Shown piece after piece: positions 1 through 64,000 of a stretch of 64,000 nt of DNA. The stretch is from contig OZ237769.1 in the NCBI GenBank assembly GCA_965178125.1, positions 372,001-436,000 of the forward strand. The letters run 5' to 3'. The stretch's first letter is position 1. Every line of letters starts with the position of its first letter. This DNA is from Bilabrum cf. latius (lineage: Eukaryota). Made by a program: the position numbers and the translations under genes. The notes beneath the pieces were generated by a model. The model was not told where the DNA came from and did not search any database. It saw only the letters and a list, made by a program, of their open reading frames with translations.

Positions 1-1
1 C

Positions 2-1849
2 CTGACCGTCTTTGTGCCCGTCGCCACCATCGCGATCGACTTCGCTCTGGAGGGCTAGAGGGAGGGGTGGTACCCCTCCATCGCAGGGGAGTACAGGACG
101 TGGGTGGTGGGCAACGGGCTGGCTGGGTCCTGGGACTAGAAGAAAGAAGAAGAGGAGGAGGAGAGGAGGCTAAAGAGCAAGGCAGGGACACTGGGCAAAG
201 AGCGCGCAGGTGGCAAACCAAGCGAAGTAGAAGGGGACGCTGCCGCTGGTGCTGATCGCCCAGCATCGGACGACGCTTTCGACGGACTATGCTGCTTCCA
301 CTGCTGCATGCGAGAGGCACCTGAGCCTTTGCAGACCAGCAAGCTCAATGCGGGCGTGCTCATGCCGCAGACACCGCTCTGGGACCTGGCTGCCGCGCAG
401 GGCAGGCTTCATGCAGATGACCTGCGCCTGGTGGATGGGACCGGCGGGGGCGAGGGTGCAGGGCACGGTGGTGCTACGGCGAGTGGGTAGGAGGGTGGCA
501 AGCTGCAAGTGCAGGTCATGCCTCTTCCCACCAAGGGCAATAGCCCGGCTGGCGCCCCATACGGGTCACCGTCCCAGGCGGACAAGGCTGCAGCGACCAG
601 CAAACAGCAGGGCAACAGCAACAGCTGGGGGAACACCGGAAGTAGGGCGCCTCGGGCTTTGGATCATACGACGGTATCGCACGGGCAGTCTGCAACAAGT
701 GCGTTCGGTCAGTCCGCTGTGGCTTCAGCCATGGGCTCGTCTGCGCTGGGCTCATCCACCTTGGGCAACCTTCCTCAGGTGTCCCCCTCTGCACGTCCTG
801 TGACCACCACGGATGGGTCCAGCAGCGGGCCCCCATCGAGCAAGGGCAACTCTGCGAGTAACGCCACCGCTACCGGCACCGGCGACACACCTGGTGGCCA
901 AACCGGCAGCACACCCGGTGGTCCTCTGGATGCAGCCCGGGACACTGACGGGCTGACTGCGGTGGAGAGGCAGAGGAGCAGCGGGGAGGACGGGCAGGAC
1001 ACGGCCGCGCTCAGGGAACAATGGAAGCTGCAGCAGCAATAGCTGATGGAGGAGGGTGCAGGGAACGGTAGTGCGGCTTCTGCAGAAGCGAGTCACGGGG
1101 CGCAGTCGTTCACAGGCAGCATCACGTCGAGGACGGCTCTTCCAGACCACTGCGCCCCCGCATCGGGGTCCGGCGGAAGGGGGCGGGCGAGGTCGGCCGA
1201 GATCCAGGAAGCATCCGGAATCGATAGTACGGAGAGCTCCGCTGGTGCAGTGCACGCCACGCTGCACCAGACCAGGACGTGGTTCGGGCCTTCCTATAGG
1301 GCACCGCAGGGCAGCAGCTTCTACAACCGTACATGGCGCTCGAGCGGCGTGGGGGCGGGCCATGGGTCTGATTTGGAGCACAGCATGGGCGTGCACGACG
1401 GCGGGGACCATCTTGGTTTCGATTTCAGCGCGGCAAACACGTCTAGTTTCTTCGCGGCGGGTAAGGGCAAGGGCAAGGGCAGGGGCAAGGGAAGGAAGGC
1501 CAGTGGCAGGGCGGGAGGGCTGGGACCGGGGCATCAAGGGGCAGGGGGCGTTGCTCTCGTGGCGATGAGCGCGGGAGCGGCGAGAGGCTCGCGAGTGAAG
1601 CGGGCGGGTTTGTCCAGGTCTGCTTCCATGGGTACCATGGACGTGAAAGGGGGCGGGGCTGGCGGCCCCGCCACGATACCGGAAGTGGACGAGGGTGACG
1701 GCGGCGCGGCGCCGTCGGGGCGGAGCAGCCGGCAGGACCGTGGCAATCTCGATCGGTCTTCTAGGATGTCGAATTCTGCCAGGGCGCCCTCGTTGCGGGC
1801 ATTCACGGAACAGGTTGAAATCAAGGCGCCACTGGCGAAGGAGGACTGA
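2..1849 (+). CDS. 3' end of a protein-coding gene (5'-truncated); the first residues resemble the last TM helix and C-terminal tail of a P4-type (phospholipid flippase) ATPase, followed by a long Gly/Ser-rich tail
   Basis: One frame from 2 to the TGA at 1847-1849, interrupted only by in-frame TAG at 56, 137, 488 and 1040. It starts LTVFVPVATIAIDFALEG(Q)REGWYPS, like the P4-ATPase 'vallPDf...R.fyP' segment, and carries a CCFHCC cluster. Coding status is well supported; the product is tentative. Confidence 0.55.
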
Positions 1850-2069
1850 GAGCATCGCGTGGGCCGCATCCAGGAGCTAGCTTGAAGGTATCTTTTATCA
1901 GAATTGTATGCATCGGAGCATACCTGTGAATGAGTCATCAGCCACTTTAATATGTTTTGAGGCAAGTGTTTATGTAGTACATCGATATTTTCAGCTCCAG
2001 ATCCCTTTGGAGGGTGAAGGAATTTGTTTAGGTGCTCAATCAGATCCGGAATGTGACGTCTTGACATGA

Positions 2070-2582
2070 TCACAACGATTTGATCAAGTAAGCCGGCGTA
2101 TCTGCCCTCATTTTGCCCTTTCCTGCACGGTCTGGGCTTGCCATGTAATCCCAGGTCTCGCTGGCGGCGTTAATCAGCTCCTTGTCGAGGTCAGAAGTCT
2201 CAGTTGTCGTTCTCACGAAGCCTTGGTCGAGAATGTAGCCCTTGTTAGATCCAGTTTTTATTACTGTAACCGAGTGGCATCCCGTGATGAGCCCAACAAG
2301 GTATATACCGTCGTCCCACCCGCTCGGCTTGCCGCTCGTGATCGACGCAGGTTTCACCATTCCATTCCCCTTGAACATCGTGGTGTAGGTAGCCGTGCCA
2401 ATAAGGCTCTCTCCAATGTCAGTTATTTTGGACCCTTTCGCCTTTTTGATATTCAAGGAGCGCAGCACAGCGTACACGTTCCCCACGCAATCACAGTCCG
2501 AGGCTGCGGTTGAGGCCGCGACAACCTTGTCGATCAGCGCTTTGCGCGCTTTCCCTTCGTCTGTACCGCCGGCAGAAGCCAT
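2070..2582 (-). CDS. 170-aa papain-like fold protein (putative Cys-His-Asp peptidase/deamidase, Tox-PL-like)
   Basis: Intronless ORF, ATG in caacATGG context with an in-frame TGA just upstream, TGA stop. Motifs DCVGNVYAVL (Cys at helix start), GCHSVTV (His) and GYILDQG (Asp) occur in papain-fold order and spacing. Confidence 0.6.
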   Translation of the reverse strand: MASAGGTDEGKARKALIDKVVAASTAASDCDCVGNVYAVLRSLNIKKAKGSKITDIGESLIGTATYTTMFKGNGMVKPASITSGKPSGWDDGIYLVGLITGCHSVTVIKTGSNKGYILDQGFVRTTTETSDLDKELINAASETWDYMASPDRAGKGKMRADTPAYLIKSL

Positions 2583-3192
2583 GTTGAAGGATCTTGTTGC
2601 TCAGAGTCAAATTGTGTGGTGCGTGCAGCACTGCATGCAGTGATCCGTCACTCATCACACAACAACTTTGCCCACCGCCGGCGAATCCGGGATGAGAGTA
2701 GCAACTGCGCGTTGCTTCCGGTGACAAAAGTTAGCCGCAATCAGTTACAACGAATGATGCTTTACGATAACTCCAGTTTCCGACTGTGTCTGAGTCCCAC
2801 TGGCATTCTTTGGCATCCCACGGATCCAATGTAGGCATCGCGTGAGTCGGCAGTCAGGGCCCTGCTGAGGACATCTAGGCGGACGCAGCCCGATACCTTG
2901 TTTGAAGGTAGCGCTGGTACCTTGTTATATACAGGAAGCGCTCTGATAGGCCTATGCGTCTGCCGAATGAATCGGAAAGAACCAGCATCGAACGTTCGTG
3001 GAGTTTCACTTTTGTCTGTGGTGCGTCCGGTGCGCAGGCGCGAGCACCAGTTGCCCTAATACTCGAAACGACATCAACTGATTACAGGCACCCTACGATC
3101 TGGCTGATTCATTTGCGCCTTTTCGAAAACTCATTTTCAATTTTTGCTTCGATTCGGTGTTTAGTGACCGCGTGCTGCTAGTGCCCCGACTC

Positions 3193-5111
3193 ATGAACAA
3201 ACGACCAATGCTTCGCTCTTCCATTCGATGTGGGCTTCGGAGGGCGAGACATATGATCACAAGAAATGTAAGTCAATTGATTACTTCCATCGATAGTAGT
3301 TTGCCTGGCGTGGCTTCATGATGGTACTGCCTGCACACCGGGCTCCTTCAATGGCTCACCGCACAGCTCTTCGTGTCCCACTGCAGAAGTTCACGACGGC
3401 GGGACGCGGTATTTCATGGAAGGTGCATCCAATGCATGGAGCTAACTTGCTCGAGACCAACAAAACTGAAGGCGTGGTGTCACACGTGCCTCCAATACAT
3501 CGAGCACGTGCCTCGATGAGCACCATCGCGGGCATCGAACCCACTGGCAGACTGCCAGGGGATGCGCCAGAGCAGGGGGCACTTAGTGGGCAACTTCGAT
3601 GTGAGTTGCTTAAGGCGGTGGACATGCCGGGATCAGCGGACCCTGACAGCATCGAAGAGGTCCTGCATCACGTGAACCAAGTGCTCGGCTCTCCTGAGCC
3701 CGAGGACAAGGAGCGAGCTCTCGCTTTCTTGCAGGTCATGGCAAACCATGGCCTTTTCCCAGTGAACAAGGGCATATCGATGGGCACGTCGGTGCACCTC
3801 GGCCTCGCGCGGCTCGCTGTGGATCGGGCCCACGCCCTGATGAGCAGCGACGCGCAAGTTCGTGACACAGACGGTGGGTCGGTATTCGTCGACGCCGCAA
3901 AATCTAGCGGAAAATCAGCCATGCTGTAGGCGATGTGCAAGGTAATTTCTGTCCTCGCACCCGGCTCGTACCCCGTCTACATTGACGCGCTCTACGTTTG
4001 CCACAATGCGCCCACTCAACTCAGGTTGCGGTCCCTCGGCAATGCAGTCTGGCATGCGGTTCGTGCAAAGCTTAGAGAAGATCTTGGCGATGAAGGCGCT
4101 TCTGAAATGGCAAAAACAGACTCAAAGTACGAGGGCGGTGAGGTGCTTGCGTTGCAGTACGACGTCATGCCGCTCGTCAGGCGGGCTGGCATGCGGCTAT
4201 TGCTGCTGGTCGATTCGATCGATCACTACTTCACGAGCACGAACCCATCGCTAGGCTGGGGTCAAGACCTCACGTTCGTTTGTAACGAGCGCGGGGCAGC
4301 CCCGACCAGCATTGTGGCGGGAGCGTCCTCGAACCTCCGCGACATCCTGGCCGGCGCCGCCTTTATGGAGGATCGATTCTCGAGAGCAACATAGTTCGAG
4401 GGATCGCGACGGAGAGCCAAGCACTATTCACTGCCGCTTACTGATCAATTCGACCTCGAAGTCGCGCGGCGAGCCCTGCGGCAACCGGTGGATGGCGTGG
4501 ACGAGATCGGCATGTACCACCGTGCGCTCGTGATGATCATGGGTGGGTCAGTGGCTAGGCGCGTCCTGTCTGGAATCGTGCCCGAGCTCAAGAACAGCCA
4601 TCGAACTTGGCAATATACACCATGGACGGATATGCTGAAACCCTTCGATGACTGGCACCACGTGCAGGCAGTGTATCCCCCGGGCAACGCCGGTCTCGAG
4701 GCCGTCGCAGAGCACATTTACTACGGCATCTACCGCCGCAACCAAAACCTTTGGGAGCAATCTGGCGTTGCGGGCGTACTACATCCGGGTGACAGAAAGA
4801 CCTGGGACACAGTGGGGGCCATGGATGCACTCGCAAAGTACATTGCCAGGACTGGAGAGGGCTGGGACAAGGGCGCAGAGCTGTGGGTGCCGGAAACCGA
4901 GCTATACGGTGCCTATGAAGAAATGCAGCTGCGCGGAAATACAGAAGGGGTGGATTCTAGCGCCGCTAGAGGCGTGGAATTGCTTGTTCAGTACAGGTTT
5001 CTGGTGCCCGACGGAAATGGACGAGTGGCGGCGCCGTCGCTTGCACATCTGGTAGCCAGGTCGCGTCCAAGCCCGTACCTGACCGAAGAGCCAGCCATCA
5101 GAGGTACCTGA
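3193..5111 (+). CDS. P-loop NTPase (AAA/STAND-like), ~599 aa, join(3193..3267,3387..5111), with a mitochondrial-presequence-like N-terminus
   Basis: Exon 1 MNKRPMLRSSIRCGLRRARHMITRN (Arg-rich, no acidic residues) ends at a GTAAGT donor at 3268; acceptor ccactgcag at 3386, phase 0. Walker A AAKSSGKS (3894-3917) fits [AG]x4GK[ST]; Walker B-like LLLLVDSID; IVAGASS strand. In-frame TAG at 3927 and 4392; TGA stop. Confidence 0.7.
3268..3386 (+). other. GT-AG intron (phase 0)
   Basis: GTAAGT ... ctgcag; joins ATG 3193 in frame to the downstream ORF. Confidence 0.65.
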
Positions 5112-5850
5112 ATTTGGCCAGCGAGATCCTGGGCTCGAGCGGGACGGACCGGATACTCATAGAAGCAAGTATCGCGACTACTCGAGCCGGGCGCGCACGT
5201 CGAGACTCGCCCCTGACTGGGCAGCACCTTCATCCGCACTAGAAGCCATATGACCTTACCGAGAAGAATTCAAGATGATCTATTAGTCCTGAGCTTCTTC
5301 ATCCCCGAATAAAGGCGATTGACAGGAAAAATACCAGCCTCCACTCTTCTTGGCCTGCCTCTTCCGTCATTAAGATTACGATCATAATGTCTAACGCTAC
5401 AATTCCTCTCCTGCGGTGTTGCCGCGTTCTCTCTCTTCACAGAGCCCTCCTCATCGCACAGACGCTTACCATCTCATCAGTGTTCTTGGCATTCCGGTCG
5501 TTGGCTTTGCTGCACGAAAATGTCTGATGTATCCGCATCGGGTCAAGATCTATGCTGCGAATGACCCGACTTAATCGCCCAAATGCCCAGAGTAGTAATG
5601 CCGTGTACGAGAGGAGGTCCCCAGATTTGTTTCGGTGTGCTGGGGGGAGAACCGACTGTTGATGTCAATTTTTCTGACCAAAACCGACCAGGTGGGACAA
5701 ACCTGGGGATTTCCGAACATGGGCCCCGGGGGTGCCAAAACCGACGCGAATCGGATTCTTTCGGCGAGTCGAGCAAGCATCCAGATTCAGTCTGTGTTTC
5801 GTCCAGCACGGCCGGTGACTCGCCGCATTCATCCACCATCGTTATCATCA

Positions 5851-8074
5851 ATGGCTGGTGCATCTAGTGGTGCTAGTTTAGACGTCATAGGTAAAGCCGT
5901 GCCACCAGACGGGCTCGGCGAGACGACGGGTGGCGGATTTGCCTCTACTCTGGGTGCATCATCGAGTACCTAGAGCAATTCCTCTCAAAGTGAGCGATTG
6001 CGACATTGAACAGTGCTAATGCGGGCAACGGAGGTTGTGTTCGATGCTTGCGGCTGTTGAGAAGCGAGTTGCTTTTATCTCTGCTGCCATCACATCGCTA
6101 CGCAGAGCCCGCAGTCCTCCATCTTGAGCTTACCGGTGTACGTGACTTGCTGATGGGTCTTCGATGCTTAAAACAACCGGAGGGGACCGCCAGGAGGGTA
6201 GCCGTGATGGAAGAGTTGTTAGCCATGCACCAACAGCATTTGAACCGCGACGCATCAGGCTAGCGGGTTCCAGACATGGCCCGGCTGGCGTGCGCCCTTG
6301 GACGTGCGCCAAAAAAGAGCGCAAAATTTGACTGGGACCACACGGCGAAGATCCCGCTGCCCATCAAGAAGAAGCTGCACAAGACGCTCCTCCACAAAGG
6401 CTAGCTCGTCCGCGCGTTCGCTGAGATGTGGGCCGCCGAGCTTCTTGCCCTGGTCCAGGTGAGACCGTATGAGTGGTATGGCACTGTATGTGACTGTTTG
6501 CGCAGCTTCGCATGGTTTCTGAGTGTAACTTACATTTGACAGTCCGATCGCAGGCGTATGCGGTCGCCACCAACACGAACAGCCCGAGCGCAACGACAAA
6601 CACGTCTGGAGCGAGTACCGCAACGAACGTCAAAAATGTCTTCGAACAGGAGTATGCCAACCGCTTTAAGGGACTCACAAAAGAAGTCGAGGTGGGGGGA
6701 ACGCGCTATGTAGTGAAGCTCCCACTGGCGCCTCAAGGCGTGCCGAACATCACACGTGCACTCGCCCAACACTCCAAAAGCTCCTTGTCGTCCAGTTCGT
6801 CGGCTGCAGCGAGTGGTCAGACTGCTGAGGGGGTCCTCGAGCGAGTCAAGGGGTTTGTTCAGATGTGGCGCAGCAGAGGCTGGCTAGCGATGGACGACGG
6901 GGTGGAGAGGTTCGACAACGCCTTGGAAGGCTTTGTCCAAGCTGCGGGAAGCAAGGAAGCCATCTACACCCTCTGCATCCAGACCCGCGTTCAAGTCGGC
7001 TCTTCGGTCGCAAGATCGATGGCAGCGCATGTGCAGCAAGGGGGGGGAGGCATGCAAAGCCAGGCCGTGACCGGCATCGGGCCGGGGCCGTTCGCGTCAC
7101 AGATGTAGCTAGCGAAGAAGCTTGCCCAGAATGCCGGAGAGCAACAGACGCACGCAGAGGATACGAGTGTGTCTGCAGTGAGTCCTGGATCCAGCCCCTC
7201 TTCCCGCCCCAGCCCCAGCCGCAGCCGCAGCCGCAGCCGCAGCGGCAGCCACAGCCCCAACCCCAGCTCCGGCCCCGGCCCTGGCCCCAGCTCCAAGACC
7301 AGCTCCGGCTCATCCGGGCAGAAGTCCGGAGGCAAAGCTGCCGGACGAGAGCGGGTTGCCGGAAGGAAGAGGAAGGGGAGACCGGAAAGCAGGCCTGCCT
7401 CTGACTCTTCGGCCTTGGCACTGCTGATGAAACGCGCTGCTGAGATGCAAGCTGCATCGGTTACCGTGGCGAAAGGCATCACCAACGACATCGTGGCGGG
7501 AGTGGTTTTCTTGAGGCGTCGCGGGCTGCGCGACCTGGCACATTGGCTGCTACTAAAGCAGGGCAAGGTCCAGGACAAAGCTGCACAGATCGACCCGCAG
7601 CTCTGGCACGCGAGGGTTTCCGGGCTCGACGCTTACTACACACCCTCCCAACGATCCAACATCATCGAGGCAGGAGGTGATGCTCTGTGGAGAGCGAATC
7701 GAAACCTCATTGCTGCCAGTGTCATCACAGAGCAGGATGCGACGAAGTTCTCGGAACTCCTGGACGGCATGGCCAGCCCCCTACCGCGCAGCAGCAGCAG
7801 CAGCGCCAGTGGTAGCAGCAGCAGCAGCTCCATCACCGCCCAAATCGCTCGGCAGCTGCAAGGCAGTCAGTCGGCGGATACTGGCCTTACCGGTGCTGGC
7901 CTATCCGTTCCAGGAGCTGCACCTACCCTAGTGGTGGTGCCACCTGTAGGAGGTATCGGCATCCCCGCGGCGGGCATGCGGGTAGCAGCGCAAGGGGTAA
8001 CAAATGAGCAGAGAACAGCTACTGCTGAGTTCGCACTCTCGTCAGGGGGGAGCGGCGCCCGAATATCGGATTGA
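5851..8074 (+). CDS. Hypothetical protein, join(5851..5989,6106..6458,6554..8074), with a Ser/Arg/Gly low-complexity tract
   Basis: Two GT-AG introns (GTGAGC...cgcag, phase 1; GTGAGA...cgcag, phase 0) join three different frames exactly. In-frame TAG at 5971, 6261, 6402 and 7106; TGA stop at 8072-8074. No domain recognised. Confidence 0.7.
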
Positions 8075-8203
8075 CGAACCTTCACCTAGCTTCGCTGTGA
8101 TTGTTACGAATAGTTTGTACAAAGGTTCTGAATTGTCGATGGATTGCACTTTTACGCGACTGAGCTCGGTTTTCGCAACTTAACTGAGCTCGGGTATATT
8201 ATC

Positions 8204-11200
8204 ATGAGCTTGAGTTCCCGGGGGGGACTCAACAACTTTGACGCCTCCGTGATTCAATCATCAGAGCCGCAAACTGCAACCGCTCACGAGCATCTGCTGA
8301 TGTTAGATGGCGAAGAAACTAGTGGCAGTATCGAGGAGAAAGCACGTCAGATATACTCATTATCAAGTCCGAATTGTCCTGATGCGTCTGCTGACGTTGG
8401 AGAGACGATGCCGGATGGCGTTCTATAGTTGAATTCCTACGCAAGCAATTCAACTGGTCGAGAGGCTGGAGGTACCGGTGACACCCAGGTTCTCAAGATG
8501 CATTGTCTAGGCCCACATATGATACCTACCTATGGATTGCACCAGCAGTGGCAAGAAGCAATTTGCCGCGGCGTTCGGAGCGCATCAGCAAGCGAAACTC
8601 AAACTGCAAGCGGGCAGAAAATGAAGTTCCGAGAGTAGCGCTTTGGCCAAAAGGGCGCCAAGGATAAATCTCTTCTCGCAAAATTCCCCATTGGCGCAGA
8701 GGAGCCGCGGTTAGGGGATTTGATGCAAGCGAGCTCTCCTTCTCGCTCCATGGCGTCCATCAGTCGAGTGCTCGCCGGTCTCGCTGCGATGCGGGACGCT
8801 ACGACCAGCGAGCATGCCGATTAGGACTCAAATATTCGTTCGATGCAATTCAATGTGCCGTTTGGAGCGGCGTGGCCGGATGTTGCCGGACCCTCCGGTG
8901 GTGCCCTCACGTCACGGGATCCAGCGGACGTCGCCTGGAGCATCGAGCTGGACCGGGTCAGGTGAGAGAATTATTGCGGCAGTGAACGAGCCGTATCACC
9001 TCTGTTGAAGCAGTGCCATCGTCTTCCACTGGGGCTTGCCGTTCATGCCGTGGCATGTTATGGTACGTGTGCCGTGGCATGTACCGGCGCACAGGCGTAC
9101 CCCCAGGTGTGCATAATGGACAGGGAAAGAGGATACGTCACAAACGCATGCACCCCAATGTAGTATGCCCCGTATCTACAGTTCCATGCAATGCGCTGCA
9201 CTGCAATGCACGTCACACCTTTCACGCCTCGTCACACCATCCCCTCGCAGGTCGCTTGCCAGTCGGGAGGCAGGATTGGAAGCCGCCACTGATGCACTCG
9301 TCACACTCACTGCGGCTCTTCTGGGGGCACCGGCGGGTAAACGTGCCTCTCCTGCCGCACTTGCCGCCGCGACGATCATACCAATGCATAGACCGGGGCG
9401 GAGCGGACGCCATGCCTATGGGGCGAAGGGCATGCAGGACGCCGATGGTGCCTAGCAGGACCCAGCGAGGGTCTCCGGGTAGCGCATGGCCGGTGAATTG
9501 CTCGGCCTCTGCCTCAGCCTTATCTCCGCCTGTAGGGCCAATCATTCGTCACACGACAAGCACTCGTCACATCCCGCATCGCTCGCCAGACTAGCCGCCT
9601 GCGCCCTGCTGCTATGCAGCTCAAGCCGAGCCTCTGGCGAGGTGCGTGACGAGTGCATCGCGATGCTGCTGTGGCTGGGGAATCGCGTGCAGGATCAACA
9701 GCAACGCTCGCAGCAGGACGATTCCGAAGAGGATGGACGCAAGGGACTCAGGCTCAAGCCACGGACGGAGCACCTGCTCGTGAGAACTCCTTTTTATAGA
9801 AGGGCGGCTGGACTGCTCGATGATGATGACGATAAGGGCAATGCAGGGAGCCATGCAGGCAATTCATCGCATTGCAGCGTGCTGGATGTGCTGTTTGCTT
9901 GGAGCACGGCGACAGCGATTGACGCATGGCGGGACGGCTTTGGAGCTGAGGCAGAGCGCGGCACTGCACCCGCCGCTCTCGTTGACTCCGTGAGCGAAGC
10001 AGAGACTGGTGGGTACGGTTGGGGCACAAGCGGATCGTCGGTGGGTGTGAAGATGAAGATACCCCTGACGCACCGGCTGCAGCTCACCGCTGGACAGATC
10101 CTCGCTGGCTCGGAAATTGCTGGTATGTCCAGCTTGCAGCGGATTCGGCGGGTAGACGTTAGTGACAGTGGCAGCGGTACAGGACATTCGCCCCACTCCT
10201 TGGAGATTTCACCCCCTGGTGTACGCCATAGAGATGCAGGCGACTCTGCTGGGCTCAATCCATTCGTGTCAAGGCCACCTGCACTCCCGGCATCCAACGT
10301 CCTCTCTAGGCCGAGCATTCCTGCCGGCCAGCCAAGCTCCGGTAGCCCTTCACGCGGAAGTAGCCTGCGTGCTGAAGAGGATGGATCGGGGGATTCCCGA
10401 TCCGGGCAAGCAGCAAAAGCGGCGGAGATGTCGTCAGCTGGGCCAAGTAGTTCCGGTGCCCGCGGTGGTGCGAGCGAAATTCAACGCAGGGGAGTTGCCT
10501 GGGATTCTGCCCTCGTGCGAACGGTTGTGCCCAGCGCGGAGGCAGGCAGACCTCTGCAATGGCACGACGGAGCCACGCCACCGTGCGATGCACCCACCTC
10601 CGGAAAGACTACTTCTAGCAGTTGCAGCAGGGATGGAAAGCACCAAGCTGCGCAAGACTCGCTGGTGCTGTGCACGGCAGCCGATGGCATGATCCGGCTG
10701 ATCGGGCGCTTGCAGTCTGTTGCAGCAGGGGCAGGGGAGCTGTCGTGTCTGCACGCCGCACGCCTGCCAGTACCGCAATGCTCCGGTCATGGGTCGGAAG
10801 CTGAGCAGCAGAGCGTGCAGATCCAGCGAGTCTCGTGTGCTTCTGTCGGTCACGACGCAGTCTTTGTCGTTGCTTCCGGAGCAAAACTGCCTGCAGCATC
10901 TTCAGGCAGGAGCCTCGAGCCACGCGAGCCACGCGCTAGCCAGCCAGACCAGGGCACGCTTGACCCCTCGGAGACAAGCAAGATCACGCAGTGGTGGTCC
11001 ATGAGCGTGTGGCGGGTCGCTGGTGACACATCCACCGCCGCTAGCCTGGAGCTGGTGGCGAGCTACGAGGCCACGGTTAGCAGAATCGGCGGGTCGGGAC
11101 AGATCGACCTGGTGCCCAAAGAAAATAGCACTAAAGCCGCCCACAATTAGGCTGAGGAAGCGACCGGGTCTGGCGCTGGTGCCCCCGTTGTTTCGAAGGA

Positions 11201-14200
11201 AACACGCGTGCTTCAGCTGGCGCTGCTGGCTGTGTTCAGGACATCGTGCCAGGAGTGGAGAAAGGCTGCCGCGTCTGCCGGATCGATGCCTATTGCACCT
11301 GTTGCGGTGTCGCAGGACACTTGGGGCACACAGGTGCAGCGCACTGCGTTGCGAGGAGCCCTCCTGTTGTCGGCTCCTACGCTGGTTGCCTTTGTCGGCA
11401 CCCTTAGCGCAAGTTGTGGCGGATCGCCTGTGGGAGACGGTACGGAGCCAGGCGGAATCCTGGTGTAGGCTACTGTACCAACTGCTGAGGAGGCTGCAGC
11501 CGGTGCCGTGAGATGCCACGCGTTCGGCGTGGGCAGCATGCGCCGATTAGGCGTAGCAGCTGCAGGCAATTCGTCCATTGCGACAAGCACTCGCGGCAGA
11601 CGCAGTGCTAAATCTAGTTCAAGCCGTGCCACCGTGCACAGCGTGGCTGGCCCTGGGGAGGTGTCGGCTAAGAGAGAGGTGTTCGTGCGGCTGCACTAGG
11701 TGATGCCCCCGGTACCCTTCGCCGTGCCTGGCAGGCTCCGCGGTCTACGGCTCAGGGTGCGATCCGCGACCGACGTGACTCTTTCCGTCTCAGTCATGGA
11801 GCCTTGCGACGAAATGCACTCGTCACATGGCGCCGGCGGCAAGCCGTCCACCAGACTACGCAGACGAGCGGGAGCTCTTTGCACGCAGACGTGCGTGGCC
11901 AGCGCCGACCCGACCGGACGATTTCTCCAGACGGTCCCCCTGCGCGAGGTGAGCGTCCGACCGGGGGACGTGCTTCGAGTGACGGTGCAGCGGCCGGAGA
12001 AAGGCGCCTCTGCTTCACCTGCTGCTGGCTCTGGAGGGCCTCCTGCTCTGCCCTGTGCTGAGTTTGCAGTTGCATCGATCGATGCGTTGCAGTAGGCCTG
12101 CGGCTTCGTTCAGCCGCGGACAGGCGGAGCTTCAGCCGACAACAACAGCGGCCTTGACAGCAGGGAACAAGGGAGCGGCGGAAACTCGGCGGGTCGCGAC
12201 CACCGCGTTACACTGGTGGCCAACCTAGAACCCCCTTCGCTCGGATACTTCCAGGGCGTGCGCCCACCGCCCGCCGATGCTACTGGGGTCCATGACAGCC
12301 CGGGCTCGAGTTCTACGGCATCAGGCGCCGGTGCCAACTCAGGAGGCATCTTTGCGAGTGATGCAAGCGCCGGGAATGTGATTCCGCACCACCTTATGTT
12401 CCGTGTGGCTGAGCACGGTACGACTGCGGGACCCACGTCGAGCGCCTTCCCTTCTCCCATGATCAGCAGCAGCGGAGCAACGAGTGACGTGGATGAGGGG
12501 CGGTCTGTCTCCGCCGCTGCTGAGGTGGTGCCGGTTCTTAGCTCGTTCGGCACGTCTGACGAATCGACTGATATTGGCGAGGAATCCGCTGCGTAGCGAG
12601 AGTCGGCATCGGGTAGTGTTACCAACTTGCAGCACGTGTCTATTATTTACAGGGCCAACAGGCCGGTACCAGACGTTCAGGTCGTGCTAGGTGCACCTGC
12701 TCCGTCGACGGATGGTGCCAATGGAGGACAAGGGGCGTGCTTCATGTACGACGGCAGCTCCGGCGCTCTGTCCTCTGTCCGGCCGTGGCTGGGCTAGTCC
12801 ACCAGTGGATTGGGCCATACTGCGGTGACCGATTAGGGGGTGTCGTTGGCATGGGCGGTTGAGGTGACGTGCCAGCGGGCTGGATCTGATGGAAGCAGTG
12901 AGATTTCTGAGTAGCAGGGGCATGACCAACTTAGCGTGCTATTGGGTTCGTGTCGGGCACAGGGAGGTGGGTATGGAGGCATAGTCAGCGCCGAAAACAC
13001 CTGGTCTTTGAGAGCAAGACTGGAGGCAAGCGAATCCCTTAGCGTCTTCTCTCCTAGCCTGCCAGTTGATTTTATTGCCAGCCCGGCCGATGCAAGTTGT
13101 GGTCACAGGCCGATCACAAGGAATTCGGCTGATGCGACAGCGAGTGCGCTTCGTCATTTGCGGCAGCAGCGCACGCTGACGAAGCGAGATGGCCATCGGT
13201 TGTTTGGATGGGATGGACCAGCCGCAGGGCGCAGCGAAACAGGCTCAGACTCGGATTCTGAATCAGATTCTGAGCCTGGGTCGGGTGCCGAAGCCGTCTC
13301 ATCACTTCGGTCTCCCAGGGCTACTGCAGATGGGCATCTCATTGCACCAGAAGTGTCTGTCCTCTAGGCGTGTAGCCGGCTGCTAGCACTGTCAGGACCT
13401 ATGAACTCGCGTGCGTCGGCGACCGATCATGTCAACTCTGCACCCGACCGGCAGGCGGAAGGGGCGGCGAGCCTCCCAGCAGGGGACATTCCGGAGAAAT
13501 CCATCTGGAGAGCCGCTGGGAATGAAGATGAAGACCGGTCTCAGCGCGGTGTCGACGCGATGCTGGCCGGGCAGGTTGCCGCTTGCAACGCCGCCGCGGT
13601 TGACGACTTCGTGGTTGCCCTGCAGCGGTGCTTTGAGCTGGTTGGGCGCATCGCCGCCCTGCGTGCATCCACGGTCCCGGGACAGCAAAATGCGTGGAGG
13701 ACCCACGTCCTGCAGCTGCAGTCTTTGCTCCGTTCGGTCGTGCCTCCTCTAGAGGGTTCGAGCGGTTGGGCGAGCCGGACGGTGCTTGCACCCAGCAAAC
13801 AAGCCATGGAAGCCATCGGCAGCATGCTTGTACCGGCAGCTGTCTCGAGCAGCAGTGCGCATCCACCGAAACCCCGGATTCATGCTGCGCTCGAGTTTCT
13901 TTTTGCAAGCGGCATGCAAAAAAGAGTCGCATCCCGTGTGCTAGCCACTGCGGGGATCCAGTCAGCCGCACCAGCAGCACGCAAGGGCGATCGGAAGGCA
14001 GCAGAACGTGCCCTAGTCGTGACCACCGTACGATCGTGCCTGCTGCCGCTGCTCACTAGCGTATCGATGGCTGCCGCAAGGTGCACTGTATTGCACGCCG
14101 GGGACAGGAGCGACGCCTGGGCGGCGTCTTGGCTGGGCCCTGCCGCTGACGCTGCCCTGAGGCAATGCCTGCCTGTGCTTGCCAGGGCGCCTGCAGACAG

Positions 14201-17200
14201 GGTTAGCATCGTGGCAGCGACTCTGAACTCCGAGAGCGGTGCCGCCGCTGCTGGTATGACGAGTGCACCGAGCAGCGGTGCAGGGAGTGTGACGAGTGCA
14301 CCGAGCAGCGGTGCAGGGAGTGACTAGGCCGACAGGGGGCAAGCAGACTCGATGGTAGCGCGCAGCACAGAGGGCCAGGTGCTGGGCAGGCTGCTGATGA
14401 TGCAGCAGCAGCAGCAGCAGCAGCAGTAGCAGGAGGAGCCGAGCGGGGCTCTTGATGATGTTATTGGTGGAGAAGACGGTCGAGGCGGCGCAGGTGTTCC
14501 TTCAGCTGCTCCTGTTCGGCTGAGGCTGGCGGAGATACTGCTAGGGCACTCGTCACGATCGACTGCTGCACCCGGGGCGACCTTGTTGGACACTCGCCAC
14601 ACCATCCCATTTGTGTCGGCCGCTGGTTTGCTCCGCAATGCTGTCTTTAGCGCTGTGCAGGAGTTGGCAGTGCTGTTCCAGGCTCCATCTCTGGCTGCTC
14701 GGGGTGGTGGCGCTCTCTCAGTCCACGGTAGCGGATTGCCGCATTCGGCTGCTTTGACTCGAAGAGGGCGACGCATGTCTGCCGGTGTGCTGAGGTGTCT
14801 GATGGCCGGGCTAGCCGAGTCTGTGGCAGAGCATTCGAAGGGCGCGCGGGCGCAGCGGCTGAGGGAGCTCATTGGGTCCTCTCTCAGGCTGGTGCATGCC
14901 GTGACAGACGCTTGTAACTCAGCTGCTGAATCAGGATTTGCAGTGGCACTAGGGCAGGGAACCGAATAGAAAGGTGGGGATCAATCTGGTGCTACTTCGA
15001 GTGCATCATCGCACGCCGGTGGTAAGTCCTCTGAGAGCAAAGACTAGGACGTGGATGCAGATCAAAACGGAGGACGTGACTCATCCGCCGCTGCAGCTGC
15101 AGCCGGCAGTGATGTATCAGAGAGCACCGGTATGCTGCACGACATCAGCAACTCTGCTGCCTTGGTGGTGCTAAAGGAGACAATCCTGCCATTCTTTGGG
15201 TGCCGGGAAGGCATGTAGCTGCTGGCGTCTTCGCCCGTCTCTCTAGACGATGTCTTGCGGAATGGCTCAAACCGGGCCGGCTCACCCGACGCGACGAATG
15301 CATCTGGCTAGCAGCAGGGAGAAGAAGCCGCGGGTGCCTCATCACAGCATGGAGAAGACGACGACTAGGCGGGCAGGCTGCTGGACGAGCTCTTGGATGG
15401 GAAATTCGCGCACGTGGGCGGCAGTGCCACGGGCCCGAGCCGCTCAGCGCATGCTAGTAGCAGCGCGCAGGTGCACGCAGGCGGGGTAGCGGTTGCCAAG
15501 CATTTCATCCGGGCGGTGCTAGAGATGCACAGCGCCCATCAGAGGTGCTGGGCTGCAGTTGCACCCACTCTTGTGGGGCAATCAGCTGAGGAGCCCACCG
15601 CACCTATGGATGGAGCTGCATCTGCTGGCAAGGCAGATGCATCAACTGCTCTGGTTGTCCGTAGCAGATCGCGCATCGAATCAGTTGGTGTGGGCAATTT
15701 TGGCGTGCTGGATTTCGCCAGGCTGCTCGTGCAAGGCAGCTCACCGTTTCGGGTGCTGCCAGCTGGGCAATGCAAAGTGGACGGAATGCACACAGCTTTG
15801 GCCACACAGTTGAACCAGTCTCTGCTAGCAGCAAAGCCGCATGTATCTGTTGAGATCGTGGACGAACAGCTGCAAGTCGCCGCCAAGGAAGCAGCCACAG
15901 GCAGCACCGTCATTGAGATTCCCGACGGGGGCGCAGTACCGTAGCCCTCGACTGTCCTTGGCGCAGCCTTGCAGAGGCACTCCCCCGGCGATCTTGCAGG
16001 CCTGGTGAAGTATGAGCGGGTGAAAGCCATTCGACAAGGAGCCAAGCGCGGCGTGTCTCCACCAGCGCAGAAAAAGGAACCGCCGGCGTGCGTTGACGTG
16101 GCGTCCAGGACCTACACCCTGCGGTGGACGGTTTCTCAGTCGGCCGCCGAGGCCATCGCGCTCCGATTCTCGAAGCAGTGCGGTGTTCCCGGGAGAGCAG
16201 TGTGGGTCTCTATCCAAAGGTGTGTCGACGACAAAGACGAAGCCAGTGGCAGCTCACGCGGTGTCAAAGCCGCTGCACAGCTGGGAGGTACCGCGAAACC
16301 TACCAAATCGGGCAACGTTGGGGTGGCGGTGTAGAGTGGCAGCGACGAGGATGTGGTCGATTGGCTGATGAGCGGCCAAGGCGCTCGTGCTGGCGCACCC
16401 TTGGACGCAATGGTGGCAAGCGGGGGCGTGGGTATCCCCGTTGCAAGCGATGGCACTGGCCTTGCGTCCCCTGGTGAGTTTCCCCCTTCTGTAGGACTTG
16501 GATCCACAGCTTCATCATCCATCGGATTCGGTAGCACACAGGGCTCCATACCCACCACTGGCCCGAGGCCTGTTGGGGAACAAGAAGGTGTGACGAGTGG
16601 TGCCTAGCGGTAGGCAGCGCGCGAAGCGATCGATTCGCCTACCATGCCCCTCCAAGCAGCAGGCTCCCATCAGGGTTCGCAAGAGGCAGACAATCGCGTG
16701 TCTCGAGATGCTGGGGCTCCTCCGCATACGCCAATCGTGCCAAGCATGATGAACGTTCGCCCGGCCAGCGACCCCCGCTACCGCACGCCGCCGGACCAGG
16801 TCATCAACACACCCGCTGGACGAGCCACATAGCTACGCACCGCGGCTGCGTCCACAGGCAGACCCGCTTCCGCCCGAGGAAGCAGGACTGGAGCTGGAGC
16901 TCCGTTGGGCAACGTTGAGGGAGGAACTGAGGGCGCCGAGGGTATAACGGCGCAGGCGCCCGCGAGTAGCAGCGGTGAATCTGCCACTACTGCAGGCGGT
17001 GCTGAGGTGGTGCACGAGCCGGGAGCAGAGGCGGAAGAGGCAGGCAGCGCTGACTCGGTGGCAGCGGAGTTTATCAGCCTGCCGTCGTCAGTGATGGATG
17101 AGTAGATTGGAGCGGCAGCCGGAGAGACGGGCGCCTAGGCGGCGTCTTCATCTTCACGACCGTCATCTTCAATTGCAGAATCCGGTGCGTCCAGGGCTGC

Positions 17201-20200
17201 CGCAGAGTAGCACGAGCAGCGGTGGCGGGACATATTGACCATGGCCACCGGCCCCAACAGCGAGGTCACCATCATTTAGGTGGACGCCAGCGATGACCCC
17301 GGGAGGGCCGATGGTGACCCGCAACTCAACTCCGATGACGTGGTTGAATCAGCGAGGCAAGCCGCCCGAGCAGCCCTCACCCGCATGCGGGCTCGTATTC
17401 GGGACCAGAACGGATCTGGGGCGCAGGTGGGTGAGGGATCCGAGCCAGAAATGCGCACCACCGCGGTTGCAACCGGTGGTGGCAGTGCACGACCCGCAAC
17501 TGGTGGACAAGCGACGAACCAGGCCATGGGGGGTGCTAGGGGTCTTGCCTCACCAGTCAGCGTGCGGGATCAGCTGCGCACCGGCCAGCACTCCCGGTTT
17601 AGAACGGCCATCAACCGGCTCAGGACGCGCGGTGGAGAGCTAGCTGGGGTCATCCGGCAGCCCGGGCGGTTTCAGCGCGACATCGCTCGGCAGCTTCTCG
17701 ATGCGCTCCGGATCGAGATCATGAACGCACAGGAAAGGCTGTTCGCGCGGTACCTGGGCAGGAGGATCGGCCAGAGGACCGGATCGTCTGATGCCGCTTC
17801 CGGTTCCGGTTCCGGTTCCGGTTCCGGTTCCGGTTCCGCTTCTGCCTCTGCCTCCACGACGGCAACAGCACAATCTGCGAGTGATGGAGGCGACGACGAA
17901 GAAGAAGACCCCTTGGCGCAGATGGCAGCGGTGCTGGGTGTGGGTGACTCGTCAGGGACAGGCAGAGGATCAGGCCACTCGGGGACCGCGCGGGGTGGTC
18001 GGAGGAGCAGCGCCGGCACCGGGCTAGCAACAGAGGACCGCGACGTCGGTGGAGCAGCAATGCCGAGTGGAAATACCTCGGGCGGCAGCACCACTGCTGC
18101 AAGCAGCGGCGCCCAGGGTGCCTCCAGTCGGGGTGTTGCCGCGGCGCCGCCTGGTTCCGCACCGAGACCGCCCCCGCCGCGGGGTTCAAACCCACGGAGG
18201 GCTATCCCTCCCCCGCCTCCGCTCGGGGCGCCGCGCAGCGGAACCAGGTAGGTGCAGCCATTTGGGGAGGTCGTTCCCTCGGACGTCCTGCAGGTGGCTC
18301 AGCTTGAGGCTCGCAAGCGCGTGTCAGGAAGCTCTGCAGCAGTGCAAGCCATCGGGCTCGCTGCCGCTGACTAGGCCTGGATCAGCCCGTGGTTGCGCAT
18401 GACGCAGGGCATCGACGGACTGCAGCAGACATAGCTGGACTGGGGCGTGTGGCCGGAAGAGCCCGTGGTGGTGGAATCGGGCAAGCTGCAAATCGTACTG
18501 GGTGGTATCGAGGATGTTGCAATGGCCCGGCAAGCTGTGCTCGGAGCTGCCAAGGCCGCGAGGGAACCGGCGATTGCGTACAACGGTATGGTGGTGGATA
18601 CCGTATCGCGGTACGAGCTGCTGCCGGCACCCACTGCTAGCAAGCCCAACCGTAGCCAAAGCATCGTCAGCTCAGATGAGACCCAAGCCATGTCAGTTAG
18701 CGCGCTCGGCCTGTCGTTGGCATTCGCCAGTGCCATGGATACACTGTGCTCGGATGATTCGAATGGTACCGGTGCTATCGCTGATATCGAATCAAGTGGC
18801 TTGAGCGAAAAGGCAACTGCTGCAGCCGGCTCTGGTGCCGGTGCACCCAGCGCTCATTCAAGCAGCGCGGCGGACGAGCAGGAGCTGGAGCAATGGAAGC
18901 GCAGGCTTCGGGATGCCAGACACCAGCAGCTGCACCAAAGGCGCAAGCGACGGGCACTGGTGGCGTCGCTGCGGAAGCGTCTGACCCGGAGTCGCGCTAC
19001 ACGCAGCACTGCAATGCACCCTGTGGGTGTCGGAGGCAAAGCACCCGCTGAATAGGCAGCAAAGAACGGCAACATGAACGCGGAATCTGTAGCAGTGTAG
19101 GAAACAAAAGCGCTGTCGGCATCATCTTCACACAGGTTGCCGTCCACCAAGCCACCGAGAATGCCAGGGGGTGCAGCTTCACAAGCCGGGCTTGTCTCGA
19201 AATTGATGCCAGGTACAGCCCCAGCCAACACAAGAGCGCAGCCGACCCACGGCGAATGGTCCTCTGGCGACGAAGCATCACGCCGACCCGATACCACTCG
19301 TCACACATTGCCAGCAGCTGCCATGCCTTCTCCCCTGTTTCAGGGGCTGTCAGCCAGTGCCGGAGGTTCGCTAGGAAGCACTTTGGGCACGCGAAGCCCG
19401 GGTGTTGCAAGCGGTAAGAGCCCACCGGTCCTCGGGGGCTTCGCGCCGGGCCAGCGTCGCACCATCCCACCCAGCCCACTGGGACAAGCCAGCGGATCTG
19501 CAGAAGACCTGGCCGACCTTTCGCTGCCCTCGTCTGCCATGGGGGGCGAAGTGGGCGGAGGTGATGGAGGTGAGGAGGACGAGGACGACGGTTCCGCAGC
19601 TGGAAGTGGGCACACTCGGGGTTCCTCTGCTGTGGCGCAAGGAGGCCCAGCTGTCATGCGCAGGTCGGCTTCGGAAGGCACTGCATCCCAGCGAGCCGTG
19701 AAGTCATCGATCCGATCTGTCTCCAGCGCCTCTGAATCTGACGCAAGGGGCGGAGGCACCACTTCTGCTGGATCCGACAGCGGTGCTGGTGACACGGACA
19801 ATGCATCTGGGGACGAGGGCAGGAGCCTGGCACCTGGATCCAGGCAGCTCGGGGCACAACCCACGCCCATGCTGACTCCTTTTTCACCGCTGTAGGCGGC
19901 AAGCGGAATCGTTCCCGCGCTTCCGACCGGCGACGATTTCTTACTGGATGGGGGTTCCGCATCTCAGGGATCTGGCGGTGCATCGTCGCTCAACACGGCA
20001 GGGTCAGGCGGGGCCGCCTCCTCTCGCGGGGCCGTTGGATTCTCCGTGTCAAACAGTGCAGGGAACAGTGCCGCTCTCGCAGGGGAAAACCTTTCGGTCT
20101 CTCAGTTCCTTGGATCTGCTTCCCAGACTGGCAGCCGTGAGTCGAACAACGGAGACGGCGAGCAGGAGCAGAAGCAGGGGTCTCCTGTGCCGCACTCACC

Positions 20201-23200
20201 CGCACTGCAGGCCAGTGTGCGCGGCGCCCTGGTTCCGCAAGGGCAGGGCGATGAAGCGGAAGAACGTGCGTGGCGGCTTGGCCAGCCGCCCTCTTTGAGT
20301 CTCGGGAGCTCGCAGTAGCCCGGCAATGCATTGCACCCAACCGGACCCGGGGCAGGATCCACCGGTGGGTTGAACCTTTCTCTCCTGCCCAGTCCCTCGG
20401 ACGGCATGGCCGATTTTGGGTCACCGCGCACGACCCGTTCAGGGGGCGGCATGGCTGATGGCGACGCGTCGAGCCGAACGATGATGTAGGGGCAAGAAAT
20501 GCCGCAGGGCGTGCTAGCGCAGTCGAGGCGTGCGAGGGGCTTCGGACTGACTCTGCAGGACATGTCAGCGCATGCCCTTGACAGCCCGCTACCCATCGGT
20601 GCGGAACCGGCCGGGTCGGTTGGCAGCGGGTCGCGAGTCACAGGGTCGTAGACAGGGCCCGTTGCGTCAGACCACGTCAGCGGTTCAGCACACCCCGGTC
20701 GACCCTCCATCGCTCGTTCCGTGGGTGGCCCTCCGGTGGTATCCCAGGGAACAACGGGGGCCGATGCTCGAGCCGATCTCGACAGCTTGGACGGGGTGGG
20801 CAGCCGCGGAGTCGCCCCTCTCGCGGTCGGGCTGCACAGGGTTGGCAGCGACGTGTCGTCGATGCGAAGTCCCGACGGATCCACCGGTGGACCAGCCGAC
20901 GGAGCGACGATTCTGACATTTGGAACTGTAGAGGAGGAGGAGGACGGAAGGGACATGGGCAGCATGGGGTCCCCTGTGGGCTAGGGCGGGTCGGGATTCC
21001 GAAGCACGAGCGGTGACGGTCCCGGGCATGGCGGCAGCACCGTTGGCGACAGGTCAGTGGGCGAGGCAGGAGACACTCGTCACATCGAAGAGCTGCTCGA
21101 GGGTGGTCGCCCTGCCGCCATTCGATCCTCACGCAGGGATCGAAACCGGAGCAACCACTCGCCGCAGTCACCAAGCTCACCCGACCCGTCGGTGGGCAGA
21201 GCTGCGAAGTGCCTTGGCGAAGGAGACAATGATGGCGCGGCGCTGGCCTGGTCGTAGAGCCTGCTGCTGAAGAACGGCTTCACGTGGCTGCACGATGCGC
21301 GAGATGCAACGACCTTTGACGAGTTTCACAGCGAGAGCGACCTGGCCGCTGCTCCTAGCCAGGGAACAACGGGCCAGGGAACAGCAGATGGTGCTTTCAA
21401 GAGTGCACGCGATCCGATTTTCGAGGAATCGGGCACTTCCACCGTGTCTCCCGGCCTGCCGTCCCGCAGCCCCGCCTCTGCATCAGCACTCCCTGCTGAG
21501 CTAGAGGACTGGGTGGCACGCGAGGAGGAGCAGTTATTCTGCGAGGCTATGATCAAGCTGGCTTCAGGCGAAAAGAGGAAGCAGATCGAGACAATCGCCC
21601 CGCTCGCGTACCCCAGGCTGTTCTCTGCAAGCGACGGGGGCGATGATGATGCCGGTAGAGGAGGGGCAGCAGCAAGTGGCGCCGAGGGCGTCCCACCGGC
21701 GGTCATGAAGCGGTCAAAATCAGAGGGTTCGGGCAGGGCAGGAGCCAAAGGTGCTGGACCGTCCGGCGAACCATCCATCGCGGCGTGGGCTGCTGCAATG
21801 CAATGCATTGCTCGTCACTCCGACGGCGCGATCCTTCAGAAGACCGGGTGGAAGAACAAGCGATGCAACGCAGCCGAGCGGGCTGCAGCGGCGGCTATCC
21901 TACGACACGCAGGTCTTGTGCCGCTTGCGATTCAGTGCTTCCGGGAGTATAGGTCGTTCTGCCGATCGAGAAATAGAGGTGCTGACGGAGCTACTTCTGC
22001 GGTGCCTTCTCACCCGCCTGCTGCCATCCTGCAGGTGTTCAAATCGGCACGGAGGCTCCGGTCCTGGATGCGGCTCGTCAAGCAGCAGTGTGGCGACAAG
22101 AAAACCATCGACAAGTTGTCGGTGGGCGTGCAGGCGCGGGCTGCCCTCCTCCTCGAGGTGACGCCTTGCAGCGCAGCGACCCTTCATTCGCAATCCAGGG
22201 ATGGGTCATCGCCCGAGGCATCGCGGTTGAGCCCATCCGTGGAGCGATCCGTGGTGGCCTTCGTGACATCACACGGGCTGGACACCGCCAAACTGTGCCT
22301 GCTCGTGGCACGGGATCACGCGGCGCGAGCTCAGGTAGAGCGGTAGCAGCAGTGGCTTGAAGAGGCTAGCCTGCTGGCATGCGAGGCCGCTGCAGCTGCT
22401 GCCTGCGCTGCGCTGCGGCCGCAGCCAGTCTTCTCTGGCAACACCGAGGATTCGACGTTGAATCCGGAGCCGAATAGTGCTGCGATGACCCCTCGTCATG
22501 CAAGTGTCGATGCCGGTCTGCATTCAGTGCAACGGGCGTTCAATGCACTGCGTGGAGCTGCGCTTCCAGCCCGTGTCCCGCCATCCCGCGGCAGTGCTTC
22601 CATTGCGATAGCTAGCGCAAATGCCTTGTATGCATTGGCCAGCGCTGTGCCACGGAGTGAGGGAACCAGACGTGGGACCGACACGGCACTGTTTCAGGCT
22701 GGTGGGCCGCGCGGTAGGATTTATCTTCGTGCAGTGATGCAAGGGCAACTGCAGCGCACGGTGCTGCACTTGCTGGCTTCATTCTCGAACGAGCCGAGCC
22801 ATGGTGCGCTGCCAGTGGTGGCTATGCTTCTACGGGGCGGCTTGGGCTCGATGGATACTCCTGCATCGTCCGCTTCCAGCGCTATCCAAGGCCACCCTGG
22901 GTCAGGATATCTCGCTCAGAATTCATCTCAGTCTCTGGCACAGGAAGAGCTCATTCATGCAGCACTTGCTGCTATCTTTCAGCTGGCGGGAAGGGCCGTT
23001 CAGCCTGCAACAGGTGCATTGCGCGATGGTGCGGGACCTCTGATGCTGGAGTCTGCCGGACCGTCCGGCCAAAGCAACTCTCAGACGGAGGCCGGGCCCC
23101 CGTCAACCGTCATCTCTCTGTTTCAGTCCCCTGCACCAAAGGGTCAGACCAAGCGGGGCATCAGTGTCGCGGGCTTTGTGCCTGGTGAAGCGAGCACAGC

Positions 23201-26200
23201 AGCTGCAAGCTCCGGCACAGCAGACGGGGACAGCGTGTCTATGCCTTCTGCGTTGTTCACGCCTCTAGCCCAGATCAGGCCCGGGGATGGAGGCCCGCTT
23301 GCCAGGGCTCCTACCGCTGGATCCACGCCTGTGCCCGGTGCACCAGGCCGAGGGTCGTTGCCGCAGCATGATGCTACGGGTGTGTTGAGTACAGGTGTGA
23401 CGAGTGCAGCAAGCCGAGGAGCCTCTCCGGAAGCGAGCAGCACCCCTTCCGGCGCTGGTGACGCAGGCCGGGCTGGTGCCCCTTGGCTGGCACGTGCTGC
23501 GCTCGTGGACATAACGCACCTCTGCAGGGCCAGCACGAGGCTTGGGGGCGCGCCGTCAACATCGGGTGCGATGAATGTCGTCGAACGTTCGTCCTGGCAA
23601 GAACGGCTCTACGGCGGATAGATGGGGGTGCCGCGCGTGCAGATGACGCTGACGATTCCAGCGGAGTGGTAGGCACTCGTCACATCGATCGACGTGCACG
23701 CCACCCTCCGCGAGGACGCCAAGACGCAGGCACTGTCCGAGGACGTTCGCACGAGAATGAGAGAGTAGCTGCCCAAGGAGGTGCAGGTGAGCATGCTATG
23801 CCAGGGGCTGCCACGGAGCGCCGGCGCCCCGGCCTGGATGCCCCCAACGAACGTTCGGTTGCCTTTGTCCTCGCCGTGGGTATGCGTGGCCAGGTGCAGT
23901 GAGGTGCCTATGCATCCCAGAAATGCCGATGGGCAGCAGAGCCCGACCACCGTGCTGGTCACCAAGGCGGCTTGCATCCCCACGCTGCCCTCCATGGCGA
24001 CAGCTCGCGGTGGATTGTCCATGGCCCCTCGGGTACTTCAGGTGAGGCTGGGGGTCCTGCGCAACCATCACGGCGGCAACTCGTCACAACTAAGAGCTGT
24101 TAGGGTTCTGGCAGTTGTTCCCCCGCCAAGATTGGAGTTGGTGCCCATGCCCCTGGCCTCGCGGACAGCCAGTGTAGCTTCATCTGGCTTGGGCAGCCAC
24201 GCTGCTGCGGCACTGGCTGCACTAGGGCAGCAACTGTTGCAACTGATGCACGTAAACCGGTTGGGTGGCACTGCTGGCGGCAGACGAGTAACGCTAGGGG
24301 GCGCATCGACCAGTGCCGGTGGTGGCACTAGTGCGCTCGTTCCAGCCAATCCGCAGCGCACACGCGACAGCCGAGCCAATGCCATTGTGGAAGCAGTAAA
24401 GGCGGGCCAAGGCGCCGCTTTGAGCTGCGTGGAGCTGATTGGCGCCAGTTGGGCACCCTCTCGTCGAAATAGGAGTAGTCATAGCGCTGCCATCTAGAGC
24501 AGTGATGGCATGGTTAAGTTTGTGTGCGACCAGGTATCGGTATTTGCAAGTGGCGGCGATGGCCGCTGGCACGGCACGTTGGCAGAGTCGTGCAAATCAG
24601 AAGATGCCATCTACAGGCAGGCAGCGGTAGTACAGCAGCATTGCACGGTCGTTCGGTATACTGTCACTGCGGTCCAGTCGCTTCTGAGGCAAGAGAAGAA
24701 AGGTGCCGCGACGGTGCAGCAGGATCTTGTCGCATTGGCTGGGGGTCTCGCCGCCGGTGCCATCCGAATCGGCACGATTGCTGCCGCGTGGTTGGCATGC
24801 CTTGGCGCCTCCTTGCCGAATACTGGAGCCGCACCTGGAGACCATTCGCCCGGATTCGCTGTAGCAGATGCTCTCGCAGGGATGGTGCGAGAGCAGTCGA
24901 GACTGGTGCGGGAAGCAGCGCATCTACTCGGTGCTGCGCGTGATATGACAGCGTTGGACCAAGCCCCCGGCGCGTCCGATGGTGCGTCGCTCGCCCGCAA
25001 GCAAACTGTTTGCAGCCCACAAGGTGCGGTTGCCACGGCAGAATGCGCCATGGGGCCGGCCATCGCTCTGGCCTTATTGCAAGAGAACCTGTGGGCCGTG
25101 GTGTCACCACCACGACAGCATGCACCCGGCAGCCGATCAGAGGTTCAAGCGCCGCGGCGCTGGGAATCGGCCCCGGTGTCCGTGCCGCAGGCAGCCACTG
25201 CTGCCCTCATTCCAGTGGCGGCGTCCTCCATTGGGGCACTATGCGGTCGCACGGGCCCGGCACGAGCCGCCAGGGCGATGTGCAAGGCATCGCGCAGCTG
25301 GATCGCGCAAACACTTCGAGAGAGCATGTCGCTGTCCAGCGGGGCGCATGCCGCGCTGGCGCAATCAAATGATAATAGTGATGGGCCAATCCACGGATAC
25401 TCGATGCAGCAGCTCAGGCAGTCGAGTAGGCCCGCTGCTGCGCTATCGACTGCAACCAGCCGAGCTGCCTTGGAGCTGTGCAGCGCTGCCATGTGCGGTG
25501 CTTGTGGCTACGCCCACTATACCTCGTCCAAACAGATCGAAACAGCCGAAACCGGTCCTGTTGCGGGGCATTTGACAATCCCAGCCAAGCGGCCATCCAT
25601 GCTGGGTGGCCACATCCCGCTGGTGTGGCTCAAGAGGCTACTTTTGGGCAGCCCGGGCACCGGTCGTGGGTGGTCCGCGGCGAGCTCTGCGGCGATGTCA
25701 AGGCGCGGAGGTAGGGTGGGCGCAGCTGGGGGCGGCAGTCCAACCTTGGGCCCGCTGATTGAGAGTGATGCGGGCGGTTTCACTGAGCTGGGTGGATAGA
25801 GTGGCGACTTGGGTGGCCAAAATCGCGATGGTGTGCTCCCGGGGTGCAGTTCAGTGCACTCGCCGCATCCAGCCGCCCAGTCGCCAGCTGTGTCAGGCAG
25901 CGGCAGCGGCTTCAGACCCGCAATAGACAGGTCTGGAAGGATGGGGGCAGTCGAAACCGAGGCTCAAATCGCTGCTGGACTTCTAGTGGCGGCAGCTACG
26001 GACAGGCTGCAGTCAACGGCTTGGCAGCTCCTCCAGCAAAGAGTCGGTCTTGAGACAGACCCTGGGATGCACGCTTCACTGTGGGAGGCTCAGGGGCCCC
26101 TTGAGCTGCAGAGCAGCTGGACGCTTCAGCTTGCTCGGCATGCAGATATCGTTGCGATCGCGAAGGGCTCGGCTGCCGTTGCGTGGGACTCGCTCTCACG

Positions 26201-29200
26201 CAGCGCACGGCTTGGTACCCTGTCCGACGATGGGGGCAACGCGCGCCCCTTCAACGGCGTGCATGCCGTGGCATCAGCACTGCTGGAGAGAAGCAGGAAC
26301 TATGACCACGGTGAGCGAGCCTGGGGTGAGGCTGTGATGCCCCCTGGTGGCCTAGGGGAAGCGCTTCAGGTGCTAGCAGGGCCGGCTGGCGGTGGCGCGT
26401 ATGGGAGCAGGATGGTCCCAGGAATTGATGCCGGGCCGGCGCACTGCATGCTGGGCGGTGCAAGTCCCGCCAGCGGCTCTGATCGCACTCGTCATGCGGC
26501 GATGGCTAGTAGCGACAAGGCCGCAAAGATGCGCGGCGCCGTCGGGCTACTTCAAGCGCAGCCTTGGTTCGCGTCTGGCCACGCCACTGGATCCACCTCG
26601 CCAAGCGTGCAGGCGCCCATCTCAAGGCAGGTGGCGCTGGCCACGGCCTCGATGATTCGGTACACTGTCGCGGCCAGCGCCACGGCAGCCGTGTTGGGGG
26701 CAGGCGCAGCTAGGCAGCGAGCCATGCGGGAAGGAACCGAGGAGCAGTTAGAAAATCCCGGCGATACGACACAAGGGCAGCGGGAGCCCACGGGTGACGT
26801 GGCGAATGCCAGCGGGTTCGTGTCGGACAACCAAGCTATACCAGCGGTGGTGGTGTCCAACCCTGGCGACAGAACGTCGCAAGACAACGGCAGCGCTTGC
26901 TCTGCGCTCCTGACTCCTCCTGCGGTGAGCAGACACGTGCGTGCAACCCAGGCTGCTGCGGCCCGTCTGGCTGCGTCAGTGGAGCGTCTTGGGTCGGCGC
27001 GTCCAGGCGCCGCGCAGAATGGTCCTGGTTCCACAGAGCCTCGGAATGCACCGCACAGCAATGCAATGACCCCTTTTAGCTCTATCTCAGACGCGACGCC
27101 GCGGGCTCCCGGGAGCGAAGCCGCCCAGTCTGTGGCTATGAGCGACACGGGCGCGTCGGCTCGGAGCAGCGCAGTGAGGCACAGCCGGGGGCCGGTGACC
27201 CACCCGTAGCCTTCTTTACCCGTTGATCCGCATGCATAGCACGATTGGGACCACACGGCTCGAATCACGCTACCGATGGACACCGGGATGCTGCACAGGC
27301 TCGCCCCGCTGCCCAACACCGGGACTGTGGCTGCACTGAGGGGCGGTAGGCTCGCTGTGCTTGGCTCTGTCGTGCAACCAATGGCTGGCGTCCTGCCAGA
27401 GTCCCAGTCATTACCAGCTCAGCCCCATTCCCAGGAAGACGCTCCCTCGGACGACGCGGCACGGGCTGCGAACAGCAACAGCAACAGCATAGCTGAAGGT
27501 GCACCAAGCGTTGACACGGCGGCACGAAAGGCAGTGACCGTAGCCCTGTAGATGCAAGCAGCGCAGGAGCTGGCAGAGAGCGGAGCGGACGCAGAGGGTG
27601 GTCAAAGCGGCGGTCCAGGCACCAGGAGCAGCGTACCCGCCTCGGGTGGCGGCACGGGAGGTGGCGATCGCAGCAGCTCTCCCACCGCAGATTCGCCAAC
27701 GAAGCAGCACCCGTCGTCGTGGGATGCAATCAGAATGATTGACGCGTGGATGCACGGCACTGCAGTGCCGTCCAGCGGCGAAGACACCTAGCGAGGCGGA
27801 GCCGCAGACGTTGACCTGTCCCTCGTCCGCGGCAGGCGGCTGGTCGTCGCCACGCACCACTCCCACGTGGCACCCCCGAACTCGAGGATGCCTTCCTGGA
27901 TGGCAGCCAAACAGGCGGCTGCATCGACCAAGGCATCCGACGAGGCATCTGCAAACAAGTCTGCAGGGCCTGGCTCTGTGGCTGGTTCGCGTGCGGAACA
28001 TAATATAGGCGGCGGTGCGCGGCGATCTCTGGCTAGGATCGGATCGAGGCGGTCCAGCATGGGCAGCATGAGCTCTATTGGGTCGGATGGAATGCCAAGG
28101 CTGCGACGAACTCGCAGCCGAAGGTTCACCGCCATCACCGACGATCCAGGAGCCCAGGAAGGCGCGCAGACCTACGGCAACTCAAGCTCTGCCGCTGCAG
28201 CAGCTGCAAGAGCAGCGGATGGTGGCGCCGCAGATGGCGCGCCAACCAGAAGCGCTGCCCAAGGTGGCCACACTGGGAATGCGCATGAAGGATCGGAGAT
28301 GCCCACCACCGTGGAACAGGCAGCTCGCGCCGCTGCAGACAGGCTGGCTGCATCCACGCTGCATCGCGTGCCAAGCCGGGCTTCAGCAGCAAACAGGGCC
28401 GCCGGCGGTCGCAGCGACGCGGAGCGCAGCGTGTCTCGGGACTCCACTGCTGGACGCAATGAAGACCCCGGCAACGCGTTGGGAGCGTCGGCGTCGCCGG
28501 CTCTTAGCGGAGACATGCGACCGGTTGTCATTAGCCCACGGGTGGATTTATCTGCTCGGGATGGGCTGGCGGCAGGCGCTCCCTCAGCGTCGGCGGTGCA
28601 GGCTGCACTCCTGCAGAGCGGTGCCGCACCCACCGACGCAGCAGTTGCAACCGGTGCCATGCTTACTCCGGATCGCACCCCGAATGGGGTCGCGAGAGGC
28701 CGCGGCGTCGGTGGAGTCGCCCAAAGCGGTGGCGTGATCTCCGATGTGGGTACGCCCGCTACGGGCTCGCAGGCCTTCAGTAGGATGAATGCCCATCCAG
28801 GATCACTAATGTCTCCCGGGATTTCCTCCGCTGTCGTCACAACGCACGCGCCCCTGCTAGGATCGATGCTGGGGCACGGATTTTCGCACTTTGCGCAAAT
28901 GGCTGGGATCTTGCTATCGCGGTCAAACCAAAATGGATCTGAAGGCGGGAGCGGCGAGTCTGGTGACCAGCTTGCAGCTGGGCAAGTGCCGTTCGGATCT
29001 CCGCTGTCCATTGGATTGCAAACTCCGGCGCGTGGTGGTGGATCAACTGGTTTGACCACCCCTGCCAGGGGCAGCACGATGGAGGCCTCCGCAGCAGCTG
29101 CCAGCGCAATCGCCATCGCGGCTGAAGGCTCCGCCGCGAACCCGGCGGCGGTGATTTCTCTCGAGATGAAGCGCGCGGTTGTTGTGCTCATGCCGCGACG

Positions 29201-32200
29201 TGCGACGCCGGCGGAGCTGTTCTAGATGCAGCACCTTGATCAACTCCTGCTGAGCTGCAACGTCGCCACGAGCCAGCTGCTAGAGGCCAAGGAGACCTAC
29301 CGGCGGGCGCTGGGTGAAGCCCTGGAGCGGCCAGGCGAGGCAGCTAGTGCGGCAGCATCAGCTGCCACCAGCAGCGACCTGGTGCCTCGGCAGGTGCAGC
29401 AACAGCTGTCGATGGCAGCAGCACTTGTGGTCAACGCCAGGCATGAGCTGCAGAGAGAGGTGGCCGAAGTGGCGTGGTTGAGGGACCTGGTGGATGACTG
29501 CGTCGCTGCCGCCGCATCAGAAGCAGCGACAGTCGTGGTGGCGCCGCCGCTGCAGAGCATGGACGAGTGTGACGAGTTCATGAAGCTTGAGAACGACAAC
29601 ATGTCCGAGGGGTCTGCGGACAAACGGGTGCTGCATGTGCTCACTCGTCGGATCCTTGCAGCGCTGGGGATCGCTTGGTCGGGTGTCCCTACCGTGGTTC
29701 TGGACGGCATAGGGACATGCGCGCTGGAGCGCGTGTGGACAGATCTCGATGCGTGGTTTGAGTCACTAGATGAAGGGCACCCCGTTGATGCCTTGATGCC
29801 GCTGCAAGGCGCATGGGCAAAGGGGGTGGTGCTAAGCAGGGCTCCCGTGCCCTTCAGGCGATGGGTGCGAGTAGCTTTCGACGGCCTATCCAACGAACAC
29901 TGGCGGTGGTGCGGGTGGGAAGGCGGGAGCACCCCAGACGGCAATCCACTCGTCAGGTGGGAACTGGATGAAATACGGCCCCTGGGGTGGGTTACTGGCC
30001 AGCTGCGCATCTACCAGAGCCCCGTGGTGGCACGCCGGCAGGGCAGACGGATCGCGGCTGGCCAGCGACTGCTGCAGCTGACAAACGGGGTTACCGTGTA
30101 CGACGACGAACGTTCCATGCGGATGGCCTGGGCTCCTTATGTGACGAGTGCGGAGCGCGGGAGCGCCGACCGGCAGCGCGCTAACGCGCGCGACCCTGTG
30201 TGGTGCAGGACCTGCGGCCTCGGATACGTCGAAGTTAGAGCAGAGGCAGGCTGCCTCAGCCAGGGGCAGAGAGACCTCTTCGGTGTGGAGCGGATCGCTG
30301 ACCGGCCCAGCACCGCTGATGGTCCCGTGGTCGCAGCAGAGGACGAGCAGCTGCCTTCCCTTCCCGTCGAGTATCCTTGGTCAAACGCAGAGAGCGCGTC
30401 GGACGACAACTAGGGCGCATCTGGGATCCGTCGCAGCACCGTCGGCTCGCAGCTGGAGTCGGCTCGCCTAGCTTCCTCTTCGATGATCTTGCGGGCACCG
30501 ACGGGAGCAATCCGAGCCGTGCCACCGGAGGGGTCGAGCCCTGGGATCGTGCCAGGTGCAGGTGCAGGTGCTGGTGCAGATGCAGGTGCAGGTAGCTCCG
30601 ATATGAATGGATCGAGCAATACAACCAATGCCAATGATTAGGGAATGGCTACTGGGCATGGCATTTATCCTGGTGCTGCCAGTGCATCGACTAGAGACGA
30701 TGATTCCGGGTTCACGACAGCGCTGCGAATCCGTGGCAGTGAGCTCGCAACCGTGCCACGATGTGACGTCATCAGCGTATGCGTGCAACGCGAGTGTGCC
30801 GACTACCACTTGCACGCCTGGCGGGATCAGCTGCGTCCTGGCAGCAGAGTAGACTGCTTTGACAGCCACAGCAAGTGGTACGAAGGCGTCATCATCTCTG
30901 GCGAGCCGGCCGACGGTCACGGGAGGGAGGCAAGTCCGAGAGTCAGGGTAAGGTTCTTAGGGTGGTCTCCAGAGAGCAACCCAGGGAGGTATGACGAATG
31001 GCTGAGCCGGACGAGCCAGCGCCTTTTGCCACCCGGAACGAAAATCCACCCATGGCGGCGCGTGCAAGTGGGTGACGAGATCGAGGTGAGAGACGATCGC
31101 ACGGTGGATAACACGGAGGTCCTTGCGGTGGATCCCGTCCGTAGAAGGGTGCAAGTCAGCGGACAGGAGCACTGGGCGCACCTAGGGAATCCATTCGTGC
31201 TGGCAGCCTATGCCACGCACAAGCGCATGCAGCCGTGGAGCGACATTGACATGGAATTCGACAGCGCGGCGCGGCAGGTCCCACAGACTAGGCTCATCCC
31301 CCCTTCACGAATGCTAGACGGCGTGTACAGGCATGTCAGGCGAATGCACCGCACGGCCGCGGCCCAGGCGGCCGCAGCTGCAGCAGCACCAGGGCAAGCC
31401 GGGCCAGATTTAGCTGCCTCGGCCTATGCAACAGAAGGCAACGGGGGCGACAAAGCGCCAGGCGGGGCCGCTGGGTCCCCCGCTGGGCCAGGAGCGGCAG
31501 GGAACAACCGAACCAGGGCCAGAGCCTCGGTTGAGCAGGCCATCATCGAAGTGGCCGAGGCAGAAACAAGAGCCATGTCTGTGCTGGTGTCAGCGTGCGG
31601 CCTGTCAGTGAGGAAGGCTGCTGGGGGTGAGGAGCCTCTCAGGAGAATCCTTCGAGGCATTTTGCTGGTGTGCGGCCTGAGACCTTCCCAGGCAAGCCCT
31701 GGGGTCGTGAGAGATGCGGTTGCAACATCGCTCCAGTGCAGTGCATCCGATCCGTTCGTGCCCGCCGACCTGTCGTTCGTATCACGGCGACGAGCCGGCT
31801 CGGGTGGGGGCACCGGCCGTAGAGCGCCAGCCTAGTGCACCACCCCTGGCGGGGTGGGCCTTGCCGCGACCTCAGGCAAGCGTCCCTCTTCCGCCGTCGA
31901 TCGCGCAAGGCGCACTGCCTCTTCGCGCAGGCCGCAGAGCGCCACATGGAGGAGGAAGGGGAGGAGCAGGCTCGGCTCTGACGGCGACAAGCAAGCAGCT
32001 GGTGCAAATGCCGGTTCTGCAATGCCTCCGTCATCATCAACGGCAGCTGCAGGTTCTCGTAGTAGCCTTGCCCAAGTCATCATGCCACCTGGACCGCGCC
32101 TCAGCGAGTCCTCCCGTGCTCTGCAGCAATCCCAGGCCAGGCGACAGGAGCGAAATGCCGCAGGAGTCAATGCATCTGGCATGCAAGCCACTGCTGCCCA

Positions 32201-35137
32201 GTCGCCCGCTCGAACACCAGATGGACGAAGTTCCTCAATGCGGACGAGCACGGACCTTGCTGGCGAGCCCGGGGTACCAACCGGCGGTCGCAGGTCAGCA
32301 GATGCGCCGCCAGGCAATTCACGTGGCCAAAGCGGCGACGACTCGGATCTGGATCAGTTCGAGCACGTGGCGCCCCTGCGCAGCTCTGGCGGTGACGCAG
32401 CCGGCACTGGCTCGGCCAAACGGAACCGCCGTCGCCCGACGTCCGCCCCGGCCTATTCGCCCCACAGCGCGGCAGCGAGAGAGAGGAGGAAAAAGCGGGA
32501 GCAGGATGCGATTGCGAGACTGGCGGCCGCAGAGGAGAATGAGGGGGGTTCACGAGAGAATATCGAGGCGGGCGGTGCTTCCACTCGTCACACTAATGAG
32601 AATGAGACCGAGCATGGCGGCGCAGTCGATGCAACAGCAAGCCTCGATCGCGAAGACAGCATGGAGGGACAGCCTGGTGCGCCCGCTGCCAGGATACAGC
32701 GGCAGCACCTACCCTCAGAGACCAAAGAGGATGACGAGGAGCATCAGGTGTCCAAAGAGCCGGAGATCGACGACGAGGCCCATGGCCCGATAGAGGGCTA
32801 GGATGATCAGGCGGTCGAACGCGGCCCAGCGAGAGCCAGGGCGCGTTCGGACGGAACTGATGAGATGCTGCAAGGGGACAGCAGCTTGCTGTTAGACGGG
32901 TAGGGGTACAATCGCCAGGCAAGCAGGCGCCAGTCAGGCCAGTCGGGTCGTGCCCCCAGCCGTGAGCTAGGTCCCGAACAGCTCTCGCAGGTCATCGCAG
33001 GCATCACTGCCAGCCTTTCCGCCTCTGTGCCGCATGCCGCTGGGACAATCTCTGATGCCAGTGAGGGTATCAGTCGAATTGCAGATAGTCTGCTCGCGTG
33101 GACAAGGGTGGAGGCTATGATGGGCCTGTGCGTGGCAGGATCAGCAGCAGATGCCGCCAAGAAGAAACGTGGCCAGCGAGCTGATGATTCGCAGTCGGTC
33201 AGCTGGCTGCGTCGGCTTGCAGACCGTGCAGGCACTAACCTGGCAGGCATGCACCATCGAGAGGGCGCGATGCAAAGCGGTTACGGTGGAGTTGTGCGGT
33301 CTCGGGAAGGTCCGATCGACGTGCCGGATGTGGCCGGATTCGACGCAGACGTTGGGTATTTGCTGGCTGACCCACCCGTGCAGACGCTGCGCCCCATTGC
33401 GCTCCCGCTAGGCAGGCTCATTAGGAGGATCACTTGCAAGAGCCCCCGCCGGGCCGTTGACCTGCCTCGGCCAGCGGCTGAAATCACCTTCAGCACCTGG
33501 ATCCGCATCCCGGCAGCCGAGACGGGCCCGGTCTTCCAGGCGATGGGGAGTGCTGGTGGTGGCAACGAGTCCCGCTCTGTGATGAGTGCGACCAGTGAGG
33601 CCTCAAGGATTGGCAGACTGGCCGCAAGCGGCCTGGCGGGCGCGGCTCAGTCTCCCAGCTGGTCCGGTGTCCTGTTCCGACAGGGCCCCATGCGGAAGCT
33701 GCAGCACCCCCTGCCCGCCGGGACCCTAGTCGAGGGCAGGTACGGGCAGGTGACCTGGTACCCCGGCCGTGTAGACAACTACAACGATGATGGCACGTAC
33801 GACATCCTGTACGAAGATGGGGACAGGTCGCCCAGGCTGAACGAGGAGAGGGTTAGGCTGCGGCAGTCCGCCGCTCAAAGCCTCACACTGAGCCTATCTG
33901 CGAGCGGAACCGTCGTAGCTGCACTGATTCCAGACCTGAAGCGCGCCAATGACAGCAGCCACGGGGCTCGTCCGCCCCCACCGGACCTCTTTGTTTCTTC
34001 GCCCCAGTCTTTGCACCCGGGGCGGTGGACCCACGTTGCTCTGGTGGCGGGGCATGGCCGTCTGGAGCTGTGGGTCGACGGCGTGCGGGAGAGCGCTGCG
34101 ACAGGCCCCGTGTTCTGCAGGAGTCCAAGGGTGGATGTAATCCGACAGAGGGGGGAGCTTGCCGCGTGTGGCGGGGCCGTGAGCCCGGGCACAGACGCAG
34201 AGCGCGTGTACCTTCGAAACACGCAGCTGTACATGCGCCCCTTGAATCGCGATGAGATCCTCCTCGACCTTGCTGGCAGGGCCGCGCAGCCCCCCGGAGA
34301 GGACGAGAACGAGCACGCCGAGGTGAGCCTGCGGCACCCAGGCGATCCGGCTTCGTCCAGCCACCGGGGTAGCAGCGCAGGCGCGGGCGATGACGCAGCC
34401 AGCGATGCAGGTCGCGAGTCTCCGGGCGATGGAGAGCAGGCTGACGAGCGACCACCCCCGGAGGACAATGACGACGTTGAGTGGGCCAGCGACGAGGAGC
34501 AGCTGGAAGGCGATGAGGAGGAAGAGGGCGAATCGCGGAACGGGCGCTTCATCGCGATTGTTTCGAATACAAACGAGGACGAAGGCCTTGAAGTGCTCGC
34601 ACCAGACGAGACGCATCGGGGATGCGGCGACGATCTCGATAACGACCCGCTAGCAAGCACCGATGCATCGACGGGTGTCCCGATGCTGCCCAAGAGCATC
34701 GATCCCGGGTCCGAGGGCGACGAGACGGCACGCAGCCTCGCTGCCACGCCTGTGCCCACGGACTCCGCTGGTCTAACTAGAACGAACCGACCGTTCAGTT
34801 CGTCTCCGCTTCGCTCGCCCCCTCGCGACCCCAACCGTGAAGCTGCCGACGGGAGACAGCTGGATCGGAGCCCTGGCGGGCTCGCCAGCATGCAAGGGGG
34901 CGTGTTTGAGGAAATCTCCGACTCGGAGGGGGCTGCAGGCGCAGGCGCGCTGTTGAGTGGCAGGCAAGATACTATGTCGCTGCAGCCCCAGACGAGACTA
35001 GAAGCCTCAGGCGAAGTAGGGCGAGGACAAGGAGTGGGAGCGCGCACCCGTCGCACGAGGCGCGGGGTGCTTCCCCCCGACATCGAGGTGGACTCGGACG
35101 GCAGCCAAGAGAGCCCCACCAATGACCATGATCAGGT

Positions 35138-35195
<58 letters not shown>

Positions 35196-38100
35196 TCGTT
35201 CCGGGAAATCGAGGACGGCGATGGTGCGACGAGTGGAACCGGTAGGCCGGAAGACCTGCAGGTGTCACCGATGGGGAGAGGTGCCATACCCCACGCCCCT
35301 CCGCGCCGCATCCACTCACTGAGCCACTCCACCTTCGAGGGAGACGAGGACAGCGCCAGTAGTGATAGCCCTGTCAGCTCCTCCTCCTCCGACAGCGAGT
35401 CGGTGAGGATCCGGGAGGAGCGAAGGAGGCAGAGGAGAATGGCACGGGCCGGTGTGACGAGTGAGAGGGAGCCTTCCTTGCAAGGCACCGAGGATGCCGC
35501 TAGCCTGACCCAATCTATAGATGTAGAGCTGCCGCCAGACCACAACACGCCCGGCAGACCCAGCCAGACCGCGGACAACTAGGTATTGACCAGCGACACA
35601 ACGGCTCAAGGCATCATCAGTGCAGGCCGTGACCCGGCCCACCCGCCTGCCTCACCAGCCAGGTCGGAGCCAGGCACGCATATGGCTTCCAGGGTCCGGC
35701 TCGCCGCCAGCGCGCCGCAGGCTGGTCATAGGCATGTGACGAGTGCAACCGACGAGCAGATCGACTCGCTTCAGAGGGAAGCTTCGCTGCGAACCGGCAG
35801 GGGCGTTTCGGCTCTCCTCTCTACCCGCCATGCTGTTGCTACCAGCGGTGGCGTGGTGACGACGAGTGCATCACAGCCGGGAGGAGTGTCAGGAGACGGT
35901 GATGAAAGTGGGGGCGCACTCGACGAGGGGCACTCCGCGATCGGCAGCGGCATGTACTTCAGTCCGCCACACAGCCGGCGGCCGACCCTCGCTGCTGCAC
36001 GAGCGGTCGACAAGAAAAAGAGCGCGAAAGCTGCCGAGCACGCCATGGAAATCGCCCGGCGCCGCGCACTGGCCGGGGCCAGAATCCACTCCGTGCTGAG
36101 CGGCGTGATCGGCAGGTCCTTGGATGACGACTGCATCATGGACCAGATGATGGGGCGGGGCGAGGACCTGTCAGGGTTCGTGGAGGAATATTCGGACTCC
36201 AACGATGGCGGTGTGACGAGTGATCGTGGTATGACGAGTGGATTAGACTCGTCGTCCGGTGACTTGGGCTGGCGGAGGCGGCACAACGACCTGGTCATGG
36301 TAGATGTGGCCCCTGTGTCCTGCACGGAGTCGCGCAGGGCCGAGATCGATCACCGGGGCAAGGCCTACAGCGCCCGTCATCGATTCCTGAGTGCCGTCGC
36401 AGCTAATCAAAGCATCAGCCCGGCCACGAACGGTGCACAGTGGACCTCTCTCGCCCCCGAGCGGCCCATCGTAGCGTCAAGCGGTGGAGCACAAGCGATG
36501 CTGTGGCAGCCACAACGGGCCGACGTTTCGCAGATGGACTCCCCACTACCAGCGGAGCTAGCCGTTCAGTCCGGGCCTTGGGACGTTTCAGTCACCCCGG
36601 TCGCCCCCCAGAGGCAGAGCCGAAGCTGGCCGCAGCTGCTCAGGCGCCGTGCGGTGATATTCGTGGACATGTACGGCGTGAGGATGCCAGCGGTCATCGA
36701 CAGGATGGTGGACCGCAACAGGAGGGCGCGGGTGCAGCTGTGGCCTTCCATGGCCACCGGGCCACTTGGCTCCACCTACGCGATCGTGGACATGCACAGT
36801 GTTTTTGTCCGCGTCGACGCCGCGCTGGCTCGCACCATGCCCGGTGTGATGAGCCAAGCGGCCATGCGACCATCACTCTCCACGAGCACGGGCGCGCCGT
36901 CGCCCGACATGGTGGACATCGCGCTGAGCCTCATCATGTCAGGCAGGGTGCAGGTGCCGCCTAGGATGCTGGCGAGGGCGGTGGGCCTGGCCGGATTGGA
37001 TGCGGGCGCCGGCATCGCCTCTACCGCGGCACCACCCATCCACCACGAAGCCGCGTGTTTGGCCATGGCGGGCACCCGCCGTCTCTCCGCCGATGTTTGG
37101 CGCGGCGACGGAGCGGTTCCGCATCCCGGGCTTCGCACAGCGTTGGCATTCCTCCCGACGAGAGCCGCAGAAACCGTTGCAGCCGCTGCGTCAGAGGCAG
37201 CTGCGGACCGGCAGCCGCAGCCCGGGCCGTACTGGCCCGTTGGTGCCGGCTTTGCTACCACAGCAGTCCATAGCGCTGTGGCCGCCGCAGCCGATGCGGC
37301 GGTACAAACCGTGACGAGCGGCCCCGCGGCCATACAGGCGCCGCTGAAGCAGGTCCAGGCCAGGTCCATCCGCGGGTCTATGTCTGCAAGCCTGAAGGAG
37401 AGCGTAGCAGAATCGATGGCCAAAGAGCTGGATCATGCCGACTGTAGGCTCAGGCAATGGCCAGGTCCGCACCCGAAGCAGATGCAGTGCATTGCTGCTG
37501 GGTTACTAAGTGATGGTAGCACGGACTCGGCCAGCCGGCAGGACCAGGCTGCAAGCTCGCAAGAGACGTGGTTCGGCGACGCCGCGAGGCTGCAGGCCGG
37601 CGCCGAGGTCGCCACCAGAGCACTGTCCGCCACCGCACTCGTCACACAGCTTGCCAGCGTTTCGGTCGGGGCGGCCAGGCTAGCCGTTGGGTACCAGCTC
37701 AAGGGCACCAAGCGTAGTGGCACAAGTCCCGTGGATGCCGAGATGGCGGCGCATGCCATCTTCGGTGCGCTGGTGCGCGGTACCGCGGCACGATCGGTTT
37801 CGCTGCCTCGGCAAAATTCAAAGGGCCGGTCGAATGCAAGCACGATGCAGGGACAAGCACAGCATCGAGGGCAGGCTCCGCCAGCATCGGATGGCAGGAC
37901 CCGTTCCAAGGATCGGCCTGTCCATGGTGCCGCTCGCCACGCCAGGAAGCAGCGCAGCAACGCGCGAAAACCGGCATTGGGCAACATCCCCGGAGCTGCC
38001 ATCGGACCCACGCAGGAGTTCTTGCGCCTGCTTAGGCATGTTGCCGACGGTGAAGTTGCAACCGATGCAGTTGGGTCTGCTGCTTCGACTGGCAGCGGCA

Positions 38101-41100
38101 GCCCTTATGGCAGGCTGCCGTTCCCGTGCCCTGCCTCGCCTGACGCGGCGGAGCCGATCGATGCACCGCAGTGGGATGCTTCTGCGAGAGCAACCGATGC
38201 CGAATCAGAGTTGCAGGTGTCCGTTGACTCTGCCCAGCCTGCCAGCCGTCTGGTACCATCGTCTCGGGCTGTGCCCGGTGCTCTTGCGCAGCGGCTTGCG
38301 TCCATGCGGCACTGGTGCGACGCTGCTCTGGCCTACTGCAAGGGCAGCGAAGCAGCCAGCACGCTTGGCCGCGCACTGATAGATACTGCGGTGTAGGAGC
38401 TTCTGGCAGCCACCAGGCTCGCCGAGCACCGGTCAGGAGACGGTGACCTCGCAAAGGTGCCGAGCTTGCTGCTGGCTGTTGGTGCCATGACTGTGCTAGT
38501 GGAGTGGGTGTCGCAGGCCGAGACAGTGCTGGCTAAAGTCGCCCAATAGCGGTTGCAGCCGGGAGCGGACGGCATGCCGTCGCAGTCTCATGCACTTCTT
38601 CCCATGCAGCGTCGCATGAAGGCCGTGCGAGGGGTCGTAACGCCGGTGCTGTGCAGCGAAGGGTTGCGTGCACTTTTGCTGGCCGCGCTTCATGGGCCGT
38701 ATGCCGTTGGCCCGCTGCGCCGGCTACTGCTGCGCGCGATCTCGGTGCAGCAGTCTCTGGTCGCCAGGACGGCATCGGCCGCCCTCCAAGCAACCGCACT
38801 GTTTGCCGCAGTGGAGCTGCACGCAGACGACATGCGCGCAAGAACCCAAGCTGGTACTGGGGCCGGCGCAGCGCAGAGGCAATGGCAGAAATCAATGGCC
38901 CAGGCAGCAGCCCTGCAGGCCGGCATACTCCCGCCTGGGTACCAGCGCCGGCAAGCCGACCTCGTGTCGCTGATGCTGACCCGTGCCACGAGGACGGCAC
39001 GGCTGATCGAGGACCGCGATCTGGAGCCCGCTCCCGACAGCTCGCTCGTTAAGCTGCAGCAGGACAGGCGCAACATGGCCCGTCGCACCATGGGCGACCG
39101 TCTGCTGCCGCTCGCAGGTACGCGGCGCCGCCTGGCGCACTCGTCATTCATCCGCGAGACGCTGGCCGCGCTGGCCGCCTGTGCTGCCGCAGACTCTGCC
39201 TGTAGATCGGCGCACATGGTGGAGCGGGCCCTGCACAGGGAACAACAGGACAACCTCCTTGGCGGCGGCAGCTGGCCGCTACGGGCCGAAGGTGTCCGCA
39301 GGGCGCTTCGCCTTGCGACCAGGCGCCGGCACGCATCGGTGCTGCCCTCGTGGTCTATGGCTGATCACGGCCTTCACGCACTGCATCGGTTCGGTCACGC
39401 ACTGAGCTGCATCAGGAGGCAGTACCGTGCGTTTACTGCGGCTGTGGAGGCGGGAGGGGCGAATGAGGGAAGCACCGCCGAGCTGCTCGCTGGTCTGATC
39501 GAGGAGCCCAGCCCGCGAGCCGCCAGCCTTGCCGGATCCACCGCTGGATTGGACCATGGCCGGGCGGCGAGCCAGGTGCTGGGCGGCGATGAGGCACCCA
39601 CAGAGATCGGGTCGGTGGGGATGGGCCCGCATAGCAGGCCACAGACGCCATTGGGCCCATCCGTCGCATCCGCGAACGGTGCAGACGGCAGCGGTGTGGA
39701 GGCCAGCGGCACTGAATCGGCCAACGAGGGCGGGCCGTCCTCTTCGCGGCGGCTGCCGCGCGCCTCGCCGACCCCTCGTCAGGCAACAGAGCCGGGGCCT
39801 ATCACGCCTGTTCGGAGGCATGACACGCCGGGCCATGCGCGTGCTGCACGTGCCCAGCGCACCCCTTCCGCAGTCTCGCACGCATCCATTGCCACGGCCC
39901 GCGCCGCAGCGAGAGCACAGGCAACCAGCGGGAGCGGCGCCTCGGCTTGGCCTAGAGAGCTGGACGTGAGCCTGATGGCGTGGATCGGCAGGTCTACGGA
40001 AAAGCTGTCGACCTGGCTGCAGGAGAGGGCAGACAGAGCCGCTCGCAGCGACGGCGGATCCTCAATGCCCAAGACCAAAAAGCCGCCCACGCCCACGATC
40101 GCAAGGCTCCGCGCCTCGATCGGCTCTGGCCTGCGCGGCCCTGCGTCCAGCTTCCTGCAATCCATCAGCGACGACTCGATCGTGGCTAGGATTGTGTACC
40201 TGCGGTCAATCGCCGGGATCGCGGCGCAGCACGCGTACCCGCTCCTGTCCCATAGTCCCGTGGGACCTGGTGCAGCTAGCGGTCGGCAAGGCATGTCGCT
40301 GCTCGCGGAACAAGCCAGTCCGCTCGCGCCGCCGGCTGAACTGCTTCGGTTCGTTGCTACCGGGCAGCTTCCGGGAAGTGCCATGCCGCAGCAAGCAGGC
40401 GCGAATGATGCAGGTACAGACCAGCACGATGGCGAGCAGAACAACGTAGCAGTGGCGGGATTCGATCCCCGGACCCCGCCGCCAAAAGCGAGGCGCCACG
40501 GCTCCGGTTTTGCCCCGGACCACACACCGCTTTCTCGCGGCCCGTCACCCACCCGGTCTGCAGGTCACGCATTCGATGCCCCTGCCGGCACTGAGGTGGG
40601 AGAGCAGCACGAGCGCGCGCTTGTCGCTGTACAGGTCGCTGGAGGACGTTCCCTTCCCGTAGGGCTCGGGACTGTGTCTGCAGGTGGCTGCACTGCACTG
40701 CTGCTGGGTTCGACTCCCGTCGGTGATGCGAGCTTCGCGGTACATTCCGAGCGCTGGCTGCTGAGCAGCTCGGGGCTGGCAAGGCAGCTGCTTGCCAGCG
40801 CCCTTGAGTCAACGGTGCACCGCGCTGGTCGGGAGGAGGTGCGAGGCCGGGCCCCCGAGTTTCCCACCGTAGTGGGGAGGGAGGAGGGGCTGAGCGGAGA
40901 GGGTCAGCTCAGGGAGGTGCGGCTGGATCGGTTCGCGATGACGAGAGCTGCCAAGCGGCTCGACCGGGCGTCACGGTCAGCGAGGGCTGCACTGACTGAA
41001 CGCGTGCAAGGAGACGGTGCCAGTGGACAGGGAGGAGCTGGTGCTGATGCTGGCGCTTCGAGAGGCGGTGAAACAGGGACACAACCAGGCAACAAGCCAG

Positions 41101-44100
41101 CCAGCGATGCAGCCGAGTCAGCGGTGCACTAGGCCGTCGTTCCCACGGCTGGTGGTGGCGTGCAATCGGTTGCAAAGCACAGCTGGGAGCTGCCAGTCGG
41201 CAGCATTGAGTGGTCCGAGGCCAAGCTTGCGGAACTGGCGGGCGCCGCGAGCGACACCGCGGTCGGCCAGATGACCCGCCAGATCCTCGACATGGTGCCT
41301 CCCAGGCGGCTGAGGCAGCCCAGGCGCCCATGGCAGATTGTGTTCTCTGGGGAGGGCGGCATCGATGCGGGCGGCTTGTTCTCTGAGGCCATGAGCATCG
41401 TATCGGACGAGCTCAGGACTGGACGCTCGCCGGTGCTGTCTCCCACCCGAAACAACGCGCAGTCGGTTGGCACGCAGCGGGATGCTTTCGTGCCTACGAT
41501 CGCATTCGCTCTGCCCTTCGTGGCGGGCGGATACCAAAAGACCGGGCCCAAAACGAACAAGAGCGAGGCGGCAGCGAGCAGCAACGATTTAGTGGGACTG
41601 GTGGCAGCGTGGGCCATGCAACCATCCGCTGAATCCGATTCCACGGTGCCCGAACAGTGCCTGGCCGCCGCACACAGCACGCCGACCGTGCAGCGCACCG
41701 GAACTATGACGTCACTCCCCTCGTGGCGAGGCACCCGCCCCGCCTCCTCAGGAAGCTCACGCCGTCGCAAGGGCGGCAAAGGAAAGCGACCGGTATCTGG
41801 TGGCGGCAGTCGGCGCAAGGGAGTCACGTACGAAGGTGGTCAAAGACAGGGAAGACGGGTCGGCTCCACCGCGGCACAAAGGCCCGCTTGCATGGAGACT
41901 CTTCCACTGCAACGATGGATCGCTGGTCTGCCACTGCTTGCCAGCGACCCTGGCTGCATCGACCTGCTGAGTCGTGCCGCCCGGTAGGCCTCTCAGCCGA
42001 GTAGCCAGCCAGGGCCAGGCACGGCACCGCTGGCTGATCGAGTGCACCAGGCCATACGGCGAAGGGGTAGAGGATCGGGTACTCGGGCTGGTCCCGCTGA
42101 TGCTGACGCAGGGTTGTCATTGCTTAGCCCGGCCGCGCGCGTGCTGCCAACGGGCAATGGGGACGTCCACCTGGCACCAGAGCCGCAGTGCATGCGTGAA
42201 GGACGACGAATGGCTGCGGCACAGCTCGAACTGATCGGCGTGCTGATGGGAGTGGGCGTGCGGGTTGGTTTCTTGCTGCCGCTTGCCTTCCCCGTGGCGT
42301 TTTGGAAGGCGCTTGCCGGCGATTCAGTCGGTCTGTCAGACTTGGAGGGCATGGACGTGGCCTTTGCGCGAAGGATTAGGGAGATTTCACTCGCGGCCAG
42401 CGCTGCAGAACGTGCCACCAGACGCGCAGAGCAGCTGGCAGTTGTTGGAGCAGACACTGGTCATCATGCCAGCCAGCTCTTTGCAGGGGGGGCGCAGGAC
42501 AAGGCCGCCACGGCGGCAGCTCCCCTCCCCCTCGCAGCTGTTGTTGATGCCGCGGCAGCGGCGCGTGCCGCACTGGATCGGCTGGATGCCGTGCTGTACG
42601 ACCAGACCTTCAGCGTGCCGTCATCCGTGGCTGGAGCGACGCTGGAGTTGCTGCCAGGGGGTTCCAAGGTCAATGTGGGCAGGCATCCGGCAGAGGTGCT
42701 TCTGTTCTGCCGGTTGGCAGTGAGAGCACGAGCAGCCGAGCTCGCCTGGGGTGTGCGGTGCATCGCTCGAGGCCTCGCTTCCATCCTGCCCTCGGCTCCC
42801 CTGCGGCTGCTGCCCTGGAGGGAGTTGCGTGCACTTATCTGCGGCGAGGACCGCATGGACGTTGCTCTGCTTCGGCGGCACACCCGCACGCAAGGCATGG
42901 ATCGGCACGGCCACCTGGTAGACTGGTTCTTCGACGTGCTGAAGGGCTTGCCGCCCTCGCGCCAATCCCGGGTACTTCGCTTCATCTGGGCGCGGGACCG
43001 ACTCCCGCCCAACGATGCAGGCTTTGCCATGCCGTTTACGATCATGCGTGACGGCCGGGATAGCCCCGACGGTGCCCTGCCCAGCGCGCACACGTGCACC
43101 TTCCAGCTCGACCTGCCCACATACTCCTCGCCCGCCCTCATGAGGCGGCAGTTGCTCGCAGCGGCTGACAACTGCGTGGGGTACGACCTCGATGGCGGCG
43201 CGCAGGGAGTGGAGGACGGCGTGGATGACGACGACCAGGACGAGGACGAGAATGAGGACGTTGAGGAAGAAGGGGCGGAACAGACCGGAAGTGGTCCTGC
43301 AGAGACTGGCCCCGACGAGGCTCCGGATGATGCGAGGTCACAGGCATCCGATTCCCCACAGGACGACGAGGATGATCAGAACGATGATAACAATGCGAAT
43401 GAACCCGCCGGTGGTGGATCTATCGACCAGCGTACTCATCACCACACCACCCGAAGAGGGCAGCGCTCACTGCAGAGCGACATGCTCAGCCTCCTTGTCG
43501 AGCTGGATGCGTATTCAGTTCTGCGCGAGCCTGTGCCTGACGGTGATCGTGAGAACGACAACGAGCGGCAGGGTGCTGCGCAGGGTCAGGGTCAAGGTGG
43601 CGGTGGAAACGGTTCGTCTTCGTCCGCTGCTGCTGCATTCACGGGCGGCAGCGCAAGTGCAGCGGCGGGGCAGCAGGACCAAGGGTCAGCAGCTGCAGCT
43701 GCATCATCCGGTGCAGCAGCTGCGGCCGGGGGCTCAGATGCAGGTGCGGCAAGTGGTGCCGGTGCAGAGGTAGAGGCGTCAGAGCCCTAGGCCGCAGAAT
43801 AGGCCACCCCTGCAGCTCGTCTCGCCGCGGCTCGCGCTGTCCACGCTGTCATCGATTCTGTGCCCGAGGACGGCGGGGACATCGATGTGGCCGCAATCGC
43901 GGCGGAAGCTGCCCTCGCCGCTGCGCAGGCGGCGGCAGAGCGCCAGGCGATCCACTCGTCACACTCAGACATGGGTGTGGCGTCAGTCGGGGCGGCGGCT
44001 GCGGCCGCACTCGCGGCCACCTCCGCTGCGTCTGGAGGGGCACCGGGCGGTCCTGCCGGTGTGGCCTCGTCTGGCGCTGGTGCGGGCGGAGCCGCCGCCG

Positions 44101-46610
44101 GTGCCGGTGCCGGTGACGACATCATCGAAGGCCTTAGTCTGAGGCAGGGGGGCCGGCGACCAGAGAGGCCCGGCGCCTCCAATGCAGGGGGTGTGCGTGA
44201 GGCGCCCAACACAGAGGACGTGTCGGTGCGGGACGATTTCGTCGACGATGGCGACGTGTCAGACGGGGATGCGACTGGGCGGGATCAGGGTGACGAGCAC
44301 GAGTCTGGCTTCATGGACCGGATGCTTCGGTACAGGCAGCAGCTAGGTGGCAGCGGGTTTCCCGCGATGCTGCACATGCAGGGCGATGGCGGCGGCATGA
44401 TGGATTTCTCCATGGCGTTAGAGTATGCGAGAGCGGCGGGCGCTGGGTCCAGGAACGCCAGGCTAACAGCGTCCCAGCTCACGCAGCACCTAGCCACAAT
44501 CGTCCCCGGTCTTCGGGCACCTGCAACCCGCGACTCTGCTAGGCGAAGGCACGCAGGTGCTTCTGCGGGGTCTCCTGCGGGGGTCCTGGGCCGGGGCCGC
44601 GGGAGGGGACAGACGGCGACGCAGCAGATGCAGACGCACGGCAGTCAGACGGGGGAGCCGACGTCGTCCACAGATCGACTCGGAATCGAAGTGAGGGTGG
44701 GCCGGGGCGCTGCAGGTGGGAACAGTCTCAGCTCCCGACGTGCTCGGCCGGCTGCCAGCGGGCAGCAGCAGCTGGATCTTGGGGGTGGCTAGAGCGGCGG
44801 CGCCAGGTGGGCGCGACCGCGAGGCGGTTCGCCAGCTTCCCCTGGGGTTCGCCGAAGCTTCGGTCCCCTCCGCACCTCTCAGGGGACGAGGGCCTCACCC
44901 GCTAGTGCCGGTGCCGGGCCAATCAACACGGGCGCGGCGGGCGGCGCAAGGACAGGCGTGGGCTATTCCAGGGCAGGCCGCCAGGCCCTGGCCAATCCCC
45001 TGCGGCTATCTCGGGCGGGCAGCCACCGGGACCCTCAGGGAACAAGGGAGGAGCGGCTCGCAGCTTGGTAGCGATCTGCGAGCGCCAGCGGAACCTCCCG
45101 CGGACTCGACGGCGCGGCGCCGGATGCCGCTGGAGGTACTCGCCGCCGACCATTCGGCTATTACGAGGACCAGCTGGAGGGCATGCAACAGGAAAGAGAC
45201 AGCGGTAATCCAGCCGGCCAATCCTCTCTAGAGTCGCAGTGGCAGGTGGTGGGCAGGCGACTCTTGTCAAGCGAGGAGGGTGCCTCAGCCGGGTTCGATC
45301 CCGGGAGGGGCAGGGGTGCCGCTGCGGGCGCGTACGGCTACGGTCCAGGATCCCCGGGTTCGAGCCCCGCTGCGGCTGCTTCCCGTCGGCGAGGCAGAGG
45401 CGGGGGCATCGGCAGAGGCGGCCTCTCCTCGTCGTAGGCCATGAGGCCGCCGCGGTACGGGGATGGTTCCGCAGGACGCGCGGCGCCAGGCGACGGCGCA
45501 TGGCATCGGACCGTGGGAGACCCCCAGGTCTTTCGGGGCCACCGATCCGGAATCGATTCGGAATCGACCGGAGTGGAGTCAGACAGGTCGTTGGTGGCAG
45601 AGCGCAGGCGAGGTCGGCTCTCGGAGATGCTGCAGCTCATGGGACACACTGCGGATTTCGGGACAGACCTGGAGGCCAGCGATGAAGATGAAGAGGAAGA
45701 GGAGAATAGGGGAGGGGAGGACGGCGCCGATTCGATCGGACGAGAGCTGTACAGGCAAGGGGAGATAGAACGCATGGAGTTTGACGCTGATGTGGAGCAC
45801 CACATTCTGCCTGACATGGAGGTGGGCAGCGGAGACGAAGAGGAAGATGAAAATGAAGATGGAGGAGAGGACGGTATTGGCGGCGGCGGAGCATCGGACG
45901 ACGAGGACAATGAAGATTTTGGAAGCGGGGGAGCACCCCTGCCTGATTTCGGCGCTGGCGCTGGCGCACGTGCAGGTGCAGGTGCAGTCGGCCGCGGGCG
46001 GCGGCACGCGGATGAGCATGGTGGTCAAAGTGGCCACAGCCTCGGTTTTTCGTACCACCGGCACGAGGACGAAGACGAAGATGAAGACGGGGATGGATCG
46101 GACGGGTTCGTCGGCGTTGACGACTTGTTTGAAGATGAAGATCACGAGGATGGTGGCCTTGCTCTCCAGGAGGGCTCCATGGGCAGGGGTGGGGTCGGAG
46201 CCCCGGCCCTGGGGCTGGGACAGGCGTTCGGGGAGGAGGACGATGAGGAAGAGGAAGAGGAAGAGGATGGGCACTGGGAGGTGGTAGAGCCGCTGGGGTC
46301 CAATGGCCGCGTGCCGCGCGGGGGGGGTGCGTTTGATGGCGAGGGTGATGACGTGGGTGGTGGCGTAATGGAGTTGCAGCAAGGCAGCGACGAGGAGGAG
46401 GGGGAGGGGGATGGGCTAGGGGACGAGCGCGACGATTAGGGTGAGGGAGCAGATGGTGGTAATGGAGCGCTCGCTTTCGGCTTCGAGCCGCCGCCCGGCG
46501 CCGGGGCAGACCACGCTCCCGATGAGTAGGAGCAATTTGATGATGCCGGAGATAATAGCCTCGGCGGATCAGGCTCTGATGTGGAAGAATACCAAGAATG
46601 GTCCGATTGA
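8204..46610 (+). CDS. Giant HERC-like HECT E3 ubiquitin ligase, ~12,705 aa, join(8204..8961,9251..46610)
   Basis: All plus-strand ORFs of one frame from 9165 to 46439 end in TAG. I read the gaps between them and found no in-frame TAA/TGA before the TGA at 46608-46610 (about 70 TAG in total). The upstream exon is open from ATG 8204 (alternative ATGs 8723, 8750) to a phase-2 intron. HECT motifs: WQIVFSGEGGIDAGGLFSE, LELIGVLMGVGVR, FWKALAG, LELLPGG, ELRALICG, WFFDVL, VLRFIWARDRLP, LPSAHTCTFQLDLPTYSS. Confidence 0.85.
8962..9250 (+). other. GT-AG intron (phase 2) of the giant HECT gene
   Basis: ag|GTGAGA ... cccctcgcag|g restores AGG (Arg) and links the exon-1 frame to the 37-kb frame. Confidence 0.75.
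14257..14322 (+). repeat. 33-bp in-frame tandem duplication (TSAPSSGAGS x2)
   Basis: tgacgagtgcaccgagcagcggtgcagggagtg occurs twice in tandem. Confidence 0.9.
14403..14432 (+). repeat. Poly-Gln tract (CAG)8-TAG-CAG
   Basis: Read directly, in frame with the giant CDS. Confidence 0.95.
17799..17837 (+). repeat. (TCCGGT)n hexamer microsatellite encoding SGSGSG
   Basis: Read directly. Confidence 0.9.
21860..22350 (+). other. Helical region resembling the conserved non-RCC1 scaffold segment of HERC1/HERC2-type ligases
   Basis: AERAAAAAILRHAGL...PPAAILQVFKSARRLRSWMRLVKQQ...VQARAALLLEVTP...SVVAFV...LDTAKL...ARAQV parallels, by eye, the HERC2-type 'LLKH...P..V..V......ERLRFL....P...IAEF...VD.EK......RAE.R' pattern. 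Confidence 0.5.
23484..24120 (+). other. DOC/APC10-like domain within the giant HECT protein
   Basis: SSWQ...MTLTIP...VTSIDV...PKEVQV...VLQVRLGVLRNHHGGNSSQLRAVRVL resembles the APC10 C-terminal 'lqi.i..NhqnG.dt.vr.i.v' motif. Three TAG codons (23619, 23670, 23766) lie inside it. Confidence 0.5.
30819..31220 (+). other. Tandem Royal-family (MBT/Tudor-knot/chromo-barrel-like) domains
   Basis: WRDQLRPGSRVDCFDSHSKWYEGVI...VRVRFLGWS...YDEWLSRTSQRLLPPGT, then a second WRRVQVGDEIEVRD unit. Confidence 0.65.
33480..34260 (+). other. Concanavalin-A/LamG-like jelly-roll domain with a Tudor domain (33711-33860) inserted
   Basis: LamG motifs ITFSTWI, LHPGRWTHVALV...LELWVDG, LRNTQLYMRPLNRDEI; Tudor LPAGTLVEGRYGQVTWYPGRVDNYNDDGTYDILYEDGD. 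Confidence 0.65.
35139..35195 (+). repeat. (CAGGGA)9 microsatellite encoding QG repeats
   Basis: Read directly. Confidence 0.9.
41300..43176 (+). other. HECT catalytic domain; catalytic Cys codon at 43095-43097
   Basis: LPSAHTC motif, with N- and C-lobe motifs in canonical order. Confidence 0.9.
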
Positions 46611-46736
46611 GCTGCGGCAGCTGGTTGCAACAACAATTGTGATTTAGTTTCCTTTTTAACGTGCCATTATACGATCACTTGCCTTTGTAGATATTATAGT
46701 GATTTAGTCGATCCCCATGGAACCACTACGTCTGGA

Positions 46737-47428
46737 TCACCTACTATCTGTGAGTTCTGTATTGTTTCGTACGTACTCTGTGGAGAATCCCTGGGTGTCT
46801 TCACTGATTCGACTTCCATTCAAGTTAACAGCAACCAATTTTGGAAGTGCACTTTTTACCCGGTACGCTGCTACGATTGCCGCAGGACCTCGAGAATCAT
46901 GCGTCCGCTTCAAATCTACCGTATAGACCGCCTAGAGTGGATGCTGGCGCGTACTAGGCCTATGTTCCAGAATGGTAGGGCCGCCCCATCGAGCGACCAA
47001 TGAGGTTGTCCGATGGACTGCAGGGGGCCGGAGAGCCTGGCATTGATCCCGATCCTAACAGCCAAGCCCGCCGAATAGCGAAATAGAAGCAAGTATCATC
47101 TGTTTGGAGCCAGGAAATCACGCTGAAGCGCCCCATTTTCCCCTCTGGTATCAACGAAGAGTCTCGGTCCGTCCTCGTCTACGATGAGGCTGGCATCTGC
47201 GAGTGCCTATCGACGGAAGAAAGTGAGCTGCCCTTGACAATATCCTGGTCTGCGTGTTTGCTCTATTAATTGATTTGATTTGTCCGACTGATCCTTCGAG
47301 GCTCGTCGTCTGCTGCTGGTTGACGTGCCGTGGCTGGCTCGGTGGCCGTGAGCCTCGAACCCTGCCAGCCTTCGAAAGGATTGCTGGCAGGCGAAGCCGC
47401 CGCCTCGGAGCATGGCACATAGCACCAT
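46737..47428 (-). CDS. Possible small minus-strand gene(s): two consecutive ORFs (47428-47096 and 47099-46737), open only if TAG is sense
   Basis: 110 and 120 aa, both ending in TGA and overlapping at ATGA; no recognisable domain. Confidence 0.25.
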
Positions 47429-48004
47429 AGTTGTTTTAAAATTTGCGGCTATCTCGCGCTGTGCGAGCTTTGGCCATACTAGGGGAATGCATGCGTCCCA
47501 TCGGAAGCTGTCGGCTCGGCTGCCCCATTCGCGTCATTGTTACCAGGGTTTTGCAAGTGCGCGGATGTGCAATGCACGAATGCTTGAAATGAATGCGTGA
47601 CGTGGCCATTGTGGCGATTCTGTGCTGTGAAACGTATTATTTAGGCGCGGCGTACCCTGCTTTGCTGGGTGCCGAGCGATGATTGGAGCCTGAGAACTTT
47701 TGTGCGCTCGGTGCGGCCGTCACCGGAACTGTTTTTCATCTCGGATCCCAGAATTGTAATGCATGTTTGTTAATGTGCAGTGCGTGGGATCCGTGCCGCT
47801 GCGGTGGACCATTGGTCCAATTGCGGCCCAGTCGCCAGGCGAGACTTCTATTACATAGTTGGGTGCCGTACGACTCATTGCAAAGCTTATTCACCCAAGC
47901 CATCAGATGCAGGGTGACAAGATGTACTCACCTGTCTTCTAGGCCAAGGGCGAAGCTATTTTCTGCTACCGTGCTGTAATTATTGCTCCGTGTTTCCATC
48001 GCAG

Positions 48005-51000
48005 TCGCTTCGTACTTGACGTTCACCCGACGGCTCCTGGCGCCGGATGATCCGAGGAGCAGCCCAGAGGCGGCCCTGGAAACAGCCAGGGCAATGTATT
48101 ACAGATCAATTGGAGTTACCGAGGAAGTTGTCGCAAGCAGCGAATCGGGCGAGCAGAGCAGCAAGAGCGGCTCCTCTAGCGGCAGCTCGAAAGGAGCACC
48201 CAGCTCCGGTGCTGCTAGCAAATCAAGGTCCAAACCGAGCGGAAAGACTGGCAAGTCCCAAGGAGCATCCTCCCAGCCATCCAAAGAGGAGGCCCCGGCC
48301 GGGGTGCCGCTCCGCTGGTCGGCCTCCTTGCCGTCCCGAGAAGACGAACGTTCGCTCGAGTTCCTTCAGCAGTGCGAGCTGGATCCGACGGTGGCGCAGC
48401 TGCTCCTGGGCAGCCGCCTCGGCGTGGGCTACGACGAGGACGCCATGCGTCTGGTTGCAACCGCTTCCACGTCGGGGCCACGCACTCGATCCGGAGCCGG
48501 TGGCACCGGGACGGGCGCAGGGACGGATTCAGGCAGCCGGCGGTCGGGGCGCGGGGGCAGCGGCAGCGCGGCCGTGGCGGGCTCCTCGTCGCTGGCGGCA
48601 CTGAGCCGGTCCTCTTCGAATGGTTCCGCACATGGCGGCGCCTCGAATGGTTCCGCCAGCGCGGCGCCGAACGAAACGGACGAGGAGTACGCCAGGATAG
48701 GCGTGCTTTTAGGCTCCGAATCTGTCCGGAATCAAAAGGCAATGGCGGGGCCCGACGTTCGCGGCGGGCTGGGGGAGCTTGATCGTTCCGATTCCGAGTC
48801 GGCGGCCTCCTCCTCCTCCTCCTCCTCGTCTTCGTCTTCGTCCAAGCCAAAGCCAATGTCGGAGCAAGCCAAGTGAGTCGTTGGTTGGCCGGCCGGCCGA
48901 TCGTCCGAGTTTCCTCCATTTTATGGATCAAGCAGCAGCATGTGTTCAGCTGTACCGGATTCCACTGAAGTTTGTGCAAGCCCCCCCCCCCCGCCCCCCC
49001 CCCCTCCATTCATTCTAGTGTGCTGCGTATTGGCCCGTGTTGCTCCCATGAATCCGCAGGCAAAGACGCTGGAGATCGTGGTGCGGCGAAGTGGACGACG
49101 TGCTGGAATCCAGGCAGCTGCCCAGCTGGAGGCGGCTGCTGGCCCTCCACATGACGGCGAGGAACCTGCCGCCGCTGCAGGCATACTCGGCCGGAGGGGG
49201 CGGGGGTGGACTGTTCCAGATGGTCCAGGGAACAAAGTCGAAGCTTAGGGAGAGGCTCATGGCCGTCGTCAAGTGGCGGGCAAGGTTGCGTGACGCGCTT
49301 GGGTCGGTACCGTACGACGCAACTGTGCAGGAGCTGGAATCGATCGCGTCGGCCGGGGCGTCGCTTCGCACGTCCCTGCCCGAAGCCAAGGCCAGCCGTG
49401 CGATCGCCAAGGCAGCCAGGAGGTGGCAGCGCAGAGCGGCCAAAGCACTCGCGCAGTGCGAAGCAGCCGCACGAGCCATGACTGTGAAAGACGCAGCACT
49501 GGCCGAGAGACAGGCCATGCGGGACATTGAGACCAGGGAGCTTAGAGCAGAGCTGGAAGAGGCGGGACAGGTTGGGGCGGTGGGTGCCGGGGATCTTGAG
49601 GTGCAGCTCACGCACGACGATGCGGGGCTCGCGGCCGACGGCGAGTCTTCGACACAGGCAGGATCGGGCAGCGCCGCCGCCGTAGGATCCAAGAGAGGCA
49701 GAGGCTGGGAAGAGGACAGTAAGGCGTCCAAAGGCGACGGCCAGGGAGATACATAGCCGCTGTTAGCCCCTGGATTTGCAGCAGCGGGCAGGAGCAGGCG
49801 CAAGCGCCGACGGACATCCCGCCGACGAATCGCAGACGAGGATGAAGACGATTAGGACGAGAGCGGGTCTGCCGATGGCAGCGCATCGGGGAGCAAGAAA
49901 AAGAAGGCGAAGCCTAAAGCCAAAGCAAAGCGCCCTGCCAGCAGGACAGGGAACGGGGGCGCTCAGGCTATGCAGGACGACGGCGATGGAGGCGAGGATG
50001 GGGAGGATGACGACGAGGACGAGGACGATGTGGCGGATCCCGAGGCACCAGCGCCCCGCATCTCGGTGGGCATGCTTCGGCGCATCCTGCAGGAAGGGGA
50101 ACACTTGCCAGTGGCCTTTCCGGAGCGGGCGCGGCTAAAGGAGCGCGTCGAGTTCGTGGATCGTTTGTCGAAGAGGATCAAGGAGCACCTGCCCAACCTG
50201 CCGGGTCACCCCAGAGGCGTGTCTGGGAACCGGCTGCCCTAGTCCTTCATGCTATCTTCGCAGGCTCTGGTGCAGCGCACTGCAGCGGTACCCGGCCTGC
50301 CTGCTGACTCCGTTGTGCTCGCAGACATCGCAAACGGGAGCTCGTTTGCCTCCTCCGGATCCAGTGGGGCCGCGTCAGCCCCTGCATCTAGCGGCGCGGG
50401 ACAGGTGCCGCTGGGGGGGGATGGCTCGGAGCATCATGTCGGTTTAACTAGTGCAGTCAAAACTGATGGGGGCAAGGACGACCCATCCGTCCGTCCCCAG
50501 ACGCTGCACGTCAGCTATCTCGACCCGCTGCAAGGGGGCACGCTGGGCGCCAGCATCGGTAGCACCACGTCGAGCGGGCTGGTTCCCGGGTACCGCAGGG
50601 CGCGATTTCCGCTGGCGCACGTGCAGGCCCTGGCACTGGATGCAGCGCACTGTGGCGTAGGTTTTGCCGAGGCAGAAGTAGCCTCTCAGGTGTGCGAGGC
50701 CGCTCTGGTGTGGAAGAAACGGGCGGAGCAGCTTCTTCACGGGGCCGAGCGGCCCACTGCACGTCTGTTGCGGGACCACGCAGACGCGGCGGAGTACCTG
50801 CCCGTCGATCTCTCGCCCGAAGTGGCTGCGCTGCGGCGGGCGGTCGCCAGGGCAGATGCCTGGAGGGGAGCTGCAAGGGCAACTCTCAAGGTAGCAATGC
50901 TGAGGACGCAGAGCGCCGTAAGTGGCGCGTCTTCGTCTGCGGCAGCTGCCGCAGAGGACACTGGCGGGGCTTCCGGGGCCACGGATGCCGGCGGGCGGTC

Positions 51001-54000
51001 GTCTCGTCGCGCTGCCGCTTCGAATGCGAAGAGCGCGCTGTTGGCAAGGCAGATCCAGAACGGGGATGGCGGCGTGGGCAACGATGGCGGGTCCGGGGGC
51101 GGCGGATCATCCGGGTCTGGTTCCTCTGGCCTCATGCGGCGAGGGATCGGTGGTCTGTCTCAGGACACGGTGTCCACGGGGCAATTTGACGGTGCGATTG
51201 CGCTCACGACTGTGGAGGAGCTGCTCAGGGCAGGACGGGGGAAGTCTCTCCCGAACGTGGCGGGGGCGAGAGAGTGGAAGGAGTTGGAGGGCGCTGCCAA
51301 GACTGCCAATGATTGGGTGCGGCAGGTGCGGAAGGCGCTCGAAGACGCCACAGCGGCAGAAGCAGCAGCTGCGGAGGATCAAGCAGAGAGACTGGGTGTC
51401 AAATCATCTGGACATGGTGCGTCAAGTGCATCTACTGCATCTGGTGCACTAGCAAGCAGCAGCAGCAGCAGCAGCAGCAGCAAGATGGTGGATGACGCCG
51501 AGGATGAGGCTGGGGTGATCGGCACGAGCGACGACGAGTCCCTCCGATCCGGTCCCAGGGCCGCACTCGTCACAGCACTAGAGGAGCTGGACGAGCTCGA
51601 GGAAAGCGGCGATGCCCTCCACGTGCACGTGCCGGAGCATGCACTCCTTAAGATGGAACTCAGGGCGCGCAGGCTGGGGCTCAGGGCACGGGATGCCATT
51701 CGGGGCAAGCGAAGGAGAAGGCTAAGCGAGCTCACCCGCATCATAGGAGAGTTTGAGCAGGCCCGTGCCGAGGGCGTGTACACTCTGCCGAGCAGTAAAG
51801 CTGCCATGGCGGCCAAGGCGCTCGGCGGGACCAGGATTCAGTACTCGCCTCCCCGCGCAGCCATCGAGGGCGAGATTCGACAGGCGGTCGCCGCTGCAAC
51901 CGCCTGGTCCCAGAGGACAATCAGGCTGCTGCAGCGGAGGTGTGGCATCGACAGGCTCAGGACGGCGATCAGTGACGCGCAGAGTATTCCCGTCGATATG
52001 TCCGTTGAGCAGGGGCCCCTGGAGGAGGCCATCGCGGGCTGTGCCGCGTGGGAGACTGCAGCCGCACCCGTGATCGACGCGTTGAAAGCAGCTGCGGCGG
52101 CGCACTCATCACACAAGCAGCAGGACCTGGAAGAAGGGGTCGCCCCATCGGAAGGCCAGTCGGAGGATTTGCCACTCTCCTCTTCAACCTCTCGAGATGA
52201 TGCACCCCGCGTGCCACTTGCCCGCCTCCGCAGCCTCGTTCGCTCTGCAGAGGCGCTGCAGGCTTCCCCTGCCGGAGTGGAGCTGGTGCAAGCCGCTTGT
52301 CTCGAGGCGGAGCGTTGGCTGCGGCGGGCGGTTGCCGCACTGCCTGAGCACGAAGTGGCCCGCATGCTGATGGAGGACGACCCCAGCCAAGGCGCTGATG
52401 CACACCTGAGCGCGGATGCTGCGGCTGGAGGCAGCGGGGCGAAAGACAGAGCCATGGCAGCTGCCTCGATGCAGAAGGGGTTGCACGACCTGGCGGGCAG
52501 CAGCAGCGCAGCTGAGAGTGCAAACAGCGACGGCGATGATGATGATGATGACGATGCTGATGATGACGATGATGAAGATGTTGTGTCTGCGCGCGGCTCC
52601 CCGCCCACGCTGCCGGACGACCCGCCAGAGTTCGGCCGGTCCGCGTCCCGCGGGTCACGCCGCTCGCGGGCCTCCGCCTCCAGCAGCAAGCGTGCCAAGT
52701 CCAGAGGTAAGAGTGCGGCAAGCGGCCCAGGCTAGGCAGCCAGCCGGTCATCCAAGGCGTCGCGCGGCGGCAGGCGAGGCGGCAAGTCCCTCGCCTGCGC
52801 CGCTGCATCGTCATCGTCGTCCTCACAGGGTCGCAAGCCTGTAGCGAGCCAGGATCCAGTCTCGTTGGATGAGTTGGAGCAGCTGCAGCAGGACGCTGCT
52901 GGGCTGGCAGGAGACATCCGTGCTCCGCTGCGGAGGATCGAAGGGTTGATACGTACCGCAAGCGCATGGCAGCGGGAGGCCAATAGTCTGCTCGAAGCCT
53001 GGTTTGGAACCGCAGCAGACGAGCCGATGCACCCGGGAAAGGTGGCGGAAATACATGCGGCGCGCAGCGCTGCTGTTGCTGCCGCATGCGCCGCCGTGAA
53101 GTCCGGCCGATCCGGTGAGCGAGCAATGGCAGCTGCCAGCGGGGCTGCTGGCCGGATCCTTGGCGTGGGCCGTGGGCCTGCCGCAAGGGATCAGGCAAGA
53201 GCAGCATGCAGATTCGTCGTGACGAGCGTGGCGCTGCTTCGTGTGGCGGGCAGGATCGGCGTGTCCATCGAGGAAGAGGCCACGCTGGAGCAGGCACTGT
53301 CCGTTGTCAGATGGTAGGCAAAGGCTCGCGGCGTGCTGTCGCTCCTCGGTGCAATCCGCAAGCGAAGGGAGGAGTTCGCTCCTGCGGCCGTCCGCATTCT
53401 ATCTGAGCCAGAGGACAAGCCACGTGTCGGTGGTAGAGCCGGCGCAAAGTGGCGCCGGCCGGCACTTGTCGATCTGTCATCCTGGATGGACGATGCGGCT
53501 GGAGCCAGGGAGCGCGTGAGAATGAGGCGGGCAGTTCGCAGGGCCGTGGTAAGAGCTGTGGTGGGTGCCGATGGGGTGGGTAGCGAGGGTGACGAGGAAG
53601 AGGTGCAGTCCAAGATAGAAAGAGCGCTTGCTGCCTTTGGCATCGACCTGTCATCCGATCAGGCGGAGGAGGATGCGACCGCAGATATGCGCGATGGTGA
53701 TGACGACGACGAGGATGAGGACGAGGACGAAGGTGATGCCGAAACGCACGGTGAGGATGAGGACGACGGAGGCAAGCAGTCCTCTTCGTCTGGATTGCGA
53801 AGGGCCCACTCGGCCTCTTCCGCTGCGACGCAGGACACTGCAGCCTCGCACAGGCCCAAACGGCACCGAGCCAGCGGGCAGGGCTCCATGGGCGATGAGT
53901 CTGGCGGGGACAGTGACGTGGTAGAGGAAGGGGTGGAAACTGTAGGTGCCGCTGAACGGAGGGGCAGAGGACGGGGAAGGGGTAGGGGTAAGGGCAGGGG

Positions 54001-57000
54001 CAGAGGACGGGGCAGGGGCCGCGGCCGCGGCCGGGTCGCGGCCCCGGCACCATCCCCGCCCACAACGAGGGCGACACGGGATGGAGCAGTGCAAGCAACA
54101 GCCTCTAGCGGCATCCCCAAGGCTCCGCCGCAGTATGCAGCGGGGAACAACGCACTTGCTAGCGCTGCGGCAGAGCCCACGTCATTTGCGGGCGCGTTGC
54201 CGAGGCCTGGTTTGGCTGCTTCTGGCAGGGGAAGGGGCCGTGGCCGGGGCCGTGGGAGGGGGAGGGGCAGGAGGGGCCGGGGCCGTGGCAGAGGCAGGGG
54301 CAGGGGGCGCGGGAGAGGACGGGGTCGCAAGTCGGGCGGGTCAGCAGGTCGTCAAAGCGGAAGCGGGGCGTCGAATGACGAGTGGGTGGTCCCACGTGCG
54401 CCACGGCCGTCTGGGCGGCAGTCAGGTAGCGCTGGATTCGGGCCAAGCGACGCGTTGGCTGTGCTGCTGCGAGGTCTTGGGGTTCAGTTGGGCCCCGGTT
54501 TCGAGTACACGAAGACCGCCAAGCCGCTGCAAAGGGACTGGGACGAGGCCTGCGCGCCCTTGGAAACTGCCGTTAGCCGAGGGGTGCGCTTCGCCAGAAT
54601 GATTGGCAAGACTGCGCTGTATGGCGTGGATGAAGAACGCGCTCGAAGGGCGGCCGCAGAGGTGGGGCAAGTGCTGCAGTCAGCCGCGAAAAAGCGGGGC
54701 TGGATGGAGGCCAGCGGGCTTGCGCTGGAACATGCAGCGCTGCACTTGGAGACTGGCAGGTTTGCGACTGCGCTGCGTGCCGATGTCAGAGGTGATGAGG
54801 TGCCGCTGGCTCTAGAGCTGGCTGGTGTGACCGTGGCGAGTGCAACGGATGTGTCGTCAATTGGAGCGGATGCCATCAAGAAGCCGGACGACAGCGGTGG
54901 CGCTTCACGCGGTGCTGCAACGGCTGGAGGTGCCCAGCGATCCGGCGGTGTGGCGTCCGCGGCGAGCAAGCTGATGAGCGATGCTGGAGATGACGATGAA
55001 GAAGAGGACAAGGGCAAGCGCGACGGTACCGAGGGCACTCACGACAAGGAATAGGGATAGCAGCACGAAGCCTAGCAGAGCATCAAGGCAAGCGAGATCA
55101 CCGCCATGCAAGATGATGACAGCTCCGACTCAGACGAAGCCGACAGTTTCGCGGCAAGAGCGGGCAGGCGACTGAAACACAAGCTGCAGATGGACCCCTT
55201 GGCTACCGCAGCGGTGCAAGAGATCGAAGCAGCGCTGCAAGCTTCTTCCCAGTCGGATTCTGGAAGCCCCGTCATTGGAGCAGCGTCAATGCCCGGCGAT
55301 CCCTTGTCTGCCTTGGCAGGAGTTACCGCTGAGGAGGCCTTCGCATCCATTGGCGGCTTGGGGCCTGCAGCCAGCCACGTTCTTCTGCACGGCATCCTGA
55401 CCAGTGCAGGCAGCGAATTTGGGCCGGACGGGGCAAGGCTGGGGCAAGACGAAGGTACCATCGCAAGGCGGATGTCCAAGGTGATCGAAGCGCTGGACGT
55501 GGGCAGCACTGCCGGCGGCGAGTACACGCAAGCAGACTTGGAGCTGGTGACGGCAGCCAGGCAGTTCCTGAGCCTAGAGTCGCTCCAAGAGCTGGTCAAG
55601 GAGGGCGAAGAGCTGGGCGTTGGGTCCATGGCCGGGCAGGCCCTGCAGCTTGAAGACGCGGCAGACTCCGTCGACCCGGAGGACTCGGAATCGATTGTGT
55701 CCGGGAGTCGCCAAGCGGCCCTCTTGCAGCAGAGCGCTGCCGCGAGCGACGCAGAGCGATCCGCGGTGCTTGACGCCATTCGCCGAGAGGCCACCGCGGC
55801 GCACCAGTGGCTCGAATCCGCCGAGTAGCTGCTGTGCGCCAAGTATTCCCCGGGCCGCTCCGACCAGGATCTCTCTCGCACCCTGGATGCACTCGTGGCC
55901 TCCATGAATCCTGCCGAACTGCGGAAGCAGCCGGGGCTGGGTAACGTTCCGCAAGACCCGAGCAAGGGCTCGGTGGTGGTTGGATCAGCTATGGAAGGGG
56001 AGGGCCTGCAGTGCGCTTTGTCTCTTGAGCAGGGTCTCCTGCTCGTGGCTGCTGGACAGCTGCTGAGCGTGCCTTTGGCCACCTTGGACGTGCTTCGGAA
56101 GGAAACCGCCATGGCACTTGCCATGGAGACGGGCTGCCAAAGATTGTTTGCAGCCGCGGCAGCAGCGCGCGCCTCCGGCTCAAAGGCAGGGAAGAGCAAA
56201 GCGGGCGTGTCCTCGTCTTCGCCGTACTACTACCAACTGCAGCTGGATAACCCCGAGTTTGATGGATCGCCAAGCGCACAGGGATTGCCCGGAGGTGGCG
56301 CGCCTGCAGGCAGCAGCGCGGTGCCACCAGAGCTCGCGGTCCGCGGGGCCATTGCCCGATCCGGGCTGCCTTCCATCCAAGTTCTAGCCCGGTTAGCACA
56401 CAGCGTGGGATACAGGCTCGCCCTTGCAGGCGATGCCGCAAGCAGAAGCAGCCAGGTGGTTCAGGCTGCTGAGCAGTGGATCCAGCAGGCTCGGGCCATG
56501 GGATTGCAGCACAGGCAGGCAGATCCCATGGGCATGGTGCGGCTCCTTACCCAGGCAAAGCGCATTCCTATCGATCTTACGGAGCCGATATTGGCCATGG
56601 AACGCGCCTGCAAGCAGCACTGCATGTGCAGGCAAGCCTGGCAGGACCCGATGATCCACTGCGACGCTTGTGGGACGTTCTTCCACGCGCAGTGCCTTGG
56701 TTACTCCGATGACGAAGCGGCCGCGATCGCGGAGGGGCAGGAGGCAAGGGAACAGGCGAGGTCCATCCTAAGGCAGGCCCGAGCGAAGGCGATTGAAGCA
56801 GCGGAGGCAGGTCGCGTGAAGGAAAGCCGATCCATAGCGCGACAAGGCATGGCCAAAGCCGACGAAGTACTCTTGCGGGCCCCAGCCACTCCCTTCGTCC
56901 CCAGCCGCGGCACCAGGATCCCGGACCCTAGGGACGTGGAAGAGAAGACGGAAGTTGAGCTGGCGATCGAGGCCGCGACCCTCGCGCAGTACTCGGGGAG

Positions 57001-58820
57001 GGGCAGGCCTCGAAGCGCGAGGACGGACAGGGGCCCGAGCCTGGCTGATGAGCTGGCCCAGGTGCCGACTCTGGATCCTGTATCCGTCTCGCACGAGGCC
57101 CTGTTCGACTCTGCAGGTGGGAACGGGCACGTCAAAAAGGCAGCCGGGGGGAGGAAGGCCGTAAAGGCGTCGTCCGCGGCAGCAGTTGCAATGGAGGATG
57201 ATTCCGACGAGGCGGAAGTTGGTGAAAACTCCAGTGGTTCGCATTCCGGTCGCGCCGGTGTCACGCTCCATCCGCCCCCTCTTCAGCCTAGTGCGCCGTA
57301 CCCGTTCCTGCGACTCGGCGGGGCTGCCCTCCTGCCCTACAGCAAGTTCGCGTTTGGGAGCGGGCAGCTTCCAGAGCGCGACAGCAGCCACGGAGCCGAA
57401 TCTGTTGCAGTAGACGGCGAGCTGAGAACGCGGTGTGCTCCCTTCCTGTGCCCTGGGTGCCGAGCCCGCTGGACTCTAAAGGTGGTGGTGGACCGGGGTG
57501 TGGTTGCGCTTCGAGCGCTAGTGGAGGCGCATTTGCTCGATGCCTCCAGGGCCTCCGCAGCGGAGGTGGCTTCGCTGAGGAGGCAGGTGCAGTGGCGCGA
57601 CGCAGTGCTGACTTGGGTGGCGAGCTTCGCGAGAAGACAGAAGGCTGCCAAAGCGGCCAAGGCTGAGCTTGAAAAGGGTGCTAATGGCGATGCCGATGGT
57701 GCTGGCGATGCTTCTGGCACTGGCTAGGACTCGGCGGCCTTGCCCGGTGCTGCTACCGGCGAGACACCCGGAGCCAGCGAGCCTGGCAACGGTGAGGAGT
57801 CTGCCTCAGGTGCCGGTGCATCCAGCTCATCCAGCGGCGGTGCAGGGGCCAATACGGAAGAACCCAGCCAGGCCAAGATGGAAGATGGCGATGTTCTCGA
57901 GTCTAGTGACGGAATGAAGAGCGCAGCCAGAAGCTCAGATGATCTGCAAGGCAAGGGCGACGATTCCGACGCAGCCAGCAAAGAAGCCGACAAGGGCGGC
58001 AGCTAGGCGGTCTCTGCCGATGCTGACGATGCTACAGCTGCCCGCATCAAGTAGCTCGAGGAGGAATACGGAATAGGTGCATCTTACATTTAGAGGGAGC
58101 TGTCACGCCTCCCAGCCTTCGCGCCTCCCCAGCGCGCGTTCGTTGGCTCGGCACCCGTCAGGTCCTGGGTGGAGCAGGTGGCCACAGCGTTGGGTGTATC
58201 GCGCGTGTGCAGGCAGCAAAACGGTACTCTGGCTGTTCTGCAGGCGCGCAGTGCGGAGCACTTGATGCAGCTGCTGAGGGCGGGTCAGCACGCCTCGATC
58301 GGATCGCTTCGGGGACCGCTCAAAGACGCGTGGAGCGGGTCACAGGCGCTCTGCAACAGCAGCGCCCCAGCTGGTAGAGGCACAGCTGCGGTCGATGGGC
58401 CAGGTGCGGCGTCTGGCGAAGGCCCAGTCAATGGCAGGCTTCGCGGATCCTCCTTTGCCCCGCAACCATACGACCCCGCCACGGGCGAATTGCTTCCTCT
58501 CCCCGATATCTTTGACCAGGCGAGGCTGGCGGAACGTTCGGCGCAAATCGCCTGCCTCCCTGCCTGGCTGCGGAACCGGCGACTCGGCAACGCTGACCTC
58601 TTGCGGATCACTCGGCGGTGCAGGCAGATCTTCTTCGTGCAGCCTGTGCCCGCGCCGACTGTCAGGGTAGAGGTCGCGACCGACGTCCCTGCCGGGCTAG
58701 GGATCGGGGGCGAGGCAGATCTGGGCTTCGAGACGGAAGATTTGCCGCTGGATGAGAACGGTAACTTGATGCAGCAGCGATCGAATGAAGAAGGCGACAT
58801 CAACGGTACCCTAGGCAAGG

Positions 58821-58869
<49 letters not shown>

Positions 58870-61690
58870 TGAAGTTGGCAACGTGGACGCAACAGCGACT
58901 TCTGCTGGGAAATATGCGGGGACATCCAAGGCTTCAGCTGGACGTATCTCTTCTGTTAAGGACGGTCAGCGGATGTCTGCTGCAAGCGCTGCAGCTCTGG
59001 TGGACGGCTGGCTCAACAGAGGGGCAATAGGAAGTTTGCCCTCTGAATGCAGCCCCGAGGCGCAGGAGCAGTGCGTGCTTCCTGCCCCTAGTACAACCCA
59101 GGACTCGTGCAGACTTACCCCCACCACCTAGCTCGCCGCGCCCCCCACGCTAGAGATCTGCGTGGAGCACGTGTGCACTGCCCTCAGGGCTCTTCTGTGG
59201 GCGGGGCGCTACTTGAACCCGTGGAACGCACGACTAGAGATGCTGAGGGCATCAGCGATAGCAGTGGATCCCGCTGTTCCTCATCTGTAGTCGGCACAAG
59301 CCATCTTGCGACAGCAGCAGCAGGCTGCAGCTGACGGCCACCCAGAGGCCATTCCCTTACCTCACCCCCCACAGTAGCCCGGGGATGGATACAGGTTGTG
59401 CGCCGGTCTCGGGGTCGGCGGCCCGCTGGAGGCTTGTGGCCGGCTGGAAGATGTGTATGGCGCACTGTTGACAGCTTCAAGCGTGCCGCTGCTCGGTCGC
59501 GATGCTGAGGATGCAGTATGTGGCATGGGACCGGGCGCATGGTCGGTTGACGCGGCGGAGGGCAGCGGTGCGGGCGGCTCGGGCACGGCCCCGATCCTTG
59601 CTTCGATTGCAGGCCGTGCTGCCCTGTGGAGACACAAGGCTAGGAAGCTGCTCCGGCAGGATGGGCCGGTATCTATCAAGCCGTTCGAGCAGCATGTGGC
59701 TGCGGGCAGGCGGATCCCCGTGACTCTGCCGGAGGAGGGGTCCATGTCCAGCGTGATCAACGATGGAGGCAGGAGCTGGTGCGTGTGCGGCGGGCTGAGC
59801 CACGGTTTCATGATTGGATGCGACTTCTGCGACCAGTGGTACCACGGCGAGTGCGTCGGGGTGACCCCTGAGAACGCGCCGCAGCCAGACATCTCCGGCA
59901 TTGGCAGGCACGCGCTTACCGAGCACGACCAGGGCAAGTACCGCTGCCCCAAGTGCTGCACCGGAGGGAGGCCGTACCATTTCCAGCGCGAGATGGAGCA
60001 CTCACAAACCATGAAGCAGGAGCGGGAGCAGGCAGAACCGGGGCTCATGGCCAAGTGCTGGGAGCCTGTCAACGTGCCGCCGGCGACGCGTGTAGCGGGA
60101 ACTTCGATTCGCAAGGACCCAGCCGATGGTGGCAATGCTGAGTAGGGTGAGCAGACGCAGGATGAGCAGGGAGGCAGCGATTCCGCTGGTCAGTCCTCGC
60201 CGTCCGTGCGGTATGTGACTGACCCGTGGCTGGAGAACAGGGCACGCGGCGACTTGGCCGTGAAGGGGCTGGCGCAGTTCGGCTGCTACCTGCCGGGCGG
60301 CGGTTCGGCTCTCGCGGAACGCGGCAACAAGGACCGAGATGAGAAGGAGCTGGAGGAGGAGGAGGAGGATGGCGCGGGTGCAGTGGATGATGGGGAGCTG
60401 CAGCCCGTGGCACTCGTACCGCTGGCGGCCGGCGCCGCTCCCGAGCATGCCAAGCGAAGGCCGTGGGTGGGCCGTCTGCCCCTGGTGGCGAGCTTCGCGC
60501 ACCTGCGGCCGTCCCGCAACCGGTTCGACGCGCATGCGGTGCAGCGCATTGCAGCGCATGCCCGGGATGGGTGGGTGGATCGGCTGGGCGCCGAGTGGCT
60601 GCCCCCGCCTGCTTCCTCGGAAGCGCTGGCGAAGCGCCGTGGAAAAGAGGCGTCAAGCAGCGGGGAAGCGGGGTCAAAGGACAGCAATGAAGGGGGGACA
60701 GCAGTCGCTGATGCAGCGGCAGGATCTCCCAAACGGGCGTCATCGACAGCAAGCAAGCCTGCAGATCTGGAGGAATGGACGCAGGAGCTGCCACCTGTCA
60801 AAGACGTGGGTTCTGCATCATCACCGTCATCATCATCATCGTCGTCGTCGTCTTCTGCCACAACGTCCAGTGCATCTGCAGCCAAGGAACCTGAGCGAAA
60901 GTTCGATCCCCCAGCGGTGCCCCGTTGGTGCCTAGAGGCCACGAGGCGCGGGGAATCGCTCTCCAACGACGCGCTTAAATCGTACTTGCGCACGCTACAA
61001 TAGGAGGCAGACGTGTCCCAAGGAGCGGTCGGAAGGACCTCCCATCGTCGTCACACGATGCTCCTGCACCAGATCGGGCTGGCCAGCGAAGCAGAGCTCA
61101 GGGAGGCCCAGGCCATGGCCTCTGCATCGGCAGGTGCTGCCGCCGTAGGGCCATATGCGGGGGCGGGGCACAGGCTAAGGCGCATGCAGGAGGACGCGGG
61201 GATCGATCCTTCGATCGGTGGGCATGCCCCCGCCATGGGCGCCTACGACGGATCGGATCAGCTGCATCTGGCCAGCGACGTGGGTCTGTTCAAGCAGGTG
61301 GTTGCAACCGTCAACGAGGCAGCTGAGGCGGCGGGACTCGTGGTTGGCCAGGGCGAGGGCAGGGTGCCCCTTGAGGTGGCCGCCGCCGTGTTTGGCCACC
61401 TTGAGCCGCTGCTCCGATCCTAGCAGCGCAGCCTGAGCCAGTTCGAGGTGCACACGATCGCGATGCAGGTGAGGCAGGTGAGGCTGGGGCTGCACGTGCA
61501 AAGGGACGCTGGGCTAGACGGCGGCGTGGGCGGAGAGGCCGGAGGAGAAGAGGATGGTTTCCAAGGAGGGAGAGGACAGGCACGCATGGACGATGATGGT
61601 GTCGATGATGGTGATGGGCATGGTAGGCAGAGCACGATTGGGCGAGGCGGACGACGGTCGACCGAACGGCGGTCTGGTCGCCACAGATGA
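48005..61690 (+). CDS. Large chromatin protein with PLU-1-like helical repeats and two PHD fingers (KDM5/JARID1 C-terminal-like), ~4,500 aa, join(<48005..48872,49060..61690); 5' end uncertain
   Basis: Phase-2 intron aa|GTGAGT...ccgcag|g, then one frame from 49060 to the TGA at 61688-61690 broken only by TAG. PLU-1-like repeats (e.g. AALVWKKRAEQLL...PT...AEYLPVDLSPEVAALRRAVARADAWRGAARATL). PHD fingers HCMCRQ..MIHCDACGTFFHAQC and WCVC...MIGCDFCDQWYHGEC...YRCPKC. Acceptor-like catcgcag at 48004. Confidence 0.8.
48873..49059 (+). other. GT-AG intron (phase 2) containing a C12-G-C11 tract at 48981-49004
   Basis: GTGAGT donor and ccgcag acceptor; restores AAG and switches to the downstream frame. 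Confidence 0.75.
53958..54330 (+). repeat. Two coding RG/GR dipeptide repeat tracts
   Basis: RRGRGRGRGRGKGRGRGRGRGRGRGR and GRGRGRGRGRGRGRRGRGRG... in the PHD protein. Confidence 0.85.
58823..58867 (+). repeat. (GAGGAC)7 microsatellite encoding an ED acidic tract
   Basis: Read directly. Confidence 0.9.
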
Positions 61691-62192
61691 GCTGCACCTT
61701 TGCACTTTGACACTAGTACGATACAAGTTGCATTACATACCACTGGATTATACTCTTGACCTGGTGCATCGTACACACATGACTATCAACTTGAAGCAAG
61801 CAAGCATACACCCACCTATCGAGGAGCGTTTGACGGTGCAGATTGGCTGCAGATTGGTTGTGCATGCGCGCAATGAGATCGAGTTGGCATGCAGCATTAG
61901 TTTTTAGATTAGGTTAAATTACAAAGTGGCCCTAGAGTTGAAGTGTCTTGCTGGATCGTGAAATTTGGCTAGCATCCGTTGTTTACTGGCGCTTTAGTAG
62001 GTTTTGCACGAGGTTCAGCGGCAGGTGCGTGAAATCCGTGAAAACCTCGAGCAGTTGAAGTAGGGGTGAATCTTAAACTGCAATTGCACCTTGTCCCAAA
62101 GCCAAAACAAAAATGCAGTGATCAGGGAACCTTCCACGTGGGAACGTGAGGAACTCCGGTCAGCACTGCAACTGCATTTTGCAATTGAAAGC

Positions 62193-64000
62193 ATGGCCGG
62201 AAGTCCTGGCCGCCCTGCTTCTCTGACGCCCGCACTTATCGTCCCAATATTATAGCAACTTGGGAATGAGAACAAATCAGTTCGTGATAAAGCCGGAGAA
62301 AAGTTGGTGCAGGTGAGCTTTGGTTGACTTTATGTCGCACAGTGTGCGAGAACTGTCCTTGGGGCAGCCCAACTGCTGATATCTTGTATTGATTTAATTG
62401 TGCCTTGCCATGCAGGGAAGAGAAATTCCAGGGTATCTCCCGTCGCTCATTCAGGTCGCCTCCAAGAAAGACATGGATGTTACCGTGCGAACGCAAGCGG
62501 CTATCGCTGTCGGCGAATGCTGCAAAAAATTGTGGGCAGAGACCGACCCGAGATCTATGAAAATTGCGGCTAGCGATCTGGATACCGTTCGACGAAACAT
62601 CATTCCTGCCACGCTCGGAATCAACGAGTTCTAGATTGTGCGCCTGCTCGGCAGCGGCGTCGCTGAAATATTTCTGAACGACTATCAGACGCACCCAGCA
62701 GCCTCAGTCATGCCAGAACAGATCAGAGACGGAATCATGAGCCGAGACTCTACCCGCATCCGGAACAGCACGCTCGTGTGGTTCGACATGTGCAAGCATT
62801 ACTCCACCAAGGGCTACGATGGCCCCGAACGACGCGCCATGCAGGACTTCAAGCGCGGCCCCATGGATCCCACCCGGTCCAAGTTTGACAAGGGCATCGA
62901 GGTCGTGAACCCGGTCCTTCTAAGACTCGCGCAGTCCGCCTACAGCGCCATGTCTCCAGACAGCTGGCTCGTCCTCCGCTACTGCATCAAGGCATTCAGG
63001 CGATCCACGCAAAGCACCGTCTCGGGGCCGTACCTCACGCCGGAAGGATGCAAGGACTGGCTGCAGCTCTGCGTGCGGATCTGCAAGCTGCCCTTGCCCG
63101 AGCCGGGTGAGCCAGGCACCCCTTCGGGCCAGCCCACGGACCCTGCGGCACGGAGGCACTGGCCATTCTGGAAGGCGAAGAAATGGGCACTGCGGACGGG
63201 AGTGCACTTCATGAACCGGTTTGGAAGCGGGCCGGACATCATCCGCTACGATGTGCACAAGGTGAGAGAGAGAGAAAGAGGCAGGGTCTGGGCACTGCTG
63301 GAACAGAACTGCTTCGCTTCCTGCGGCTCACAATCGGCCCCCCCTCGTTTTCGGTCTGTGTCCCACTGCCACCCACTGCTGTCCGCTGAGATCGCATGCC
63401 CTGCGCTTTTCGTCCCTGTCCGATACCGCCACTGCAGGCATTCATGAAACCGGTGGAAAACGTCATCGGGCCTGCTTTTACAGAGAGTGCTTTGGGTCTC
63501 CTTGCAAGGCGAGGCAACGGGAAGTTCCTGCCGGAACGGCTGCAGACGTTCTGCCTCGAGGCCATTCGGCAGGGAACTGCACCGGAGAAGACCTGGAGCA
63601 TGATCAAGCCCGCCCTCCCGATGATCATGACAAAGTTCTTGCCTGTAGCGATCGGGTTCTCGGGCGATGCTGCCGACCTGTGGAAGGAAGACCCGCTCAG
63701 GTACGTCTCCGAGATTGTCAGCGAGGACGCAACCACGCAGATCGACAGGGTGTCTATCGCGGTGACCATCAAGGCGATGCTCCGGATGCGAGGGGGATAC
63801 ATCGCACCCCTCATGCTCAACTGGGTCATCGGCCAGTTCAAGCAGGTCAAGTCCATGCCTTTGGGAGGGCCGCAGGCAGTCCGATTGGTGTCCCTCCTGG
63901 GCTACGTGGACATCCTTGCCGAGTACCTCGTCAAGTACAGGAAGAAGTACGCTGCCGCCACCGAGCCAGTCCTCACGATGGGCATCATGCCGTGCATCAG
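62193..64000 (+). CDS. Importin-7/8-like karyopherin-beta (SAD2/Nmd5/Sxm1 family), 3'-truncated, join(62193..62312,62416..63261,63438..>64000)
   Basis: N-terminal IL(Q)QLGNENKSVRDKAGEKL and IBN_N-like VRTQAAIAV...W; family signatures WPFWKAKKWA...RFGS and TWSMIKP...LWKEDP.RY. Two phase-0 GT-AG introns (62313-62415, 63262-63437). In-frame TAG at 62253 and 62632. Confidence 0.85.

Follow-up and report, generated by a model that had tools for sequence, protein, structure and literature searches.

UAG has very probably been reassigned from a stop codon to glutamine in the GC-rich, intron-poor nuclear DNA of Bilabrum cf. latius, in which UAA is not used for an amino acid and UGA ends every gene seen. 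In formal terms the code is of the NCBI table 15 type. The DNA analysed here (the window) is a stretch of 64,000 nucleotides from contig OZ237769.1; it is intron-poor and its GC content is 59-67%. UAG and UAA almost always shift meaning together, and the UAG-only cases given in two papers are few: Iotanema, a rhizarian, Scotinosphaera and some ciliates (PMC11687900, PMC5304391).

It is beyond reasonable doubt that UAG is a sense codon in the window. When TAG is read through, six plus-strand units contain 96 in-frame TAG in 19,041 codons (0.5% of codons), no TAA and no internal TGA. An earlier sequence-only reading had reported about 100 in-frame TAG codons without in-frame TAA or TGA, and the count bears this out, as TGA is found at frame ends only. 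The longest plus-strand frames that result from treating TAG as sense are 12,497 and 4,212 codons. Across 9117-46610, TAA and TGA together amount to 1.5% and 2.1% of codons in the alternative frames, and from the rates in other frames the chance that this region would be open was determined to be ln P -188 to -268. The corresponding value for 49052-61690 is ln P -57 to -105. Programmed stop-codon readthrough is rare and tied to a particular 3' sequence context, whereas 66 TAG lie within the one ORF at 9117-46610. Additionally, the base 3' of TAG is distributed like the base after all codons (chi-square p 0.13), and so the TAG codons are not sites of context-driven readthrough.

The units described here are on the plus strand. 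An ORF that is open at the 5' end of the window (2-1849) contains four TAG (56, 137, 488, and 1040) and is followed by an ORF with a G-K-S P-loop-like motif (3168-5111; TAG at 3294, 3297, 3927, and 4392) and by an ORF with a single TAG (6494-8074; TAG at 7106). These three ORFs end in TGA and have no Pfam family. The product of 9117-46610 is a giant ubiquitin ligase of the HECT class that resembles HECTD3, specified by a single frame of 12,497 codons with 66 TAG, no TAA and a terminal TGA. Its HECT domain (42165-43190; Pfam PF00632, E 3.4e-44) has HECTD3 as the best solved match, and ~1,139 codons of open frame lie 3' of the domain. The same ORF contains a (CAG)8-TAG-CAG stretch (14403-14432) in which the TAG at 14427 is inside a poly-Gln tract. 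A spliced transcribed unit without a Pfam family (47011-48876; introns 46750-46885 and 47223-48004, both GTGAG..CAG) has a last ORF at 47980-48876 that ends in TGA. The ORF of 4,212 codons (49052-61690) has 19 TAG, a TGA end, a PLU-1 domain (51578-52330) and PHD fingers (~56645-56716 and 59780-59956). The window closes with the 5' part of an importin-7/8-like gene (62196-64000) that has exons at 62196-62312, 62416-63261, and 63438-64000, GTGAG..CAG introns at 62313-62415 and 63262-63437, and two exonic TAG (62253 and 62632). The spliceosomal introns of the window are 103-782 bases long.

The individual TAG sites that the sequence-only reading had named (3927, 62253, 62632, 41985, 14427, 1040, 15309, 22344, and 53315) are all present, but several of its descriptions had to be revised. 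It had counted six plus-strand genes, and there are at least seven transcribed or ORF units, the extra one being the spliced unit at ~47011-48876. The TAG codons that it placed in conserved contexts are mostly not at positions conserved across eukaryotes. TAG 41985, thought to separate two parts of the HECT N-lobe, is located within an insertion inside the HECT domain when aligned with solved homologues. TAG 3927 was said to follow a Walker A motif; it is indeed four residues past G-K-S, but the gene lacks a Pfam family. The proposed DOC-like domain was not recovered when 29517-31016 and 23472-24494 were searched by sequence against Pfam and PDB. TAG 62632 had been offered as support from a conserved importin context; it aligns with a hydrophobic residue (I/L) of importin-7, in a column that we take to be variable, and alone does not favor Gln. 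Distant solved homologues were accordingly set aside for residue identity, with the HECT TAG in an insertion and the importin TAG opposite I/L.

UGA is found at all six of the ORF ends examined and at no internal position, in agreement with the earlier proposal that it is the terminator; these gene ends are ORF-defined rather than mapped from poly(A) sites. No in-frame TAA was observed in the 19,041 codons versus the ~33 expected from the CAA/CAG ratio, and UAA is therefore not a sense codon. In L001, a contig from a metagenome that belongs to a more distant relative, the count is 0 versus ~8 expected in 1,706 codons. With no TAA among the six ORF ends, TAA could still account for up to ~30% of stops; were its share 20-30%, six ends would all lack it in 12-26% of cases.

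The TAG codons can also be followed in sequence reads. Contigs of three runs (X6, X7, and X8) join 62307 to 62411 and 63259 to 63436 at GT..AG, and these joints indicate that the contigs derive from spliced RNA. No RNA run is on record as containing the stretch; the RNA nature of X6-X8 is judged from a tool's guess and the spliced joints, and X6 was flagged 'probably DNA'. The contigs of all three runs carry the importin TAGs 62253 and 62632 unaltered. The check for UAG in RNA proposed with the sequence-only reading thus found these TAGs neither removed by splicing nor changed, and the claim that UAG is a sense codon stands on the 96 in-frame codons, the otherwise stop-free frames and the TAG retained in spliced contigs. 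Four runs from three studies reproduce 44001-64000 with no differing letters reported; the contig pieces listed cover at least 21 of the 29 TAG in this region, and 465 further pieces exist.

The meaning of UAG was examined in a close relative that is represented by 11 Logan-sourced protein fragments (75-97% identity, 4,414 aligned positions). The fragments cover 24 TAG columns, of which 22 are aligned and two are gaps. The residues at the 22 aligned columns are Q (13), E (3), and K, A, L, P, M, and V (one each), and the chance of observing at least 13 Q is 6e-13. When only the 14 columns with conserved flanks were considered (at least 15 of 20 flanking positions identical, ungapped), Q was found at 12 and E and L at one each. 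Column likelihoods, calculated with a substitution table from the same close-relative alignments, place Q first in both sets, with H at -36 and E at -37 nats for all aligned columns and H at -32 and E at -42 nats for the conserved-flank set. The lead of Q over the next residue is therefore at least 32 nats, and the columns favor no other residue. These results support the assignment of UAG to glutamine, for which the original argument had been weak, and the more distant relative L001 and the relative P0016 agree with it.

Q is retained at 13/22 TAG columns versus 173/193 ordinary Gln codons in the close relative, so that conservation is much lower at the TAG columns. Where the close relative differs at these columns, the residues are mostly one base from TAG (E, K, L). 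Two kinds of classifier trained on the window, using neighboring residues and composition, were rejected as decisive, as Q and E were not separated and both methods would need the TAG sites to be randomly drawn from all sites of a residue. The fast evolution of the TAG columns contradicts this assumption. A self-BLAST of the 96 TAG contexts matched only the CAG tract and was uninformative.

The close relative very probably shares the UAG code, because eight of its 11 fragments end exactly before a window TAG. One more fragment end is off by a residue, and the chance of such coincident ends is 7e-17; these ends were read from proteins. L001, at 33-37% identity, is open throughout in a single frame of 1,706 codons, in which 19 TAG occur but neither TAA nor TGA. 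At the column of window TAG 15942 (15942-15944) L001 too has TAG, and the close relative and another relative (P0016) have Q. A second L001 TAG is opposite Q in both the window protein and the close relative, and a third is in the Q slot of a (Gly-Gln)n repeat. The UAG code thus appears to be common to two relatives.

Other searches were less informative. Word searches with the window proteins matched only the organism's own clade, and a word-based search with importin exon 2 returned no full-length importins. The HECT C-lobe had no match in an initial metagenome scan, and alignment A1 had none in a scan of prokaryote genome contigs. The protein atlas has families for importin/Cse1 and HECT, without useful taxa. 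Protein P0007 was discarded as an informative relative since it shares only PHD fingers with the window protein. No tRNA gene, eRF1 gene or Rfam match, including rRNA, was found within the 64-kb window. The bicosoecid (Cafeteria-like) placement and the independent reassignment suggested in the sequence-only reading gained no support from these searches.

Several other readings of the TAG codons were weighed. That they are untranslated, as assembly errors, pseudogene lesions, unrecognized introns or RNA-edited sites, is scarcely credible. A single assembly could in principle hold errors, but no support for this reading was found, and against it are the agreement of four runs from three studies, the TAGs retained in spliced contigs, the 12,497 codons without TAA or TGA, and the coincidence of eight TAG sites with close-relative fragment ends and of one with an L001 TAG. 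An ambiguous code in which UGA and/or UAA also occurs in frame (Condylostoma, karyorelicts, Blastocrithidia) was rejected, as there is no internal TGA or TAA. A related reading is that the meaning of UAG depends on position, with termination close to the 3' end and sense elsewhere (the situation in Condylostoma and karyorelict ciliates), or that UAA is unassigned and UGA is the only terminator. Just six gene ends were seen, all TGA, and TAA is neither in frame nor at an ORF end, which would suit this reading, but we consider it unlikely: no ORF ends in TAG, the giant ORF has TAG 27 and 57 codons ahead of its TGA (46527 and 46437), and six ends without TAA are no surprise at the TAA shares given above.

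A different residue is also conceivable. Glutamate as the meaning of UAG, alone or in ambiguity with Gln, has precedents in peritrich ciliates, Blastocrithidia and the ciliate PL0344, but is very unlikely here. The close relative has E at three of the 22 aligned columns (18432, 49853, and 57725, the first with well-conserved flanks), many TAGs are within acidic low-complexity stretches, GAG is one base from TAG, and the local-composition classifier ranks E highest, with Q next at 3.1 nats lower. That classifier, however, treats the TAG sites as a random sample, which the fast evolution of the columns contradicts, and the column likelihoods place E below Q by 37 nats in all aligned columns and by 42 nats in those with conserved flanks, where Q occupies 12 of 14. 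The L001 TAGs opposite Q and in the Gly-Gln repeat and the TAG inside the (CAG)8 tract also argue against glutamate. The meanings that UAG has in the rhizarian exLh (Leu) and in Scotinosphaera (Ser), and likewise Tyr, Lys or Trp, have a negligible chance. Single columns in the close relative have L (27207) and K (49754), and the importin TAG 62632 is opposite a hydrophobic residue, but over all aligned columns Y and L are 45 and 52 nats below Q with S, K, and W lower still, and in the composition classifier Q leads L, S, and K by 14 to 26 nats.

For glutamine, the preferred meaning, a mechanism can be proposed by analogy with other UAG-only codes. Decoding of UAG and not UAA would fall to a tRNA-Gln whose anticodon is CUA, one mutation from tRNA-Gln(CUG). 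Recognition of UAG by eRF1 would be lost or weakened while recognition of UGA would be kept. In codes of the table 15 type the N-domain of eRF1 is expected to carry changes in its motifs for UAG recognition, such as GTS in I. spirale.

UAG-only codes are well suited to studies of how UAG is discriminated from UAA by eRF1 and tRNAs, and the window adds to them a GC-rich genome with enormous single-exon genes. Since the code seems to be shared down to ~35% identity in the giant HECT protein, the change could be dated on a tree, and the fast-evolving columns would offer a direct view of the origin of new UAG codons. Annotation with the standard code shreds the genes of Bilabrum cf. latius, and proteins of its relatives in public collections are apparently cut at every TAG. 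A broader reading, which we regard as rather doubtful, is that the organism belongs to an undescribed non-ciliate GC-rich protist clade of at least three members (~35% to ~85% protein identity), one known only from an environmental metagenome, in which the change of UAG to Gln had an origin separate from those in Iotanema and the ciliates and in which UGA is the sole working terminator with UAA unassigned or nearly unused. If true, UGA would be the one stop of an unambiguous nuclear code. Apart from Iotanema, no GC-rich non-ciliate lineage with UAG as Gln was reported in the main texts of the open-access papers searched, and an earlier report may exist.

The code can be compared with several known systems. 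Table 6-type codes, in which both UAA and UAG are Gln, are found in many ciliates, hexamitin diplomonads, some ulvophytes and oxymonads. The window resembles these in having UAG as Gln, presumably via tRNA-Gln(CUA), but a table 6-type code needs UAA to be Gln and was rejected, as no TAA occurs in the 19,041 codons of the window and the 1,706 of L001. The ciliates in which only UAG is Gln are Protocruzia tuzeti and two phyllopharyngean lineages (PMC11687900). Their formal code, NCBI table 15, is the same as that of the window. The window differs in its frames of 37 kb and 12.6 kb and its spliceosomal introns of 103-782 bases, a combination that seems unlike ciliate macronuclear DNA. Other UAG-only nuclear codes are those of the rhizarian exLh (Leu) and Scotinosphaera (Ser), and the ciliate PL0344 has UAG as Glu and UAA as Lys (PMC5304391, PMC11687900, PMC10553269). 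These organisms share with the window an uncoupling of UAG from UAA, but the residues differ, and Leu, Ser, and Glu are disfavored here by at least 37 nats over all aligned columns. In the fornicate Iotanema spirale UAG is Gln, UAA and UGA are stops, UAA is the primary terminator (PMC5304391, PMC9161772), and relatives do not share the code (PMC9161772). Like I. spirale, the window has only UAG reassigned, to Gln, with UAA not a sense codon. Unlike I. spirale, it ends its ORFs in TGA in six of six cases, for which the chance would be at most 0.016 if TAA made up at least half of stops, and its code is apparently present in two relatives.

With the standard stops, the plus strand of the window (59-67% GC) is occupied by abutting ORFs of a few hundred codons each. 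When TAG is read through, these merge into six frames or gene units: ORFs at 2-1849, 3168-5111 and 6494-8074, an unbroken frame of 12,497 codons (37.5 kb) at 9117-46610, an ORF of 4,212 codons (12.6 kb) at 49052-61690, and an importin gene of three exons. Across their 19,041 codons the six contain 96 TAG and no TAA, with TGA solely as the last codon, which confirms the in-frame TAG codons noted in the sequence-only reading. The six plus-strand genes of that reading were borne out in their strand and TAG-fused frames but not in their number, as there are seven ORF or transcript units, all on the plus strand, with the inclusion of a spliced unit at ~47011-48876. TAA or TGA makes up 1.5-2.1% of the codons in the two alternative frames of the giant ORF, so that its openness by chance has ln P <= -188. 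TAG accounts for 0.5% of codons in frame vs 0.7-0.8% out of frame; TGA is kept out of the frame interior and TAG is tolerated there. TAG density in the giant ORF is ~2x higher in its first 40% (42 of 66 TAG).

Pfam identifies a HECT domain in the giant ORF (42165-43190, E 3.4e-44), and its best solved relative is HECTD3. Pfam families match only ~3% of this ORF; well upstream of the HECT domain, e.g. around 15900-16300 and 17650-17750, stretches are conserved in relatives of ~35% identity. HECT ligases normally stop a few residues past the catalytic lobe, and HECTD3 does so in the alignment. Here the domain is not C-terminal: ~1,139 further codons follow in the same frame (43191-46607), acidic and Gly/Ala-rich, with nine more TAGs and no TAA or TGA, and 44001-46228 is spanned without a joint by one listed contig piece of sequencing run X6. 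In the 4,212-codon ORF, a PLU-1 domain is accompanied by PHD fingers. The last gene resembles importin-7/8, with a match to Xenopus importin 7 (E 3e-4), a borderline IBN_N match and a place near the Cse1/importin clusters of a protein atlas. Family searches (Pfam etc.) returned none for the three small 5' ORFs or the spliced unit. The four introns seen are all GTGAG..CAG and 103-782 bases long. Intergenic spacers measure 0.4-1.4 kb, with 47-55% GC vs ~63% in coding sequence.

Within the window, the evidence that UAG encodes glutamine is weak. Q adjoins TAG at 16 of 192 neighbouring positions vs a background of 4.3%, and two window-trained classifiers either left Q, E, L and V unseparated or placed E just above Q. 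The comparison with distant importin and HECT homologues that had been proposed gave no support for Q, as the TAG columns were uninformative or, in importin, held a hydrophobic residue.

The decisive evidence comes from the columns of relatives. Word and HMM searches recovered 11 Logan-sourced protein fragments that are 75-97% identical to the two large ORFs and are cut into pieces because they were called with the standard code. Their alignments comprise 4,414 positions and cover 24 TAG columns, in which this close relative has Q at 13, E at three, K, A, L, P, M and V at one each, and a gap at two. At least 13 Q among 22 columns would arise by chance with a probability of 6e-13. Where at least 15 of the 20 flanking residues are identical and ungapped, Q is found at 12 of 14 columns, the exceptions being E (18432) and L (27207). 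Q was also the top-scoring residue with a substitution table derived from the same alignments, both for all aligned columns (H -36 nats, E -37 nats) and for the conserved-flank set (H -32 nats, E -42 nats). The columns thus argue for the proposed glutamine, by at least 32 nats over any other residue.

Some results point away from Gln: E occupies three TAG columns of the close relative and is favoured by a local-composition classifier, and Q is conserved at 13 of 22 TAG columns vs 173 of 193 ordinary CAG/CAA columns. Residues other than Q are for the most part a single base change from TAG (E, K, L), and we infer that TAG codons lie preferentially at unconstrained sites and that many are recent, having probably arisen by one base change from GAG, AAG or TTG. 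Context-driven readthrough of a genuine stop was ruled out, as the base after TAG resembles that after any codon (p 0.13); with TAG found as near as 27 codons before the true stop, the reading of TAG is not obviously position-dependent either. If UAA were also Gln, at the CAA/CAG ratio, ~33 in-frame TAA would be expected in the window vs none found. All six ORF ends are TGA, in agreement with the proposed role of UGA as terminator; six ends are too few to show if UAA still terminates, and make a UAA-dominated, Iotanema-like stop usage unlikely (p <= 0.016). Removal of the TAGs from RNA by splicing or editing, named beforehand as a refuting result, was examined with contigs of four runs mapped to 44001-64000. 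Contigs of X6, X7 and X8 omit 62308-62410 and 63260-63435 with joints at GT..AG, and therefore stem from spliced RNA; they retain the exonic TAGs 62253 and 62632. Only these spliced contigs are firm RNA evidence, as the RNA status of the runs is an automated guess and X6 was flagged as probably DNA. No differing letters were reported across the 20 kb, and one contig of low depth lacks a single base. Of the 29 TAGs of this stretch, at least 21 lie within the listed contig pieces, beyond which there are 465 more pieces. To the extent that contigs can tell, the TAGs are neither spliced out nor edited. Taken together, it is very probable that UAG encodes Gln and UGA terminates.

The spliced importin contigs of the three runs start at most four bases from ATG 62196 (62192-62198) without additional 5' letters, which weakly hints at a very short 5' UTR and at the absence of a spliced leader; transcript starts cannot be proved from contigs. 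Among runs X1-X8, the same sequence of 44001-64000 occurs under four different organism labels from four studies, and a small share of it under the label protist metagenome; some of these samples may have contained the organism as a contaminant or a co-cultured cell.

The reassignment is apparently clade-wide. Eight of the 11 fragments of the close relative stop exactly before TAGs of the window (16605, 18372, 20316, 21255, 24495, 27237, 50240 and 60143) and a ninth ends one residue away, a coincidence with a chance probability of 7e-17; the relative's codons at these ends are probably TAG. For five fragments (P0008-P0012) the longest contig is given the same length, 22,114 bases, which suggests that they come from one contig in which the frame runs past these stops. 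A metagenome scan whose query aligned our sequence with those of three relatives found one JGI contig, L001 (5,121 bases, 59% GC), with 33-37% identity to residues 1799-3372 of the giant ORF. It is a single open frame end to end (2-5119) with 19 TAG, no TGA and no TAA (~8 expected if UAA were Gln), and its alternative frames have 9-10 TAA and 24-43 TGA. The column of TAG 15942 is TAG in L001 as well; P0016, a further relative, and the close relative both have Q there. One TAG of L001 aligns with a Q shared by the window and the close relative, and another occupies a Q slot within a (Gly-Gln)n repeat. TAG use in L001 is ~2x that of the window (19 of 1,706 codons, 1.1%, vs 0.5%), at a lower GC content.

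tRNA and Rfam scans of the window found no tRNA and no Rfam match, and it contains no eRF1. By analogy with Tetrahymena and the predictions for Iotanema (PMC5304391), a likely tRNA-Gln(CUA) would pair with UAG and not UAA, and eRF1 would lack UAG recognition.

No matching prior report was found in the full-text literature searched, a scope that leaves out subscription journals and supplements. What is new may be the lineage: GC-rich, with frames of 37 kb and 12.6 kb, spliceosomal introns and TGA ends. To our knowledge, such GC-rich frames with spliceosomal introns do not fit ciliate macronuclear DNA. An additional, apparently clade-wide UAG-only reassignment outside ciliates is rare, and would be directly usable for studying how UAG is discriminated from UAA. 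In the parts of the literature drawn on here, UAG-only nuclear reassignment to Gln is described for Iotanema (PMC5304391, PMC9161772) and for Protocruzia and two phyllopharyngean ciliate lineages (PMC11687900), to Leu for a rhizarian and to Ser for Scotinosphaera (both PMC11687900, PMC5304391); ciliate PL0344, with UAG as Glu according to an abstract (PMC10553269), is in the UAG-only list. The formal code is therefore already known (table 15, in which UAG is Gln and UAA and UGA are stops). The TGA at all six ends seen here is unlike the UAA-dominated stop usage of Iotanema, as described in PMC5304391.

What the first reader, a model, noticed from the sequence alone, without database searches (positions are those of the whole stretch)
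9295..51573. Strongly over-represented DNA motif CACTCGTCAC(A) embedded in coding sequence on both strands and in all frames
Seen: at least 19 exact copies of CACTCGTCAC or GTGACGAGTG. Forward at 9295, 9561, 11817, 14547, 19295, 21074, 23674, 32582, 37636, 43953, 51564; reverse at 9646, 14289, 16590, 23397, 30141, 35454, 35736, 36213. 17 of the 19 extend to the 11-mer CACTCGTCACA. One-mismatch copies occur at e.g. 9543, 14256, 24078, 26486, 36231, 39138, 54375, and a partial copy lies in the intron at 9228. The rough chance expectation for a 10-mer here is about 0.1-0.15 copies. The motif is translated in different phases (ALVT, HSSH, TRH, VTS), so it is not a peptide repeat. 18 of the 19 lie in the giant gene. 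Inference: a DNA-level signal under selection or generated by a sequence-directed process, such as a protein-binding or chromatin site, a methylation target (central CpG), or a HIP1/Chi/uptake-sequence-like element in a eukaryote.
Basis: partly seen in the sequence, partly recalled or inferred. Interest (0 to 1): 0.8.

Follow-up and report, generated by a model that had tools for sequence, protein, structure and literature searches.

The report
Hyper-abundant 12-letter DNA word in protist genes
A GC-rich single-celled eukaryote that reads the stop codon TAG as an amino acid carries one 11-12-letter DNA word far more often than chance inside its genes, on both strands and in every reading frame, much like the recognition words of some bacteria, and what reads it is unknown.

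Summary
CACTCGTCAC occurs 19 times at the stated coordinates (chance 0.10), and 17 copies extend to CACTCGTCACA. No null explains this: a synonymous-codon shuffle of the giant ORF gives 0.30 copies against 18 observed. Flanks are unrelated. Contigs from four studies carry the laid stretch unchanged.

The word acts at the DNA level. Of 23 places in the giant ORF whose peptide could be spelled with it, 18 are (expected 0.30). The encoded peptides (HSSH, ALVT, TRH, VTS, DEC) are about 4.5 times over-represented as a result.

The word is not private to the giant gene. Eight metagenome contigs with the same TAG-as-sense signature, covering unrelated genes, hold 27 exact copies in 33.5 kb. Eight of their copy clusters are additional to the one that selected each contig (chance 0.06). 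A relative with 81-89% protein identity keeps the word-encoded peptide at 2 of 3 exact-copy sites covered.

My best reading is a lineage-wide maintained word read by an unidentified DNA-binding factor. A non-functional conversion or insertion drive is not excluded. This scan noted comparable words in giant viruses and spirochaetes, but not this word and not in a cellular eukaryote.

The parts
9117..46610 (+). Giant open frame of 12,497 codons ending in TGA, with 66 in-frame TAG and no TAA. It is a HECT-type ubiquitin ligase and hosts 18 of the 19 exact copies.
   Evidence: Pfam HECT E=1.6e-44
49052..61690 (+). Second open frame of 4,212 codons ending in TGA, with 19 in-frame TAG and PLU-1 and PHD domains. 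It hosts 1 exact copy.
9295..9305 (+). exact 11-mer, read as ALVT
9561..9571 (+). exact 11-mer, read as HSSH; a one-mismatch copy (CAtTCGTCACA, synonymous change) starts 18 bp upstream at 9543
9646..9655 (-). exact 10-mer (11th base G), read as DEC
11817..11827 (+). exact 11-mer, HSSH
14255..14298 (-). exact 11-mer at 14288-14298 (VTSA) plus a one-mismatch copy at 14255-14265, both inside a perfect 33-bp x2 tandem duplication (14257-14322)
14547..14556 (+). exact 10-mer (11th base G), HSSR; a one-mismatch copy starts at 14591 (synonymous change)
16589..16599 (-). exact 11-mer, VTSG
19295..19305 (+). exact 11-mer, TTRH; the relative has IARH here with no indel
21074..21084 (+). exact 11-mer, TRH
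23396..23406 (-). exact 11-mer, VTSA
23674..23684 (+). exact 11-mer, ALVT; a one-mismatch copy starts at 24078
30140..30150 (-). exact 11-mer, VTSA; a one-mismatch copy starts at 29568
32582..32592 (+). exact 11-mer, TRH; a one-mismatch copy starts at 33578 (-)
35453..35463 (-). exact 11-mer, VTSE; a one-mismatch copy starts at 35225 (-)
35735..35745 (-). exact 11-mer, VTSA
36212..36240 (-). exact 11-mer at 36212-36222 (GVTSD, kept in the relative) plus a one-mismatch copy 18 bp away at 36230-36240 (GMTSG; GVASG in the relative)
37636..37646 (+). exact 11-mer, ALVT, kept in the relative
43953..43963 (+). exact 11-mer, HSSH, downstream of the HECT domain
51564..51574 (+). exact 11-mer in the second gene, ALVT; a one-mismatch copy starts at 52103 (synonymous change)
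2649..2659 (+). one-mismatch copy (CACTCaTCACA), the only copy with at most one mismatch upstream of the giant ORF

Best explanation
[G]CACTCGTCACA[C/T] is a lineage-specific DNA word kept at high copy number in the nuclear, mostly coding DNA of a GC-rich, apparently intron-poor protist lineage that reads TAG as a sense codon. It is maintained as DNA, not as protein. It sits on either strand and in any frame that avoids a stop, it overrides normal codon choice, and it imposes its own short peptides on tolerant, largely disordered protein regions. Inferred: an unidentified sequence-specific DNA-binding or DNA-processing factor reads it, for example a chromatin, recombination/repair or replication factor. 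Copies would arise by point change at near-matches and by small local duplications, then persist through selection. Shown: the excess, its DNA-level nature, its presence in unrelated genes of related organisms, and its persistence at orthologous sites.
For: Excess over every null. 18 of 23 peptide-compatible sites in the giant ORF are spelled with the word against 0.30 expected from codon usage. The five peptide classes occur 25 times against 5.6 expected from composition, and the surplus equals the word copies. Flanks are unrelated and information drops to background outside positions 0-12. Both orientations and 5 of the 5 stop-free phases are used. Eight contigs from two metagenomes have TAG-open long ORFs, among them an SMC protein of 1,722 codons with 14 TAG and an alpha/beta hydrolase. 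They hold 27 exact 10-mers in 33,460 bp; all 27 extend to the 11-mer and 24 to CACTCGTCACAC. Eight clusters lie beyond the one that selected each contig, against 0.06 by chance, and all are inside ORFs. A relative at 81-89% protein identity keeps the word peptide at 2 of 3 exact-copy sites covered, differs by what can be one base at the third, and shows no indel at any. The class sizes fall off: 17 exact, 12 one-mismatch and about 5 two-mismatch above chance in the window; 27, 4 and about 0 in the relatives' contigs. By my own reasoning, neutral birth and decay at equilibrium should give roughly equal classes. 10 of 12 one-mismatch copies differ by a transition, as expected for decay from the exact word.
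Against: No reader protein, binding data or modification data exist. No DNA of an orthologous relative could be obtained, so conservation at silent positions was not measured. At least three decayed copies differ only synonymously (9543, 14591, 52103), so any constraint is not absolute. With only 3 exact-copy sites compared, persistence is also compatible with neutral survival since a recent split. Density is uneven in the window: 13 of 15 clusters lie in the giant ORF, P = 0.02. Even spacing is not significant (P about 0.16). The eight relatives' contigs were selected for a doublet of the word, so their density is biased upward; only the extra clusters count. No whole genome is held, so 'genome-wide' rests on 64 kb plus 33 kb.
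Confidence: 0.5

Rival explanations
1. The word has no function and is the by-product of a sequence-directed mutational process, that is, molecular drive. Either a biased repair or gene-conversion system favours the word over near-matches, or one 12-bp unit is repeatedly inserted from a template; a 12-bp unit keeps any reading frame.
For: The unit with its preferred last base is 12 bp: 24 of 27 copies in relatives and 11 of 19 in the window end in C. That would explain tolerance in all phases. The word-encoded peptides are extra to the background number of such peptides, as insertion predicts. Local doublets and short arrays with periods of 15-41 bp occur. Synonymous decay occurs. Bacterial uptake sequences are commonly explained by drive (recalled knowledge, not from a call).
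Against: No 4-residue indel is seen at any of the 4 word sites aligned with the relative, 3 exact and 1 decayed. The base before the word is also biased (G in 19 of 35), so unit borders are not sharp. No template or enzyme is known. The insertion test against distant homologues failed because they do not cover a word site.
Confidence: 0.3
2. The copies are scars or ends of a mobile element, such as excision footprints, solo terminal repeats, or remnants of a transposon-derived intron family later removed.
For: The sequence is short and constant, lies in both orientations, and occurs 4 times as pairs 258-282 bp apart. Two of those pairs are in inverted (-,+) arrangement like terminal repeats.
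Against: The sequence between the paired copies shows no similarity, with no conserved block other than the word. There are no target-site duplications or shared flanks. The pair spacing is not seen in the relatives' contigs. The P of 0.0003 for that spacing is post hoc.
Confidence: 0.08
3. The word acts in RNA, for example as a binding site for an RNA-binding protein or small RNA on the very long transcript.
For: 18 copies lie in one putative 37-kb transcript.
Against: 8 of 19 copies in the window are antisense to the coding strand, and both orientations occur relative to the ORFs of relatives. No RNA family matches the window.
Confidence: 0.04
4. The excess is an artefact or a trivial repeat: adapter or assembly error, a peptide repeat, or low-complexity sequence.
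For: The protein is rich in low-complexity sequence. In unrelated metagenome contigs the 9-mer CACTCGTCA does occur as plain tandem or satellite repeats.
Against: Contigs from four studies are identical across the copies. The frame stays open through all copies. Five different peptide readings are used. Flanks are unrelated. The relative's proteins carry the same peptides.
Confidence: 0.02

Closest known systems
DNA uptake sequences of naturally competent bacteria (USS of Pasteurellaceae, DUS of Neisseriaceae)
   Same: A non-palindromic word of about 10-12 bp, 100-fold or more over chance. It lies on both strands and inside genes in any frame, it shapes the encoded peptides, exact copies outnumber one-off copies, and related lineages share it.
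   Different: The host is a eukaryote with nuclear-type genes (HECT, PLU-1/PHD, SMC). No transformation system or uptake receptor is known or testable here. Density in the window is uneven. DUS/USS properties are recalled, not taken from a call.
Chi sites (crossover hotspot instigator) and similar polar guide words (KOPS)
   Same: A short asymmetric word spread through coding DNA at a spacing of a few kb.
   Different: Those words are oriented with replication and read by RecBCD or FtsK. Here orientation is mixed (11 + to 8 -) with no visible polarity over 42 kb, and those enzymes are bacterial. Chi and KOPS properties are recalled.
HIP1 of cyanobacteria
   Same: A hyper-abundant word inside genes, with a central CG.
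   Different: HIP1 is a palindrome linked to a methyltransferase (recalled). This word is not a palindrome.
Dispersed binding sites of eukaryotic architectural or general regulatory factors (CTCF, Su(Hw), Reb1/Abf1, extra-TFIIIC B-boxes)
   Same: A 10-20 bp asymmetric site, either orientation, many copies per genome, sometimes in homotypic clusters.
   Different: Those sites are degenerate and mostly non-coding. Here copies are letter-perfect and embedded in ORFs. By my own comparison from memory, none of those consensus sequences matches.
'Hidden DNA words' noted by this scan in giant viruses and spirochaetes (e1-5544381, e1-5545875, e1-5465418, e1-1396036)
   Same: Clade-specific words inside genes, on both strands and independent of frame. 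One note describes gene-selective density.
   Different: They are different words in different hosts (viruses, bacteria). They are AI notes that I did not check.

Membership tests
Uptake-sequence-like genomic word (USS/DUS type) | Strong over-representation of one short non-palindromic word on both strands | tested here: met
   19 against 0.10 expected; 11 on + and 8 on -; other nulls
Uptake-sequence-like genomic word (USS/DUS type) | Occurs inside genes in any frame and is kept at the DNA level | tested here: met
   5 of 5 stop-free phases are used; 18 of 23 compatible sites are realised against 0.30 expected
Uptake-sequence-like genomic word (USS/DUS type) | Spread over the whole genome and shared by related species | tested here: inconclusive
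   Found in 8 unrelated contigs of TAG-sense relatives, with 8 extra clusters against 0.06 by chance, and at 2 of 3 orthologous sites in a relative. No whole genome is held, and density in the window is uneven.
Uptake-sequence-like genomic word (USS/DUS type) | Host is naturally transformable and has a receptor that binds the word | not testable with these tools
   The host is a eukaryote. No such system is known in eukaryotes (recalled).
HIP1-type palindromic word | The word is its own reverse complement | tested here: not met
   CACTCGTCACA against TGTGACGAGTG (direct reading)
Chi/KOPS-type polar word | Orientation bias along the replichore | tested here: inconclusive
   Orientations are mixed with no run structure over 42 kb. 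Replication direction is unknown.
Mobile element (MITE, terminal repeat, excision footprint) | Shared sequence beyond the core, terminal inverted repeats enclosing a related body, target-site duplications | tested here: not met
   Flanks are at background composition. The four bodies of about 270 bp are unrelated.
Peptide or tandem repeat | One reading frame and one peptide; head-to-tail copies | tested here: not met
   Five peptide readings. Only one true tandem duplication, 33 bp x2.
Interstitial telomere-type repeat | Head-to-tail copies at the unit length | tested here: not met
   Close pairs are 18, 18, 33-34 and 44 bp apart in the window and 15-41 bp apart in relatives, never 11-12 bp
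Sequence-specific protein binding site | Demonstrated binding by a protein | not testable with these tools
   No binding data exist. Homotypic close pairs are compatible with it but do not prove it.

The most novel reading that the evidence does not exclude
This is the first self-recognition or guide word of the bacterial uptake-sequence/Chi kind found in a cellular eukaryote. A dedicated nuclear factor would read CACTCGTCACA(C) to tell own DNA from foreign DNA, or to steer recombination and repair. The word would be driven into every tolerant stretch of coding DNA in a lineage that has also changed its genetic code.
Probability: 0.15. Interest if true: 0.9.

Novelty: new variant of a known kind. 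Interest (0 to 1): 0.72.

Why it matters
Hyper-abundant, letter-perfect genomic words are known from bacteria, where they mark DNA for uptake or guide repair enzymes. I found no description of one in the nuclear coding DNA of a eukaryote. Full-text searches for the 10-mer and the 11-mer returned 91 and 31 papers; I saw only the listings (20 and 31 rows), and every listed title concerns an unrelated topic, so I take the hits to be primers or similar oligonucleotides. If a reader exists, it would be a new kind of genome-wide DNA signal in eukaryotes, strong enough to dictate amino acids in hundreds of proteins. It would also be easy to test, because the site is exact and short. The lineage itself matters because it reads TAG, but not TAA, as a sense codon, which is rare among nuclear codes.

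Tried and rejected
1. Whole-genome census: no genome is held for this window.
2. Mobile-element idea: alignment of the four pairs about 270 bp apart showed no shared body.
3. Even spacing: eight gaps of 1.8-2.9 kb look regular, but the coefficient-of-variation test gives P about 0.16. Four gaps of 258-282 bp give P = 0.0003, but that window was chosen after seeing the data and is not reproduced in relatives.
4. Orthologous DNA: a protein-seeded metagenome scan with a 937-aa piece found nothing. Protein searches found only 5 fragments: 3 from a relative at 81-89% identity and 2 at 98-99%.
5. Insertion test against distant homologues: 14 representatives matched residues 63-259 of the query, and the word site lies at about residue 305, so the test was uninformative.
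6. Viral contigs: the doublet pattern gave 9 loci, all plain tandem repeats and none TAG-open.
7. 110 of the 118 metagenome loci are unrelated tandem or satellite repeats of CACTCGTCA.
8. RNA: no tRNA gene, no Rfam family, and no RNA holder listed among sequencing runs.
The atlas on the second gene gave only a weak lead, score 0.83, with Haptophyta the commonest taxon.
10. Meaning of TAG: the relative has E, E, Q, Q and a gap at 5 TAG positions. The one TAG in the conserved SMC head falls on a variable position. The meaning is unresolved between Gln and Glu.
11. Literature searches for a TAG-only nuclear code in a GC-rich eukaryote and for frame-independent motifs in protists gave nothing matching; I saw listings only.
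12. Telomere-repeat and Pol III A/B-box resemblances were considered from memory and dropped.


Full report
**The observation.** The 10-mer CACTCGTCAC occurs 19 times in the window at exactly the coordinates given, 11 on the + strand and 8 on the - strand. A dinucleotide-preserving expectation is 0.10, and none of 100 shuffles comes near 19. Seventeen copies extend to CACTCGTCACA. It is the only enriched k-mer (k = 8-14) that is not a simple triplet or hexamer repeat. There are 12 one-mismatch 11-mers, against roughly 1 by my rough hand estimate of chance, and 10 of them differ by a transition. There are 20 two-mismatch 11-mers, close to my rough chance estimate of about 15. Markov models of order 1-5 predict 0.12-1.25 copies of the 10-mer. 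For the giant ORF, which holds 18 copies, the nulls are as follows:

| Null for the giant ORF | Expected copies |
|---|---|
| Synonymous-codon shuffle keeping the protein | 0.30 (max 3 in 1000) |
| Codon permutation | 0.07 |
| First-order codon chain keeping dicodon frequencies, including those contributed by the word | 0.69 (max 5 in 500) |

**Not an artefact.** Contigs assembled from four sequencing runs of four different studies were laid on 9200-29199. Run X3 covers all 11 copies in that stretch with no differing letter. Listed pieces of X5, X6 and X7 cover 7, 3 and 1 of them, also without a difference. The X3 study may be the assembly's own source; the other three are independent. The only breaks in contigs are at simple repeats, such as the 33-bp duplication near 14.3 kb.

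**Context.** All long frames in the window are interrupted only by TAG.
- With TAG read through, 9117..46610 is one frame of 12,497 codons with 66 TAG, no TAA and a final TGA.
- 49052..61690 is a frame of 4,212 codons with 19 TAG, no TAA and a final TGA.
- CAA makes up 26% of the CAA+CAG codons in the giant ORF, so if TAA were also a sense codon about 20 would be expected. TAG alone is reassigned.
- The giant protein carries a HECT ubiquitin-ligase domain (E = 1.6e-44). The second carries PLU-1 and PHD domains.
- This is therefore nuclear DNA of a GC-rich (59-67%) eukaryote in which no intron is needed to keep a 37-kb frame open.
- No whole genome is held for it, and I could not name the organism.

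**The word is a DNA feature, not a protein feature.**
- Flanks of the 19 copies share nothing. A position table shows background composition outside positions 0 to 12.
- The consensus is [G]CACTCGTCACA[C/T]. Over 35 independent copies from the window and relatives, the preceding base is G in 19, the 11th base is A in 33, and the 12th base is C in 25 and T in 8.
- In the giant ORF the word is read as HSS[H/R] (4), ALVT (3), TRH (3), VTS (7) and DEC (1). The gene-2 copy reads ALVT. The only unused phase is the reverse one that would contain TGA.
- Only 23 places in the giant ORF have a peptide that could be spelled with the 10-mer. Eighteen of them are, against 0.30 expected from the gene's own codon usage.
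- Those five peptide classes occur 25 times against 5.6 expected from amino-acid composition. The surplus equals the word copies. The DNA word dictates amino acids rather than riding on existing peptides.
- Of the five compatible but unrealised places, four are 1-2 letters from the word. Two of those four, 9543 and 14591, differ from it only synonymously; in the second gene 52103 does too. Copies therefore decay, and any constraint is not absolute.

**Not private to this gene.** I scanned the metagenome collection for two copies 5-35 bp apart.
- Most loci are unrelated tandem peptide or satellite repeats built on CACTCGTCA.
- Eight loci stand out. Seven come from one metagenome (L003, L011, L034, L044, L056, L060, L088) and one from another (L092). 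Five of the eight pass a strict screen for long ORFs that are open only if TAG is read through; the other three come from the same metagenome and show the same tendency.
- Examples are L034 with 1,722 codons and 14 TAG, an SMC protein (E = 5.8e-34), and L088 with 936 codons and 6 TAG, an alpha/beta hydrolase.
- These 33,460 bp share no homology with the window apart from a microsatellite.
- They hold 27 exact 10-mers. All 27 extend to the 11-mer and 24 to CACTCGTCACAC. Setting aside the one cluster per locus that the search selected, 8 further independent clusters remain, against 0.06 copies expected by chance.
- All copies lie inside TAG-open ORFs, in both orientations, and give the same peptides: GVTS, HSSH, TRH, SLVT, DEC.
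- The word is therefore a property of a lineage that also shares the TAG-sense code, and it occurs in unrelated genes. I cannot tell whether these contigs are a different species from the window's organism.

**Age of the copies.** Protein searches found three fragments of a relative with 81-89% identity to the giant protein (P0002, P0003, P0004) and two fragments at 98-99%. The three fragments at 81-89% identity cover three exact copies.
- GVTSD (36213) and ALVT (37636) are unchanged in the relative.
- TTRH (19295) is IARH, which can be a single base away from the word.
- The decayed copy at 36230 (GMTSG) is GVASG in the relative, a different single step from GVTSG.
- No indel lies at any of these sites, and no lineage-specific new site appears in about 1,900 aligned residues.

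The copies thus predate the split of these two lineages and turn over slowly. With so few sites, and without the relative's DNA, this does not separate purifying selection from neutral survival.

A second, modest argument for maintenance comes from class sizes. There are 17 exact, 12 one-off and about 5 two-off copies above chance in the window, and 27, 4 and about 0 in the relatives' contigs. By my own reasoning, neutral birth and decay at equilibrium should give classes of similar size.

**Distribution.**
- Eighteen of 19 exact copies lie in 58.6% of the window (P = 0.0006). Several are close pairs, however, and at the level of independent clusters the figure is 13 of 15 (P = 0.02).
- The giant ORF carries about one cluster per 2.9 kb, the rest of the window about one per 13 kb, and the relatives' contigs about one extra cluster per 4 kb.
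- The SMC ORF of L034 (5.2 kb, structured) has none, while short disordered proteins have several. This fits accumulation where the protein tolerates it, but the equally low-complexity second gene has only one.
- The run of 1.8-2.9-kb gaps is not significantly regular (P about 0.16).
- Four gaps of 258-282 bp are unexplained. The P of 0.0003 is post hoc and the pattern is not seen in relatives.
- Close pairs 18, 18, 33-34 and 44 bp apart and short arrays in relatives show that the word tends to be duplicated locally.

**Interpretation.** Shown: a letter-perfect word of 11-12 bp, independent of strand and frame, maintained in coding DNA across a lineage. I rank the explanations as follows.
- **Read site (0.5).** A sequence-specific DNA-binding or DNA-processing factor reads the word, and copies are kept by selection.
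- **Functionless drive (0.3).** Biased repair or conversion, or repeated in-frame insertion of a 12-bp unit, would give much the same static picture. It is favoured by the 12-bp length and by the 'extra' peptides, and disfavoured by the lack of indels at the 4 aligned word sites and by the biased base before the word.
- **Mobile-element scars (0.08).** No flanks or bodies are shared.
- **RNA element (0.04).** Both orientations are used.
- **Artefact or peptide repeat (0.02).** Contradicted.

**Comparison with known systems.** It works most like bacterial uptake sequences (USS/DUS), with Chi and HIP1 as looser parallels. It is not a member of any of these. The host is a eukaryote, the word is not a palindrome as HIP1 is, there is no polarity as in Chi, and no uptake or RecBCD machinery applies. 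Properties of those families are recalled, not taken from a call. Eukaryotic architectural-factor sites are degenerate and mostly non-coding.

Full-text searches for the 10-mer (91 papers, 20 listed) and the 11-mer (31 papers, all listed) showed only titles on unrelated topics, which I take to be primer or oligonucleotide hits; I read listings only. This scan's earlier notes describe comparable words in giant viruses and spirochaetes and TAG=Gln giant viruses with unknown hosts. Those notes are unchecked leads. None concerns this word or a cellular eukaryote.

**Verdict.** The mechanism is open between a read site and a drive. It is a new variant of a known kind of genomic word, in an unexpected host. 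Interest is 0.72.

Noticed in passing
window 9117-46610 and 49052-61690; also L003, L034, L044, L088, L092: TAG is a sense codon while TAA (0 in 16,709 codons) and TGA (ends both ORFs) are not. This TAG-only nuclear reassignment sits in a GC-rich eukaryote and is shared by metagenome contigs. At 5 TAG positions a relative has E, E, Q, Q and a gap, so the meaning (Gln or Glu) is open.
   Followed up: partly
window 42165-46610: The frame stays open for about 1,100 codons after the HECT domain, which usually ends a protein (recalled). The extension is acidic and Gly/Ala-rich low-complexity sequence.
   Followed up: no
window 14257-14322: A perfect 33-bp x2 tandem duplication contains the word; short-read contigs break here.
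   Followed up: partly
window 9295/9561, 14289/14547, 23397/23674, 35454/35736: Four pairs of exact copies lie 258-282 bp apart (two direct, two inverted) with unrelated sequence between them. Two doublets are spaced exactly 18 bp (9543/9561 and 36212/36230), and in each the 5' copy is the imperfect one. Unexplained, and possibly chance.
   Followed up: partly
window 3168-5111: A TAG-containing ORF of 647 codons looks like a P-loop NTPase by eye (Walker A- and B-like stretches) but has no Pfam match at E <= 0.01.
   Followed up: no
L001, L047, L062, L077, L079, L085 (metagenome contigs): Satellite-like arrays of CACTCGTCA alternating with CCGA (9- and 13-bp units) occur in contigs from a related set of samples. 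L077 and L079 also look TAG-open. The relation to the window's lineage is unclear.
   Followed up: partly
window 9200-29199: The identical sequence is present in sequencing runs filed under four different organism labels in four studies. The organism may therefore travel as an associate or contaminant of other samples; I did not pursue this.
   Followed up: no
L034 682-5847 (-): An SMC-family protein of 1,722 codons with 14 in-frame TAG has no copy of the word in its own ORF. The doublet that brought the contig in lies in the neighbouring ORF.
   Followed up: partly

Follow-up and report, generated by a model that had tools for sequence, protein, structure and literature searches.

A predicted 12,705-residue HECT-type ubiquitin ligase, probably encoded by a single two-exon gene in which TAG is a sense codon

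The window analyzed here is a stretch of 64,000 nucleotides from Bilabrum cf. latius (contig OZ237769.1). On its forward strand lies a reading frame that, with TAG counted as a residue, runs without a stop from 9117 until the TGA at 46608-46610, a length of 12,497 codons. This frame holds 66 TAG codons and no TAA, and its sole TGA is the terminal one, whereas the remaining five frames of the same stretch contain 13-37 TAA, 46-103 TAG and 98-245 TGA. Openness on this scale is far beyond chance, and TAG alone acts as a sense codon. An earlier sequence-only reading of this DNA had likewise described one frame, from 9251 to 46610, interrupted by TAG alone. It had also claimed that the gene is invisible under the standard code, and this we confirm: the longest standard-code piece is 937 aa and the spliced coding sequence falls into 70 TAG-bounded pieces, of which 45 reach at least 60 aa and 33 at least 100 aa, so that its estimate of about 40 fragments was a fair one. 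Annotation under the standard code would leave this gene in dozens of fragments, and in TAG-recoded protists the biggest genes will therefore be missed by any annotation that does not begin by recognizing the code.

Our gene model (Table 1) places a short exon ahead of the large one. ATG 8204 is the first ATG downstream of an in-frame TGA at 8129, and exon 1, which lacks TAA and TGA, has a coding LLR of +25.3 in its own frame, as against -61.7 and -44.3 in the other two. The intron contains stop codons in all three frames. A contig from run X5 carries a joint at 8958>9248 (cut +3, side 255) that connects exon 1 to exon 2 and is not present in the DNA run X1; the RNA nature of X5, like that of X6 and X8, is a guess, and X5, labelled 'RNA? 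(probably DNA)', may contain both DNA and RNA. Because the GT..AG intron is removed in this spliced contig, the large exon begins at 9251. The exon start and the 37,360-bp length originally proposed both match this joint. That the large exon is a single one is supported by RNA-type contigs over 9719-19584 only, and the gene has a further exon upstream. The spliced coding sequence of 38,118 nt, with 69 TAG in total, encodes 12,705 aa plus a stop, in agreement with the predicted size of about 12,700 aa. Using a codon scoring table taken from the neighboring gene, frame 0 outscored the other frames in 99.1% of the 100-codon windows along exon 2. The GC content of the open reading frame is 0.64, compared with 0.48-0.56 for four RNA-supported introns, and only three 90-nt windows within the frame fall below 0.50. 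A hidden in-frame intron at a dip of the coding score (41,580-42,129) was considered and rejected, because the GC content there, 0.65-0.69, is exon-like. We consider it likely that the locus is one real gene of two exons, read with a TAG=Gln/TGA-stop code, whose product is a HECT-type ubiquitin ligase of 12,705 aa (~1.3 MDa).

Table 1. Features of the predicted gene, with positions in the 64,000-nt window and residue numbers of the predicted protein
Feature	Position	Residues	Strand	Properties or basis
Exon 1	8204..8961		+	ATG 8204; 252 codons + 2 bases; 3 in-frame TAG
Intron	8962..9250		+	289 nt; GTGAGA...CAG; GC 0.557; spliced X5 contig
Exon 2	9251..46610		+	37,360 nt; 66 in-frame TAG; TGA end 46608-46610
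Conserved island 1	21513..22166	4341-4558	+	29.5% identity to P0153 aa 1957-2181, E 1.6e-5, collinear
Conserved 'X' domain	29691..30011	7067-7173	+	34-45% identity to P0153, P0160, L002, L004
Tandem Tudor-type modules (predicted)	30810..31340	7440-7616	+	AF2 model, Foldseek, VIA
LamG (concanavalin-like) region	33390..34352 (limits approximate)		+	Laminin_G_3 match 33990-34259
Agenet/Tudor-type module	33666..33926	8392-8478	+	In LamG region, upstream of Laminin_G_3 match
HECT domain	41277..43193	10929-11567	+	PF00632, 152.2 bits, E 3.4e-44
Catalytic Cys codon (putative)	43095..43097	11535, in 'AHTC'	+	Alignment to HECTD3/AREL1 C-lobes
Post-HECT tail	43194..46607		+	1,138 aa; acidic at both ends; G/A/S- and R-rich middle

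Translation with TAG as Gln opened the frame, and Pfam searches of the product found HECT and LamG. The HECT match lies far above the Pfam gathering cutoff of 23.9 bits, and with the aligned catalytic cysteine it bears out the earlier description of a giant HECT ligase. Two segments match homologues (aa 10929-11018 and 11206-11571), and the N-lobe carries an insert of ~190 aa (41547-42107) whose GC content is exon-like at 0.65-0.69. All 60 PDB matches listed were HECT ligases; the best, for the C-lobe, was HECTD3 (9r85_A, E 1.7e-23), with SMURF2, AREL1 and HUWE1 at ~1e-14. In alignments Cys11535 falls on the catalytic 'TC' in HECTD3 and on 'HTC' in AREL1, and HECTD3 also shares the end motif 'NCV..D.D'. 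However, the solved HECTD3 chain has 864 residues, as against 12,705 aa here, and the present protein goes beyond HECTD3 in having Tudor/Agenet and LamG modules, ~11,000 residues upstream of HECT, the N-lobe insert and the tail. HECTD3 has a DOC domain, for which Pfam searches found no counterpart. The HECT domain had been placed last in the architecture; it is present but internal, with 1,138 residues following the motif 'NCVGYDLD'.

Between the N-terminal part and the HECT domain, the tandem MBT/Tudor-like and LamG-with-Tudor regions proposed from the letters alone were borne out by models and profiles. A first structure model (611 aa, 3-sequence alignment) had a mean pLDDT of 35.7 and was discarded. 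The AF2 model of the tandem piece has a mean pLDDT of 69.1, with values of 61-89 over residues 1-145. Its top Foldseek matches were the AGDP1 tandem Agenet (E 9e-6) and the L3MBTL3 MBT; there were 67 matches at E<=1e-3, those listed being mostly Agenet, MBT and Tudor, with low TM-scores of 0.24-0.36. With VIA, the first module matched PHF20L1 Tudor1 (Z 8.5, rmsd 2.2 A, 62 aligned residues, 32% identity) and the second the Tudor domains of PHF19/PHF1 (Z 7.0-7.3). Residues W33, W62, Y71, D72 and E73 of the modeled piece are invariant in 7/7 sequences, and the orthologue L003 matches Chromo_MORC2_6th above the Pfam cutoff (34.1 bits). A single-sequence phmmer search of this piece against PDB gave no match, a 3-sequence profile retrieved only the PHF20L1 Tudor (E ~0.4), and the Atlas returned Tudor_3/Agenet/MBT clusters at 0.88, which we take as a lead only. 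The model shows for the tandem pair the predicted SH3-like five-stranded barrel of the Tudor/Agenet/MBT royal family, the fold shared by PHF20L1 Tudor1, the AGDP1/ADCP1 tandem Agenet and the L3MBTL MBT. Further downstream, Laminin_G_3 (PF13385, cutoff 27.6) scored 32 bits (E 1.6e-7) on a 371-aa piece and 23.8 bits on 4,500-aa pieces; the orthologue L004 gave 34.9 bits. For the Agenet/Tudor-type module in this region, the PTM_DIR17_Tudor profile gave 19.8 bits (E 7e-4), while in L003 an Agenet match reached 31.1 bits (E 3.4e-7, cutoff 27); Tudor domains make up 4 of the 6 best PDB matches, which were weak.

Other parts of the proposed architecture fared differently. The statement that no RCC1 repeats are recognizable held, as a Pfam search of the 9117-46607 frame (12,497 residues) gave no RCC1/RLD match at E<=0.01; more distant HECT matches, such as P0018, do carry these domains. 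We found no DOC/APC10 (ANAPC10) match at E<=0.01 in the whole protein, at E<=1 in eight sub-pieces or in the orthologues, and the DOC/APC10-like assignment is thus not upheld by Pfam profiles, which a divergent DOC fold may escape. Neither is the HERC-like helical scaffold, since the first 4,500 aa match no Pfam family or credible solved structure and the nearest solved HECT is that of HECTD3. Only ~14% of residues passed a crude 'ordered-like' filter.

Searches for orthologues identified two proteins, P0153 (7,060 aa) and P0160 (4,380 aa), that are collinear with the gene, and three further loci, L002-L004. All five share the island order X domain, tandem Tudor, Agenet/LamG, HECT, with island identities of 37-50%; the X domain itself has no Pfam or Atlas match. 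They differ from the gene in being TAG-free and in showing no counterpart of its first ~4,300 aa, and P0153 and P0160 also lack a post-HECT tail. The longest relatives were a 6,906-aa protein among the 150 best matches and the 7,060-aa cluster member, so that the gene is ~1.8 times as long. An excerpt of a survey of eukaryotic proteins >5,000 aa gives E3 ligases as their commonest architecture, with expanded flexible parts between domains (PMC11573180). Like the giant E3 ligases in that excerpt, the present protein consists of small conserved islands with low-complexity linkers between them; unlike them, it is readable only with TAG as a sense codon. Giant ligases are already known and are common in protists, and this gene is an extreme example.

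As judged by sequence comparison, the nuclear code here reads TAG as Gln and ends genes with TGA. The six open reading frames in the window (19,054 codons) contain 98 in-frame TAG and no TAA; the five other than the giant gene account for 29 of these TAG, alongside 64 CAA. All six end with TGA and none with TAG, which argues against TAG being a stop. In fragments of a relative with 81-85% identity, Gln occupies 6 of 9 of the gene's TAG sites (the rest being E, A and a gap), compared with a background Gln frequency of 4.9%. Among seven fragment ends in relatives, three fall on CAG/CAA Gln codons of the gene, three on its TAG codons and one on Ser. The locus L001 has 19 in-frame TAG and neither TAA nor TGA across 6,456 nt, and one of these TAG codons coincides with a Gln present in all six other sequences (6/6), three TAG-free orthologues included. 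TAG might instead specify another amino acid, or be ambiguous and act as a context-dependent stop. In favor of this, the more divergent comparison, at 43% identity (L001 and L005), was uninformative: the residues opposite the gene's six TAG sites are T, T, R, V, A, G, with no Gln enrichment, and only 3 of the 20 TAG sites of L001/L005 align with a Q of the gene. A search for tRNA genes in the 64,000-nt window found none. A third homologue search had no TAG site within its aligned regions. Given the Gln excess in the close relative, the TAG on an invariant Gln and the uniform TGA ends, we regard this alternative as very improbable.

Whether the frame yields one product or several bears more directly on the size of the protein. 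It might be divided by internal starts, internal polyadenylation or frame-preserving introns, giving such products as a low-complexity protein from the N-terminal part and, from the C-terminal part, a ligase of 5,000-6,000 aa resembling the orthologues, whose lengths of 4,380 and 7,060 aa are consistent with such a division. The ~4,300 N-terminal residues contain no known domain and share no detectable similarity with these orthologues, and the 5' third of the large exon frame is richer in TAG than the rest (38/66 before 21,255). X5 contigs, which were compared with positions 1-20,000 of the window only, run unspliced through 9719-12574, 12568-14286, 14963-17586 and 17809-19584; transcript continuity is supported for ~9.7-19.6 kb only, and, as contigs do not reveal transcript ends, internal starts or polyadenylation sites stay compatible with them. 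Against a division stand the 12,705 codons without TAA or TGA, with their coding-type usage and exon-like GC content, the unspliced contigs themselves and the N-terminal part, whose protein sequence a relative matches at 81-85% identity on a single 22-kb contig. We therefore think several products unlikely, and a single two-exon gene remains our preferred reading. The tail raises a similar question. It is, on the evidence of its conservation in frame, a coding region: P0162, from the nearest relative, is 90.5% identical to tail aa 11786-12096 (the HECT domain of that relative is 85-91% identical), and P0001 has an in-frame tail with two islands of conservation at 35% identity. To our knowledge, the HECT domain ends the protein in human HECT ligases, and an extension of 1,138 aa could interfere with ligation if it is neither removed nor accommodated. 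The tail could thus lie outside the working enzyme, through a protease cut or an alternative 3' end, with the active ligase ending near 'GYDLDGG' as in P0153 and P0160, which stop at most 10 residues past 'YDLDGG'. As given in an excerpt of PMC11577452, HERC2 is the only human HECT ligase with an elongated acidic disordered tail, T4793-H4834, which stabilizes the C-lobe and is 42 aa long. HERC2 (4,834 aa) is likewise a giant HECT ligase with an acidic tail past the C-lobe; it differs from the present protein in that tail's length, 42 aa as against 1,138 aa, and in its three RCC1-like domains and its DOC, ZZ, CPH and cyt-b5 domains, none of which Pfam detected here. A shorter enzyme is, however, at odds with the 1,138 codons that stay in frame without a stop, with the 90.5% identity in the nearest relative and the islands kept at 35% identity, with a Cafeteria protein (P0004) that extends 241 aa beyond its HECT domain, and with the share of words of 37,000-46,999 found in X5 (0.97). 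Post-translational cleavage is compatible with all of these points, and we judge a tail outside the working enzyme to be rather unlikely, though somewhat less so than several products.

For the single full-length ligase we propose the following mode of action. Ubiquitin would pass from an E2 to Cys11535 and then to substrates, which the Tudor/Agenet and LamG modules may recruit, possibly via methyl-lysine or methyl-arginine marks. The Ala/Gly/Ser/Arg-rich stretches between islands would be expanded flexible linkers. By analogy with the role proposed for the 42-aa tail of HERC2, the tail, acidic at both ends, may modulate the catalytic lobe or act as a docking platform. Methylation-directed ubiquitination is what we infer from the predicted folds, with binding of methyl marks by these modules presumed. 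The Tudor, Agenet and MBT proteins named above are chromatin readers without a ligase domain. The predicted modules on a HECT ligase hint that methyl marks and ubiquitination may be directly connected beyond animals and plants. An internal HECT domain with a long conserved tail runs contrary to the usual view that the C-lobe has to come last in the protein, and it offers a natural test of the role of C-terminal residues in ubiquitin ligation. More tentatively, this may be the largest HECT ligase so far, founding a protist clade in which an internal HECT domain is followed by a conserved tail that is ~1,100 residues long, has acidic ends and controls ubiquitin transfer. The gene would then belong to a stramenopile-like lineage, its nearest named relative being Cafeteria, in which a UAG-only Gln code arose independently; we consider this combination possible but somewhat doubtful.

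The distribution of the code among relatives gives some indication of its age. A TAG-sense code is common to the closer metagenomic relatives and absent from orthologues at 50% identity. These limits enclose a recent change of code, in a lineage for which we found none described: in the limited paper collection searched, no TAG recoding was reported for stramenopiles or bicosoecids. In an excerpt of PMC5304391, the nuclear code of Iotanema spirale is given as reading UAG, but not UAA, as sense, with UAG meaning Gln. The present code is similar in that TAG is sense and TAA is not, but the main stop of Iotanema is UAA, in contrast to the TGA ends seen here, and Iotanema is a metamonad, whereas the nearest named relative of this gene is from the stramenopile Cafeteria roenbergensis. 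The pattern in the giant gene, 69 TAG and no TAA in 12,705 codons, fits the NCBI table 15 type, in which only UAG is reassigned to Gln.

With TAG read as a residue, the plus-strand frame from 9117 to 46610 is uninterrupted for 12,497 codons, 66 of which are TAG; it holds no TAA, and its sole TGA is the terminal one (46608-46610). A frame broken only by TAG had been proposed from the sequence alone and is confirmed. The remaining five frames of the same stretch contain 98-245 TGA, 13-37 TAA and 46-103 TAG. In-frame TAG is nearly as frequent as TAG in the other frames, yet TGA and TAA are kept out, the signature of a code in which, of the three, only TAG encodes a residue. The standard code would split the coding sequence into 70 pieces (45 of at least 60 aa, the longest 937 aa), so the gene is indeed invisible to such annotation.

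To define the gene structure, Logan contigs from four coded sequencing runs were compared with window positions 1-20,000. Run X5 contains four long-flanked GT..AG joints: 3267>3387, 5989>6106, 6455>6551 and 8958>9248 (cut +3); the third recurs in run X6. None of these four joints occurs over this interval in run X1, whose depth is flat at ~21 and which is probably source DNA. Run X5 is labelled 'RNA? (probably DNA)'; its spliced contigs mean that it includes transcript-derived sequence, whatever its other content. The joint 8958>9248 delimits an intron (GTGAGA...CAG) with stops in all three frames and therefore places the start of exon 2 at 9251, exactly as predicted. Codon usage in exon 1 is of coding type in its own frame only. 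The spliced coding sequence of 38,118 nt, including 69 TAG, specifies 12,705 aa (~1,304 kDa), in agreement with the ~12,700-aa HECT ligase that had been anticipated.

Features of the giant gene and its surroundings (window positions)
Feature	Position	Strand	Details
Intron, upstream gene	3268-3386		119 nt; spliced X5 contigs
Intron, upstream gene	5990-6105		116 nt; spliced X5 contigs
Intron, upstream gene	~6456-6550		95 nt; spliced X5 contigs, also in X6
Upstream ORF	6494-8074		TGA end
Exon 1	8204-8961	+	ATG 8204 is the first ATG past an in-frame TGA at 8129
Intron	8962-9250	+	GT..AG joint in X5
Exon 2	9251-46610	+	terminal TGA 46608-46610
Neighbouring ORF	49052-61690	+	4,212 aa, 19 in-frame TAG; PLU-1 (86 bits), PHD fingers
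ORF	62398-63447	+	importin-beta N-terminal domain, weak (20.7 bits, just below the cutoff of 21)

The second exon had been claimed to be single over its 37,360 bp. Unspliced X5 contigs cover 9719-12574, 12568-14286, 14963-17586 and 17809-19584, the breaks between them coinciding with repeats. For the remaining length the evidence is indirect: 97% of sampled words from 37,000-46,999 are present in X5, frame 0 scored best in 99.1% of 100-codon windows under a codon table derived from the neighbouring gene, and GC content is 0.48-0.56 in the four introns with contig support versus 0.64 in the ORF, where just three 90-nt windows fall below 0.50. Continuity is thereby demonstrated by contigs for about a quarter of the length and is likely for the remainder. 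GCA/CAG-type repeats (~1459-1496, 7785-7811, 14286-14443 and 15085-15105) interrupt the assemblies of all four runs and, in the contig tables, falsely join genes that lie far apart. The three introns of the upstream genes have a GC content of 0.48-0.53. The upstream ORF and ATG 8204 share one reading frame and are 129 nt apart (8075-8203), which reflects either a very compact intergenic region or overlapping untranslated regions.

The identity of the residue inserted at TAG was approached through relatives. Four protein fragments of a near relative, from one 22-kb contig, are 81-85% identical and span aa 2327-4815 of the giant protein; they cover nine TAG sites, with Q at six and E, A and a gap at one each. 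Seven fragment ends in relatives could be placed: three fall on CAG/CAA Gln codons of the giant gene, three on its TAG codons and one on Ser; the ends themselves are presumably TAG codons. DNA of a more distant metagenomic relative, L001, stays open throughout 6,456 nt: TAA and TGA are absent and TAG occurs in frame 19 times. One of these TAG codons, within the motif WRRVQVGDE, aligns to a Gln invariant in all six other sequences, three TAG-free orthologues included. A Gln signal was absent from the wider comparison with L001 and a second such locus, L005 (43% identity): six TAG sites of the giant gene face T, T, R, V, A and G; of the 20 TAG sites in L001/L005, 3 lie opposite Q. In-frame TAA is absent from the giant gene and from five other ORFs of the window, the latter having 29 TAG and 64 CAA. 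All six ORF ends in the window (1849, 5111, 8074, 46610, 61690 and 63447) are TGA and none is TAA; the organism may thus use TGA as its main, or even its sole, stop codon. The code fits the UAG-only to Gln type, which has been reported for Iotanema spirale (PMC5304391). The TAG-sense code is common to the closer relatives L001 and L005 (19 and 6 in-frame TAG); in loci L002, L003 and L004, ~50% identical over the Tudor region, the frames are TAG-free at GC 0.60-0.79, and the code change is thus bracketed within the family. In-frame TAG is ~3 times denser in 9453-21255 than in 21256-46610, with 38 of the 66 within the first 12 kb of the exon; this TAG-dense 5′ third is the part without counterpart in orthologues.

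The HECT domain matches Pfam at 152 bits. The nearest solved structure to its C-lobe is HECTD3 (E 1.7e-23, compared with ~1e-14 for SMURF2, AREL1 and HUWE1). The alignment places the catalytic Cys at aa 11535 and also matches the end motif. The N-lobe carries an insert of ~190 aa that is R/K/G-rich with exon-like GC. Given its family, the protein can be assumed to work by HECT chemistry, ubiquitin passing from E2 to Cys11535 and on to the substrate; substrate choice could lie with the Tudor/Agenet and LamG modules. The proposed tandem MBT/Tudor-like region (aa 7440-7616) gives weak Pfam matches (MBT 16.6 bits, Agenet 13.2 bits); a usable AlphaFold2 model (pLDDT 69, 7-sequence alignment) has as its best Foldseek matches tandem Agenet, MBT, SGF29, SETDB1 and UHRF1 readers (E-values from 9e-6), with one of its two modules superposing on PHF20L1 Tudor1 (Z 8.5, rmsd 2.2 Å, 62 residues, 32% identity) and the other on PHF19/PHF1 Tudor (Z 7.0-7.3). 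In L003, a standard-code orthologue, the first tandem module scores above the Pfam cutoff as Chromo_MORC2_6th (34.1 bits), as does the module in the LamG region as Agenet (31.1 bits). Together with Laminin_G_3 at 32 bits (cutoff 27.6, short piece searched), this bears out the predicted LamG with Tudor. Residues W33, W62, Y71, D72 and E73 are invariant in module 1 and compatible with a putative methyl-mark cage. The label HERC-like did not hold, and DOC/APC10-like found no support: Pfam detected no DOC/APC10, RCC1 or any further family, and the first 4,500 residues have no match in Pfam or PDB.

The best 150 of 6,132 matches to the HECT region form three groups: fragments of close relatives, a Cafeteria roenbergensis protein (at 42% identity the nearest named relative among them) and unnamed metagenomic proteins. 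The search for orthologues that the sequence-only reading had suggested yielded two collinear proteins, P0153 (7,060 aa) and P0160 (4,380 aa), and the likewise collinear loci L002-L004, indicating that family and architecture are conserved. The two proteins and the three loci share the X domain (aa 7067-7173), tandem Tudor, Agenet/LamG region and HECT; island 1 (aa 4341-4558) is in P0153 only. By sequence comparison, the expansion of the giant member is mostly in Ala/Gly/Ser/Arg-rich linkers and the N-terminal ~4,300 aa, a part with no detectable counterpart in these orthologues and 81-85% identical in the near relative. In a survey of huge proteins (PMC11573180), E3 ligases are reported to be the most frequent architecture of eukaryotic proteins longer than 5,000 aa, their size being ascribed to the expansion of flexible parts; the linker-expanded protein fits this pattern. 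The main interpretation made from the sequence alone, a giant HECT ligase, holds, and the gene is an extreme, TAG-hidden member of an already known class.

With its last residue at aa 11567 ('NCVGYDLD'), the HECT domain is internal, a point overlooked in the initial reading, and the frame runs 1,138 residues further. In contrast, P0153 and P0160 end within 10 residues past 'YDLDGG'. Either end of the tail contains 28-35 D/E per 100 residues, and its middle is rich in G/A/S and R. It appears to be coding, since aa 11786-12096 match a fragment of the nearest relative at 90.5% identity, from the contig that also carries that relative's HECT fragments, a relative 80% identical in HECT continues in frame for 253 aa beyond the domain with two conserved islands, and the Cafeteria protein extends 241 aa past its HECT domain. 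The only described parallel found is human HERC2, whose 42-aa acidic tail is described as occurring in no other human HECT ligase and as stabilising the C-lobe (PMC11577452); by analogy, a similar role here is speculation.

Downstream, the 4,212-aa ORF looks by its domains like a KDM5/JARID1-type histone demethylase; JmjC, JmjN and ARID were not found within it and may lie in upstream exons at 46.7-49 kb. The last ORF probably extends past the window end.
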